A DNA stretch of 63,520 nt, counting the filler, from Lenisia limosa (taxonomy: Eukaryota; Protista; Breviatea): assembly GCA_001655205.1 (NCBI GenBank). It is 12 parts of 12 records of this genome, joined end to end, with 100 filler letters (N's around TTAATTAATTAA, not from the genome) between each part and the next. Parts side by side here need not be neighbours in the genome. Positions count along the whole stretch, not along the records: positions 1 to 14,569 come from LPNZ01009705.1; positions 14,670 to 15,807 come from LPNZ01002136.1; positions 15,908 to 24,293 come from LPNZ01001181.1; positions 24,394 to 30,209 come from LPNZ01009124.1; positions 30,310 to 39,606 come from LPNZ01006758.1; positions 39,707 to 41,806 come from LPNZ01002491.1; positions 41,907 to 44,057 come from LPNZ01002045.1; positions 44,158 to 47,135 come from LPNZ01005589.1; 4 more parts are not named here. One strand, written 5' to 3'. The position numbers and the translations under genes are program-made. Position 1 is the first letter of the stretch; every line of letters starts with the position of its first letter. Shown here one piece after another: positions 1 to 63,520 of the stretch. Below the pieces are notes generated by a model. The model searched no databases, was not told the DNA's origin, and saw only the letters and a list, made by a program, of their open reading frames with translations.

Positions 1-86
1 TCGGTTCGAAAAAGACCGGGAAAATATCGATAGCTTTCGATGATTTATCGATAAATTCAGTCTTTCTTCGAACAGAAGTGAAGCCC
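1..86. mobile_element. MITE-A copy (left end outside window)
   Basis: TCGGTTCGAAAAAGAC...GTCTTTCTTCGAACAGAAGTGAAGCCC followed by TA. Confidence 0.8.
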
Positions 87-334
87 TACATATACTAGTA
101 CAAATGTATAGTGTCTTATATAGTATCATATGGATTTCATTCTTTTTGCATATTTTGAATGTATCTTTCACCAAGTAGGAAACCAAAGGGTAGGCTACAT
201 TGGAAGACTGTACCTCGACACAAAGTTGGTGGAGATAGGTACCTTTCAGGGTCGTTTAGATCTAATATGGTTCTCTATTGTATTTTCGTGTTGTAACGAT
301 TACCCCGGAGATTCTCACTACCCCCTCCCCCCAG

Positions 335-3300
335 GTATCCGGGACGACCTGGGCAGAGCCTCCTGACAACGGGCATGAACTGGACTGGGAGGAGTGGGAC
401 CAGTTGTTTTGCATTGAAGTCGGCGCCAAGCCTGCCGTCGGTGAGCGGATAAGCCCTCGAATCTTAATGCTGAGAACATAAATGTTGAAAGTAGTTTTTG
501 GTTGCCTGGATAGTACCTATTTATGGTTGTAGTATAATTTGGTTACCACTATATCGGACTTATACATCTAGCTCAGAAAAAGCAAGCCGTCGTGGTGCAT
601 CTGCTCGACTCAAGAAGAGCAAATAACGTCGCGATCGGTGAGTTTTCCACTTTTTTCCAATATCTCTACAACGTGTGATGGATGGCTTCGTCCAGAGAGA
701 TAACCTCTTGTATATATGATATGTTTTATTTCTCTTGTCGACATGATTTCCATAACAGTGTCATCGCATTTGATCTATTTGTTGACTTACTCTAATAGGT
801 TTGGTCCCGTTCACAAAGCAAGGCTTCAGTTACAGCGACATCGCTAAACTGCTTCTCGAAATGCGCTTCCAAGGTAGAAGGGGTGGTACACTTGTATCAT
901 ATCATTCGTTTTTTGACGAAGAGCATCAAATGTAAGAATAATTCAGTACAAGCAAAGAAGACCCCAATTAATGTACATCGCTCTGAATTCATGAAGTCAC
1001 GTCTCCAGATATCAGCCCTGACGATTTGCTATCTCTTCTCACCATGCTGCCAACCCAGGATGAATCTGATGAAATACGCCTGTTTAATGGTGAGGGGGGG
1101 GGGGGGANNNNNNNNNNNNNNNNNNNNNNNNNNNNNNNNNNNNNNNNNNNNNNNNNNNNNNNNNNNNNNNNNNNNNNNNNNNNNNNNNNNNNNNNNNNNN
1201 NNNNNNNNNNNNNNNNNNNNACACTCTGATCGCTCATGTTTTTAACCATTGAAAGGTGTATATTGTTTTAAACATGGATTGCTTTCTATATGCAAAAAGC
1301 TGTGCACAGAGTTATTAGGCAATTGATTGGGTGAATTAATAGTATACCATAATCTAATATCTTCTGCCTGATACAACCTTATATTGTATTTCTCATTGCT
1401 ATTATTATGTGCCTTCCAATACCCTGACTACACAAGGTGATGTGACGCGTTTGGACAAAGCGGAGCAGTTCTTCCGAGCAGTGCAAGATGTACCGAGGGT
1501 CAAGGGTTGGGGGGTGTACCGAGGGTCAAGGGTTGGGGGGTGTAATGGTGGCCTGGTCAAACTGCACTGTTTTGTTTGTTTGTGATTATTTGTTAATTGG
1601 TCCTGTTTAATAAATCAGAGTTGTTGATAAATAATGCTCATTATAGACATTTAAAGATATCGTCTTAACCCCCCCCCCCCNNNNNNNNNNNNNNNNNNNN
1701 NNNNNNNNNNNNNNNNNNNNNNNNNNNNNNNNNNNNNNNNNNNNNNNNNNNNNNNNNNNNNNNNNNNNNNNNNNNNNNNNNNNNNNNNNNNNNNNNNNNN
1801 NNNNNNNNNNNNATGGACATTTCTGCCGACCTCCAGTCCCGAGCAATAGTCGTCAAAGACGCATGTGGTATGTTGGGTCCAGGGGTGGCGGTATCTCACC
1901 TATGTTGTTTTCATGTGCCCTTACCAATTTTGAGCAAGGGCATTACTCTTTTAATGTCGACACTATTAATCTAGTTCTATTTCATAAACCAAATATTGAC
2001 ATAACCCTGTATTCTTCAATAATGCTTCCAGCAACGGTCATTTCGAGTGTATCGCTTCGCAAAATCCTGTTCGCTGTTCTGCAAGTCGGCAACAAAACCA
2101 ATGCTGGTTCTCTCATGGGTAGGGCGGGGTGGGAGTGTCTCTCATGAGTGGTGGGGCAAAGTGTCACAAATACTTATATTGAGTATTGGGGAAGGACATA
2201 TAATTGGAACTGTTTTCCAACAATGAGTATACTGTGATCATATCAGCTACAATTTTAATGTCTACCCCCCCTCCCCAGGTAACGCAAAAGGCTTTCAAAT
2301 CGAGGCACTGCTTCGAATTCAAGATGTTCGGGTATGTTTGGCAAACAGCATCATTTATTTAAAAATATTGTTGATTTTACTTATTGAAGAGATGCAGCAC
2401 CACATCACCCATATGTGTCTCACAGCATTCTTTTCTCACTTCCTTTCACCCACCCCCAGGGAGTCAAGCCCCAGCTGACCCTTTTGGACTGGCTCGTGAC
2501 CCAAACCATTGACTGTGAAGAGGGGAAGGAGCTGGCTAAAGAGGTACCTGGGAGCTGGCAGATCCAAATCAGAATTTTTTGTTTACCCACCATTCCTTAA
2601 TTACATTGAGGTGAGGAAATAGTATTTCATATCTATGTTCCTCACCAGGTTGGAATGATGCAACCTTCGTGTGTTGCTAGCCAACAGAGTTGTCTTTGAA
2701 CCTTCGTGTGTTGCTAGGTTTTTGTTTACAAATTTTCCAATTTACTCCACCCTAGCTCGTTGCTCTAGAGACAGCAGCTGAGCGCAGCGGAGCAGACGAG
2801 ATCGTGAAGCTAGGGGAGGACCTACAGAAGAAGCTGGACGGCTTGGAAGACGACCTTCGTCTGTTTGAGACGACTGAGAAAGTTGAAGGAGACAAATTTG
2901 TTGAGGTCATGAAGGACTTCCTTGTATCCGCCAATACCACTGTGGGAGGGGGTCGCTTCACCCAGAATTTGATATTTTTTTGAGCTATATGTCTAAAATG
3001 CTATAATTGTACTGTTTTACATTGAGTTCATACACTTGCGCAGTCATTTTTGCTGATAATTAACTGACTTAGATGAATGACGTCATTGTGACTGTCAATG
3101 AAATGGTCCACCAGTTCAAGTATGGTGATCCTCTGCTCTAATAGTTGCTGTTCTTTTTGGCAAATTGATTTGTGTTCACGAATAATCTATGACTCCTTCC
3201 AGGGAGCTTTGTCAGTACATTGCCGAAGACCACGTTACCGCCACCCCGGAGACTGTACTGGGTGTTTTCCTCGAATTCGGCAGGAGCGTTCAACAGAGCC

Positions 3301-3509
3301 TCAGTAACCTTGAGACCGCTCGGGCCAAAGCTGCTATGGCCGAAAGGGCGGCTGTTCGTAAGGCAGAAGCTGACGCCAAGAAGAAGAAGAAAGATGCGCC
3401 ACCTTTGGAAGAGACCACCAAGGTGGATGAACAATCAGAGGACTCCCAATTGGCGGAGAACATGGCCCAAGTTTCTGTGGATACAGAAACATTAGCCTTT
3501 GACATATAG
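335..3509 (+). CDS. Formin, FH2 domain and C-terminus (5' part outside window; multi-exon, part of one exon in an N gap)
   Basis: Spliced exons read VSGTTWAEPP..LDWEEWDQLF / LLDSRRANNVAI / LLSLLTMLPTQDE / RLDKAEQFF / IVVKDAC / LRKILFAVLQVGNKTNAGSLMG / NAKGFQIEALLRI / LTLLDWLV / GDKFVEVMKDF / ELCQYIAED..PETVLGVFLEF, ending TAG at 3509. These are FH2 motifs in the correct order with GT-AG introns. Confidence 0.93.
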
Positions 3510-3852
3510 TGTTGTTATGTTTGTGTTTTATTAATTTGTACCTTTTTCCTAATTTCATTTATTCTGATTTTGATGGTTCTTATTTATTTTTCAACTCTCT
3601 GAGGAATTGTTATGCTGGGTGAAGTAAGATTAGATGACGGGTAAGAACATAACGCGCGGCGTGTGTCCTGAATGGAAGAAAGTTACGATGACAGATAATT
3701 CTTTATTTACAGGCAAAGCAAAAGTACTACGGGAGTAATGGCGAAAAAAACTATATCTATCTTGCGATTATCTTTTCAGCATAAAAGAACAAAATATATA
3801 TAAAAAATTTCTAGTGAAACAAGCCTAATATACAACAAAACATGATAAATAC

Positions 3853-5330
3853 CTACAAATCCATTACCCTTGAACTCTGTTGTTTGCCCCATTCTTTATT
3901 GTTCACCAACTGCATTCGCTCTTTGATCAACGTGTCCTTCCATTGTTCTACAAAGATAATGTAATTGTGGAAAATAAAAATAAATTTGATTTTTTTGACA
4001 AGAATAACCAGGTTGTTGATTTGCTTTTCAAGAAAACCCCTTACCCAAAAAAGAGCTATCCGTCGGTTCACTTTGAGTCACCCTATTTGCCACTTTTTCA
4101 TGACTCCAATGACAAGTCGTCTCATCAGCAGAATGTGACTCATACAGATCATTGAGATCTCTTCGCCACGCCGCCGTGATGGTTTGCTCAGTTTCGGGGG
4201 GCGTGTAGGGCTGGAGTGGACGCAATTGAAGAGGCGGCCCGGGTATAGAAGTTTGTGAAAGCGGTTCTATGGCTTGGCTGGACATGGGGGGGAGGGGTTC
4301 CTGGGATGTTAAGAAATTTTGAAGATTTCAAATAGTTTTGAATGAAAATAAAAGTGCACGGTACACTGTGTCAGAAACGATTGTGTTTTTGATATGGGCG
4401 CAAATACGAAGACACCCACCAAAGAAAGAGCCAGATCTGGCCTGAATAACTCGGGGTGCAAACGTGTGAGTGCATCGCTTTCAGGCCGCAGACTCTCATA
4501 AAGATGGTTTTCCTATTGGTGAGAAGATGGTGGAATATGATGGGCAAATAACTACAATGAATCAAGTTACCAAAATTCAGAAAGAGAGAAGTCACACTCA
4601 CATGAGAGATGTGCATCTTTGCCTTTCGTTTTACCGGGGCTACGTCATTATTAACCGTCGGTAAATCATGATATATTTGGTCGGTGGTACGGAAGTTTAG
4701 CTCCTTGATCGTCAGTAAAAGTCAGGCGGTGGGTTTTGGGATATGATTGCGGAAATAATTGAAAGTAAATGAATACTTTACAACTCATACCCACTGAAAA
4801 TTTATCATTTTTTTTTCCTTTTCAAAGTGATCCCTCACCTCAGTTCTGAGAGTTTGGTGGGTTCTGTCTTTGAGATATCGGTCCACATGTTGTGTAACTA
4901 ATGTGGACGTTGGGTCAAACTTTTGCTGAGCCAGAGCCTATATTATAAACCACAAGTGATTAAAAGATAACTCAGCCCAATTGAATGGAGAAAAGAAAAG
5001 GGACGCCCCCCCCCCCGCGCAAACGTCTATTTTCTTCTGTGAGGACAAGATGCTGCCATGAGGGGACGGTCGACTGAGATTGTTCGTTGCTGAAACAGAG
5101 CGTAAAGGGTGAATGGATTTGGTTGGCGGACCCTCAAAAAAAAGAACCTTATAAAGGTGAGGTATATAACAAAAACTACGATATGATATGAATATTAAAT
5201 TTGCAAGAGTTTTGGTGGGGATAATAGATTGAGGAAGAAAAAAAAAACTCGGTAAGAGGCAAAAAACAGCATTACGCCCACTTGAAAGTTCGACATCAGT
5301 ATTGGCCAATTGGATGTACCGCTCAGCCTC
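3853..5330 (-). CDS. Hypothetical multi-exon protein (exon structure and start uncertain)
   Basis: Open, GT-AG-bounded minus-strand segments (e.g. ALAQQKFDPTSTLVTQHVDRYLKDRTHQTLRTE; EQWKDTLIKERMQLVNNKEWGKQQSSRVMDL*). No family recognised. Confidence 0.4.
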
Positions 5331-6754
5331 AGCATGTACGGGTGTCTAATGAGTGAAAAGAAATCTATTAGTTGTATCTTACGTCCGGCCGAGTTGACAT
5401 TTATTTTCAAACTTCAATTTTACTGAGCCATGGTAAATATTCCAAAATTACATCTTTATTTATGATTCAAATAATTTTCATCCAAAAAATACTCTCAATC
5501 ATATGATCAATCAATCTCAGATAATATGGTTCAAAATTTCGGAATCAATTATAACGATACCACCTGTGTAAAAATAAGGGTCAGTAGACGGGTTCTAAAC
5601 TCAAAAATATTGACCAACTCTCAAACAAAGAGATAATATTTTGGTGCTGGCAATATAAAAAGCCAAATGTGTTTTGTCCTCTATTTACAGTAATATAATC
5701 ATGAAATAACACACGAGGGTTCATCCTGTGTTATCAATGAACCAAAACGTGTTATGTTCAAGGCTTACAAAAGGAGGTGGGGAAGGTAACTGGAGTGGCC
5801 TTTCTTCCGGTGAATGTAACGGAGGCCTTGGCTTATCATCCATTCTTATCACGAGGCGGCGGTGATGAGGTACTGCTGTTATGACCAGATCTATGAGAGG
5901 AAAGGAGGGAAAGTGACGTTTTCTTTGGATCAACTTCCTTCTGCCTATTTTTTTCTTCTTTACTTCTTGACTTCTTTACTCAGTCTTTACTTCCTTAGTA
6001 AATAAGTAAATGAGAAGAATGAAGGCAGGATGGGAAAGGAAGCGGGGAGGGAGAGGAATTTTAACCATAAATATGCGCGTGAACGTTCATCCTCACGCGC
6101 TAATATTGATTGGATCTTTGCATTTTGTCTCTTTATGACTCGCTTACCTCGCGTATTTATCTAGAAACACTATGGCCAAAGTTAAGCTGAAGAAAAAGCG
6201 CTGGGTCGTCCGTGATGATAACGTGGGGATGATTGGTTGTTATGCAGCTCTTCTGTATCTTTCTCACTCATTTTAGGAAGCTGGAAGTGGCGAGGCTGTA
6301 TCAACGGTTGGTAATGGCCTATATTGACAAGTGACATTTTTTCCTCCAATCATCAGTCTTGATCTAACGTCTTCTTGGACCATCTCCTTCCCCTACATGG
6401 TCATCGTTATGGACGGGTTTGATCTTTGTAGAGCGCTGTCGGGTGCTGTAGTTTGGTTCTTTTTGTCCTAATTTGGCTGTCTTCAGCCTCGTTTGCTGCA
6501 TATTTCGGAGACCTTTTCCAACAAACGGTTAGATGAATTGAAGATGAGTCATTTGACTTAATCTTCTTTACCAATTTGTAATCTTGTTTCAATTTATTAT
6601 CAAGAACTTTCACATTCATTCATTTCTTCTTTTTTGTTAGGGTTATTTAAATTGGGGTTTTTTTTTTATCGAGTACAGAACTCCAACCACATTTAATCTA
6701 TCACCCCCCCCCCTTCCGTTTTTGTTTCATAAATTTTCCAATTTACTCGCCCAG

Positions 6755-7989
6755 CCTGACGAAGCGTCCTTACCGGCAACACGGCCCCTTTTGATTACGA
6801 ACGTTGCTGCCTCCCTGGCTGAGGATGTGGGTTGATTTCATGTAATATTGGGCCAGGTATTGTTGAAGAATGTTAACCCATATCCACAAGTGATATCCAA
6901 AAAGTGATATAATTATTATGAATGCATCCATATTTTCATTGTTTTTAAAAAACAATCCCATAAGATATTGGAAAAAGCTCGAAGAGTACCAAAAATGTAA
7001 ACAGCTATGCTTCACCATCATTATTTTGACTTCCCAAGGCGCTGTCAAGCCACACGAATGACGCTTTTGATTTGATTGACATTTCTACTGAAGTCGGAGT
7101 GAAGGAACTCGCAGATCTGGCAACCAACAAGGCAATGTTGAATAAAGCTGATGGTGATGAACGTGAACAGGGGTGTACCTGAATACTGTACTTTGTGGAT
7201 TGCAAAGTGTTTGCTACTTTCTTCCAACGCAGTGTTATCTTTCACACTTCAGTGACATCTTCGGTCACACTGTCCAAGTTTGCTGATTCCTACTACTCCA
7301 ACACTTACACTTATCGATGTGATGACTCGCTATCTGACCATTACACGGTTGGCAGGTGTATTGAGTAACGCCTGATACATCTGGAATACTCGAAACCTGA
7401 GAAGACACAGCTTTAGTCATTGGAAATCAGGATATACATGTATGTGCTCTTGAATTGGTTTAGCTTGCTACATCCCTCACCTCTCAGTCCATTTTTGTTG
7501 CCCTGGAAGGCGATACCCCCACCGATGCTTCACCCCATTTGGAGGCTCTAATCATCCGTCTCAAGTTCGAAAATAACAGTAAGGGGAATAATTTGGCGGC
7601 CGCAGTGTACCGTACATCTGACTCCAACAGCTGCCCTCCCCGTGATTATTGCGGGGTCAGACCCCCACATTCTGCCCTCCCATGACATTGTGTCCTATAT
7701 TGGCAGCGACTTGCTGGGTGGCGATTCGTTAGTGCCTGAAGATACGTTCATCAAGTCTGCTCTGACCTTCGTGGGGCCACCGCTTGCCGACGCTGCAGAG
7801 GGCAAAGAGATTCGAGTCAACTTTCCTATTACTCCAATGGGTGGGTTGGGGCTTACAATCGCAAAAGGATGTTTTGTTTCTATTTAGTTAACATTTGGTC
7901 TTAACGTGGCAGGTGCCTTCTTCTCAAATGTGAACTTCTCCACTCCTTTCGCGCCCAAATCCTTTGCAAAGTCTGTCGCATGCCTTTGA
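6755..7989 (+). CDS. Hypothetical protein, 3' exons (beta-rich C-terminal region; family not recognised)
   Basis: Consecutive AG/GT-bounded open exons (PDEASLPATRPLLITNVAASLAED; ALSSHTNDAFDLIDISTEVGVKELADL; SIFVALEGDTPTDASPHLEALIIRLKFENNSKG; GAFFSNVNFSTPFAPKSFAKSVACL*). Confidence 0.5.
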
Positions 7990-8565
7990 GTTTTGTCTTT
8001 CGTTTATATCAAATAACCCTTGATGCGATGCTTCAGAAGCGAGGGTTTTGTTTGTCTATTTGTTTTATCTCTTGTGTGTTCACAGTGTTGATTCGGGGGT
8101 CCCAGCATTCACACATCATGACCATACTCAGGGCGGATACCAGTGTCTATAGGCCGTTCCTCTACAACACAGTGGTGTACCTTGAAAACGGTTGGGGGTA
8201 TTCGATTGAGTTGGCTTCTTCTTATTTCATACTGATTTGTGTTCATGAGCATTACTTTTTTTTATGTGGCAGTTTTCATCGTTATTATTAGAAAACCGCT
8301 TTCCCCTTCTGCAATACGGTACGGCGGTGAGGGAGCACCTCTTGTGGCACGTTGCTGCACCGGCTAAGGCTGANNNNNNNNNNGGAGGACAGTATTATTG
8401 TTACATTTTCATCATTTTTTTTTTTGATTAATTTAAATGATGAAACCCCAAGATACTTACCCCTTTTACAAGTGTAGTCTGCCGATTCAAGTCTCTGGGA
8501 AAGTCTGATTCTTGCCCCTCTGCTGCACCCCTCCGATCCCGAGGTGGGGGGGGGGNNNNNNNNNN

Positions 8566-9262
8566 TATTCACTTACCTCTCCGCCTATCTCACCTTCTCG
8601 TCCGTTGATCCGACGGTTAGCACGTACCGCCCATCTAAAATCGCGGGACTGGCCGCGTATCTTTCTGCACGCAAAGCCCGGGTACCGTTTTCTGGCGAAG
8701 TTCTCTCGTCAGTTCTCGAGATATCTCTTGTGGGAGGGGTGGGGTCTTTGGCTTCTGAGAAAAACCTGTTTTTTTTGGGGAGATATGTTATGTTCGCTGG
8801 AGTGATGGGATGTGGTGCTGCAGAAGCGACTGGTCTGGGCTTTGTTTGTTTTGCTGCTATCAACCCTCGTGTGCTGTCAGCCAACAGAGATGATCTGGGG
8901 TTTTTGTTTCTTAAATTTACCACTTTCTTTATCCCCCCCACCTCAGCACCACCTCTTGTGCTTTTCTTATTTTCTTCCCTTACATTTGTCCACTTTTCCT
9001 CACGTTGTTCTTGAGTTGGGCTGGGACTTCTTTTTTGGTTTCATAAATGTTCCATTATTACCTCCACCCCCGCCATTATATCTGAAGGTATTCTACATCT
9101 TAGATAACATAGTTTTGGTTTATTTCCTTTTCCTTGTCACGAAATACTGATTACGATTTACCACCCTTTTTTTTTGAGCCCTCTTCAACTTTACTCTTTC
9201 AGGAGGATTTCAACATGTCCGTACAGCACTTTGATCAAACTATCACCCCGCTTCTTGCTTTG
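8566..9262 (+). CDS. Cyclin, C-terminal cyclin-box fragment
   Basis: YLSAYLTFSSVDPTVSTYRPSKIAGLAAYLSARK matches the Y-x-PS-x-IA-x-AA motif of the second cyclin fold. The next exon is probably 9203-9262 (EDFNMSVQHFDQTITPLLAL). Flanked by small N gaps. Confidence 0.6.
8811..8946 (+). mobile_element. IE-A intron 3'-cassette, near-complete copy (cyclin intron)
   Basis: GGTGCTGCAGAAGCGACTGGTCTGGGCTTTGTTTG..ATCAACCCTCGTGTGCTGTCAGCCAACAGAG..C-run..CAG, near-identical to copies in unrelated genes. Confidence 0.8.
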
Positions 9263-9567
9263 GTAAGCGGTGCACATTATTTTCATTGTCTTCCTACCCC
9301 TTCACTTCGCAAAATCATTCCAAACAATTTTTTTTNNNNNNNNNNNNNNNNNNNNNNNNNNNNNNNNNNNNNNNNNNNNNNNNNNNNNNNNNNNNNNNNN
9401 NNNNNNNNNNNNNNNNNNNNNNNNNNNNGACGGTTTTGACAACTTTACTTGTAACACTCTATTTTCAACAGCTATATTACAAACTGAATGTGGCTACCTT
9501 TTTTTTGTTTGTACATATCGTGTCTGGTGGTGTCTAACTTTTTGTTTCAAATATTATCACCAATCTA

Positions 9568-9663
9568 GGGCTTCACTTTGGTTTGAAAAAGACTGGTAAA
9601 ATATCGATAGTTTTCGATTATTTATCATGAAATGCAGTCTTTTTTGGAACCGAAGTGAAGTCC
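9568..9663. mobile_element. MITE-A, 96 bp, TA-flanked
   Basis: TA-GGGCTTCACTTTGGTTTGAAAAAGAC...GTCTTTTTTGGAACCGAAGTGAAGTCC-TA; ~26-bp TIRs. Confidence 0.88.
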
Positions 9664-10429
9664 TAACCATTGGGCTTGTTGCACTCCTCTCCTCTCTTCA
9701 AGCGATTTAATCTATTTCCATCTTACCTTTTAATTAGTATAAAGGATTGTCTCCTCTCAGCGTATGCCCTACTCACCTTCCAGAAAATCCCCTTCAAAAA
9801 TGCTGAGACCCATACCTTTGGCGACAATGCCGTCTACGCGTGAACCAGCCACCCCCCCCCCCNNNNNNNNNNNNNNNNNNNNNNNNNNNNNNNNNNNNNN
9901 NNNNNNNNNNNNNNNNNNNNNNNNNNNNNNNNNNNNNNNNNNNNNNNNNNNNNNNNTTTGTTTCCTGTATCATAATCGTTCTTGAAGTGTATCATATGCT
10001 GTTTCTATTTGCTAGTCTTTGTTGACTTGGGAGAGGATGCCTCTACCCCTTCTTATCTGTATGGTTAGGTTCTTGAAGGATGTAATATAACACTTACCAC
10101 TGATGATTGGTTGAAGGCCTTCTTTCTAATGAGTGTGAGAAATCAGAATATTGTATGGGTTTATGGAAAGAGGGAAGGGGTGTTGGAACATACGGGTTTG
10201 AGGGGGCAAGGGTATTACATGTCACATGTCATAGTGTGTGGTTAAGTGCAAATCAGAATTACATTGGGTAGGATTTCTGGGCGTGGGGAGGCGAGAGTCC
10301 CACAAATTCCGTAATATGAAACTTAAGTAACTTGGACTGTGTATTGAATTATTTTTGTTGTTATTGTGGCGTTAGTGTTGTTTTTTTAACAATATTTGCC
10401 AATCGCTATATTTTTCGGAACGCTTTTGG

Positions 10430-13234
10430 TGATTGGTGAAAATGGATATCTCACTATTTCAAATGACTTCACGATTATCTTCACACAAATGAAAACATCG
10501 CTTTTGACCAAGGCCTCGACCTCCCCAACCATTAAAAATACAACAGTCTTATCAAATAATATAAAAATACAATAGCCTTCTCAAATCCATTGCCATTGCA
10601 AGAGTCTTATCAATAGTCTTATTAAATATTTTGTCATTATAGTACCCTCATCAAATTATTGACAATTTACCCATTCACCTCATAAGATGGTGATTCGACT
10701 TCAGCTGATTGTCGAGAGATATTAGAGAGTCTTCCTGGGACTGAAGTGTGTTTTTCGTTTTTTGATTGTACGCCTAAAAAATTACGTCTTTCAGTTGCTT
10801 TTAAAAATGACTACTAATATCTACCATTTTCAAAATTTCCTACTCTAAAAACTGGTGTTCACGTGACTTTTAAAAAAGATATTCAATTCTGATGGAAGGC
10901 TAATAATTAGGTAAAATACGTATCATCTAATATTAGTGTGATGGTGTGGAAGGATGCAGTTGTTTTTTCATCTCAATATACATGCATATGATGGACGCTA
11001 AATAGAATAGAACAGACCTTTAAATGGCAGAGGTTTGCCTTTTGGGATCCTAAGTGCTTCTGGGCAGCATGAAGTGCTGTCAGGGGAGCTGGGTTGACAA
11101 TTTGGTATTTTACACGTTCTTTCTCACGTTCCAAAGCAAGGGAATTGTGGAAGATCGCTAGATCATTACAATACTGGTTGAATGATGACCAGCATTCCAT
11201 AAAAACGGTAGTTAAAATTGAACACCCTCATCAATGCTTGCAAGGCAAATACTATTGATTTTCTTGGGGAATCTTTTAGAGAAGTAGATATATATTCTAA
11301 ATCAATCTAACGATTTATTATTTGGTAACAAAGAAAAACCATGTGAATAGAGTATCAAAGCTGGAAGAAAATTGACGCTGTCTTAGAGTGAAACAAGTCA
11401 AAACTGGTTTAATATTTAGTGTATTTTACCCCCAACGTACTCTTCAGCACCATTATATAATTTTCCCTTCCCACAGTTAATTTCTTGGTTGGTAATTTCG
11501 ATGAGATCTTCCTGTTCTTCATTAGCTTCCTCTACTTTTCGAAGATCATCTGGAATGGGGGGGGGGGGGGNNNNNNNNNNNNNNNNNNNNNNNNNNNNNN
11601 NNNNNNNNNNNNNNNNNNNNNNNNNNNNNNNNNNNNNNNNNNNNNNNNNNNNNNNNNNNNGTAGAACACAAATGAAGGATATTATGGTGAAGAATGGATG
11701 GGAGTAAAATGAAGAAAATTACAATAAAGAATATGGGGACTCTCTAGGCTTTTGAATGAGCTTGAGTGGTCAGTATTTGCTTTCGGACATGAACATTTAT
11801 GGTATTGCTATTAGGTTGACTTATTATACCACAATTTTTATTTTTATGCTCAAAACATGAAACAACAAAATCATCAGTAAAAAAACAGAACAAATAGTTT
11901 GGCAACAGCAGAAAGAAGATTTCTCAATATCGAGTGTTATGCAACCAAATCCTTCACCCACTGAAGCATTTTAGATAGGGCTCGGAGATGAGTTGAATTG
12001 ACTCATGGAGATCTGCAACCATGCTATTTTTGTGACTGTGTCCTTCATGCCTAACTGCCTCTACAATATTATTTGGATATTGATAAAATACAATGTAGAA
12101 CAATTTCAATAAAGTTTCATTTATTGGGTTACCCTTTATTCCTAACATATGAACATCTTTTCAAGGTTTTGTATGTATTTTTTCCAAAACACAAGACAAT
12201 AATACTATTATTGATTGATAAATATCAATTCTTTTTTTGTTTCTGACTACTCAATATTCATTCCAGCACAAGCAGTGCACATTGTGCTACTCATGGATGG
12301 TTTACCCACCCATTTCTTTGATGAGGCTCTCTTCTTGTGTCTTGAGGCAATGAAGGTGCTCTTCTACGATGCTAATGGATTTGGCCTTTAGCGAGGCTTC
12401 AATGGTGGCTTCAGATTTTCTCCTAAAATGACAATTAGTTTTGACTATCGTCTGTGAGAGGATTGTTTTGTATTCTTAAATGGGTTAATTATTTCTTTCT
12501 CGCATTTAGTTTGAGCTATTTTAAAAGAATATTCCGTTTTGACTTCTTTTAAAAGAGAATTTGGTTTTATATTTCTTCTAAATGAGATTTTGTCAACTTT
12601 TATATGAGATAAAGTTTAGCTGACACGGATACAACTAATAAATACTATGATCAGCATACCCCCCCCCTCCAATAACTGAGGCAAACGCGAGTTTTTGACT
12701 TTTTTCATATCTTTATATTAAAAAAGGATTTTTCCCTTGGAATAAATCAAATAAACACTAAATTTTGAGAACACAATAGCGCTAATGTCACTTCTAAATA
12801 TTCGTGGCAATCTAAAACTAAATCCAAAGTCAACGCCAAATCCTCTTCAGATCATCTTTGAGGATAAAGTCATTTAAGCATTTAAACACCCATACTAACT
12901 TCTCAAAATCTGTAATTTCACGAAAGAGCTGCCGTTTTGTCTGAGCCTGTAGCCTCATTTGATTCCTGAGATCTTCCATAACATCTCGCTTCTACGAGGT
13001 GAGGGAAGCGGCAAATCATAAGCGGACCTCGTTGAATTCATTAGTTAGCAGTCTGTATTCAATTTGCAAGAACTTGATCTGTTGGAGAACGTCAGTGCTA
13101 CTCATTTCCGTCATGTTCTCTGGCTCCATGCACGTAAAGTAGTTGTTAGCCCAATAATGTTTTTTAATTACTTTAGTGTCCTCTAGATTTGTTAGTTTAA
13201 GCAAATTAAGTTGATAAGCAGCGCTAGTTTCCAT
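10430..13234 (-). CDS. Putative multi-exon hypothetical protein (helical/coiled-coil segments)
   Basis: Several open minus-strand segments with splice-like borders (KRDVMEDLRNQMRLQAQTKRQLFREITDFEK; SFNQYCNDLAIFHNSLALEREKERVKYQIVNP; PDDLRKVEEANEEQEDLIEITNQE). It is not certain these form a single gene. Confidence 0.35.
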
Positions 13235-13608
13235 AGCTGTCCGGGTCCAATATATAACTATACACTCTGTTTTTGCCCCGATTTTTGGTCTCTCCCTCTA
13301 ATTAACCACAAGAGTTGAGAAAGAATCTTCCCGAAGGGGGCTGAAAAGGAAGTATACGGACCGTCCGGGGTACAGAGAAGCGCAAGTCTTCTAACAGAGC
13401 AGATCTTGTTCACATCCTCCTCGCTTGCCACCCCACCTTGTGGAGGTCAAGAATTGAGCCTAAGCTTAAACCACTTGGACAAACTCCTCTGCTTCGTCAG
13501 CTGGTGGAGTGATCTGAACTCTCATATTTACAGAATATATAGTGGCGCCATAGTGTTAAAGAGAGTCAACTGTCAACACAGAAGAGTGTTACAACCTTCA
13601 GAGGCGGG

Positions 13609-14514
13609 ATGTCTCAGGTGGAAGAAATTGAGTCTTTCGAAGCGCCTGTCTTCCCAGCCTCACGCCATTATTCTGTCCTCTCCCAACTGTCAAGAAGAGA
13701 GTTTTTGCATTCCGCCCCGCGATTGAAGAGCATTTCCCGTCTACAGCAGTCAAATGGACATGGTGGGGGCAATACAATGGTCATTTTTTTGGAGTGGTGT
13801 GAAGGGATAAATCGGATATTTAGACATAGTTTCACCACAATAAAATGAAGGAAGAAAAATACAAATCGTACAAATTCTGTACCGAGAAAAATAGAAAGGA
13901 ACAAGGAAAAGCAACAACTAAATTTTATGGTAATTATTTGCCTTTATATGGAAATTTGTAGATAATATCCCTTTCAGATAATGACTCAGTCTGATATTCA
14001 AGATATCATATACCGACATATCTCAAAAATCTTATATTTTAGATATTGGATTGTATCAGCCAACATTCGATATTAGACCTTACCTCCATAAAACCTATAT
14101 TTCAGACATCACTGTATCTTGACATATTTCATCAATCTAATATTTTATCAAATAACTCTGATATTTTAGATATTTTATCCGGCCACTCCGGACCAGTGTC
14201 ATCAGTGGACATTGATCAAATCTCAAGTCAGTTGTAAGTACGGCTTCACTTCGGTTCAAAATAATACTGAAAGGGTTTATTTAGGGTAGTTTCAATATAT
14301 GATACTGTTTTCTACATTTCCCCTGTCTATATTTTCTGGAGTTGAGTGTGTATCGAGAAATGCTTAAGTAGGATCGTAGGCAGCACTAATTCCCACAGTT
14401 GTCTCACGGGTGGGAGTGATTCAAACATATGCTGCTACGACTTGTGTACCCCATCGGTTGTTAAGCCCTCCAAAGCTCTGTATAAACTGGGTCATGGGGG
14501 GCAGTCTTGGATAG
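13609..14514 (+). CDS. ERCC8: ERCC8/CSA-like WD40 protein, 5' exons (truncated at scaffold end)
   Basis: Exons 13609-13762, 14170-14233 and 14399-~14514 give VLSQLSRREF..SRLQQSNGH|DILSGHSGPVSSVDIDQISSQ|FCLTGGSDSNICCYDL. This parallels the CSA N-terminus (L..RE; LQ-x-SN..D...H-x-G-x-V-x-S-x-D-x-D..ll-SGG-x-D..I..YDL). Confidence 0.68.
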
Positions 14515-14569
14515 GTGGGGGGAGGGGGCTGTTCCAGTTTTCATTTCTCTTTTTTTTTTGGGGGGGGGG

Positions 14570-14669
14570 NNNNNNNNNNNNNNNNNNNNNNNNNNNNNNN
14601 NNNNNNNNNNNNNTTAATTAATTAANNNNNNNNNNNNNNNNNNNNNNNNNNNNNNNNNNNNNNNNNNNN
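14570..14669. other. Artificial scaffold linker N44-TTAATTAATTAA-N44; the same motif starts at 14614, 15852, 24338, 30254, 39651, 41851, 44102, 47180, 49198, 51736 and 53897
   Basis: An identical 12-mer with stops in all six frames, always centred in about 100 nt of N. Genes are cut off at these points. Confidence 0.97.
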
Positions 14670-14781
14670 GCAGAAGCGACTGGCCTAGGCTTTGTTTGTT
14701 TTGTTGTTTTCAAGTATATTACTAGCCAAGTGACTTGGGCTTTTTTTAATTACATAAATTTTCCAATTTTACCCCCTTTAG
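14670..14781 (+). mobile_element. IE-A intron 3'-cassette ending at acceptor AG
   Basis: GCAGAAGCGACTGGCCTAGGCTTTGTTTG...CATAAATTTTCCAATTTTACCCCCTTTAG|exon. Confidence 0.8.
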
Positions 14782-15807
14782 CTACCCCAGCCCCTATTCT
14801 TGGAAATGAGCCGTTTCGATGCGAATGCGGCGCCGCAGTCACTGGTCCAGATGACGTATACGTGGGAGGGGGTGTAGTATCGTATCTGCAGGGCTTCACT
14901 TCGGTTCGAAAAAAGACTGAATTTCTCGATAAATTCTTGAAAACTATCGATATTTTAGCAGACTTTTTCGAAATGAAGTGAAGCCCTAATTATAAGGAGG
15001 TATTATATAAAACAACAACAATCTATATCAGTTTGATATATTATTTGGAAGGTGATGAATATGCGTTTCTCTGTGTTTTTATTAGTTCACGAATTTTTCA
15101 TTTTTACTCCCCCCTTCTTTTGCGGTACTGCAGAAGCGACTGGCCTGGGTTTGTTTTGTTGTTATCCCAACAGAGTTAATTTTGGGTTCATAAATTTTCC
15201 AATTTTACACCCCAAGGTTCCCACTAATGGTGACGCTCCTCTCTTTACATGCCCTTTTTGCCAAGTCAAATCCCCGGTTTGTTACAGCATTTTTGTTCGT
15301 TTCTTTGTCTTTTTCCACATGCTAGCCAATAGTGTTGGAGCTGGGGAGTAAAATGAAGGAAATTACGCCAAAGAATATTGAGTTTGGGGTTTTTTTTTTT
15401 TAGTTTTGCACCCCCCCCCCCCNNNNNNNNNNNNNNNNNNNNNNNNNNNNNNNNNNNNNNNNNNNNNNNNNNNNNNNNNNNNNNNNNNNNNNNNNNNNNN
15501 AGTACAATATTCCTGGGCTAATTTCCTTTGTTTTGCTCCCCAGCTCCCAGCTCCCAGCATTATAACTTTACTATATGATATATGATATATATGATATACT
15601 GTATATGCAGAAGCGACTGGCGGCTTTGTTTGTTTGGTTGTTATCAACCTTCGTGTGTTGTCAGCCAACAGAATTGACTTTGGCTTTTTTTTGTTTCATA
15701 AATTTTCCAGTTTTACTCCCCCCCCCCAGCTCCCAGACGACATCGCTATTCCGTCTGGTCCGTCCGATTACGTAATCACTGCTCCTCCTCTCAGCGATCC
15801 CGTGAGA
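14782..15807 (+). CDS. Fragment with a Sec23/Sec24-type zinc finger
   Basis: Exons 14782-14861, 15217-15264 and 15730-15807 read GNEPFRCECGAAVTGPDDVY|VPTNGDAPLFTCPFCQ|LPDDIAIPSGPSDYVITAPP: CxC...CPFC spacing followed by a DY-V-I motif. Confidence 0.5.
14891..14986. mobile_element. MITE-A, 96 bp, intronic
   Basis: GGGCTTCACTTCGGTTCGAAAAAAGAC...CGAAATGAAGTGAAGCCC-TA. Confidence 0.88.
15122..15216 (+). mobile_element. IE-A intron 3'-cassette (internally shortened) ending at acceptor AG
   Basis: GCGGTACTGCAGAAGCGACTGGCCTGGG...CCAACAGAGTTAATTTTGGG.TTCATAAATTTTCCAATTTTACACCCCAAG|exon. Confidence 0.8.
15606..15729 (+). mobile_element. IE-A intron 3'-cassette, near-consensus copy ending at acceptor AG
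   Basis: TGCAGAAGCGACTGG..ATCAACCTTCGTGTGTTGTCAGCCAACAGAATTGACTTTGGC..GTTTCATAAATTTTCCAGTTTTACT(C)nAG|exon. Confidence 0.85.
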
Positions 15808-16327
15808 NNNNNNNNNNNNNNNNNNNNNNNNNNNNNNNNNNNNNNNNNNNNTTAATTAATTAANNNNNNNNNNNNNNNNNNNNNNNNNNNNNNNNNNNNN
15901 NNNNNNNCCCCCCCCCCCTCCCGTAAAAACTGTTCAATTGAAGAAAACTTGAATTTCCCCGGAAGGAAGGTTCGAGAGAGCTCAAAGATCCTCTGTTTTA
16001 GAAAAAGTCAGGATAGAATTGAATTGGATATTTTCTTCCTTGATGGGGCAATTTCCTGATTTCTCGATGTTCGATGCACCGTATCCTCTTATATATATAT
16101 TTCAATAACAATCATTTTTGACAACAAAGGAGATCAGGAAACTGGTTTTTTTTCCAAAAAAAAAAAACTAGTGCAAGACTAACCCAAAAATTTCGATGCA
16201 CATCTCCTTAATCTTCAAAATAGAAGAAGTTGTCCAACTTTGAATTTATTTCCATAAACACGGAATTACAATCTTCCTATTATTAGACATTTATATTTTA
16301 AATATTTAATACATCAACCCCTCTCAC

Positions 16328-19300
16328 GGGGGTCCTGACATAAAGGAGATAGTTACAAGCCCTTGCTTTTCATCATTGCCCATTTTGGTAAGTTTGAATT
16401 GCGGTGCCCTACTCTTATATACCAAATCTGGGAAGAAAATCTGAAAGTAATAAGAAAGGACAATGGGATGACTCTTGCGATACTGATTTGTAAAAAGAAT
16501 ACTGTAAAAACCACTCATTAACCACAAGTTATTCAGAATACCACCCCGCCCCCAACATTGAACTTGTACCCTTGTACAACCTGAAAAGAGTGAGTTGAAA
16601 TGAAGAAGTTGAATACATAAGAAAATGAGATAATATGTGAATTGAAACTAAATTATGGTGACACATATGATATCCGCTAGTGATATGATCATTTGACCGA
16701 TTTTCGAGTCGAAATGATAAACGGAGATAGCAAGAAGATTTATCCTACAAGTGGATATGAGGTAGCATATCACTGAGTGGAAAATGATAGTTTATAAGTG
16801 TGAAGAACAAAAAAGTGGTATTGAATATGTTGTGGGTTTGCTCTAACCTTCGGAGGTGTTATGTTGAATCTGTTATGGGTACGCTCTAACCTTCGGAGGT
16901 GTTATGTTGAATATGTTACGGGTATGCTCTAACCTTCGGAGGTGTTGTTTCTTCGAAATGTGACTTCATGTACAGATTCCACTCAAAACCACAATGCACA
17001 CGGTTAAAGTAGCTGCAATTGTAAGGCATTGTTATTGTATCTTCTATAATAGCGAGATCATCATAAATAATCACTCACGCTGGTTTTCTTCTTTTGTACT
17101 GAGCTTCCCACTCGTATTGAACCTTCGGCAATTCAACCTGTGATAATGTTAAACCTAAGCCTGTCCCACATTAATGATACTGTGTAAATCTTGTAGCCAG
17201 TCAGCTTTTCCAACGTGACCATCACTGCCCCCCAAACCTCATCTGCAAATACCTCACTGAATAGTTCAAAACCGCCTGTTGGGTGAGAGCCATTTGAGAG
17301 ATATTTGTTAAGAATTACAATCCTTTCAGAGCAGAGAATACCCCTCACTGATCTCGTCTCGGACTCTTTGAAGCTCATCTTCGTCCGTACCGTAGATTCC
17401 TAATTCTAGAGAGGGGGTGAGGAACTGAATGAATGGAAATATGCAAGGTATTTCTCAACAAGACAATTATTAACACTGTAAAGTAGGTTATAGGGTCGAA
17501 AAATAATGACTTGCGTAATTTAGATTTAGTGTAATAAAAAAGTAATTCTTATTGACATGAGAGAACAACAGTTATAATTATCATACTGACCAAAACATTA
17601 GTTAAATTCTACTAAAAAGTAAAAAGATGACATCACCGTAAGTTTGTGTTCGGATATCCGTGATAATTTTCTGGAACAATAACCTGCTTAGGGTCTCCTC
17701 ACCTCTTGCTTTTTGTTCCAGTTGTTTTGAGCGTTCCATTACAATTTTTTGTTGGGCAGCAAGCCTAGTTCTGACAGATGAGGGGTATGAAAGAATGCAA
17801 GCCTAGTTCTGACAGATGAGGGGTATGAAAAAAATGTAAGTTCTAGGTTGAGGGTGTAAGACTTAAAACAGAAAATAATGCTTCAAAGAATCTTTACCCA
17901 AACTATTTAATACACTACTTAAACGTATGCTACTTCCGATACCTGTAGATCAGGGTCTGGTCGAATATCGGTTCAACAACATCAAACGGATCCACCTTGA
18001 GCTGATTTTGTTAATTTCACAAATCATTTAAAGGGAGCTTGCATCAAATCAAAAGATTGGTAATAGTATAGGTGAGTTTGTTCTAAAATCAAAGAAAAAT
18101 CATGAATGCTCATTTTCACACAATTTGAATCCTAAAACAAAAATCAGACACAAACATTTTTGAGACAATTCAAGATCATAATCTCTGAAAAGTTCATCAT
18201 TTCATGATTTATATTTCAAAGAATGCTGACATTCAATGAACATTAAGGCTCTCCCCATAATTAAGTCGAAATTTTGAATAAATAAGCATGCTGCCTTCAC
18301 TATAAGAGGATAGATAGTAAAACCAGAGAGGGACAAACTTTGATGGCAAGGATGATGGGAGAACCAACAAAAAGTGGCTGGGCAAACACAAAGCACAAAA
18401 CATAACAAAACAAACATGCACACATCTAGTATTAAAATCAAAACAACAGCACAAAAAACAACAAAAAAAAAAAGGAACACAGGTCAAAGGTTACTTTATA
18501 AGTATTAAGCTGAGGGGAATAATAACAGGGTATAATAGGTTATGTTGTACAATCTCCAAAAGTTATGATAAATTTAAGCCTATTTTGTAGAAGGTTAGAT
18601 TTGACCAATCTTTACATCAGGTCTGACAACATTCAAGCAAAAAGAGCCCGAAGTGACCTGTAACTGACCTTTATTTATGACTTTGACATCACAATATCCT
18701 GTCTTTGTAGTTAAGTTTATTTGAAAATTGAAAAAATGTATATACTAGTATGATATGTCTTCCATCGTCCAAGCATTTTTATTCATCTTCAAAAAAGCGG
18801 TCGCAGTCATGCTACATACAGGTCGCGGTCGTGTGCATATCATACATAGCCAAAGATGTATGTTTCCTATTACATGTATACGACTACTATGATGGTATAT
18901 TCTTAGAATATTGGAGTAATAAATCGGGAGGGAAGGTATGGGAGAGCGGCGATGGAATATCAATTGCTTACACTCGTATGTGTTTTTTTAAAAAATGATA
19001 ATGATATATCATATATCATATTATATAGTATACTATATTATATTATGCATAATACACAATTTTTAATATGATATGATAAGTATGTATTAATCACTTAGAA
19101 AGTTAAGATGGGGTAAAAGAATACTAAATACAAAAACAAATTCAATTACAAGGACTTCAAATATATACCCCACTTCGCACCTCCTTGCAGGTATGAAGAA
19201 TCGGTTCGTATTCACCAGGTGGCAATGGGGGCAGGTCATCTTCACTACATTGGTTACACAACAAGAAGGAAATCTGGAGGCAATCTCAGTAGTAATACTC

Positions 19301-20054
19301 ATTTCAAATTTCACTAATTCAGCATACTAAACTTCTTCCTGTATATTGAGCACCGCTACAGCTTTTTGTCGGGGAGGTCCTGGGTGATCAAGATTTATCC
19401 GTCCAGACTGAAATCCATCCTTCAAACAAAAACAGAATAGTTGGGTTCTGGTTCTTATCCAAGTATCAGCTTAATAGCACTCCATCATACTGGCTAGCCT
19501 GTCTACTTTGATGTATTCAGCCTGTGGTTTTGGAACAATCGCCCGAGACTCCATCAGTTCCTATCGAATAAGACGAAACAGACAGAAGATTCTCCTCACC
19601 GTCATCTTAATATTTTTTTTGTACTCATCCCGATTCTGAATTTCTTTCAACTTCTCTTCATTTCCCTAAAGTGAGTATGAGAGATTGTAGTGAAGAATCC
19701 AGGTTTTGATGGAAGCCTACCTCAGCTTCTTTCATTTGCCTCTCGGCAATGATAGCACCTTTCTTCTTCCTGTATGATATTACAGAAATAAGAGGAAAAT
19801 AAAAGTAGATACAACAGCAAGAAGGGAAGAAAGGCGTGTTCAATGAGGCTCACAGCTTCTTTTTCACTCGCTGTTGCCTCTTCTTGAGCTGTTTTGCCTT
19901 GTCTTCAGTACGTTTAACTTCAATAAACTTTTCATCACCTCTAAAGGTGATGATTTGATCATCATCCCCTTCTATCTCCATGATGAGTCAATCAATCTCA
20001 CTGTTTTCAGGGTCAGGCAGGATTTTTCTTTCTTTTTTAACTTTTTTTAAATCG
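16328..20054 (-). CDS. CACTIN: Cactin (spliceosomal C* factor); start and last exon(s) not located
   Basis: Exons give FSEVFADE|VELPKVQYEWEAQYKRRKP|AYFNRVHCGFEWNLYMKSHFEETTPPK|VVQGYKFN|IFFPDLVYKSRAPQFKLTK...VTISFMSGPP, matching the cactin C-terminal domain (RKPRYFNRV.TG.EWNKY..THYD.DNPPPK.VQGYKFNIFYPDL). Upstream exons are K/E-rich. Confidence 0.85.
16821..16946. repeat. Three tandem copies of a 43-bp unit that includes a cactin exon end and splice donor
   Basis: Units start at 16821, 16864 and 16907; each contains GCTCTAACCTTCGGAGGTGTT. Confidence 0.9.
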
Positions 20055-20210
20055 CTGATCAACGAAAAGTTTGTTTCCCAGACAAAGACAAGACTACTAC
20101 TATTCAACAAACAACCACAAATTATCGTTTTATGTCTGCTATGATAATAAAGAATGCCAATTATTAAGAATCCAAAGTATCTGATGAAGGAATTCTATCA
20201 ACACTAGTGC

Positions 20211-21178
20211 TTAGTTCTTCTTCTCCTGCTCCTGGCCGTGGAGGAAGTCAGTGAACTCCTGCAAAAGATTAGAAAAGGTTTTTTCAAAAATAGCACAGAG
20301 AATGATAATATGTTGAAGGATGATATAGTTGCGTACTTGATAGGGAGTCCAGCGGAAGTTGGTCTCGGACCAGAGATCGGGGGTCAGGTACATGTAAGAA
20401 GAGGCAATAGCGTAGAAGGTGGCCTTGGCGAAGTTACCGAGAGTACGGGTGGAACCGTATGAAGCAGTGAAGCAATCCTCGACACCAGCGAAAGAAAGAA
20501 TCTTCTTGGGGACACCACCAGCAACGATACCGGCACCACGGGGAGCGGGGATGAGCTTGACAGTAACGGAGCCGCACTTGCCATGAAGCTTGCAGGGAAC
20601 GGTGTGGGGAGCACCAATCTTGTTACCCCAGTATCCACGACGAATGGGGAGAATGTTGAGCTTAGCGGCAGTGATGGCACCACGGATAGCGACAGCAACT
20701 TCCTTAGCGCACTTAACACCGAGACCAACGTGTCCGTTGTTATCACCAACGACGACGGTAGCCTTGAAACGGGTACGTTGACCAGCACGGGTCTGCTTCT
20801 GGACAGGAGAGATCTTGAGAACCTCCTCCTGGAGTCCACCACCGATGAAGTGCTCGATGATTTCAACTTCCTTGATGGGAAGAGAGAAAAGGAAGATGGT
20901 CTCGAGGTCCTTGATCTTGTGAGCCTGGACGAGACTATATGGGTCAGAATCAGAAGTTCAAATTAACCAATTGTTTCTCACACCAGTGGAATCAACAAAA
21001 AAATGGTGTACCAAGCTCAAAACCCTTCATACCGGCCAAGCTTGGTAACTGGCTTCCATCCTTCCTTCTTGTCGTCACCACGACCACGTCCGCGACCACG
21101 GCCACGGCCACGGCCACGACCGAAGCCACCACGGCCACGGGGACGATCACCGGCGGTCTGAGTATTCTGTTCAGCCAT
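20211..21178 (-). CDS. RPS2: 40S ribosomal protein S2 (uS5), complete, 3 exons, 263 aa
   Basis: Exons 21178-21033, 20934-20337 and 20258-20211. RG-rich N-terminus, [40 protein letters not shown]|EFTDFL, TAA stop. Reading frames join exactly. Confidence 0.98.
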
Positions 21179-21621
21179 TGCGGAAAATAAAGGTCCAAAA
21201 AATATAAAAAAAATAACAATAAGAGAACGAACTGAACTGGTCACCTAGTTAGTCTCTTAAAACCACGGGTACAGCACATTCAGTTTCTTCACAGTTTAAA
21301 ATATTAATTAATACTTTAATAAGCAACAAACACAGAACTTACCAGCAACCCAGCAACACACAAACAAGCAAAAACAGAAGCTTATCAAGAACAAATGCTG
21401 CTGGTCCAAGGTTATATACTTCCCAAAATGGCAGCTGGTTTTGGTCTCTCTTGCTTCTTAAGCATGAAACTTTTCAACAACAACAACAAAGAGATACACT
21501 GTTTAACTGAAGTCCATTTAATTAGTTTTCCTCTTTTTGGGAACAACCCATCTTGATCAGTTCCACTAAACTACTTCCAAATTAGTACATTTCAGGTACA
21601 TTTGGCCCGCTAGGCCTTAAA

Positions 21622-24176
21622 ATGACAGAAGATGATGCGCCAGACGATACCGAAGTGATATCAGCGACAAGAAAGGCACCAGCGATATCCAAAGATGTCG
21701 AAGCTTCTCTTTCAAAAAGCCTTTTGGCTTCTCTTGATGTAAGAAAGATTTTAAAGAGCAAAAAACTTATTTAAGCAGGCAGACAGCTTCTACCATGTAA
21801 TGAACAGATGGGCGACCCAAGGCGAGGCTGAGCTTGCTGTCATGGTGGGGAGATTTCTTTGATGGAATGTGTTGTTTAATTTATCTGACTTATTGATGAT
21901 ATGTGAGGATGTGAGGAGGCTATGCGTCAAAATTAAATTGTATTACATGTCAAAGTGGTAATGGTGATATGTCAAAGTGGTAATGGTGACAGAGCGCATG
22001 CACTTTAGCGAGTAGAAATGTGACATTGATCGTGTCTTTTACCCTGAGGGCTGACCTTGTCATTGAATGATCTATTGCCAAAGTGTCATTGTTTAACCTT
22101 CCGCTAGTCGAAATCTATTGAGTCCGTAGCAAAGCCCTACATGGATGGACTCAAGTGTCTTCATGAGGTAGGCGGGTGTTATCTTCTACTGATTCTAGTA
22201 ATTGCGTTTGAGTTGTATGGAATGCGTATTGACCTCCAGGGCTTTTGAGTTGTATGGAAGGGCTTTTGTACACATTTCCCCCACCAACGTTCCAGGGTAT
22301 GGAAGCGAACAAACATGAGTTTCAAACGTCTCAATCGTTGGGGGAGGTTCATTAATTCTTATTGATGACTTCCCGCTCTTCTTATGATTTCTTATGATGT
22401 TTCCCAGTTTCGAATAGCATCTTGCCGATTTTGATTGTTTGACCATGATAGGCTTGGTGATTCCTGGACAAAAATAACGAAATATCTTTCGGCAAACGCA
22501 GCGCAGGAGGCGTCTAGGTGATGGAGGTGATGATTTATCAAGAAAGTGGTCAAAGGAACAGTTTCTAACGAGGCATTTCCAACTGTTCAGGTGGCACGAA
22601 TTGAGCAGCCGTGCCAGACTTGATATTTCACATTTTCTTGGAAAATACAAAGCTATGTATAAGGAGGTGGGCTAATATTGGGATATTTGTGATGTTGAAG
22701 GTACTGGAGACTTTTGCTTGCCTTCATGTTGACTATGAAAAAGTATCACGAGCGGTCAAAGGTGTAGGTTTGGGAAAGTTTTTTTTTATTTCAAATGTCC
22801 TCAACAAACCATCTCTTTACTAATAGAACCGTGCCGACCTCCAAGGAAAGAGCCAGACTGTTGACAGATTAGCCACCAATCTTCACCGAGCCTCCCAGAC
22901 AAATCTGACGGAGGGCGAGCTGAAAAAAGTGTGTTTTTATTTGGGTGATGGGACATTCCGAACGAATGTCAACGCAGTTCAGACTTTTTTTTTTTGTTTG
23001 TTTTTTTCTTCTTCTTTTTCAATATGGACTTAATTAGGGTAAACCATCATGGGAACACCACCACGTCAATCAATTTGTATTTACAATTTTTTTCTCTAAT
23101 ATTTATTTAATGCTTGTTACTTTGCAAAATGTAGCCAAATTTCCAAGAAAAATTGTTCAAAAGTCAGGAGTGGATGTCACTATTCGCACAAGGAAAAAAG
23201 TAAAGAAGTCCAGAGGGGAAGTCCAAATTTTCACAAATTGTTTCAAACTAAAAACTTCCAATTTTAGTTTGAAAAAAAGTCTGTACTGGATGTCGGAACA
23301 AGCCTATACTGTGTTGACGCTCCCGGATATTTCAACAAACAAGAATTTTCAACAGGGGAATCTGTCATAAACGGCTAACTATTCTGATTTTTTAGATGGT
23401 AAAGGTACTCAAAGAAACCGAACAACAAAGAAAGGCTGCAGAAATAGCCCTTGGGGAGGCTTTGGATGTTCGAAGAGAGTTCATGGAGAAGTACAAGTCA
23501 GAAGTCACACACATTTCTGATGTAAGGGGGAGGGGGGGGGGGCAATGCACAGATTTTCATTTAAAGTGTTTCCATTTTGTATGACTAATTCTAGAGGGTA
23601 GTCCATGCGGAGTGCATGAGAATCGGAGTTGGTAAACTAACTATCAAATGTGGGTCAGATGATCAATAATTGATTTATTTGCCTTTGTTTGATGATCCTT
23701 TTGTTATCTTTAGACTTCGTTGGTTCAGTAATGAACATCAAAAACAATTCCACGAAGTTATTGGACGAACTTGTTGATATTGTAAGCAGTTACTTCCACT
23801 ACTCATCCTCTTTTCATCTTATTTTTTGTAGCCTGTCCAGCCTGAAGAAGATGTCAAGAAAATGATCGTGAGTGTTTTCTTGTTTTTCTATCCTGTTTAT
23901 GAGATCTGCATCAAAATTGGCCCTCATCCCCTCAGGAGGACGTGGGTTTAGGAAACACACGTGGCATCTTTGGTGAAGTTATCGATGACTTGATGGCAGA
24001 TGATAATGCCAGTTTGCAACGTGTCAAGGTGGACGGAGCTCTTTGTTATTCAGTTTTATTTTTAAGAATCTTAAAGATGTTTCAATTTTCGATGAGAGAA
24101 TCCACAATGACATAACTTTTGTGACATTTTAGTTTACTTACGCCCCGCCCTCGTCCGAGGCACTTGACTCTTTAAG
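21622..24176 (+). CDS. F-BAR-like domain protein, possibly followed by RhoGAP (3' truncated at scaffold end)
   Basis: More than 10 short helical exons (RWHELSSRARLDISHFLGKYKAMYKE; LKETEQQRKAAEIALGEALDVRREFMEKY; HAECMRIG; VQPEEDVKKMI) fit F-BAR, including the terminal 'E-x-D-V/I..f/mI' motif. These are followed by 'GIFGEVIDDL', resembling the (V/I)FG motif that precedes RhoGAP domains. Confidence 0.55.
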
Positions 24177-24504
24177 GTAATGATCGTACGTACCATCATT
24201 ATATCATATGATATATTATACATATCATATACTATACTATATGCGTCCGTTCAAAATTCCGGTTTTTTTGCCAATTCCGGTTTTTAGACAATCNNNNNNN
24301 NNNNNNNNNNNNNNNNNNNNNNNNNNNNNNNNNNNNNTTAATTAATTAANNNNNNNNNNNNNNNNNNNNNNNNNNNNNNNNNNNNNNNNNNNNATCTCGT
24401 TACGAAGTACTAAGAAGACTGCCAAGCGCAAAATGAACCATTTCGACGCACTTAGAGAATCGGGAGTGGGTCAAATGCTCGTAGACTCCTCTCCATTGTT
24501 ACTT

Positions 24505-24747
24505 TTAGCATTACGGTCCCAAAGCGACCGAATCTCCCGATAAATCCTCGATCAATATCGGTGCATAACCCGGATTTTTCGGACCGTAGGGAAGCATTGG
24601 TATTCCTCCAATGTTTTTTTGAAGCAGAACGAAATCAAAATAACAACCTCACTATCGGAACTAGGCCTTGACTTCAGTTCGAAAAAGACTGATAAAATAT
24701 CGATATTTATCGAAGATTTTTTTTTTTTCAAAACCAAAGTGAAGCCC
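24505..24747. mobile_element. Adjacent MITE-B (~24505-24597) and MITE-A (24664-24747) copies
   Basis: TACGGTCCC...GGACCGTAGGGAAGC, then GGCCTTGACTTCAGTTCG...AAAGTGAAGCCC. Both carry the shared TCGA-rich core. Confidence 0.7.
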
Positions 24748-25434
24748 AGTATCATAACTTTGAATACCATCACCAAAGTAATCTAACATTGATTATAGAC
24801 TTATCACAACTCACCACCCCCACCCCCCCAGAGGCGACGAGCTCGCTCACTCTCCGACGTCGACGTGACGCGCAACGTATCGCTACATGGCCTGCCGACA
24901 CATCTTAAGGTCAATAAGGCCATGAGGTGGTCTTCGTGGTCTTCTACTACATCCCAAGTCTCGGGTGAATCTTCCTGTGGGGGGGGGGGGGGNNNNNNNN
25001 NNNNNNNNNNNNNNNNNNNNNNNNNNNNNNNNNNNNNNNNNNNNNNNNNNNNNNNNNNNNNNNNNNNNNNNNNNNNNNNGACTGTTGTTGATTAGAGCTG
25101 GGTTTATCCTTGTTTCTTAAGCCTCTTGAAACTAGGCCATAGAGATCCGGCTCTTTGATTACCGCTGTTTCACGATTCCTTGTTTGGAATAGCCTAAGGA
25201 TCATATCTAATTTGCCTAACTCTGACTTTACCAGGAGAACCCGTGACGCTGATTTCTATATCCAAATTGTTTCCCATGTTTTTACTGTATATGTTAAGTT
25301 ATGTTCGAGGCAGAGTGGTGCTTAAATGCAGATATCTCTTAAGTAGCTCAGGGGTTGTCAGGGTTTTTTTTTAGCGCGGAGTCTTCCAATTCGAATTCAT
25401 ACTAGCGAGAACATAAAAATCTTTTGTTGGCAAT

Positions 25435-28400
25435 TTAGAGCTGAGGCAGGCCGGTACCAACTTCTGACTCAATGCCACACTAGGGGGGGGGGGGGNNNNN
25501 NNNNNNNNNNNNNNNNNNNNNNNNNNNNNNNNNNNNNNNNNNNNNNNNNNNNNNNNNNNNNNNNNNNNNNNNNNNNNNNNNNNNNNAACAAACAAAAAGC
25601 CCAAAATCAACTCTGTTCTGATAACACATGTGTTAATAAAACAAAGAGGGGAAAGGATTGTTTTTTAAAAAAAGAGGCAAATTCACAGGGGATTGGTGAT
25701 GCTTGTTACTACCCCAAATACTTCAAACACCACCCCCACCCCCAATACCTCGTTAGTGCCTCTTCTGATGCGGAAAAAGCCCTTCTCGCCCCATCCGCTA
25801 CCCCAGCTAAAGTGGTCAAATGAGAATCATATTATATACTGTATAATTATATGGTACCAGGATTTTCCTATGGATTAGGGGGACTGCTTTTGACTACTTC
25901 TGACCAAAATTTATGAATTTGGGGTTCGTTAAGATACGTAATGAATCTGGTTTAGCGGCCTGCTTTAAGAGCAATTTTCACCCCCCCCCCCCACTATTAT
26001 TATCATCACCCCTCTCCCCACGAGTTAGCGATCTTCCAGTACTTCACGCCCTTTTCTTCGCCCCATCCGACAAGCTTGACTGCGTGGCCGCCTGCAATAG
26101 ATTCAGTGGAAGTAACGGGGGGGGGGGGGGNNNNNNNNNNNNNNNNNNNNNNNNNNNNNNNNNNNNNNNNNNNNNNNNNNNNNNNNNNNNNNNNNNNNNN
26201 NNNNNNNNNNNNNNNNNNNNNNNNNNNNNNNNNNNNNNNNNNNNNNNNNNNNNNNNNNNNNNNNNNNNNNNNNNNNNNNNNNNNNNNNATATTGATGTAA
26301 AGGTACTAATCACGAACTGAATAATCTGAAACTCCAAACAAAAAAACAAAAAAAACAAGAAATAACAAACATCGAGGGTGGGGGGCAGATATGATATATT
26401 ATATAGTATAAGGTATGTACACATAGTATACGTGCATGTACATATTACATAAATTTTCCAATTGTATCCCCCCCTCCCTAACCCTGCATTGAGTTCGAGG
26501 TTCTCTTGTAGATTCCACCACCATAGCTCTGGAGCAATTAAAAAAGGGTGCGGTGAAATAAAAGAAAAGGGTGCCAACATAGCTCAAGAAAAATACAAAA
26601 AGCTCAGGCACCACTCCACTCTTCTTGTTCATATTTATACCACTTTTATCACTTTTAGCACTTTATATTTTTAACTACAGACGCTGCNNNNNNNNNNNNN
26701 NNNNNNNNNNNNNNNNNNNNNNNNNNNNNNNNNNNNNNNNNNNNNNNNNNNNNNNNNNNNNNNNNNNNNNNNNNNNNNNNNNNNNNNNNNNNNNNNNNNN
26801 NNNNNNNNNNNNNNNNNNNNNNNNNNNNNNNNNNNNNNNNNNNNNCGGCCTAAATGATGAAACAATGTAGGATTTGGGATAATTGAATAAATAATCAAAG
26901 AATTCAGCCTAAATGGTGAATCAATACAGGATTTAGAATAACTTATCAAATATTCTATGATTTGGGATTATTGTTCAAAGGAAAGGTATCCCTCCGCCAA
27001 CCTTGATTGCTTCCTCCTCCCAGCCTGGCGTGTAGACTTCACTATACTTGTGGAGCTTGCACGAAGTTTCACCACAGCCAGCCGAGCACTTGGAGGAGGG
27101 AATTCCATTCTCGTGGAGGAAAAAGTGCACAAAGTCCACGAAGCCTCCGTTGCATCTGGACAGAGTAACAAGCAAGTGTTTTTGTTCCGAATTAGCAGGT
27201 GTTTTTGTACTTGGCCAAATTTGCTTGGTGACTTACTCAAATTTCTTGACCCCAATTCCCCCATTTTTTAAGAATTCGTATTTACAAATTCAAGTCAGTG
27301 ACTTAGCAGTTGTTGATTTTGTAATGTTGGGCTTGGGGGGGGGGGGGNNNNNNNNNNNNNNNNNNNNNNNNNNNNNNNNNNNNNNNNNNNNNNNNNNNNN
27401 NNNNNNNNNNNNNNNNNNNNNNNNNNNNNNNNNNNNNNNNNNNNNNNNAAGATACTGGGGGTTGAGGAAGTCCTGGTGTGTGCCGTTAGTGGCAATGCAG
27501 AAACGATCGGAGATAGATTCGGCTGCTCCGAAGGCCCTGAAGGGGGGGAGGGGTAAAATGGGAGAATTTAAAAAAGGGGGATTAAAATGAAGGCCTTGGA
27601 AAAGTGATAAAGGGCCTGAATTATACAATAACCCTCCCAACCAGCAAGAGCCGCAACTGCCTTGGTTATGGATGCCGTTGATGAGACCAGCGCATTGGGG
27701 CCACTGCTCGGCCGAATCAAAATGGGCCAGATCGCTGGCAGCCTGAAGGGGAGGAGGGAGTGAAATTGGTTTATGAAACAAAAAAAGCCTAAAGTCAACT
27801 CTGTTGGCTGATAACACACAGGGGTTGAGAACAACAAAACAAACAAAGCTCAGGCCAGTCGTGGGTAAGTGCAGTAAAAAATATAAAACTCTGGGTAAAA
27901 GGGGGGGGGGTGCCGTTATAGAGTTTTAGTCGTTTTCTTTACATGGTATATAAATGACCATGGAGACTGTGTGGTCACCCAATTAAAAGTAATCCTGTAC
28001 AACCCATCCTCCGTGATATATAGAGATGAAAGAACAAAGTTGTATCTGGCCGAAGCCTTTCACATTATCGCACTTATGAAAGATATTGGATTATACTATC
28101 TGGCCGAAGGTTATGAATGAGCTACTAAATAGAAAGTAATAATTAGGGCTTCACTTCGGTTCAAAACAAGACTGAATTTCTTGATAAACCGAAGCGAAGC
28201 CTTAGTAACCGAAGAGAAGCCTTAGTAATAATGGGATTGATAACCCCCCACAGAAAGGTTAGATCTAGTAGATCTGCGAACGGGAAGATTGCGAGCACCC
28301 TTCCACCCAAGCATCTGTCGAATCTCGCCCATAGTCTTTCCCTCAAATTGAGGATAGGCCACTGAGGGGGGGGGGGGGNNNNNNNNNNNNNNNNNNNNNN

Positions 28401-30098
28401 NNNNNNNNNNNNNNNNNNNNNNNNNNNNNNNNNNNNNNNNNNNNNNNNNNNNNNNNNNNNNNNNNNNNNNNNNNNNNNNNNNNNNNNNNNNNNNNNNNNN
28501 NNNNNNNNNNNNNNNNNNNNNNNNNNNNNNNNNNNNNNNNNNNNNNNNNNNNNNNNNNNNNNNNNNNNNNNNNNNNNNNNNNNNNNNNNNNNNNNNNNNN
28601 NNNNNNNNNNNNNNNNNNNNNNNNNNNNAATTGACCGCCAATTCTCAGGGATACTCTGGTACACTCGGGATGTTATTCCAATTCATCATTTCGACTTGAA
28701 TGTCGGTTGTATGATTATATCAATAGTAGATAAGGATTAACATATGACCGACATTCGAGTCTGATTTTCTAAGATAACAGTCGCCCTCAACACAGTCAAT
28801 TATATATTTTTTGATATGTCACTTCGGTTCGAAAAAAAAGACCGGTAAAATATCGATAGTTTTCGAAGATTTATCGAGAATTTCAATCTTTTTTCGAACC
28901 GAAGTGGTGGTCACATTACCCCTCTCCCCTCACCAGCAGTCCAGGTATCAGCCTTCTTGTTAGCCTCATAGATGCGACGCGGATCGTTAACCTGAAATGG
29001 AATTAATAAGATATAGTATACATACATACATATATCACATCATAATACTAATAAATATCGATATTCAACAGACTATATGATATACTACTGTGTATAATAT
29101 GTCAAAATATCACATTACAGATGATATAAGACTACATAAGAGCGATACGTAATTTCAAAACTATGGCAATTAACTAATTGTACAGCTAAAAAGGGTTGTA
29201 TCTCGCCAAAGCCACCTACACCATCATGATAATAGGAGATATTGGATTATACTATTATATGCATTTTTTAGTTACTTGACCCCCCCACCATCAAATGGTC
29301 TTCAGTACCAGGAAGAAGGCCAAATTCAAGGTCGTCTGATACGCCGTTCATTTTGTAGCAACCCTAGATATTAATTAAATAGTGTAGCAACCCTAAAATA
29401 TTATAATACTGTACTAAAAGCCACAAACATTGTAATAACCCTAGGTAGACATTGAAGCCCGGCGAAGGCAACCCCCCACCCCATTAATCTGGAAGTGTCT
29501 TTCATCAGGTTGTCCAACAACAACATCACGGTATATGACTCGGTCGGTCTCTCCTGAAATGGCCTGAGGATTGAGGTTAACTCAAGTCAGCATTTGATGC
29601 ACCCATTCCAACATAGAGGGCTTTACTTCGGTTCGAAAAATAATCATTCGAGGATTTATCGAGAAATTTAGTCTTTTTTCGAACCGAAGTGAAGCCCTAC
29701 CAAGATACCAAAATCCTCTCAGTACTCCCATCCCCCACTTCATGGTCTTCGGTCATACGGAGGGAGTTGTCCGTTTGTGAGACGTAGAACGAAGACGTTT
29801 TCAGGCCAAAGCCGTACTNNNNNNNNNNNNNNNNNNNNNNNNNNNNNNNNNNNNNNNNNNNNNNNNNNNNNNNNNNNNNNNNNNNNNNNNNNNNNNNNNN
29901 NNNNNNNNNNNNNNNNNNNNNNNNNNNNNNNNNNNNNNNNNNNNNNNNNNNNNNNNNNNNNNNNNNNNNNNNNNNNNNNNNNNNNNNNNNNNNNNNNNNN
30001 NNNNNNNNNNNNNNNNNNNNNNNNNNNNNNNNNNNNNNNNNNNNNNNNGTGGCAGTGTGAGACATTTTGGCCTCTTTTGGCACCTCCATTCGGGACAC
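25435..30098 (-). CDS. Cathepsin B-like cysteine protease (C1A) with propeptide and N-terminal extension; some exons lie in gaps
   Basis: [21 protein letters not shown]|[29 protein letters not shown]|[23 protein letters not shown]|[19 protein letters not shown]|[14 protein letters not shown]. Catalytic Q, C, H and N are all present. Propeptide exons: [10 protein letters not shown] and [14 protein letters not shown]. Confidence 0.93.
27743..27861 (-). mobile_element. IE-A intron 3'-cassette in a cathepsin B intron (sense to the minus-strand gene)
   Basis: Reverse complement reads CGACTGGCCTGAGCTTTGTTTGTTTTGTTGTTCTCAACCCCTGTGTGTTATCAGCCAACAGAGTTGACTTTAGGC..GTTTCATAAACCAATTTCACTCCCTCCTCCCCTTCAG|exon. 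Confidence 0.85.
28818..28906. mobile_element. MITE-A copy with eroded termini
   Basis: TCACTTCGGTTCGAAAAAAAAGACC...TCTTTTTTCGAACCGAAGTG. Confidence 0.8.
29618..29697. mobile_element. MITE-A copy (internal deletion)
   Basis: GGGCTTTACTTCGGTTCGAAAAA...GTCTTTTTTCGAACCGAAGTGAAGCCC-TA. Confidence 0.85.
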
Positions 30099-30309
30099 CT
30101 ACGTTGGGTTAGAACTATTTTTGTTACACCTATTGTGACCGTGATAAGTTTTGACCGATTTTCCTTGGGAAATCATAGAGCAAATCGGTCAAGACTTATC
30201 CTGGTCCTTNNNNNNNNNNNNNNNNNNNNNNNNNNNNNNNNNNNNNNNNNNNNTTAATTAATTAANNNNNNNNNNNNNNNNNNNNNNNNNNNNNNNNNNN
30301 NNNNNNNNN

Positions 30310-30777
30310 ATCCCCTCCGACCAAACCTTCACTCTTCACTTCATGGACTTCACACCTGCTCTCTCCGCCGCCGAAGTTCGCTACACTGACACCATTGACC
30401 ACTTCAAACGCTCCGTGCCAGTGAACGGCATTTGTGGTACGGGGGGTATTGGAGGAGCGTGTTTATTTAGATAAAGAGGAGGTTTATAGTTGCCGTGAAA
30501 TAATTTTAACTCCCTCTCCCGCAGAGTTGATTTTGGGCTTCTTAGTTTTTTTGCTTCTCATAACTTTTTCTAATTTACCCCCNNNNNNNNNNNNNNNNNN
30601 NNNNNNNNNNNNNNNNNNNNNNNNNNNNNNNNNNNNNNNNNNNNNNNNNNNNNNNNNNNNNNNNNNNNNNNNNCGCGTAGTGCTCAAGGGAGAGGAGATA
30701 ATTGAGAACGAACAGTTAACTTTCGCTGATCTCAACATCGGCAAAGACGATATGCTACGGTGCATGTTTGTTGACAA
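30310..30777 (+). CDS. Fragment with a ubiquitin-like domain
   Basis: Exon RVVLKGEEIIENEQLTFADLNIGKDDMLRCMFVDK resembles the C-terminal half of a Ubl fold (l..kG..l.d..TladlnI..dd.l). An upstream exon lies at 30310-~30437. Confidence 0.5.
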
Positions 30778-30821
30778 GTATGACAGTTAATGGTATGCTG
30801 GGGTGTTATTGGCTAAAGCTA

Positions 30822-31014
30822 GGGCTTCACTTCGGTTCGAAAAGTACCGGCAAAATATCGATAGTTTCGAGGATTTATCGAGAAATTCAGTCTTTTTTTT
30901 AAACCAAAGTGAAGCTCTAGCTGCGGTTAGGGCTTCACTTCGGTTCAAAAATAAGACTTAAATTCTCGATAAATATCATATTTTATAAGTCTTTTTCGAA
31001 CCGAAGTGAAGCCC
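30822..31014. mobile_element. Tandem pair of MITE-A copies (30822-30917, 30930-31014), each TA-flanked
   Basis: Two complete TIR pairs 12 bp apart; their asymmetric cores point in opposite directions. Confidence 0.88.
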
Positions 31015-31060
31015 TAGTTCCGGTGCATGTTTGTTGACAAGTATGACAATTAATAGAAGG

Positions 31061-31182
31061 GTGCGGTGCTATCGTGTGTGATCAGCCAACAGGGTTGATT
31101 TGGGCTTTTCTGTTTCATAACTTTTCCAATTTCACCATAATTTTTTTCCGGTGGTGGGACTCTTTAAAGCCCCCCCCCCCCC
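31061..31182 (+). mobile_element. IE-A cassette variant (internal deletion, 3' extension)
   Basis: GTGCGGTGCT|ATCGTGTGTGATCAGCCAACAGGGTTGATTTGGGC..GTTTCATAACTTTTCCAATTTCACC..CGGTGGTGGGACTCTTTAAAG(C)n then gap. Confidence 0.75.
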
Positions 31183-31610
31183 NNNNNNNNNNNNNNNNNN
31201 NNNNNNNNNNNNNNNNNNNNNNNNNNNNNNNNNNNNNNNNNNNNNNNNNNNNNNNNNNNNNNNNNNNNNNNNNNTTTTCTTTCAGAAATTTCCAATTTTA
31301 TCCCTCACCTCCTTTTTCTTTTCTGACCGCTTAGTTGTGCTTCCGAAGGTGGTATGTTTTCTAGGTATTTTGTTCAGAGTGTGAACTCTTTCAATGGATG
31401 ATTTTCTTAATACATTGGAATCTGAAGATTACATAGGAATTCCAAGGTGATGTGTCTTAGTGTTGATTACACAATGACATTATACAATACCATATGAGTG
31501 GTCTTGCAGATTTACTTACGTCAATATATACATTACACAGAACATTATGAAGAAACAGAAACTTTCCACACACACCAAGAACCAATTGAAAAATTGCTCA
31601 GACTTATGGA

Positions 31611-34600
31611 CTAATGGCATCCGACACTCCGAAGGTAATCCGCGGTCTCGGAGTTTCCGCTGTCAATGGCGAATTGAAGGAGCTTCTTGTGGAACAGCTA
31701 CACTATCATGCATTGATGGATAATGTATATCTGGTGGAACTCTCAGAGAACTTGTTTCAGCCCCCCAAAGGTTCTACCAGGGACATAGGTTATCCACTGG
31801 TGTCATGGGACCTGGATCTGCAAGAGCTACAAGCAATGACCTCGATAAGCCCTGACAAGGATAGTGTAATTTACCTGTAGTCAATCGTGTTAGGACATCG
31901 CGTTCAGGCTATCATGAGTTGTAATACTGTATTTTCATAGTGGAAATGACCAATCATGTTGAAGATGAACGGAGATAACACGAAGGTTTATCCTTTGTAT
32001 ATGAGGTATCATATCACTACGTGAAAAATGATAGTTCCCACACCTGAAAATGATCCAAGATTTGACATGATATAACATCAAAAAATGGCGGTGATGATAA
32101 TGGTGATAATGGTGATGGTGATGATGGTGATGATTGTGATGATGATGATGATAATGGTGATTGGTTGTGGAGGTTGACCCACATATTTTTTGGGGTTCCA
32201 ATCTGCTCCAGCCTCGACCAGAAGTCGACAAGTTTCAGTATGACCATTCTTCGCTGCCATATGCAGGGGCGTGTCGTTGTGCTGGATAATTAGTGCCATT
32301 TACATACAAAAGGGATTTCAAAGGGAGTTCGGTCAAAATGACAAAATCTCTTAAAATCTTAGATTGTCTTCTATCTGGTTCAAAAAAAGGATTACAAATC
32401 TTCGAAAATTATCGATATTTTACCGGTTTTTTCAAAGAATTGAAGCCTTGTCTATTACACAATCCAGAAATATTTCAACAATTTATTTCACTGCGGCGTA
32501 TTGACTTGAGATTCATATAACCTTGTTGGTATCCCTATAATTGACATGTGAACTCCAAGTAAATTTATGGAAATTTGAAAAAAATGTATGATATTTTCAC
32601 AGGAATTTTAATTCGATACTATACTATAATAAGATATTGATATTTTTCGAAGTAAAGTGTCGGAAATGAAATTCTTGAAATAATATGTCATTAAAAATTG
32701 GAATTTATATTGCCTCAATTAAATGGGAGTCCTACATGTACATGTAAATATCAATTGAAATGGGGAATTCTCATTTTCAGAGATATCTACATGTAAATAT
32801 CTCTGAAAATGAGAATTCCCCATTTCAATTGTTCCTCAAATACATATCGAAGTTTTCTGCCTTTCAGATAACTATTATATTGCAAATGACTGTGTGAATT
32901 AATACTATCATTCAATATATCTTATAATTGATGGTGTGCACTTATGATGGATGATGTGCACAGCTTCGGCCAGGTACAACCATTATTTATTTCTCATTGC
33001 TATAGGTGTATATATAGTCTTATACAATGTCAATAGGCCCCTACGAAGTTTTTGGCATTCACGTCAGCTCCATTGTCGATCAAAACTTGAACAATGTTGG
33101 AGTCTCCATTCTCAGCCGCCTTGAGGAGTACAGACTGTTTAATCTGAAAAAGTGAGACGGTACATCTCGTTCAAAAAATAGCAATTACTAATTTGTGATT
33201 TGACAAAATGCTCACATTTTATAAAAGCGAGATTCTCCTAGGTGCATTAATAGCAATTTCCACCACCCTATAACCCCCGGTAACGACCTTGTCTTTCTCA
33301 TTGACATCAAGTCCATTCTGTAACAGGTACCGAATGTTGTCTGCCTTCCCGGTTTTGACAGCGTAATGAAGGAGTGAATTGCCTTCCTGATGGTGTCAAG
33401 ATGGATTGTCTATGTATCAGCAAATGAATCAGAATCAAATGGATGATTTCGAGTAATTCAGTCGTTTTCTGGATCGTAGTGAAGCCCAACTTTTAACCAC
33501 AGCGTACCTTGTCCTTTTCAGTAATGTCCATTCCAAGGTCGATTAAGTACTGCACGGTTTCAAGGGAGCCGCTTTCAACAGCAATTTGGAGGAGTGTGTT
33601 ACCCATCTAGGTGTAAAAATTCGAGCCTATTTTTAGGTACCAAATGTCTGATAAAATATCGACAAAATAATGCAACATATCGTCTCCATATGTTAAAATA
33701 ATGCTAACATATCGACAATATACCGGTAACATATGGAGACAAGAACAATAAAATATCGATATTTATCGAGAAAGTTTATCGATAATTCGGCCTTTTTGGA
33801 ATCGAAAGGGAAGCACTAAAATAACAACATTCTGAACCACAATTAACTGGGATGTTGTACTGTAGGATTGATAAATCAAATCACAAACAAAACATGTATT
33901 TTTGGATTCCTGATTGTTTGAAATGATATACAGCGCCTGTGGTAAGCCATGATCGAAATTCCTAGGGATATCTCAGAGGAAGTCAAACAATACCTAGTGT
34001 GTATATCTCAGTCTAGGTAAAATAATGAAATCAATCCAAAGATGGTTGTCATATTCGTAATATTAATACCTGATATGCAGTATTTAAAATGATGTACGAT
34101 AATCATACAGTTTGTGTTCAATCCTAACCCTGTTCTTGACATTCAGTTCAGCTCCATGGTCAATGCACAGCTTGGCCAATTCAACATTCTTGCCCTTACA
34201 GGCAACAATAAGGGGAGTATCTCCATTCTATAGTATTAGAATTCCGTAGGTTTCTATTATCGTAGAATTAGATTTTCACCAGTCTACAAACATTATCTTA
34301 GAGGAGAAGATAGTGGATGAATAAATACCACAAGAATACATATTGAAATGTGACATTCATAATTAGTATCCAGAAAGCCGTCCAAATCACGCTTATTGGA
34401 GAAATTACATCACTGTGTGATATTAAATCATCCATTTTTGTCAAATTTTGGCCCCAATCGCTATCTACACACTAGCATGGTGATTGTGACTGTTAACTAT
34501 GTATTATGGAAACATATTTTAGTAACTGATTACATTTAATTAAAGCCCACGAAATGCGAAAAATGGAAAGTTAAATTAATTTGTAGGATTTCCAAATAAT

Positions 34601-37600
34601 ATAAGGGAATCCCAAGTCGATGCGCCGTAGTATAACCAAAGGATTATGTGCTATGTGTTTATATTAAATTGTGATATGGATGGATTATTGTACAAACTAA
34701 TTGCGAATTTTCTAAATCTTACGCCGTGTTATATGTCACACTTATAAATAGTATTTTCAAAATTATTTAAACAAAAGCATAACAAACAATTAAAAATATT
34801 CTTTTGACAATAATCGACCCGGACCCTACAAAACCTAACCTTATCTTGGATGTTGACATCGATACGTTGAATGCACAATTTGGCCAGTTCAATGTTATGG
34901 TCCTTGCAGGCAATGATCAGAGGATTTTCGTCGTTCTGATTTATCAATTTATCAGAGTTGATCTATAAGATCGCAGTCATAATAGACAAGCCTACTCTCA
35001 AGCTGATACAACATATGATATACTATACTACTATATGATATTATGACTTATGATATACTATATAACATAAGATACACTATATGACTTATCTTTCAATATT
35101 CACCTTTAAATTCACTTCAGCTCCATGGTCAAAACATAACTTGGCCAATTCAACGTTTTTGCACTTGCAAGCAATAATAACCGGAGTTTCACCGTTCTAA
35201 ACCGTGAAGAAAACTCATAGTAAAATATAAAATATTGCAATACATTGGACATTATCAACACATAATACTTTGCGCTAAGTTTTACAATGAAAGTGACTTT
35301 ATTTATCTACTTTAATTAACAAGTGTTTTACAACAGTTCAGTAGAAGTATATTCAGAGATAATCACAGCCTTAATTTGTTTCCTGACATGGTATAATTAC
35401 ATGAGCACCTACCCTGTCCTTTTTGTTTACTTCAGCTCCGTTGTCAATGCACAACTTGGCAGTTTCAATATTGTCAGTCTTACAGGCGATAATAAGGGGG
35501 GTATCACCATGCTAAATAATGATGATAATATACATGTACAAATGCAAAATGAAGATCAAATTGAAGCAATATGATACGATGGTAGGGTAGATTATCCACA
35601 AAAGAATGTCCTATTATAACAACCTTAACATTTTTGATACCTAATCAATCACCCAAAAGTTTGGTGCTTCACGAGGTATCGTATTTTTTGTTATTTATCG
35701 TATCCGAATATATATCAAAATACGTCTCAAAAATCACATTTTATTTTTGAAAATAAAAATATTTTCTCTCTCAAACCAATTGTTGAAATTACCAGCAAAC
35801 CGAATCAACCTGGTTAACATCCCAATTCAAGAAGGACAAAAAGCAATAAACCAGTTGATGGTGCTTGTTCCTGGCGGCTTGGTGAAGGGGTTCTTGAGCA
35901 GTCTAGATGTATTAAACTGAAGAAATAAAGAACAGCCAACTTTGAAGTTGCTTGAGACAGACTGGATAACTTCAAGCCCATATGCTTCGTCCTCGTAAAG
36001 TTGCCACTGAAAAGTAAAACAGACATTCTAATAATAACTGTATCCAAATTCATTAACCAAATTCCTTTCATCCACTCATAATTCCAATCATCTGTTATTC
36101 CTGATATTACCTATCAAGGTAATTGATACTCTTGATGGAGCTTTTACGGCAGAAATAACTCCCCCCTCACCAGCGAATCGAAAATAACCGATCCAGATCC
36201 ATAAGCCTCGAAAAGGAAGTGCTTGTCATACTTGGCAAACCCAAGAATATTGCTCTGCACTAAAGACCAGAACTTGTTTGAAAATGGAAACGCCTAAACA
36301 AATGAAGAGATTTGAAGAACAAACTTCCAATTTCTCATCGTTCATTTGAAGGCCAGTGTTCATAATGTCTGAAACAAAACGGTAATTGCCGGATTTCAAG
36401 GCTTCAAAGGTGATGTTAGCAATTGTGCGGTTGTGCTGGAGAGTCAGTAACAACCTTTAAGCAGGTTGTTGAAGAAAAATGTTTTTTGGTAGCTTATTTT
36501 GCCACCCCTCTCACCTGGTATTTTGCCACTCCTTTTACAGCCTGAACGACCAGGGAGTTGTCAGACAAGGGGTGTAGAGCGAAATATTGAATTGTCGACA
36601 GCAGCTGAAAAAATGAATTTTAAGTAATTATTTCTTCTCTTGTTTTTACAAAAATATGTATTGACAATACAAATTTCAAGACAGATCACATTCACTACAT
36701 TCAGAATCTTTCTCCATCTATGAAATGATCAATTCTGAGACAATTTTGGACAACTTTCTATTACATACTACATGTACATATATATCAAATATCGTAATAC
36801 TATTTAATATCATATTATAAAATATATTCATTTCTTGATGAAAGAAATTGGCAAAATTATCATACTAGTTGTACTCTAAATCTACCTACATCTTGTTCGT
36901 TTTTGATATACTCAGGATGACTCAAAAGAAGCAGTTTGTTCACTCGAGGGTTTTTGGCCAATTGAACCTGTATTTTTTTGTGATTTGGAGTGGTATGCCT
37001 ACTAATTTCAAATCAATTGGCACTAATTTTAGTATCTTCAAAATGGCCTCATTAGAACACCCACAGAGGACCTGAAGGTGAGAACCTACAATAGTACCTT
37101 ATCTATACCAGAGAATAAAGAGAAACATATTAACTGTCTACGTTTCCGTCTTATCAATATATCAATATGATATATGTAATATGTATTATTGATTTGTAAT
37201 CTACCCTAATACTGGTGTTTCACTCTGGTAATATTAATAGAGAGTAGCTTTTGGTCAACAAAAAAGAAAAAGACATTTACTAAAACTAAATAATAAGCTC
37301 AAGATTAGTCTCACTTATGGTGGTTTCTGTATAGTATATATCTTTGAAAGTTAAAAGGTGGTATCTGATGTATTTTTGAGTAGTCGAGTCACAAAATTCT
37401 CGAAAAAGATTGTTATTTGAACGACAATATTTTCCTCTTTTCGAACTGGGACCTCTTACTTACAACTTCAGTACTCCCCTCCTACACGATAGAACTTTTC
37501 CCGGTCAGGAAGGCATTGGATCAAACTCTGTAAATCCCCTTGTAGAGCCCTAGGTTCAACTTCGTCAGGAGAATCGCATCGTTCAAGAATATGAAGGAAA

Positions 37601-37640
37601 ATCGCTTCATCTTCAAGCGACTCAACAGTGGCCTGAGTAA
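31611..37640 (-). CDS. Ankyrin-repeat protein (at least 8 repeats) with an unrecognised N-terminal region
   Basis: Eight exons each encode one ANK repeat: 35511-35413, 35196-35104, 34935-34840, 34227-34129, 33606-33508, 33386-33288, 33143-33045, 32281-32183 (e.g. NGDTPLIVACKGKNVELAKLCIDHGAELNVKNR). Terminal segment LLQFAIDSGNSETADYLRSVGCH* ends at 31611. The 5' extent is uncertain. Confidence 0.88.
32090..32163. repeat. Intronic (GAT/GGT/AAT)n trinucleotide microsatellite
   Basis: GGTGATGATAATGGTGATAATGGTGATGGTGATGATGG... lying downstream of an ankyrin exon donor. Confidence 0.85.
32752..32831. repeat. Near-perfect 80-bp palindrome (35-bp perfect arms, 10-nt loop)
   Basis: CAATTGAAATGGGGAATTCTCATTTTCAGAGATAT-ctacatgtaa-ATATCTCTGAAAATGAGAATTCCCCATTTCAATTG. 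Confidence 0.9.
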
Positions 37641-38875
37641 ATTATGACAGTGGTTCAATTATTTATTTTAGTGCATTTTAGAGCCTCAAACAAGGAATAT
37701 AGATCAATAATAACTTATTAAAGTTGTAAGGGACGGAAGGAAATGAATGACAGCTTAAATAGTTAATGTAAACTAATATTACTTATTTCTATTCTTATTT
37801 TACCGTGATCCTTCATTAAAGACTAATTGCAATATCATAAGTGAAATGAAATGGTATTTCAGACATACGATTCTCTTTTGTCAAAGAATTGCAGCAATAA
37901 ATATTTGTAAATTGACAAGTTTTAACGTCATTTTGACACTCAAACCTCCAAATTGGTTTGAGCCCCATGCGACTTAACAATGAACTTAACTCTATCGTAA
38001 GGAAGTCCTGTGAGTGATAAATTGTGATTTTGCAGTTTACAAAAACTACACTATTAGAAATCGCCAAATGATCAAAACGCTGTAACCCTCCCTTCGCTCT
38101 TTTATTTCTTCCTACAATTCCTATCCTCCTACCCCTCTATTCCTCTATATAGCATAATTACCGTTGGTTTTATCAGAGAGAACCATGCAACATGCTTTGA
38201 AGAGAGTCTCATGGGGGTCGATCTAAAGAGGTCAAATATATATATGATATATACATGTATATACATGTATATATATATATCATTGTCTTCATTTGGACCC
38301 CAGAAATTTCATCAAATTTTCATTGTTATTACATGGGATTCTCATGTAATTTTAAGAAAATTTTAACTTTTCAACTAAAGGCAAGTAGTCTTGTATCTTC
38401 CTGAAGCTGGCCTTCTAGTGAAATACTAAATCACCCAATCATTTGCCTAGCATCTCTGTGCACAGTTCACACTTGCCACATACTTCCTGCTAATATTGCG
38501 AACACTGATATTTAGTCAATCGTGTGAGAACTTATCACAAGAGAAATTCACTCTTTTTCGAACCGAAGTGAACCCCTTATGTTTGCCCTCAGCCTCTCCC
38601 GCATATTATACACAGGTAAACTATCGATATATTACCTGTCTTTTTCGGAACGTTGTGAATCCCTAGCACAAATACCTGGACTTGATAGGTGACGTTTGTC
38701 TTTGTTTGGAAAATCACGGTAGCAAGATTGCTGGACTTCTATATGATGAGAGTTGCAATTTGAGTTCTACTCAGGTCGAAACACAGCGTATATAGCTGTG
38801 AAATTAAGCATTGTAAAATTGTAGAAGAACGTTCATATTTGCTTGAACAAAGTATACATACATATATGTGGGTCC

Positions 38876-39542
38876 TCAAAGCTCCGGACATCATTCACAA
38901 TTCCCGGACACATCAAAACTCCGGACAGTTTGAAGTTGACACCTTTTATAGGCTATTGCTAGTATTGTTTGAAAAAATGCTTCCGCAGATGCATGGGGAA
39001 ATGGGCCTCCTGGTGTTCCCTGGCTTTTTTCGGTTTTGGGCGGGTGTCGGGGGTCCGTGAATTTGGTCTCCCAGGGGTCGCCCCTTTTGCCTTTTCACAG
39101 GATTTTTTTCTGAATCTTACCCTCTTTTAGTGTTAAGAAAAAAAATTTGTACCCCTCGGAGTAATTGGTTCCGGGTTCCCATTTGCTTTGGCTATGTAAT
39201 GGTGAATTTTGAGGAAAAAATGCTAAAAGTAGCACTGTCTACAGGGGTAAACTTTCCCGGATAGTTGCTATTTATTCCCAGGAATGTGGCCTTTTATAAC
39301 GATTTTTGCTTGTTTTTGACTGTTTTTGAACCGTAAAAAGAGAGCTTAGGGACTTAATTTGGTTTTGACCCGATAATATGTTAAATTGGGGTTTCATTTT
39401 TTTATTAAGATTGAGATTACTTTCAAAAACAGAAGGAAAATAGGGTTTCTGGGTGGTTTATGGTGATTTTGTATGGAAAACTCAAGCTGTCCGGGAGTTT
39501 TGATGTATCCAGGAATTTTGAATGATGTCCGGAGCTTTGACT
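38876..39542. mobile_element. Non-autonomous DNA transposon, ~665 bp, ~60-bp TIRs
   Basis: 38876-38937 (TCAAAGCTCCGGACATCATTCACAATTCCCGGACACATCAAAACTCCGGACAG) is the reverse complement of 39481-39540 with few mismatches. No transposase ORF inside. Confidence 0.8.
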
Positions 39543-40016
39543 ATACATATGCTCACGGTCCTAAATGGTGTCATTAATTCCAAAATGGTGTCATTAATTT
39601 TTGAGGNNNNNNNNNNNNNNNNNNNNNNNNNNNNNNNNNNNNNNNNNNNNTTAATTAATTAANNNNNNNNNNNNNNNNNNNNNNNNNNNNNNNNNNNNNN
39701 NNNNNNGACCCTGCCGTTCAAATCTGCAGAGCTTCAATTGGCTTGAGCATCGGCATTGTGGGTGGTGATGATATGATGTTGTTGTGGTTTGTTTATGTTG
39801 ATGATATTGACCCTTGAACTTTAATTACTCATCGTTATTTCTATTGAGCCCCTCTTCTTCACTTCTATTTCTCACCCCTCCCCCCAGTCTTCATACCGAC
39901 GTTACCTTGCCTTTATCATCAACCCCGTTTGTGTTGATATGGATCCCTCTGGAACCGTCAACCTCAATTACAATGTACAATCAAGTGAGCATAGCTTTAT
40001 GAATGCGTCAGAAGTC

Positions 40017-40121
40017 GGGCTTCACTTCGGTTCAAAAAAGACCAAAAGACTGGGGAAATATCGATAGTTTTCGAGGATTTATCGAGAAATTCAGTCTTTT
40101 TCTGAATCGAAGTGAATACCC
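40017..40121. mobile_element. MITE-A copy
   Basis: GGGCTTCACTTCGGTTCAAAAAAGAC...GTCTTTTTCTGAATCGAAGTGAATACCC. Confidence 0.82.
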
Positions 40122-40781
40122 TGTCAAAAGTGACACGATGAAAAACAATAATAGAATCTTGGGATGTCATACTTTAAGAAAAATACCAAGGAAAAACAAA
40201 AACAAGAAGGATAAATGGATCATATGTATTATTACCCAAGTATATTTTTACTCCTACTTCTAAAACTCAACACGATTTTAATCAATATGATATGTATGTA
40301 CGTGCATAATCATGTTTAATATCATAATATGACAACGAAGTTCATCACGAGTGTATCGTCGGTCAATTATCGTATCAGTGGATATGAGTAATCTTAGCAC
40401 TGCGAGTTAACACTTCTGAATTACCCGAAAAGATATTATTATAATAACTTTTTTTGTTTCTCTTTGTTATTTTCCTTCGAACGAGCAAAATCTAGCTACA
40501 TTCTCAACCTCCAGCTTCCAACTTCTTTATTCCGGAAAGTGACGATCCATCACAGTGGCTGCCCCCTGTACAGGTTTATATGTAAGCTAATGAGGACGGT
40601 TCATTGCTTTTGTTTTTCTCTCGGTTGCTTGAGAGCTCTTTATCGTTGTAGATTATCCATATTCAGAATAATTTTTCAAGAATTATTATTTCTTGTGACC
40701 TTTTTTAATCACCAGACACTTCCTTTGTCTTCTTCCTTTGATACAAGTGGCCTCCTTTTTGTACAGTGCAAAACCATCTAG

Positions 40782-41041
40782 GTTAAATCAGAGTGCCAAT
40801 CCAGAAATTGTCACGAATATCCGAACAAAAAGTTTCGGTGACGTCATCTTTGAACTACTTTTGACTAGAATTTGATGAAGATTTTGGTCAGTATGATAAT
40901 CACAACATTAAGTTAAATCAGGGTGCCAATCCAGAAAATTGACACGAATATCCAAACAAAACGTTTCGGTGACGTCATCTTTTAACTACTTTTGACTAGA
41001 ATTTGACGAAGATTTTGGTCAGTATGATAATCACAACATTT
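40782..41041. repeat. Tandem duplication of a ~130-bp unit; dispersed homolog at 17577-17675 (opposite strand)
   Basis: GTTAAATCAG..CCAATCCAGAAA..TTTCGGTGACGTCATCTTT..GGTCAGTATGATAATCACAACATT occurs twice (units start at 40782 and 40912). Confidence 0.9.
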
Positions 41042-41906
41042 GCTCTCTTGTTTCCAAAACAACTGCTTTAATAACTCTAAATAGAATATCTTCCAAGCTG
41101 TCGCTTTCTTACTTCAGTTGCACCTCCAGTAGCGTCAATCTTGTCCTGGCCTAGTATCAGGCTGGAAGTAATTTAAAGACAAAATCCACAAGGACTTGAA
41201 AAGGAGAATAAAACTAGAATCAAGGGTGTTAAGAACACAACTTGTGACAACAAGGAGATTCACAATTATTCACTTGATCTTGCGAAAAGTTCAGTCATCC
41301 AGTTTCGAACAATCTGGGTTCAAGACTTCTACATATTACATATCATATATTGCTATACTATATGAGATGATATTTGTCGCCATCACTGACAGTATGTTTT
41401 GGATGATTCTTGTTTGTTAAGGGTTAAGAACCTGTTCGTTTAATATAACTTGAACAGCCCAAAACTTTTCATTATAAAACAATTTTTTTTACTATTTAGA
41501 CCATTCTGATATAATGTTGAATCAACAATCGCTGGGTTGTTTCCTTGCTTTTAGCAAATGCTCCATTCTCTTCTTTTTCTTTTTCGTTTTTGAGTGTTTT
41601 GTTTTCTCCTGAAATACTCTGCAGGCATATTTCTTGATAACTTTTTTTTTTAATTCAATTTCTTTCTCTGATAACCTCTTCAAAACCACACCATCATTAA
41701 TGACCAATTATTTTCATGTTTTATTTAATTTCTAGGGCCACGTACAATCACACCATCCCGGCCATGTCACAGATTATCTTCAGCTCCGACGTCTATGGCA
41801 CGGCCTNNNNNNNNNNNNNNNNNNNNNNNNNNNNNNNNNNNNNNNNNNNNTTAATTAATTAANNNNNNNNNNNNNNNNNNNNNNNNNNNNNNNNNNNNNN
41901 NNNNNN

Positions 41907-42590
41907 GAGCAAGTCGGTGAAGAGAACCTAAAATATTAACTGGTGATTGTATTTCCATCTAAACCGAAGTAGTAAATTGATTCGACCATTTTAATGACTG
42001 AACAAACCTGATGGCCGCAGAGCATTCCGTTAATTCCGTTAAAAGTATCAACACGAGCATTTCTCTTGACTGCATCCTTTATATCGGATTCGGCAGCAAC
42101 AACTTCCCCAGGCTTGATCGAAACAGCGCGTTCACCCTGTTGAGTAAGTGAAGTATCTCAAAGCACTGATGTTTACTTGAATCCATGTAAAACTTTTTAA
42201 CAAATGCAAAAAAATGAAAAGCAATGTTAACAGGTACGATGTCGAATGAAGGAAGACCTTCTGTGACCGGTCCAATAGACGAGGTTTTGGTGATACAATT
42301 AGCTACAGTCGAAGCAAAAGAAGAACTCAACTGCTTTGTGATAGAAGTGCTCCTTTTACACAGCGCAAAAGATCCTTTGCAGTGTCTGAGTTGCGGTGGA
42401 GAGCTCATAATTGTACTTGTCTCCGCACTTCGTGATCTTGATAGGAACGGGTGCTACGGTCTTTCCACCACGGATGAGAGCATCTTTCACTGCGCCTTCA
42501 CCACCGACAATGAGTGAAGCAGGGGTGTACTCTCCGGTCATTCGTGACATTGTGAGTGCAGACGCGAAGCATCTCCTCTTACTCTGTGAA
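41907..42590 (-). CDS. Hypothetical protein (multi-exon, truncated)
   Basis: Open GT-AG-bounded exons (MSRMTGEYTPASLIVGGEGAVKDALIRGGKTVAPVPIKITKCGD; GERAVSIKPGEVVAAESDIKDAVKRNARVDTFNGINGMLCGHQ|VLFTDLL). Family not recognised. Confidence 0.5.
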
Positions 42591-44622
42591 ACCAAGCAGG
42601 GGAGAAGGCAGTTTCATTCCTGAAGAAACCGTCCTGCATTTTTTGTTAGACACATTTGAGTTCCGTCACCAAAGAACGGAAAAAGGAAAACCCCTCATAC
42701 AATTGCAGAAAAAGGAAAGTCTGGGACTGACTGAGTGAGAAGTTCATTGCTGGTCTTCATAAGTTCATCAAAATTGTCACATTGAAGATCCTAATAAAAC
42801 AATCAAAATGGCGCGTTATAAGAAATCGGAGTACTGTAGCAAATTGAATTATTCTTCCCACCTTGGTAAGAGTCGTGAAGACCTCCTCAATACCANNNNN
42901 NNNNNGTATCTGAAAATGGTGGAATTGTTGGAACCAGAAGGCAATTTATCAGAAAGTAAAAGCGTTTATTGTCAACTGTTGGTGAATAAAAACCCCATCT
43001 TCGAATTACTGACAAACCTTTGTCGAAGTTTCAATCACGTTCATGTCGTGCAGCTGCAGCTGTAATTGCCTTGGTGATCACCGCCTCAATCGTGGTACAT
43101 ACTCCATAGGCAGTTGCCACAGCCTTCTGCTTTTATCTGTTGGATGGGTTCTGGCCAAGAGAGCGAATTGCATGATGGGCATGTAAATACAGCCGTTTTC
43201 CGCTATTGAAAGCTCTTGAAAGCTTAACTGCTTTTTCTGGCTAAGATATTAAGAAAAACGTAACAGGGGGGGGGGGTGATCATACATTTTATCGCTCATC
43301 CCAAATGCTTGTTGAATCAATATGTTGAGCTCGACAAACCTCCTGGGTATGAGCCCTTCTGTTGTCATCAAAGTCGTCAGCTCCAGGAGGGTAGGCTTCA
43401 GTCATGATTTCGGAGTCCTTCTTTGCATTGTCACGGATCTTAGTATCATGATATTGAAGTGTGTTAACAACTTCATTTTGGGTCATTGAGTGCCTACTAT
43501 ATGCAGGACCGGCTAAACCCTATAAAACCCTATATATAAAAAAAAATTCCTTCAAAAAGTAAATCATCTTTCCATTCTTTTGTTGAAGTCTATATAATAT
43601 AAAAAAGATACACCAAAATTTGGTAGTTTTGATGTACTTCTGTTAACATCTGCCATAANNNNNNNNNNNNNNNNNNNNNNNNNNNNNNNNNNNNNNNNNN
43701 NNNNNNNNNNNNNNNNNNNNNNNNNNNNNNNNNNNNNNNNNNNNNNNNNNNNNNNNNNNNNNNNNNNNNNNNNNNNNNNNNNNNNNNNNNNNNNNNNNNN
43801 NNNNNNNNNNNNNNNNNNNNNNNNNNNNNNNNNNNNNNNNNNNNNNNNNNNNNNNNNNNNNNNNNNNNNNNNNNNNNNNNNNNNNNNNNNNNNNNNNNNN
43901 NNNNNNNNNNNNNNNNGGTGCAGTTGTTTGTTACCACAACCAGATTGGAACCACCGACGCTCTCCCTCGCGATGCCTTTCGCTGCATTGACACCGATGGT
44001 GATTTTGCGATCATATTCTCATCAGTCCATCTCCAAAAAGCACATCGCCGCTTCATTNNNNNNNNNNNNNNNNNNNNNNNNNNNNNNNNNNNNNNNNNNN
44101 NTTAATTAATTAANNNNNNNNNNNNNNNNNNNNNNNNNNNNNNNNNNNNNNNNNNNNACCCCCCCCCCCACCCCAGATTCCGCTGACCACACCTGAAGAC
44201 GACAACGAGGTTCAACGCATCAAATCCGAGCTGGCCGACCTAGTAAAGGGTAGAGCCTGAAGCGTGTCTTCTCTGCTGTACTTCTATATTAAACTTATAT
44301 GGTTTCTATGTTTTAATATATTTTTTCGTCCCTTCTATCTATGTGTTTCAGTATGTTCATACAATCATTTGTATACGTACCTCTATGGTAGCCAATCGCG
44401 TACAATCGCCAGATAATCGTATCCTCATCATATCATAATATAGTAAAAAAAAGTAAAAAAAAAAATTGTAAAATTATATAACATATATTATACCACTTAG
44501 GGAGGTTGGGGAAGGGAAGAGAAAAAGAATGCTGGGATGAGGCTGGTCACTTATCCGGACCCCCAGGAAAAACGAGTATAAAAATAAAATTTTGGAAAAA
44601 AAAATCATCTGAATAAGTCAAA

Positions 44623-45004
44623 ATGGTCGCTGAAGTGGGAAGAGCTGGTGGAAAGGGTGCCCCAAGAAGGAAGATGAAGGGATCCAGACCCTCAAACAAG
44701 TCTGACAACTTCCGTCTTCATGCCAACAAGATTAAGGTCCTCAATCTTCAGGAGCTTCCCTCTGTTGAGGAGGTTTATATGTTTACCGCAACTGGTGAAG
44801 TTATTGAATTCACTAAGCCAAAAAGTATTTTTGTTTCTTTCTAACTCCAGTGCATGCCAACTTCCAGAGCCAATGCTTCTCTCTCTATGGTGAACACGCA
44901 AAGAAGAACATGCAAGACTGTTATCCTGCGATCATTCCTCATATTGGTTAAAGTTTCTCCTAATATTTTTTCTCAATAAAGGTTATTTTTCTGATCACCT
45001 CATG
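44623..45004 (+). CDS. BTF3: Nascent polypeptide-associated complex beta subunit (BTF3/EGD1); 3' end uncertain
   Basis: GGKGAPRRKMK..VEEVYMFTATGEVIEFTKPK|MHANFQSQCFSLYG..YPAIIPHIG matches NAC-beta (GGKG..RRK; EEV.mF..G.Vi.F..PkvqA...f...G; lP.Il.qlG). Confidence 0.88.
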
Positions 45005-45403
45005 GTGGGTTCTCTCCCTCTTAATTCTCTTTCTGAGTACTAAACCCCATAAAACTGGTTTATTCTTGGGAACAAGCCAAAGTCCTTGGGCGAATCCTCT
45101 TTTTACTCTATTTCTTTGAAGCAAAAGTTCGTTTTTTTCTCAGTAAAAGTGGCTCTTTTTGTCGCTATTGCTGTGCCCTAGTTTACAACCTTATCAACTA
45201 GTCATGAAACAAAGCCAAAAGCGTCGTCAAACAGAAAGACTAGAAGTACGATCAAATCATCTTCTAGATCAAGAACATTTGAACTACGATCGCATTTTTC
45301 TTGCCTTTTTTCACTGTTTTGTTGTTAAGGTGTTAAGGTGATAAGTTCAAACCCATTAAGTAGTAAGTAGAAAGCTTGGATAGATCACTCCTTCCAAAGC
45401 AAG

Positions 45404-47135
45404 ATGGCGTTCGATCCGGTAAGTCATGCTTAAACAACAAATCGAGGACCTAACACCGTAGAAAATCCGCAAAGGAGAAATCTTTGAGCTCCACCAGCTC
45501 CTCCGCAACGTAAGCGGTCCTCTTGGTTCCACTTAGCTTATCTTCATAGCCAGAGGTGATTAAAGACAAGAGTCGCTATCAGAATGTGGTTATTAGCGTT
45601 ATCTCCTCGATGACAAAAGGAGTTGACGTGTCCCCTCTTTTCTCAGATATGATCATGGTGAGAGACGGCTTTGCCCATTTTTATTATATTGCCTTATTAA
45701 TTAGCATGAATAGTGACGTGGTCCTTTGAAAAGAATCTAGTTTACCTGGATTATTCTCTCAGCTTGTTACAAAGGTTTTCAACTTATGGGGAATCCAAGC
45801 ATTCAATAAATATTTCTCAACACAAACAAACTTGGCCAAATAATGCCAATAAATTATATGTGATAAACCACTTAAAGTGAAAAATAGACCTTATCATACG
45901 TATTTCAAAAAGAGCACATTGTTGCTGGATTGTCTTTTGGATACATTGTCCTTCGAACCGACACCCCCCCCCCCCCNNNNNNNNNNNNNNNNNNNNNNNN
46001 NNNNNNNNNNNNNNNNNNNNNNNNNNNNNNNNNNNNNNNNNNNNNNNNNNNNNNNNNNNNNNNNNNNNNNNNNNNNNNNNNNNNNNNNNTGGGCTTTTTA
46101 TTTTTTTATTTTTTTCAATTTTTTACTCCCGCCACAGGCTACCCAAACCAGCAACGTGGTACAGAAGAAGATGGTTTACATGTATCTTGCCAACCAGGCA
46201 CAGAGGAATCCACAGCTTGCTATTTTGGGTGGGATAACAGAGTTGATTTTTTACCCGCTTTTTGCTTTGATGAGATACGGTGCTGCAGAAGCGACTGGCC
46301 TGCGCTTTGTTTGTTTTGTTGTTCTCAACCCTCGTGTGTTGTCAGCCAACAGAGTTTATTTTGGACTTTTTTGTTTCATAAATTGTCCATTTTTACTTTG
46401 ATTGAGCGGTGGTGGGACTCTTCAAAGGCTGGCTAGGGCTTGTTTTTGTTTTTGTGGTTTTTGTTATCTGGCTTTTGTTTAGTTTTAGCGTTGTTATTGC
46501 TTGTGTTTTTGTTTTTTTGTTAGTTTGGAGCTTCAGATTATTCGGTTCGTGATTTTGCGCCAATATTCTTCATCGNNNNNNNNNNNNNNNNNNNNNNNNN
46601 NNNNNNNNNNNNNNNNNNNNNNNNNNNNNNNNNNNNNNNNNNNNNNNNNNNNNNNNNNNNNNNNNNNNNNNNNNNNNNNNNNNNNNNNNNNNNNNNNNNN
46701 NNNNNNNNNNNATGAAGGCAATTGCTATTCGCTCCCTCACGTCTTTCAAGTAGGGCAAATAATTTGAGACATATTTTAAAAGAATCAACTCCAGACAGCC
46801 ACTTTATTTCAAATTTTGTGATATTGTATAATATATCTGACAGAAAACAGGATTATATTGTTAAATCTATCACACCTGAGGGTGATATTTTCATGCTTGT
46901 GCCAACAGAGGATTATATTGTTATGCTTGAAACAATAGAAGGATATACTATTATATCTGTTACAGGTTACATTGTGAAATGAAAGTGTGTGATATGATTA
47001 TGGATCTACAGGAGTATTATTTGCTAAATTTAGAAATGTAATATTTTTAAGAATGCACGGAGTCATAATAACAATACTTTTTAACCCCCCAGTGTGACAG
47101 GAATGGAAGAGTACCTCCCCCAACCCCTCCACGCT
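45404..47135 (+). CDS. AP4B1: Adaptor complex beta subunit, AP-4 beta-like, 5' part (truncated)
   Basis: DKSRYQNVVISVISSMTKGVDVSPLFSDMIM|ATQTSNVVQKKMVYMYL..NPQLAIL, KAIAIRSLTSFK, GMEEYLPQPL. The 'RY.NV' and 'VQKK' features fit AP-4 beta better than AP-1/2 beta. Confidence 0.82.
46278..46427 (+). mobile_element. IE-A cassette, near-consensus, with 3' extension (AP-4 beta intron)
   Basis: CGGTGCTGCAGAAGCGACTGGCCTGCGCTTTGTTTGTTTTGTTGTTCTCAACCCTCGTGTGTTGTCAGCCAACAGAG..GTTTCATAAATTGTCCATTTTTAC..CGGTGGTGGGACTCTTCAAAG. Confidence 0.85.
46523..46575 (+). mobile_element. IE-B intron 3'-cassette (second family), cut by gap
   Basis: GTTTGGAGCTTCAGATTATTCGGTTCGTGATT is shared with 26308-26339 (minus). 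GCGCCAATATTCTTCATCG is shared with 50571-50590. Confidence 0.65.
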
Positions 47136-49610
47136 NNNNNNNNNNNNNNNNNNNNNNNNNNNNNNNNNNNNNNNNNNNNTTAATTAATTAANNNNNNNNN
47201 NNNNNNNNNNNNNNNNNNNNNNNNNNNNNNNNNNNCTCGGGAAGCTCTGGTGTCAAGATTCAGAACCTCGCAGAAGGCCGAGTGGGGGGCTTGGCAAAAG
47301 GGGAAGATGGTGGTTGTGTTCATGCTGTCTGGTCTGATGCAGCACAAACCAGCGTATTGCTTTGAATATTTATAACAAATATGGGTCTGTTATTCTGTAC
47401 TGTTCCAATCGACTGTTTTCTTTCTCTGAGTCGCCAACGAGGATATTATGATATTGAAAATCAGTTTTGTAAAAACTGGTAACATAAATTCGAACTTTGA
47501 TGACGAAAAATATATTCATACTCTGATGTAATCTCCCACAGCACTTTGACGAGTGACGTCGCTGGCCAAATCGACCGCGGAATACGCGACAAGGANNNNN
47601 NNNNNNNNNNNNNNNNNNNNNNNNNNNNNNNNNNNNNNNNNNNNNNNNNNNNNNNNNNNNNNNNNNNNNNNNNNNNNNNNNNNNNNNNNNNNNNNNNNNN
47701 NNNNNNNNNNNNNNNNNNNNNNNNNNNNNNNNNNNNNNNNNNNNNNNNNNNNNNNNAACAACAGGCAAATTCGCTTACCTTCCAGTCTGACCATTGTCAA
47801 TGTCACGGAAAAGCTGCGCGAACACACGGGTGACGAGCTCACTTTCAGAGGTGTGTGATGTTGTTGCGTTCTGTTTAGAGTCACAGAGGACCAATTGGGA
47901 TATTTCTGACACTTAAAGCGATGGTGTGGGCCTCTCTCTCTCTCTCTCCCAGCACTTATTATTTCATAAATTGTTTCATTCACCCCCCNNNNNNNNNNNN
48001 NNNNNNNNNNNNNNNNNNNNNNNNNNNNNNNNNNNNNNNNNNNNNNNNNNNNNNNNNNNNNNNNNNNNNNNNNNNNNNNNNNNNNNNNNNNNNNNNNNNN
48101 NNNNNNNNNNNNNNNNNNNNNNNNNNNNNNNNNNNNNNNNNNNNNNNNNNNNNNNNNNNNNNNNNNNNNNNNNNNNNNNNNNNNNNNNAATCATCAGATT
48201 TTTGCTTTAATGGAATTTCCGTCAGAATACACGACGAATAAGGGTCATAGGCATTCCGGGGTTTTCCCGGAATTTCCATGGCCCAAAGCCACAGTGTCGC
48301 TTTCAAATAATCTCTGTCAAGCTCACCGATTCCATTCCCCTTACCCCCTCAGACGAAGACGCCTCCAAATGTCATCCCCACGAAGTTAGCCCCGTCCTCC
48401 CTCCGAAGTTTGGTGTAAACCCCCAAAATGTTGAATGGGGTTAGTTGTCGTTATTTTGTCTTTGAATTGCCGTGTGTTGATGGTTGTTTTGTATCTTTGA
48501 AGCTGGTCCTGAAATATATTTCTTATGATGTACTTTTAACAAATTGATGAGAGGGCAGCGTTGCTGGCGATCTTCCTGAGCCCTTTAGCTGGGGACTGAG
48601 GGTACTCAAATCGAGCAAGTGCTCGAGGGCATTCATATTGAACGGTCACATGGTTCCTTGTATGGTAGGCCTGAGGGGGGTGAGGACATTGTAATAAATC
48701 CCAAAAGGGTCAGACATAATTATAATAAATCCCAAAAGGGTCAGCCATAATCATTATAATTGAGAGGTAAATGTCGGATGTAATCGGTCTGAGCGACCGG
48801 TGCCAGGAACTTCACTTCATCCACATCATACCCAATTCCTTTATGATTGCATCTATCCCCCTCCGCAACAGAGTTTTTTTTTCTTTGTTTCATAAATTTT
48901 CCAATTTTACTCCCCCCCCCTCGCCTGTATCAATAACTCAAAATAAAACATCACTTTAAAGCAGGCCGCTAAACCAGATTCATTACGTAATCTTAACCGA
49001 GCCCCAAATCCATCAATTTTGGTCAACTAACCATAAACTATACCCCAAATCTATGAAAAAATCCTTACACTCCGACGATGTTTTATTCTTGTTTAGCGGC
49101 CTGCTAAAATCTTCCCCCAGGTTTGGTCCTTTTTTTTTTACATGTAGTAAATCNNNNNNNNNNNNNNNNNNNNNNNNNNNNNNNNNNNNNNNNNNNNTTA
49201 ATTAATTAANNNNNNNNNNNNNNNNNNNNNNNNNNNNNNNNNNNNNNNNNNNNCCCCCCCCCCTAATAGTATACATCTCTATCTAAGCCCAATACGGTGC
49301 TGCAGAAGCGACGTTGTTTTTATTGTTTTCAACCCTTGAACGGGATAAGTCTTGACCGATTTTCTAAGGGAAATCACATAGCAAATTTATCAAAGAACGT
49401 TTTTCTTACCAAAAGAGTTGATTTTGGGTTTCCATTTTACCCCTCGTGTGTTGTTAGCCAACAGAGTTGATTNNNNNNNNNNNNNNNNNNNNNNNNNNNN
49501 NNNNNNNNNNNNNNNNNNNNNNNNNNNNNNNNNNNNNNNNNNNNNNNNNNNNNNNNNNNNNNNNNNNNNNNNNNNNNNNNNNNNNNNNNNNNNNNNNNNN
49601 NNNNNNNNNN

Positions 49611-51133
49611 GCCAATTCCGCCCTTGCCGCTCTCGTTGCCGCCGCCGGAAGGAGTCTCATGAACTCGGGCCGTATTCTCTACATCGGAGCGGACACTGCC
49701 GGCGTTATTGGTGGGGGGTTGTAGCATACAATTATTTATGCATGTATGTACTATATACATGTACTATATCCTATGTATATCCTATGTATATATCATATGC
49801 ATATTGTATACATTTACGAAATGTCCTTCGTTTTACTCACTAGGCTTTTTTGTTTCATAAATTTTCAAATGTTACTCTCCCAGGCTTGGTAGATGCTTCA
49901 GAATGTCCACCCACGTACGGGGCCGGACTAATGGACGTCCACGGCTATGTTATTGGCGGCTATGAGGCGCTGCAGAGTTCTGACGGTTTCGAGGGGTTTA
50001 CCAGGGAAAATGCTTCGCTTTCGGTTTCAAAGAATAATCAGAGACTCATTTATTTCTTGGGTTATTACGTGCCCCTAGATATTNNNNNNNNNNNNNNNNN
50101 NNNNNNNNNNNNNNNNNNNNNNNNNNNNNNNNNNNNNNNNNNNNNNNNNNNNNNNNNNNNNATTTTATTTTGATAGCAAAATGTACATTAGATACAATAT
50201 CATATAATCTGGGATCAAAATAAAACAATAGTGCTTCACTTCGGTTCGAGACCACAATGATTCAGTTAGTTCTGACGATTTAGGCGATATTTCTTCTCGA
50301 GGTGGTCCTTGGGAAGTGGGCGTGGTCTGTCTCTCTCTTTTTTTCTTCTTTATCTTTTCTCCTTTGGGATGCGGTGCTGCAGAAGCGGCTTGGCCTTTAT
50401 TTTTTTTTGTTGTTTTTAACCCTTGTGTGTTTCCCAAATGCTGTCCAACGAGTTGTTCTTGTTTGTTTTTGTTTCATTAGTTCTTCCTCCCTCCCCCATC
50501 GTTTTTGTCTAGTTTATGCGTTGGTTGCTCGTGTTTGTATTGCTTGTTTTTTTTTTTGGTTGTTATCTTTACGCCAGTGTTCTTCATCGAAATTTCCTTC
50601 ATTTTACCCCCCCCCCCCCTNNNNNNNNNNNNNNNNNNNNNNNNNNNNNNNNNNNNNNNNNNNNNNNNNNNNNNNNNNNNNNNNNNNNNNNNNNNNNNNN
50701 NNNNNNNNNNNNNNNNNNNNNNNNNNNNNNNNNNNNNNNNNNNNNNNNNNNNNNNNNNNNNNNNNNNNNNNNTGTTGCGGGGCCTCAGCTTGTGCTTCAC
50801 TTCGGTTCGAAAAAAGACTGAATCTCGATAAATCTTTGAAAGCTACCGATATTTTACTGGTCTTTTCGGAACCGAAGTGAAGCCCTTTACACCCCTTTCA
50901 CCATATTCTTATTTCTCTTACAACCACAGGGGATACTCGCAAGCAGGTTGTCTCCTATCTCAATAAAGTAAGGGGAATGAAAGAGGAAGGCTCAGCCTGA
51001 CGGGATGTATTTGTATAATACTTAAACTGAGATTTCTCGAAAACTATCGATATTTCACATATACTTCAGGCCAAAGCAGCCGGTACTCAGACCACCTGTA
51101 TCTCCGTTTGCAAGGACCCTCTTTCTATAGATG
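49611..51133 (+). CDS. MurQ/glucokinase-regulatory-protein-like SIS-domain protein (internal fragment)
   Basis: Exons 49611-49710 and 49884 onward read [63 protein letters not shown](Y/F)G is the MurQ signature, and 'GA...DV.G..IG' matches the GCKR second SIS domain. Confidence 0.85.
50792..50885. mobile_element. MITE-A copy
   Basis: GTGCTTCACTTCGGTTCGAAAAAAGAC...GTCTTTTCGGAACCGAAGTGAAGCCC. Confidence 0.85.
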
Positions 51134-51570
51134 GTGGGTAGGGGAGCATTTTTTATTATTGTTTTTTAAATAAAAGAAATCAGTAGAATAATGCATTAGA
51201 AATCGGGGGTAATATAGAGAAAGTTGTATATTTATAAATAATATAGTATATAGTATATTATATATATTATATATGATATAGCTATATTAGATATATTTTC
51301 ACCAGACTTTTTTTTTTCTTACTGATCTATTTTCACCAGACTTTTTTTTTCTTTTTGTTAAAAANNNNNNNNNNNNNNNNNNNNNNNNNNNNNNNNNNNN
51401 NNNNNNNNNNNNNNNNNNNNNNNNNNNNNNNNNNNNNNNNNNNNNNNNNNNNNNNNNNNNNNNNNNNNNNNNNNNNNNNNNNNNNNNNNNNNNNNNNNNN
51501 NNNNNNNNNNNNNNNNNNNNNNNNNNNNNNNNNATAAGAATTATTTCTTCCAGATTTCTTCTAAAATATA

Positions 51571-51648
51571 CAGTGGCCGGGATAAGTCTTGACCGATTTT
51601 CCTTGGAAAATCACGTAGCAAGTCGGTTAGGACTTATCCCGGTCACTG
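51571..51648. mobile_element. Tc1/mariner-type MITE, 78 bp, TA TSD (other copies ~30135-30207, ~49341-49397, 60061-60136)
   Basis: TA-CAGTGGCCGGGATAAGTCTTGACCGATTT...AAGTCGGTTAGGACTTATCCCGGTCACTG-TA. CAGTG termini with a TA duplication are the Tc1/mariner hallmark. Confidence 0.88.
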
Positions 51649-52013
51649 TAAGTATCATTAATACTATGCTCTGTAAGGCAAATGATTGGGTNNNNNNNNN
51701 NNNNNNNNNNNNNNNNNNNNNNNNNNNNNNNNNNNTTAATTAATTAANNNNNNNNNNNNNNNNNNNNNNNNNNNNNNNNNNNNNNNNNNNNGTGGGGGGG
51801 AGGGTCATTATCGGGGGGGAGGGCTTAAAAAGAAACTAAAAAAATGAAAAAGGAGAGAGAGGGGGGGTAGTATGAGAATATCATTATTACCTGCCTGGTA
51901 CCCCATTTACACACACTTATACACATATGATATGGAAACATTATTAATACCCCAATTCTGGCAAATTATACCCCTAGATACCTCAACATTATTTATACTC
52001 CCCTCACGCGCAG

Positions 52014-53579
52014 ACTTTGCTCTCACGCGCAGCCAGCGACGACAACGCTCGAGCCGAGCGCCTGCAGGAAACTGTCAAGGTGGAAGGGGGGGATGGAATA
52101 GAAACTGGTTAAATGTACGTCATGTGAATTTCCCCCGTACAAAATAACGCCCTAGGAAAGGGATGCGGATGTAGCACGACTGCAACAAGCTGTGGTAGGA
52201 GGACAGGCCAATACCTGGGGTTTCCCTACGGTCCCAAAAAAGACCAAATATCTCGATAAATCCTCGATAAATATCGATATTTTCACGGTCCCCCCCCCTC
52301 CTAATTTGTCTTGATGTAATACGTTATACTATCCACGCTCACTCGCGCAATACTGTTTGTTGTTTATGATCAGGGCTTCCCTTGGGTCCTAAAAAACCGT
52401 TAAAATATCGCCATTAATCGAGGATTTATTGAGTTGTTGATTTGGGTTTTTTTGTTTCACTAGTTTTCCAATTTTACCCCCCCCCCTCCCCCCAGACAAG
52501 TCTAGCAGACGATTTGTCTCAGAGCTCAGCTGAAATTTCCGCACTTTCTAAGAACAATGACGAGGCTAATAAAAGGGCGGAAATGCACAGTCGCGACGCC
52601 CGTCTTGCCTTCCAAGTGGGGGGGGGTATCCTGAGGGCTTCACTTCGGTTCGAAAAGAGACTGAATTTCGCGATAAATCCTCGAAAACTATCGATATTTT
52701 AACTGTGTTTTTCAAACCGAAGTGAAACCCTTGGTATACATATCTTTAAGGGTAGAGGTTAATGTATTAAGAGTAATTATACAAAAAAAAAAAAAGGAGG
52801 TGGGTGGNNNNNNNNNNNNNNNNNNNNNNNNNNNNNNNNNNNNNNNNNNNNNNNNNNNNNNNNNNNNNNNNNNNNNNNNNNNNNNNNNNNNNNNNNNNNN
52901 NNNNNNNNNNNNNNNNNNNNNNNNNNNNNNNNATGGCCGCGGATGTGGAGAGGTGGTCACGTGACCTGTCGGAACTGCAAAATGCGGAGGCAAGGGCTGT
53001 GGCTCGGATCAGAGATCTGGAAATGGAGGTGAAGGGAGGGGGCTATTAAAGATGCGGTGTAACTAGGGCTTCCCTACGGTCCGAAAAAACAGGTACAATA
53101 GCAATATTATCGAGGTTTTAACGAGGGATTCTGTCTTTTTTTTAGGACCGTAGGGAAGCCCTAGATATAATAACTCGTGGCTACATGGTATTTGCGCTGG
53201 TTTATTTTTGTGGAGGGAAGTTTATGTTGATGCAGCTTTTATTATTATTATTATTGGGCACTGTGGAAGTAGTGTGGTCATGTGGAAGCGACTGGACTGG
53301 TTTGTTGTTATCAACCGTCGTGTGTTACCAGCCAACAGAGTTGATTTTGGGCTTCTTTTTTTTTTTCATAAAATTTCCTTTTTTACTCCACCCCCCCCCC
53401 CCCNNNNNNNNNNNNNNNNNNNNNNNNNNNNNNNNNNNNNNNNNNNNNNNNNNNNNNNNNNNNNNNNNNNNNNNNNNNNNNNNNNNNNNNNNNNNNNNNN
53501 NNNNNCTAATGAGGAGGGAGCGCGCGCGGACGCAATTCAGGCGCGCGAGGAGTACGCGAATCGCGCCAGGGAGGCCGAG
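52014..53579 (+). CDS. Coiled-coil protein, internal exons
   Basis: Four phase-0 exons rich in A/E/R with heptad character (e.g. MAADVERWSRDLSELQNAEARAVARIRDLEME; NEEGARADAIQAREEYANRAREAE). Confidence 0.65.
52635..52730. mobile_element. MITE-A, 96 bp, just inside a GT+G-run intron start
   Basis: GGGCTTCACTTCGGTTCGAAAAGAGAC...TTCAAACCGAAGTGAAACCC. Confidence 0.88.
53066..53161. mobile_element. MITE-B subfamily, 96 bp, TA-flanked
   Basis: TA-GGGCTTCCCTACGGTCCGAAAAAA...TTTTTTAGGACCGTAGGGAAGCCC-TA; the TIR differs from MITE-A at matching positions in both arms. Confidence 0.88.
53281..53403 (+). mobile_element. IE-A intron 3'-cassette (coiled-coil gene intron)
   Basis: GAAGCGACTGG..ATCAACCGTCGTGTGTTACCAGCCAACAGAGTTGATTTTGGGCTT..TTCATAAAATTTCC..TTACTCCA(C)n then gap. 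Confidence 0.82.
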
Positions 53580-54054
53580 GTGGGGGGGGGGCTTTCATGG
53601 ATTATGATGTTCAATTCACTGGTTTCTTTTGAAAATTCTCTTGAAAATTCGCGGATTGTATGGGAAAGTCAGTATTTTAAAAAAAAAATCACGGATTTAG
53701 ATTCGACTCTCCCGTTTGGAGTCAGAGAAAGAAAACTTGTCCTCAGCCCTTCACAACGCCAAGGTATGAAACTGTCGATATTCATCGAGGATTTATCCAG
53801 GATTTATCGAGGGTTTATCTAGGATTTGGAGTTTTAATCGTGGATTCTTGTCNNNNNNNNNNNNNNNNNNNNNNNNNNNNNNNNNNNNNNNNNNNNTTAA
53901 TTAATTAANNNNNNNNNNNNNNNNNNNNNNNNNNNNNNNNNNNNNNNNNNNNTTGTACTGCTGGGTTGAGCAGTGTTTTATATTGGGTCTGTGTCTTCAT
54001 GTCTTTTGAGAAGGAATCACGTTGAAGATTTGCTTTGTTTCTTCCTTTTTTCAG

Positions 54055-55462
54055 AAGTGAAGGGTTACGTTACTCTGACTTTCCTCCAACCTACCGTCGT
54101 ATACGATTATTCAAACCTTTCTAACAGATAGCTTTTGTCGGAACATTACTCACAATATAGCTGTGAAGACCCAAGCGCTCGTTGAAGCTCCTCTTGAGAA
54201 GCTTGGTGAGATTTCTTTAGTTTGGGCATGTAGTGCTGATATCTTCTATTTGTGAACTGGTTCACAATTGGCCCATTTCTTATTCTCTGACCCCTCCCCC
54301 CTCTACTTTATTTAGCCAAAAGAGCCTCTTTTTGAAATGCTTATTTCATAAGTTTCTGCTTTTCATCAATTATACTTTGTTTTTTGTTTCGTTTTTCTAC
54401 TCCTGTTTTTTTTTTTGTTGTTTTTANNNNNNNNNNNNNNNNNNNNNNNNNNNNNNNNNNNNNNNNNNNNNNNNNNNNNNNNNNNNNNNNNNNNNNNNNN
54501 NNNNNNNNNNNNNNNNNNNNNNNNNNNNNNNNNNNNNNNNNNNNNNNNNNNNGAAGCATGAGCTTCGGCCACTACACCGCCACGTGTTTCAATGCCATGG
54601 ACAAGAATTGGCATGTCTTTAATGACTCAAGCGTACACAAAACGTGGGGCAGATAATAGCAAGGCTTCATTGACCCAATATCTATAATTGATCTGTAATA
54701 AAATGAATGTTTGAAAAACAAAGGAAGTAAAGGACAGGAGAACCGTAATTACAGTATTTACTTTAACTATTGCAGTTCCTCACAACATGTGGTCTCCTCG
54801 TCTGCTTATTTGCTCTTCTACCGTCTCTCTGGCCTCCCTGGTTTGCTTGAATATGACAGCATGAGAAGCTTTGAAGTTATAATTATGCTTTCTGAAGTTT
54901 CTAGCTGTGTTACTCCTTTGTAACGATAATACCTGGGTTAATTATCAAATGATATGATGTACTTATACTACAATATTCATGCGATGGATTGACCTTGGCT
55001 TTGTCAATCCCGCGTTCCTCATCGTACCACTTTAGAACTCAACAACTTCACCCTCCCACGTGTGCGCACCGCCTCCATCACGCGCATCCAGCCTCCAATC
55101 AGCCTCGGCAACGACAGTGACGACGAAAACCGCACTCCAAGGCAGCTCAGAGGACCAACTATCAGTGGAGGTGAGGACTTTGAGAAGAAAAGGGATTCTT
55201 CGGTCCGGAAAGACCGATGCAATATCGATAGTTTTCGAGAGCTTATCGAAATATTTTGTCTTTGCTCTGATCAAAGTGAAGTTTTTAGTAAAGGTCATCT
55301 GAATGCTACCAATGATAATATTATTGTTTGCCCCACTACAACAATAATATTTCTCTTGTTAAAAAAAATACAACGTTTTTTCAATCCTCATTTGATTGTT
55401 TAGGAATGGACTTGGGAATTGAGATGAACGACGATCAGTCCTTTCCTGCTGACCCTCGTTGA
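54055..55462 (+). CDS. Ubiquitin-specific protease (C19), His-box region and C-terminal tail
   Basis: KTQALVEAPLEKL, SMSFGHYTATCFNAMDKNWHVFNDSSV and SSSAYLLFYR are USP boxes. The tail ends DDQSFPADPR* (TGA 55460-55462). Confidence 0.9.
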
Positions 55463-56246
55463 ATCTCTAGCTGAACTCTTCGGGGGAGCTGTCCTAGCTA
55501 TTTGTTTTTCTTTTTTGGCTTTCATTCGTTGTCTTTCTAAACTAAATCCTTTTTAACTTTTTCTTGGTAATGCATATCGATATCATATCTTTGATTTCAA
55601 GTGCTTATTCAAATATTCCACTGGTTTGGTTGGGAAGGAAGGGCTCGAAAGAGAGGAATTGATTTCAACAGTTAACTAACTAATTGAGTTCGGTGGTAAA
55701 ATTGTTCAAAGTAGTAAAGACACTTCATCCTCTATAAACGTAATGGTTTCCAGCTTGAGCCAGGAAAAATATCAAGCGAAACATTCCTCCATGAGGTGCA
55801 AAGATTATCTTGTTATCACTCGATCCCACCGGTGTCTCACACATCCTGAGGGAGTGGCGCCAAGGAGCCCCTGAATGGGCTCGGGTTATTAACTAACAAT
55901 TCTGTAAAGAGCACTCATCCCAGACCCAACTGAAAAACTCACTCAATGCTGCCCCCCCCCCCCCNNNNNNNNNNNNNNNNNNNNNNNNNNNNNNNNNNNN
56001 NNNNNNNNNNNNNNNNNNNNNNNNNNNNNNNNNNNNNNNNNNNNNNNNNNNNNNAGTTAAAAACAAATCCACTGATGCAAAGCAAAGGAAAACAAATCAC
56101 AACTATTCTACTCTTGGAAATAATAAGGTAGATATCAATCAAAAATGGCAACAGAAACAAAATAATTATCACATACAAACTGATAAAACTTTTCAATCAG
56201 GAGAAGACCTCAGAACAACCGAGTAGCGCTGGGAACGGCGACGTGA

Positions 56247-56612
56247 TCAAAGACCCTTGATGAAGCATTCCTTCTTGGCTGATACGCGGTGATAATTAAG
56301 CCGAACAGCAAAGTACTCCTTGGTGTCAGTTACTTCTTCATCTTCTTCAGCGGCAAAAATACTATCAATATCTGGAACAGCCCTTGACTCCAGCTTGGCG
56401 TTTAGATCGCGAATTGAATCAACTTTCGCTGATAAGACCTGCTTCTTTTGTTCAATACGCTGTTTGATCTCTTCGTACTCATTCACTAATTTCAAGCAAT
56501 CTTGAGTTTTGACGAGGTTGCCATCAATAATTCCATCATATACCTGGTTGGTATCTTCAGTGTTCTTCAAAACCTCATAATCGATAAGGGCCTTTTCTGA
56601 AACTTCTCCCAT
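56247..56612 (-). CDS. Hypothetical 121-aa protein, apparently single-exon, central coiled coil
   Basis: ATG-started open frame with natural amino-acid composition (LKLVNEYEEIKQRIEQKKQVLSAKVDSIRDLNAKLE). An AT-rich upstream region separates it from the neighbouring gene's 3' end. Confidence 0.6.
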   Translation of the reverse strand: MGEVSEKALIDYEVLKNTEDTNQVYDGIIDGNLVKTQDCLKLVNEYEEIKQRIEQKKQVLSAKVDSIRDLNAKLESRAVPDIDSIFAAEEDEEVTDTKEYFAVRLNYHRVSAKKECFIKGL

Positions 56613-56987
56613 GGTAGATGGCTCAAAATAAAAGTGTGTTTACTGCACAAAACAAAACAAAAAATAACAATAACGCTGTAAAGAGGCTGGTAAGAGGCCG
56701 AAACAAAAAAAAAATCGAAACAAAAAGAAGGCCGCGACCGTACTTTTTCTCATGCAAAAATCATTATATCAAATCTCATTCACCTGCTCCCCACAGGCAC
56801 AGGCCCAGTCCCCCCATCAGTGTATCAGTTGTGTATCAATGTGATGTGTTGATGCAATGTTGATGTGAGGTCTTAATAACATAATAATGTGTAATTCAAG
56901 TTTTTCAAAATTGGCAACAATTAACCATGAAAAGTTGTGAAAAAGCACTCAAAAATATTAATAAAGATCAAACCAAACACCACAGAA

Positions 56988-58308
56988 CTACTTAAACTCC
57001 TGTGCCCATTTGACAAGACCCTTAGACTCGGAAGAGATTTCCTCAATTGACGTGAAGAAGCAAGACCTCCAATCGGGATACGGCAGCCCGGTGAACAGCA
57101 TTGCGTTCAAGGGCCCTTCAGAAATTAATTACGTATAATGTCTTGGGAAAAGGCGGAATCAAGTATAAAAGTCTCGACTTGCCCACAATCCTTCGTGTCG
57201 GAACATGAGGTCCAGTCATCACGGAAGAGGAAGACCTTCTTTCCCAGTGCGGTGGCGGCTCCAATCTCCCAAACAACTGGAGGGTAAGCACGAATCTGCT
57301 TTAGTTCATGGGGGGATATTCAATAACGACTAATATATCATGTATTATAGTCAGGTCTGGTATTACAAGAAGACAAAAATAAGCACCTTTACACAAAAAT
57401 TATTGGATGAAAAATAAAACAGCCGTTCACACCATCACGCTTAAAAGAGTTGTAAAGACATATGTAGAGATGAGAAATCAATCTTAATTGCATATGTAAA
57501 GGTATACACCGCCCTCATTTTAATACTCTTTATCGAAACTTCCTTCGTTTTATCAATAAAGCGGTCCATAATGACAAAACAAACCTCCAGTGTCAGGAGG
57601 CTGGCCGTTGACAATAGCAAAAATGGCATCACATCTGCTACATTAATCTTGCCCTCTTAGTGTAATACCCACTTTTTGACACTTCCATAGTCCTTGTCAC
57701 AGATCTGCCGGTCCCAATCGTCTCTTGACTTATCAACTGGGATGCTGAAAGGCTCCAAAACGTCAACACCCGCCTTATTCAGAGCTATTTGGTCAGTTCA
57801 GAACACGTCCTTTTCACACCATCACATATGGTAATAATAGTCCTGTGGAAAATTGCGCATTGTGCCATTTTGGTTTTCTTTCATATGTCCAACAAGTCAG
57901 CCCCTGAAGGGGAACTCAATACACTTTCATCTTGCTCAAGTAAAAGCACAATAAAACAGGAACTCTTTTCTTCAATTTTAAACAGCGATGCCCCAATTCC
58001 ATTGATGGACTGTCTGATTCTCTCTTGAGTGCAAAACCTCTCCCACCTTCAATAAACTGAGGTATAAGAACGGAATAGCACTGCTTTGAGAACCCATATC
58101 CATTGGCGAGATACACCAGTGCTGCAATGTGAAATAGAGTGGATAATAACAGCTGATAATCACCTAATTATCCCTCTTACGCCTCTTTGAATTTCCCTCC
58201 TGTTGTTTCTAAATTGTTGTGAGATAACATGTCAATGATATGTTTCATAGCATCACAAAAAAGGAACCCTTTCAGCTGCCTCAACACACTTTAATTATTA
58301 TTTACCAT
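56988..58308 (-). CDS. Nucleoside 2-deoxyribosyltransferase-like protein (bacterial-type), ~161 aa, 7 exons
   Basis: Spliced: M|KQQEGNSKR|PLVYLANGYGFSKQCYSVLIPQFIE|ALNKAGVDVLEPFS..WDRQICDKDYGSVK|KCDAIFAIVNGQPPDTG|VVWEIGAATALGKKVFLFRDDWTSCSDTKD|WPLNAMLFTGLP..WRSCFFTSIEEISSESKGLVKWAQEFK*. Family motifs YLA..GF, D..D..A..NG.PPD.G..EIG and FRDD..PLN.M are present. Confidence 0.88.
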
Positions 58309-58514
58309 GAAATTAGAAAAAAAATGCCAACAACATCCATACCATAGTGACAAAAGAGGCTTTGCGCGGTGAAAAAATTTCAACCAACCGCTTTCCGGCC
58401 GCGGCCTAATTTATTATAAAACCCAATTTTCAAATTTCGAAAAATGCCACCTCCCGCTTCTCACATGCTATAATTAACTATATTTTGACACTACATTACT
58501 AATAAGCGACGAAA

Positions 58515-61500
58515 ATGAAGAAGAAACACTCAAGAGAAGCCGAATACCCCCTTGGTCCTGTGACCATTAATCGCAATGTACAGTTTGGTGAGCTTGACAC
58601 CCCAATTTCTGAACCTGCCGCCAACAGCCGCAAACAACGCAACCACACTATCGCCGTCAGCAAGCAGAAACCACGTAAGTTTTTTCTTTTTGGCAACCAT
58701 TTTCCCGACATATTAGATATTTTGTTCTTGCACCTTAGTAGTTGCCTTTTTTATTTGTTTTCTTTGACCATTGTTTTTCAATCTTATGAGACTAGGGCGA
58801 TCAATTGTCACCAATGAAGATGTTTGGGACCAAACTGACGCCGAGGTAGTCTTGGCTTTTGTTTTCTCTCTGTCTTATATGAATTATATTAGGCCTTGTT
58901 TTGAGAAGCTGTTTCTTGTGTGTTGATCCCTAATATCCCCAATAGAATAGTTTTTTATTTCTTCTCTTGGGCCATTTTCACCACCATTAGGTGGAAATAC
59001 CTGAAAAAGACAGAGAAACTGCATCACGTAACGACTTTCTCAAGTGGGCCTTGGTTTCCTTTGATGGGTTCAGCCTTCTGCATTTAAGTATCTGAGTCGT
59101 TATTCTGAGAAATTTAATTAGCGGCATAATCCGCTTAATAATTATTTTAAGTATCCCTTTTTTGTTTTTTCACGGTTAAACGACTCAGACTATGATTTTT
59201 TACTGGTATCAACCAAAGACTGATTTATCAGCCTCATTACATCTGTGGCTTCACCGTATAGCCTTTGATCTTTACCCCCAAGGGCTCTCTTTGCGGATGA
59301 CTCCAAGTCGCAGGTGGATCCTTCGCAACTTCAGACTCAATTTGACGGAGTAGTCCGGAAAAAGGTGGGCCTTGCTACAATCTGAGAGATTTGTTCGGAC
59401 TGGAACGAGATATTTGGTCTGAGCCCTGAATTCATTTCGGTTCATAAAAATCTGGTAACAATTGTATTTGATCGAGAAGTTATCGAAAACTGTGGCGTTT
59501 ATTGAAGTAAAGTGAATCCCTTTGTTATCTTCCGCAACATTCCTTCATTTTGCTCTTCCTTTGATATCTGGGATTCACGAGATTGTGTCAACAGAAAATT
59601 CATTATAAATATGTTTTTTTTACTTTATTGTAAAAAAAACGGAGATATATAAAATGATGATGTAGAATAACAACCTACTGATATTTTCGTCGTTGGCAGT
59701 GCTGCTGATGGTTATCTTGGTAAGAGGCCTGATTTATCACCACACTGACACCGTGTTTTCCTTATAATGACATTACCCTTTGATATCTCCAAAGACAGGG
59801 ACCTTGCTTTAATGCCCCCCTCAGCTTGAAGTCGGATTTGAAGAGTATGATGGCGTTAACGGCCGCGTCGGTATTATTAAAAGGAATCATATCAGCCAGG
59901 TTGGTGCAGATTAGCGTTCATGAAGGCGAGATACAATTGTGATCTTAGACAAGGTTAAAGGTCACTTTTTAGGGCATTAAAGGACTTATTTCTTTTGTCA
60001 CGTTCATTCAACTTATTCTTGTGCACTACTACTACAAACAACAAGGTTGGTGATCTGATGCAGTGACCGAGGTAAGTCTTGACCGATATGGTCAGATTTC
60101 CCTTTAGAAAATCAGTTAGACTTACCATGGTCAGTGAATGTGAAAGTTTTCTTCGACTTTTTTTGAGATTTGATATCTCCTTCATCATGCAGCCTACATT
60201 GCCTCCACGGGGGGCATCAATACTGAGCCACATCGGCACATTTGGGCTGTTCCACATTTAGTGGGGGGGGAGTCTTTGATTGTGATACTGTTCATACTAA
60301 TTCAAAGAAGCCAAAGCCCATTGTTGCGAGAAAACCTTGTGCGAAGTTATGTCTGATAAAGTGTGTTCATGAAGTTTACTGTTCCTCTCACTTCTATGAC
60401 GTGTTCTTTGTGATACAGCAACCGCGATCCTGGTTTCAATAGTGACTACTGCAACAAAATAAAGTGGAATCCTGATTTCACGTTACCTTCCAGCGCCTTT
60501 CATACCTTTTGGAGATGTTCATTGTACTTCTTCACACCCCGCCTTTCATGGGTACGTTTATTCAGTGTCGTTGCTTTCATGATACCTTTTATTACATACT
60601 ATGATAGCTCAAATAGATAGTTCACAGTTGTTCTCAGTTGCAAGGCAAATGTGTGGGTGAATTCACAGATCAAATATCTCTTATAAATGTGTTGATGGTG
60701 TGGACAGCTTTATCCATACTAATAAAATGCTCACCAAATAAATACTCTAATGTTTATTGCCTACATATGATATGGTATCATATGGTATACTACTACTGTA
60801 ATATACCAACTTGTTTTACTTCTTTTCCCAATACGGTTCTCATGTTTATCTCATTCGAGAAATATGTAAAAATAAGAAAAGAAGAAGGGGGTCTGGTGGG
60901 GGGGGGGGCTGTTCTCTCCATCATCAGAGATATTAATTATAGTATTAATTCACCCAATATTTGCCTTGCTCGTTCCAAGAATGGTTTGTGTATTAATTGC
61001 CTTTTGCTTACATGACTTAGATTTTGATGTCCACTACAAGGGTCACGAGTGGATGATTATGAGTGACAAAGTGAGCGAGTTGGTGTCCCCCCAGGTATTA
61101 ATCAGAAATATCAAGTAATATGTGGTATGTGTAACAAAGTATAGTACAGGTCCTTTCAACTTCATACAGTTGTGTAATTAGGGCCACGGTCCAAAAAAGA
61201 CCAGTAAAACATGGGCATTTATCGAGGGTTTATCGAGACAATCGGACTTTGTTGCCAAAGAGAAGCACAAGTGGTATGATATATCCGCTATTGACACAAG
61301 CTTCGTCTTCTAACATTCAAGGCTAACGTTCTCATTTGGGCTCGCCTTTACATCCTGGTAAGCCACACACGGAAGCACATCTTCTCGTTTAATAAAAAAC
61401 ATAAACAGATCTAACTAGTGACCTATTATCGTTTACTTAGGGTCTTTTTTGGTTAGGAACTTGATTCAATGGCTATTTGTTGTTGAGAACTTATTCCGAA

Positions 61501-63041
61501 ATGGACACCCATACTCTTTTGGCTGATGATGTACAACCATCTCCAAAATGTCTTTTTTTAAGAAGTAAAACTATGAAAATTATTTGATAATAAATAAAAT
61601 CTAGAGATATAAGAAAAATATGTAATTGGGATATCATTTTGCGGCGCACTGCTTCTAGCACCCCCCCCCCCCNNNNNNNNNNNNNNNNNNNNNNNNNNNN
61701 NNNNNNNNNNNNNNNNNNNNNNNNNNNNNNNNNNNNNNNNNNNNNATTTAGGTTCGTGTTATCAGAGACCACACTGCTATTTACGTGGATAGGAAAAAGA
61801 TTCTGAGAAACACGTGGGTGGCCTTATTTGATAATGATGTCTTTTTGTTTGAGCATACACACGGCGCATCTACTTGGGTCGTCCAATGTGGTATTTGGGA
61901 ATCCTTTTGAATTCTTCGAATTTTCATAAAAATTACATGGGATTCCCATGTAAATAATGGGAATCACAACTTTTTCATAAGAATCCCAAGTCGATGCGCC
62001 GTAGTAAATGCCAATCCTGTACTATGAGGTAAAGTTGTAAGGCAAAAGATTAGGTGACTTAATACTACATAATATAATAATACAATATCTCTTATAAGCG
62101 TGATGGTGTAGAAAGCCTTGGCCAGATACAACCTTGTTTTAGATGCACTATTCTACTCATCATATTATATGATATACTTTATCATATAATATATTAAACT
62201 CTGCTATCAAACATTGGTAGGGGTTTTTTTGCCCATTTTTTTAACAAAACAGTCAGCAATCTCTTGATGCCTTCAAATTTGACTGGAAACTCTCAATCAA
62301 GGTGGGGGTGTGGGGTGTTTGCTTTCACCTGTTGTATTATCCTCAGGTGTTTTTATTGATTTTTTTTTTCTTTTTTTGCTAATCATGTAGAGTCAATTCC
62401 AGCGTAACCCTTTGTCCTTCGTGTAAGCACAGGGAGTAGGGGTGTTTCTTCTTCTGTTCTGTGGGTATCGTATTTTTAAAAATACCAGTATTTATGTTAT
62501 ATAAAACAATAATTGAAAAGTTAAATTGTTTTTTCTGTTGGCAAGATACATCTCATGCTTGTGTTAGGCACTACTTGTATCGATATGATTATGACAAACA
62601 GTTAGGGCTTCATAATGTTCTCAAAAAAGAGTGAATTTTTCGATAACACTTTCGGTCTTTTTCAGGCCGCAGGGAAGCCCTTCAAACAGTGTCTCATTTT
62701 GTAGACTGGGAGTGACCATTGTTTTCGGTCTCATGGGATCCCATATGATTTACGTCCTTGAAAGGTGGGAGCCTTTTTTAGTGTTTCCCCCATTCTTCTC
62801 AGGTATTCTGTTTTGTCTTTTCAGCTGTGCTGCAGAAGGGACTATCTTAAGCTTTTTTTTGTTTTGTTGTTTTTGACCCTGTGTGTTACCCGAATGCTGA
62901 GCCAACAGACTTGATTTTTGGTTTATTGTTTCGTAAATGTTCCATTATTACTCACCCCCCCCCCCACAGAGAATGGAATCCTGATTTCCTCGACTATCCA
63001 AGTACCCTCTGGTTTTCAGCCGTTGCTATGACCACTATCGG
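58515..63041 (+). CDS. SK/KCNN-like 6TM potassium channel (3' end beyond window)
   Basis: S1 LLIFSSLAVLLMVIL|LEV; S2 IKGLISFVTFIQLILVHYYY; S3 LLEMFIVLLHTPP; S4 LIWARLYIL|VRVIRDH; FKFDWKLSIK|SQFQRNPL; S5 ending YVLER; pore LWFSAVAMTTIG. These follow the KCNN pattern (LEL...HP.P; RLYL..R; CER). Whether the 5'-most exons belong to this gene is less certain. Confidence 0.8.
61858..62004. mobile_element. MITE-C, ~147 bp, with internal palindromes
   Basis: ACGGCGCATCTACTTGGG (61861-61878) pairs with CCCAAGTCGATGCGCCGT (61985-62002), one mismatch, with TA outside both ends. The right end recurs at ~34607-34632. Confidence 0.7.
62827..62969 (+). mobile_element. IE-A intron 3'-cassette, diverged copy ending at acceptor AG (K+ channel intron)
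   Basis: GTGCTGCAGAAGGGACT..GACCCCTGTGTGTTACC..GCCAACAGACTTGATTTTTGG..GTTTCGTAAATGTTCCATTATTACTCA(C)nACAG|exon. Confidence 0.75.
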
Positions 63042-63206
63042 GTGAGAGGGAGTGAAGTCAGTAGTAGTATTTCTCTCTTTCCCATGATATATTATATGAA
63101 AGCTCCATGTAATAATTAACTTTTCCAATTCACGATAAACATGCTGATGAAATATGAAATTCATTATTCAATGGTTGTGCTTCTTTTTTAGTTGGTTCCA
63201 TATATA

Positions 63207-63303
63207 GGGATTCACTTCGGTTTGAAAAAAAGACCGAATTTTTCGATAAATCCTCGAAAACTATCTATATTTTTCCTGTCTTTTTTGATCCGATGTGAAG
63301 CCC
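63207..63303. mobile_element. MITE-A, 97 bp, TA-flanked
   Basis: TA-GGGATTCACTTCGGTTTGAAAAAAAGACC...GTCTTTTTTGATCCGATGTGAAGCCC-TA. Confidence 0.85.
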
Positions 63304-63520
63304 TAGTTCTATCATAATACTGTGACCTCATTTTCGATATCATGGTTTATTCAACATAAATCGAATGTTTACTTCCTTCTTGGAACCGAATGAATCTCAA
63401 CCTTTTATTCCGGGCTCTGTTCAGATACATATATTATCTCTACATGTATTATATAGATATTATTTAATTTAACGCAATGTTTTGCTGTCAAAAAGGCTCT
63501 TTGGATGAATGTGACCTCCC

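Follow-up and report, generated by a model that had tools for sequence, protein, structure and literature searches.

Whether the RNA of spliceosomal introns is written back into genomes is an old question. Non-LTR retrotransposons that target repeats prime on simple sequence and build head-to-tail arrays, and antisense Alu elements donate splice acceptors when SINEs become exons. The closest described systems, introners, occur as similar copies in the introns of unrelated genes, in sense, and carry splice signals (PMC12130899, PMC12403724). Gozashti et al. 2025 (PMC12130899) define introners by similarity that reaches both boundaries of the intron, and the screen described there drops repeats that fall short of this, taking them for secondary insertions into introns that already existed; a family confined to one end of its introns would, by that account, be invisible to it. 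Some introners are of DNA-transposon type (Huff et al., as summarised in PMC12403724), Micromonas introner elements (IEs) are described as leaving remnants and as nesting and merging (Verhelst et al. 2013, PMC3879977), and RNA-based spread has been proposed for fungal introner-like elements and for TIR-less introners (PMC4457414, PMC12403724, PMC10996645).

The repeat considered here, family A, is non-coding, about 140 nt long and lacks inverted ends. It is dispersed through a window of 63,520 nt (the whole stretch of DNA analysed), made up of 12 eukaryotic scaffolds separated by 11 linkers N44-TTAATTAATTAA-N44. A profile drawn from 14 window copies, which match it by construction, gave 33 matches in the window at E<=10, of which 22 beat the best of 10 local shuffles (7.9 bits, the cut-off used; the reversed window reached 4.7). 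The first-pass annotation had listed about eleven near-complete and about eleven partial copies on most scaffolds. All 11 of the former were recovered above the shuffles, though the copy at 31061 covers only model positions 59-127 and that at 49295 is interrupted by another repeat, and copies do lie on 9 of the 12 scaffolds. The partial copies survived in 8 of 11 cases; 31275 scores only 1.5 bits, and 46090 and 47960 have a T-rich tail with no profile match (46097 and 31274 belong to repeat family D13). A copy at 8022 (15 bits) and a weak antisense fragment at 26445-26480 (2.6 bits) had been overlooked.

Family A is a real repeat. Its copy number and position were judged from three sources: the window, two sequencing runs from a single study, and 58 small contigs of assembly G001, which are independent of the window and come from the same or a close organism. 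Five of these contigs hold 11 matches above 7.9 bits; one overlaps a MITE remnant beside another match and was excluded, leaving 10 further copies. Read depth suggests thousands of copies. A pattern scan found one locus in the genome_contigs set and none in JGI metagenomes or viral contigs. An RPS2 search for a close relative returned none (best identity 76% among the 120 matches listed), nor did searches with the short exons of cathepsin B and adaptin find homologs.

Orientation and position are far from random. Counted by hand over the window and G001, of the 29 copies whose host gene can be inferred 28 are in sense (binomial 1e-7), as first proposed, and none of the 22 window matches above 7.9 bits falls outside an inferred intron. 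The unit's tail lies on 11 of 43 C-tracts followed by AG and on 3 of 54 complements of donor-like G-runs (p 0.008; these are motif classes rather than curated introns), which disfavours strand-blind targeting of C-runs. Thirteen of 20 copies stop 7-18 nt short of the AG, and five are separated from the acceptor by 60-275 nt, in one case with a gap between. The earlier statement that copies end exactly at the AG describes most of them but not 8811, 9016, 48867, 46278, 31061 and 50371: the first two probably lie inside a single 473-nt intron, no AG occurs within 45 nt of 48867, and the last three continue into a second repeat. An 11-nt micro-exon behind 8811 was considered and rejected, because it shifts the frame whereas direct splicing stays in frame. 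RNA cover is absent over 6805-8262, an observation that carries no weight.

The acceptors are used in RNA where contigs bear on them. RNA joints 27741/28251 and 25479/25749 confirm the cathepsin B acceptors at 27743 and 25480, and a contig piece beginning at 2754 supports a third, placing an exon start of the formin gene at 2754-2756. In locus L009, two consecutive introns have the repeat as their apparent working 3' end. The unit itself ends in TTTTAC followed by a C-tract, and TTTTAC fits the YTNAY motif that introns free of the repeat show 5-25 nt ahead of their AG. Of the intron ends bearing the repeat, 15 of 16 have such a motif, as do 24 of 26 of those without it, so that, judging from sequence, family A probably supplies the branch point of its hosts. 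In the DNA run, 31 contigs pass from the tail into TACT and a long C-run, while on the 5' side 31 contigs diverge upstream of 8795 (agreement 0.44), where the consensus is C-rich (10 C in 30, versus 2 and 4 for MITE flanks); many joints run tail to head.

Table 1. Copies of families A and B and associated relics in the window. Exon boundaries behind inferred acceptors were used only where they gave GT..AG.
Positions	Strand	Feature	Evidence
2649..2755	+	Family A, internal deletion; 5' remnant directly after relic acceptor-like CCTCACCAG	Profile; RNA contig start 2754
2544-2755		Formin intron, ending with the 2649..2755 copy at AG	Host gene FH2, E 0.0024
6718..6754	+	Family A 3' fragment between upstream C-run and inferred acceptor	Profile
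8022..8105	+	Degraded family A without 3' tail; inferred acceptor 7 nt on	Profile
8796..8946	+	Full-length family A with own C-tract and AG, likely unused	In-frame direct splice; RNA depth (inference)
8730-9202		Intron hosting internal copy 8796..8946	
9013..9072	+	Family A 3' fragment, 141 nt upstream of inferred acceptor 9202	Profile
14670..14781	+	Family A to inferred acceptor; 5' end is scaffold edge	Profile
15063..15216	+	Older degraded tail and C-run 15063-15114, then head-to-tail family A 15121-15208, inferred acceptor	
15341..15384	-	Antisense family B 3' end with own CCCCAG	Within degraded sense family A 15295-15422
15501-15558 (part of 15501..15729)	+	Relic B acceptor, exon start duplicated (13-nt duplication)	
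Rest of 15501..15729	+	AT-rich filler, family A 15605-15717, C-run, inferred acceptor	
25480..25638	-	Family A into assembly gap, then C13-TAG acceptor; cathepsin B intron	RNA joint 25479/25749; profile
26289..26357	-	Family B, sense, cathepsin B intron 26092-26482	
26445..26480	+	Weak antisense family A 3' fragment directly after donor G-run of intron 26092-26482	D7, D12; 2.6 bits
27743..27861	-	Family A to RNA-confirmed cathepsin B acceptor	RNA joint 27741/28251; profile
~30 nt upstream of 27743..27861		Relic C10-TTTTACCCAG	
30522..30582	+	Family A 3' half directly after acceptor-like tract; C-run into gap	Profile
31050..31182	+	Internally deleted family A, family B head, C-run into gap	Profile
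Ahead of 31050..31182		35-nt duplicate of upstream exon end	
46090..46137	+	A-like tail only, before inferred acceptor of adaptin-beta intron	D13
46236..46575	+	Family A fragment 7 nt past donor; full family A 46268-46397; family B 46405-46575 into gap	
47958..47988	+	A-like tail after acceptor-like tract; C-run into gap (weak)	
48866..48922	+	Family A 3' half, C-run, no AG within 45 nt	Profile
49292..49472	+	Family A split by fragment of other repeat, then second partial copy	Profile
49812..49883	+	Relic B acceptor (ACTAG|GCTT), then family A tail and acceptor CCCAG|GCTT; MurQ/GKRP-like gene	
50366..50619	+	Family A, then 5'-truncated family B, C-run into gap	Profile
52436..52495	+	Family A 3' fragment abutting MITE, before inferred acceptor	Profile
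53271..53403	+	Long family A copy, C-run into gap	Profile
62823..62969	+	Long family A before inferred acceptor; acceptor-like tract 20 nt upstream	Profile

The 5' parts of the host introns are another matter. With donors set by hand, 18-390 nt of unrelated sequence precedes the main copy in 20 of 20 introns, and across 171 pairwise comparisons the 5' parts exceed shuffles only through one shared MITE, in agreement with the first reading. Similarity therefore reaches both intron ends in 0 of 20 introns; since, in addition, inverted ends are lacking (end-to-end inverted score 8-11, against 38 for a resident MITE) and no pair exceeds 94% identity, the proposal that family A is an introner with terminal inverted repeats is not supported. 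Nor is the proposal that it is active or recent: copies differ from the consensus by 2-18% with indels, two are split by later transposon insertions, and the best pair is 93.8% identical (median 84.5%; 105 pairs from 17 copies, a sample that out of thousands could miss a young subfamily). Fixed-length target-site duplications, expected of DNA-transposon introners and MITEs, were not found; in a test covering acceptor-spanning duplications, only 2 of 20 copies show at least 6 nt (13 and 6 nt), and general duplication of the acceptor gave a permutation p of 0.11-0.24 over the 20 copies.

A second family, B, behaves like family A. Homology between the two is weak (p 0.02-0.07), so they are handled as separate families. 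A-B composites occur at three loci. Copies of family A stack head to tail, and at L008 5347 a new copy sits directly after the TTTTAC of an older one. At 15501-15558 and 49812-49846, relic B acceptors and duplicated exon starts survive upstream of family A; the exons flanking the second are contiguous on GKRP_SIS_2 (positions 6-34 and 38-66). With these two B-to-A replacements, the acceptor-replacing option raised at the outset is supported, and at some sites family A seems to have taken the place of an earlier splice acceptor. Acceptor-like or C-rich tracts lie upstream of 12 of 29 copies versus about 3 of 22 control introns, a borderline difference (p 0.06) in which the control ends were set by hand and are partly imprecise.

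Head-to-tail arrays, a donated acceptor and the proposed simple-sequence priming liken family A to non-LTR retrotransposons and SINEs. It differs in that neither a poly-A tail nor a tRNA head nor a coding partner was seen; of the head typical of a SINE (tRNA, 5S or 7SL, with an internal Pol III promoter) there is no sign, as neither a tRNA nor an Rfam match was found over any copy, and T-runs occur inside the sense strand. Antisense Alu differs further, as family A is sense and shifts a constitutive acceptor instead of adding an exon. Family A shares with introners their sense copies in unrelated genes but lacks similarity at the 5' intron end, inverted repeats and general target duplication (compare PMC12130899, PMC12403724). 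It shares with Micromonas IEs, as that report describes them, sense-only orientation, partial copies in pre-existing introns, and nesting or merging; there, however, such forms arise as a lesser by-product alongside whole-intron copies and have lost their splice signals (PMC3879977), whereas in family A nesting predominates, and what persists and functions is the 3' splice signal. Fungal introner-like elements, sister stwintrons and the TIR-less class are likewise under 200 nt, non-coding and devoid of transposon hallmarks, but by these accounts form entire, often structured introns at new positions in exons (PMC4457414, PMC12403724, PMC10996645); family A is directed to existing acceptors and has no conserved fold, let alone a stable one over the whole intron (0 consensus pairs, folding z 0.61). 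Among the papers listed by searches of the mostly open literature, none describes such repeats at intron 3' ends.

The best explanation, which we offer tentatively and as something short of probable, is that families A and B have been copied into existing introns at the C-rich acceptor tract, likely via RNA, providing a new branch point and sometimes a new acceptor. The process would begin with the unit's own end, a YTNAY match followed by a C-tract. Its RNA, ending like an excised intron in a C-run and AG, might pair with the template-strand G-run at a nicked acceptor, and reverse transcription from that primer would write a sense copy just upstream of the C-tract. Priming and reverse transcription of this kind would explain orientation, position and head-to-tail stacks. 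At two loci, a second break a few bases into the exon may have left the old AG and exon start upstream while the new acceptor took over. Later deletions and transposon insertions would wear down the 5' part, with selection retaining the branch-point end. Since the copying would be into existing 3' ends, the effect of family A is likely to lengthen introns rather than to create them; in an older phase it may have generated introns. Some observations fit less well. The copies at 2649 and 31050, apparently 5'-truncated, retain a 5' remnant and are thus internal deletions, not truncations; and the family A fragments that lie no more than 17 nt from the donor (2 of 19 introns) fit an eroded whole-intron element.

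DNA-templated copying, moreover, would give the same anatomy. Perhaps no RNA step is needed, if breaks at long G/C homopolymers are repaired by copying beside a C-run elsewhere and intron ends spread by positive feedback, with no mobile element as such. We think this rather unlikely. It would account for anchoring at C-tracts, for the long C/G runs bordering many assembly gaps, for antisense fragments beside G-runs (26445, 15341), for the A-B composites and for local duplications at splice sites (31021-31055 and L009 294-345), but not readily for the 5' edge shared by 31 contigs and further copies whose flanks are unrelated, and the strong preference for acceptor over donor tracts would require extra selection. 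Alternatively, A and B may be old true introners, once whole introns from GT to AG, in which MITE insertion, duplication and nesting have left only the 3' end recognisable. The most complete copy (L008 99) indeed opens with GTATG and a purine-rich run like host donors (compare 30793), the donor-side fragments at 46229 and L008 5081 are exact matches of 15 and 12 nt (0 of 300 shuffles), and nested or merged introner copies and remnants in conserved introns are described in Micromonas (PMC3879977). In none of the 20 introns, however, is the repeat the whole, and 18-390 nt of unrelated 5' sequence stands before copies only 2-9% from consensus, too little decay for loss of the 5' end; we hold this reading, too, to be improbable.

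A further reading is that an ordinary short repeat inserts indiscriminately and persists only at intron 3' ends, the places where it does no harm or is of use; this seems distinctly unlikely. Internal or AG-less copies (8811, 9016, 48867, L010 1451), a long intron with one copy that is probably antisense (L023 3168), and an excess of 3'-only over 5'-only fragments (12 to 3 by hand count, p 0.035; some are internal deletions) are what it would lead one to expect. It sits poorly with the absence of any window match above 7.9 bits outside an inferred intron, and a unit carrying branch point, C-tract and AG should do most harm in sense, so that selection alone would predict an antisense excess. 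A multicopy, snoRNA-like functional RNA encoded in introns is very improbable: copies are sense and near 3' splice sites, and TGATG(A) near the 5' end resembles a C box, but no Rfam family reaches gathering score in the window (none over any family A copy), no tRNA was found, consensus structure is lacking, and deletions are frequent.

In introner screens, a repeat that covers less than the whole intron counts as a passenger and is discarded. Family A seems instead to serve as the functional 3' end of many introns, two RNA-confirmed cathepsin B introns among them, and fossils of replaced acceptors adjoin its copies. If copying via RNA is the true route, thousands of datable insertions would make the write-back of intron RNA into genomes testable in one organism. 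It is also possible, though we would not call it probable, that intron RNAs act as selfish elements homing to 3' splice sites, with family B, family A and perhaps an older one repeatedly replacing branch point and acceptor in thousands of introns. If so, genome-wide splice-site turnover and intron growth would be a process distinct from intron gain, and one that introner screens filter out.

Family A was sought with a profile built from 14 window copies, with a ceiling of 7.9 bits set by shuffled sequences. The 22 matches above that ceiling in the window recover 19 of the 22 positions at which the first-pass annotation had placed the repeat. The unit extends from roughly GCTGGAGTGATGGGATG as far as TTTTAC, where a C-tract follows. 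Among contigs of the DNA run X1, 31 depart from the window sequence at 8795, where unrelated, C-rich flank takes over, 31 pass from the A tail into a long C-run, and tail-to-head joints of A are many. Tests of A for inverted ends, a conserved fold, and matches to Rfam families or tRNAs gave none. Of the repeat-free introns, 24 of 26 have the motif YTNAY 5-25 nt ahead of the AG, as do 15 of 16 that carry a repeat; the terminal TTTTAC matches it and is probably the branch point.

The summed X1 contig depth at 8854, which is not a copy number, is 215,416 (versus 21-39 for the single-copy contigs listed) and, together with some 20 loci per 59 kb of window, points to thousands of copies in the genome. 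An exact 23-mer of the repeat was found elsewhere at a single locus, in the prokaryote assembly G001, where stray eukaryotic contigs bear the same repeats as the window. Five of 58 small contigs scanned there hold 11 matches above 7.9 bits, one of which overlaps a MITE remnant and was left out. The eukaryotic, spliced genes on contigs L008-L011, L023, and L037 represent contamination of that assembly.

The window itself has 58,611 called bases on 12 linker-joined scaffolds of an intron-rich eukaryote. The best 120 matches to its RPS2 include none above 76% identity, so it is only presumed to be a protist. A G-run stands behind many donors and a C-run ahead of many acceptors, and assembly gaps frequently adjoin such runs. 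In many introns the two are complementary and might pair to bridge the intron ends. RNA contigs place two convergent spliced genes, 24466-25318 (+) and 25379-30098 (-), only about 60 nt apart, with part of their exon sequence inside assembly gaps.

Counted by hand, 28 loci of A are in sense orientation to their hosts, one is probably antisense, and one has no assignable host. Host labels vary in support: weak Pfam matches to single exons for formin, adaptin, and the GKRP/MurQ-like gene, a PDB match for cathepsin B, and, for galactokinase on L009, a weak PDB match (E 1.3) together with a presumed motif. The labels cyclin, zinc finger, and K+ channel are putative. In the RNA run X2, from the same study as X1, cathepsin B is spliced at 27743, with an A copy directly ahead of the acceptor, and at 25480, behind an A copy and a gap. 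One piece of a formin RNA contig begins at 2754, consistent with an acceptor at 2755; the contig continues, and the joint itself is not among the pieces listed. Where flank and acceptor are available (20 copies, most acceptors being deduced from reading frames), A ends 7-18 nt ahead of the AG in 13, 27-30 nt from it in two where the profile stops early, and 60-275 nt from it in five. The intron at 8730-9202 splices in frame without the AG behind its full A copy, and RNA depth suggests that no mapped exon fits inside it.

Two loci apparently preserve an acceptor that A replaced. Upstream of the A copy, 15501-15558 carries a 3' end of family B together with its AG, followed by 7 bases that match the start of today's exon; 49812-49846 is built likewise, with 4 such bases, and at both loci A now precedes the inferred acceptor. 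The former relic resembles one B copy with p 0.0005 and another with p 0.08, while the latter scores 9.6 bits in a B profile built without it. At 2640-2660, an acceptor-like CCTCACCAG is followed immediately by a 5' remnant of A, and on L008 a full copy sits directly behind an older copy's TTTTAC. Broader tests give less support: that for acceptor duplication yielded p 0.11-0.24, and relic tracts lie upstream in 12/29 versus about 3/22 control introns (p 0.06). The A tail occurs on 11 of 43 C-tracts before AG and on 3 of 54 complements of donor-like G-runs; of the latter three, the motif rule put two in the wrong class, as they are sense copies, and the third is a true antisense fragment (26445).

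Family B follows A at 46405 and 50483 and is found also at 26289-26357, on L009, and on L037, where it ends in C10-AG with the exon next. The degraded intron ends 15063-15114 and L011 2929-2995 (-) are alike and resemble the A tail; perhaps, on their sequence, they form a third, older family. At L008 5490-5503, the exon behind a full A copy opens with CCGCTGGAGGATGG, close to A's own 5' leader; this may be chance, or the head of another copy that became exonic.

At any acceptor, the G-run of the template strand could anneal to an RNA whose 3' end is C-run-AG. Primed in this way, synthesis would lay down sense copies directly upstream of the C-tract and would also stack copies, with the old AG optionally duplicated. 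We tentatively infer that A spread by this route. DNA-templated repair at homopolymers predicts a similar anatomy, though we think it unlikely. Pure selection on the distribution of A is slightly less likely still: harm would be expected from the sense copies, so it accounts poorly for the pattern. For short introners that lack transposon hallmarks, an RNA-based route of spread has already been put forward (PMC10996645, PMC12403724, PMC3879977), but there it concerns whole introns at new positions. None of the papers listed by literature searches describes repeat families that rebuild intron 3' ends.

The first-pass annotation had entertained an introner. By the criterion of PMC12130899, an introner must show similarity that reaches the two ends of the intron, and elements that inserted secondarily into an older intron are filtered out. 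That identification fails here: 18-390 nt precede the main A copy in 20 of 20 introns, and this 5' sequence shows no kinship between loci apart from a MITE. Copies lie 2-18% from consensus, with indels (closest pair 93.8%), and those at 49292 and on L008 were broken up by later inverted-repeat elements. The fullest copy begins with GTATG, as host donors do, and A fragments adjoin the donor in two introns, so there may have been an older whole-intron phase; that A is an eroded introner seems improbable. Nested and merged copies are described for Micromonas introners too (PMC3879977).

Repeat features in the window and in contigs of G001
Feature	Position	Remark
Probable antisense A copy	L023 3168	long intron
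A copy without assignable host	L010 1451	
Palindromic MITE-like repeat	14890-14990, 30820-31017, 52634-52732, 63204-63306, others	~110 nt, inverted ends
Second MITE-like family	51571-51648; L008 595-670	CAGTG...CACTG ends
Second MITE-like family, fragments	30135-30209, 49340-49395, 60064-60125	
Elements with inverted ends and ORF	L009 about 860-2635; L008 1418-3755; L010 230-1130	

Copies of the palindromic repeat are numerous and commonly lie 20-40 nt past a donor; the repeat is the source of sub-threshold microRNA matches in Rfam. A fragment of the second family splits the A copy at 49292. The ORFs of the larger elements are presumably transposase-like; the L009 element lies within an intron, and the L008 element splits an A copy. 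The exon end at 30759-30793 recurs inside the following intron at 31021-31055 (35 nt), and at L009 283-345 an exon end is likewise repeated, in tandem units of 19 nt; donors would thus seem to undergo local duplication often.

The MurQ/GKRP-like gene at 49611-49990, with its SIS domain, bears introns in a protist. It may have been acquired from bacteria by gene transfer, and if so, its introns arose in this lineage.
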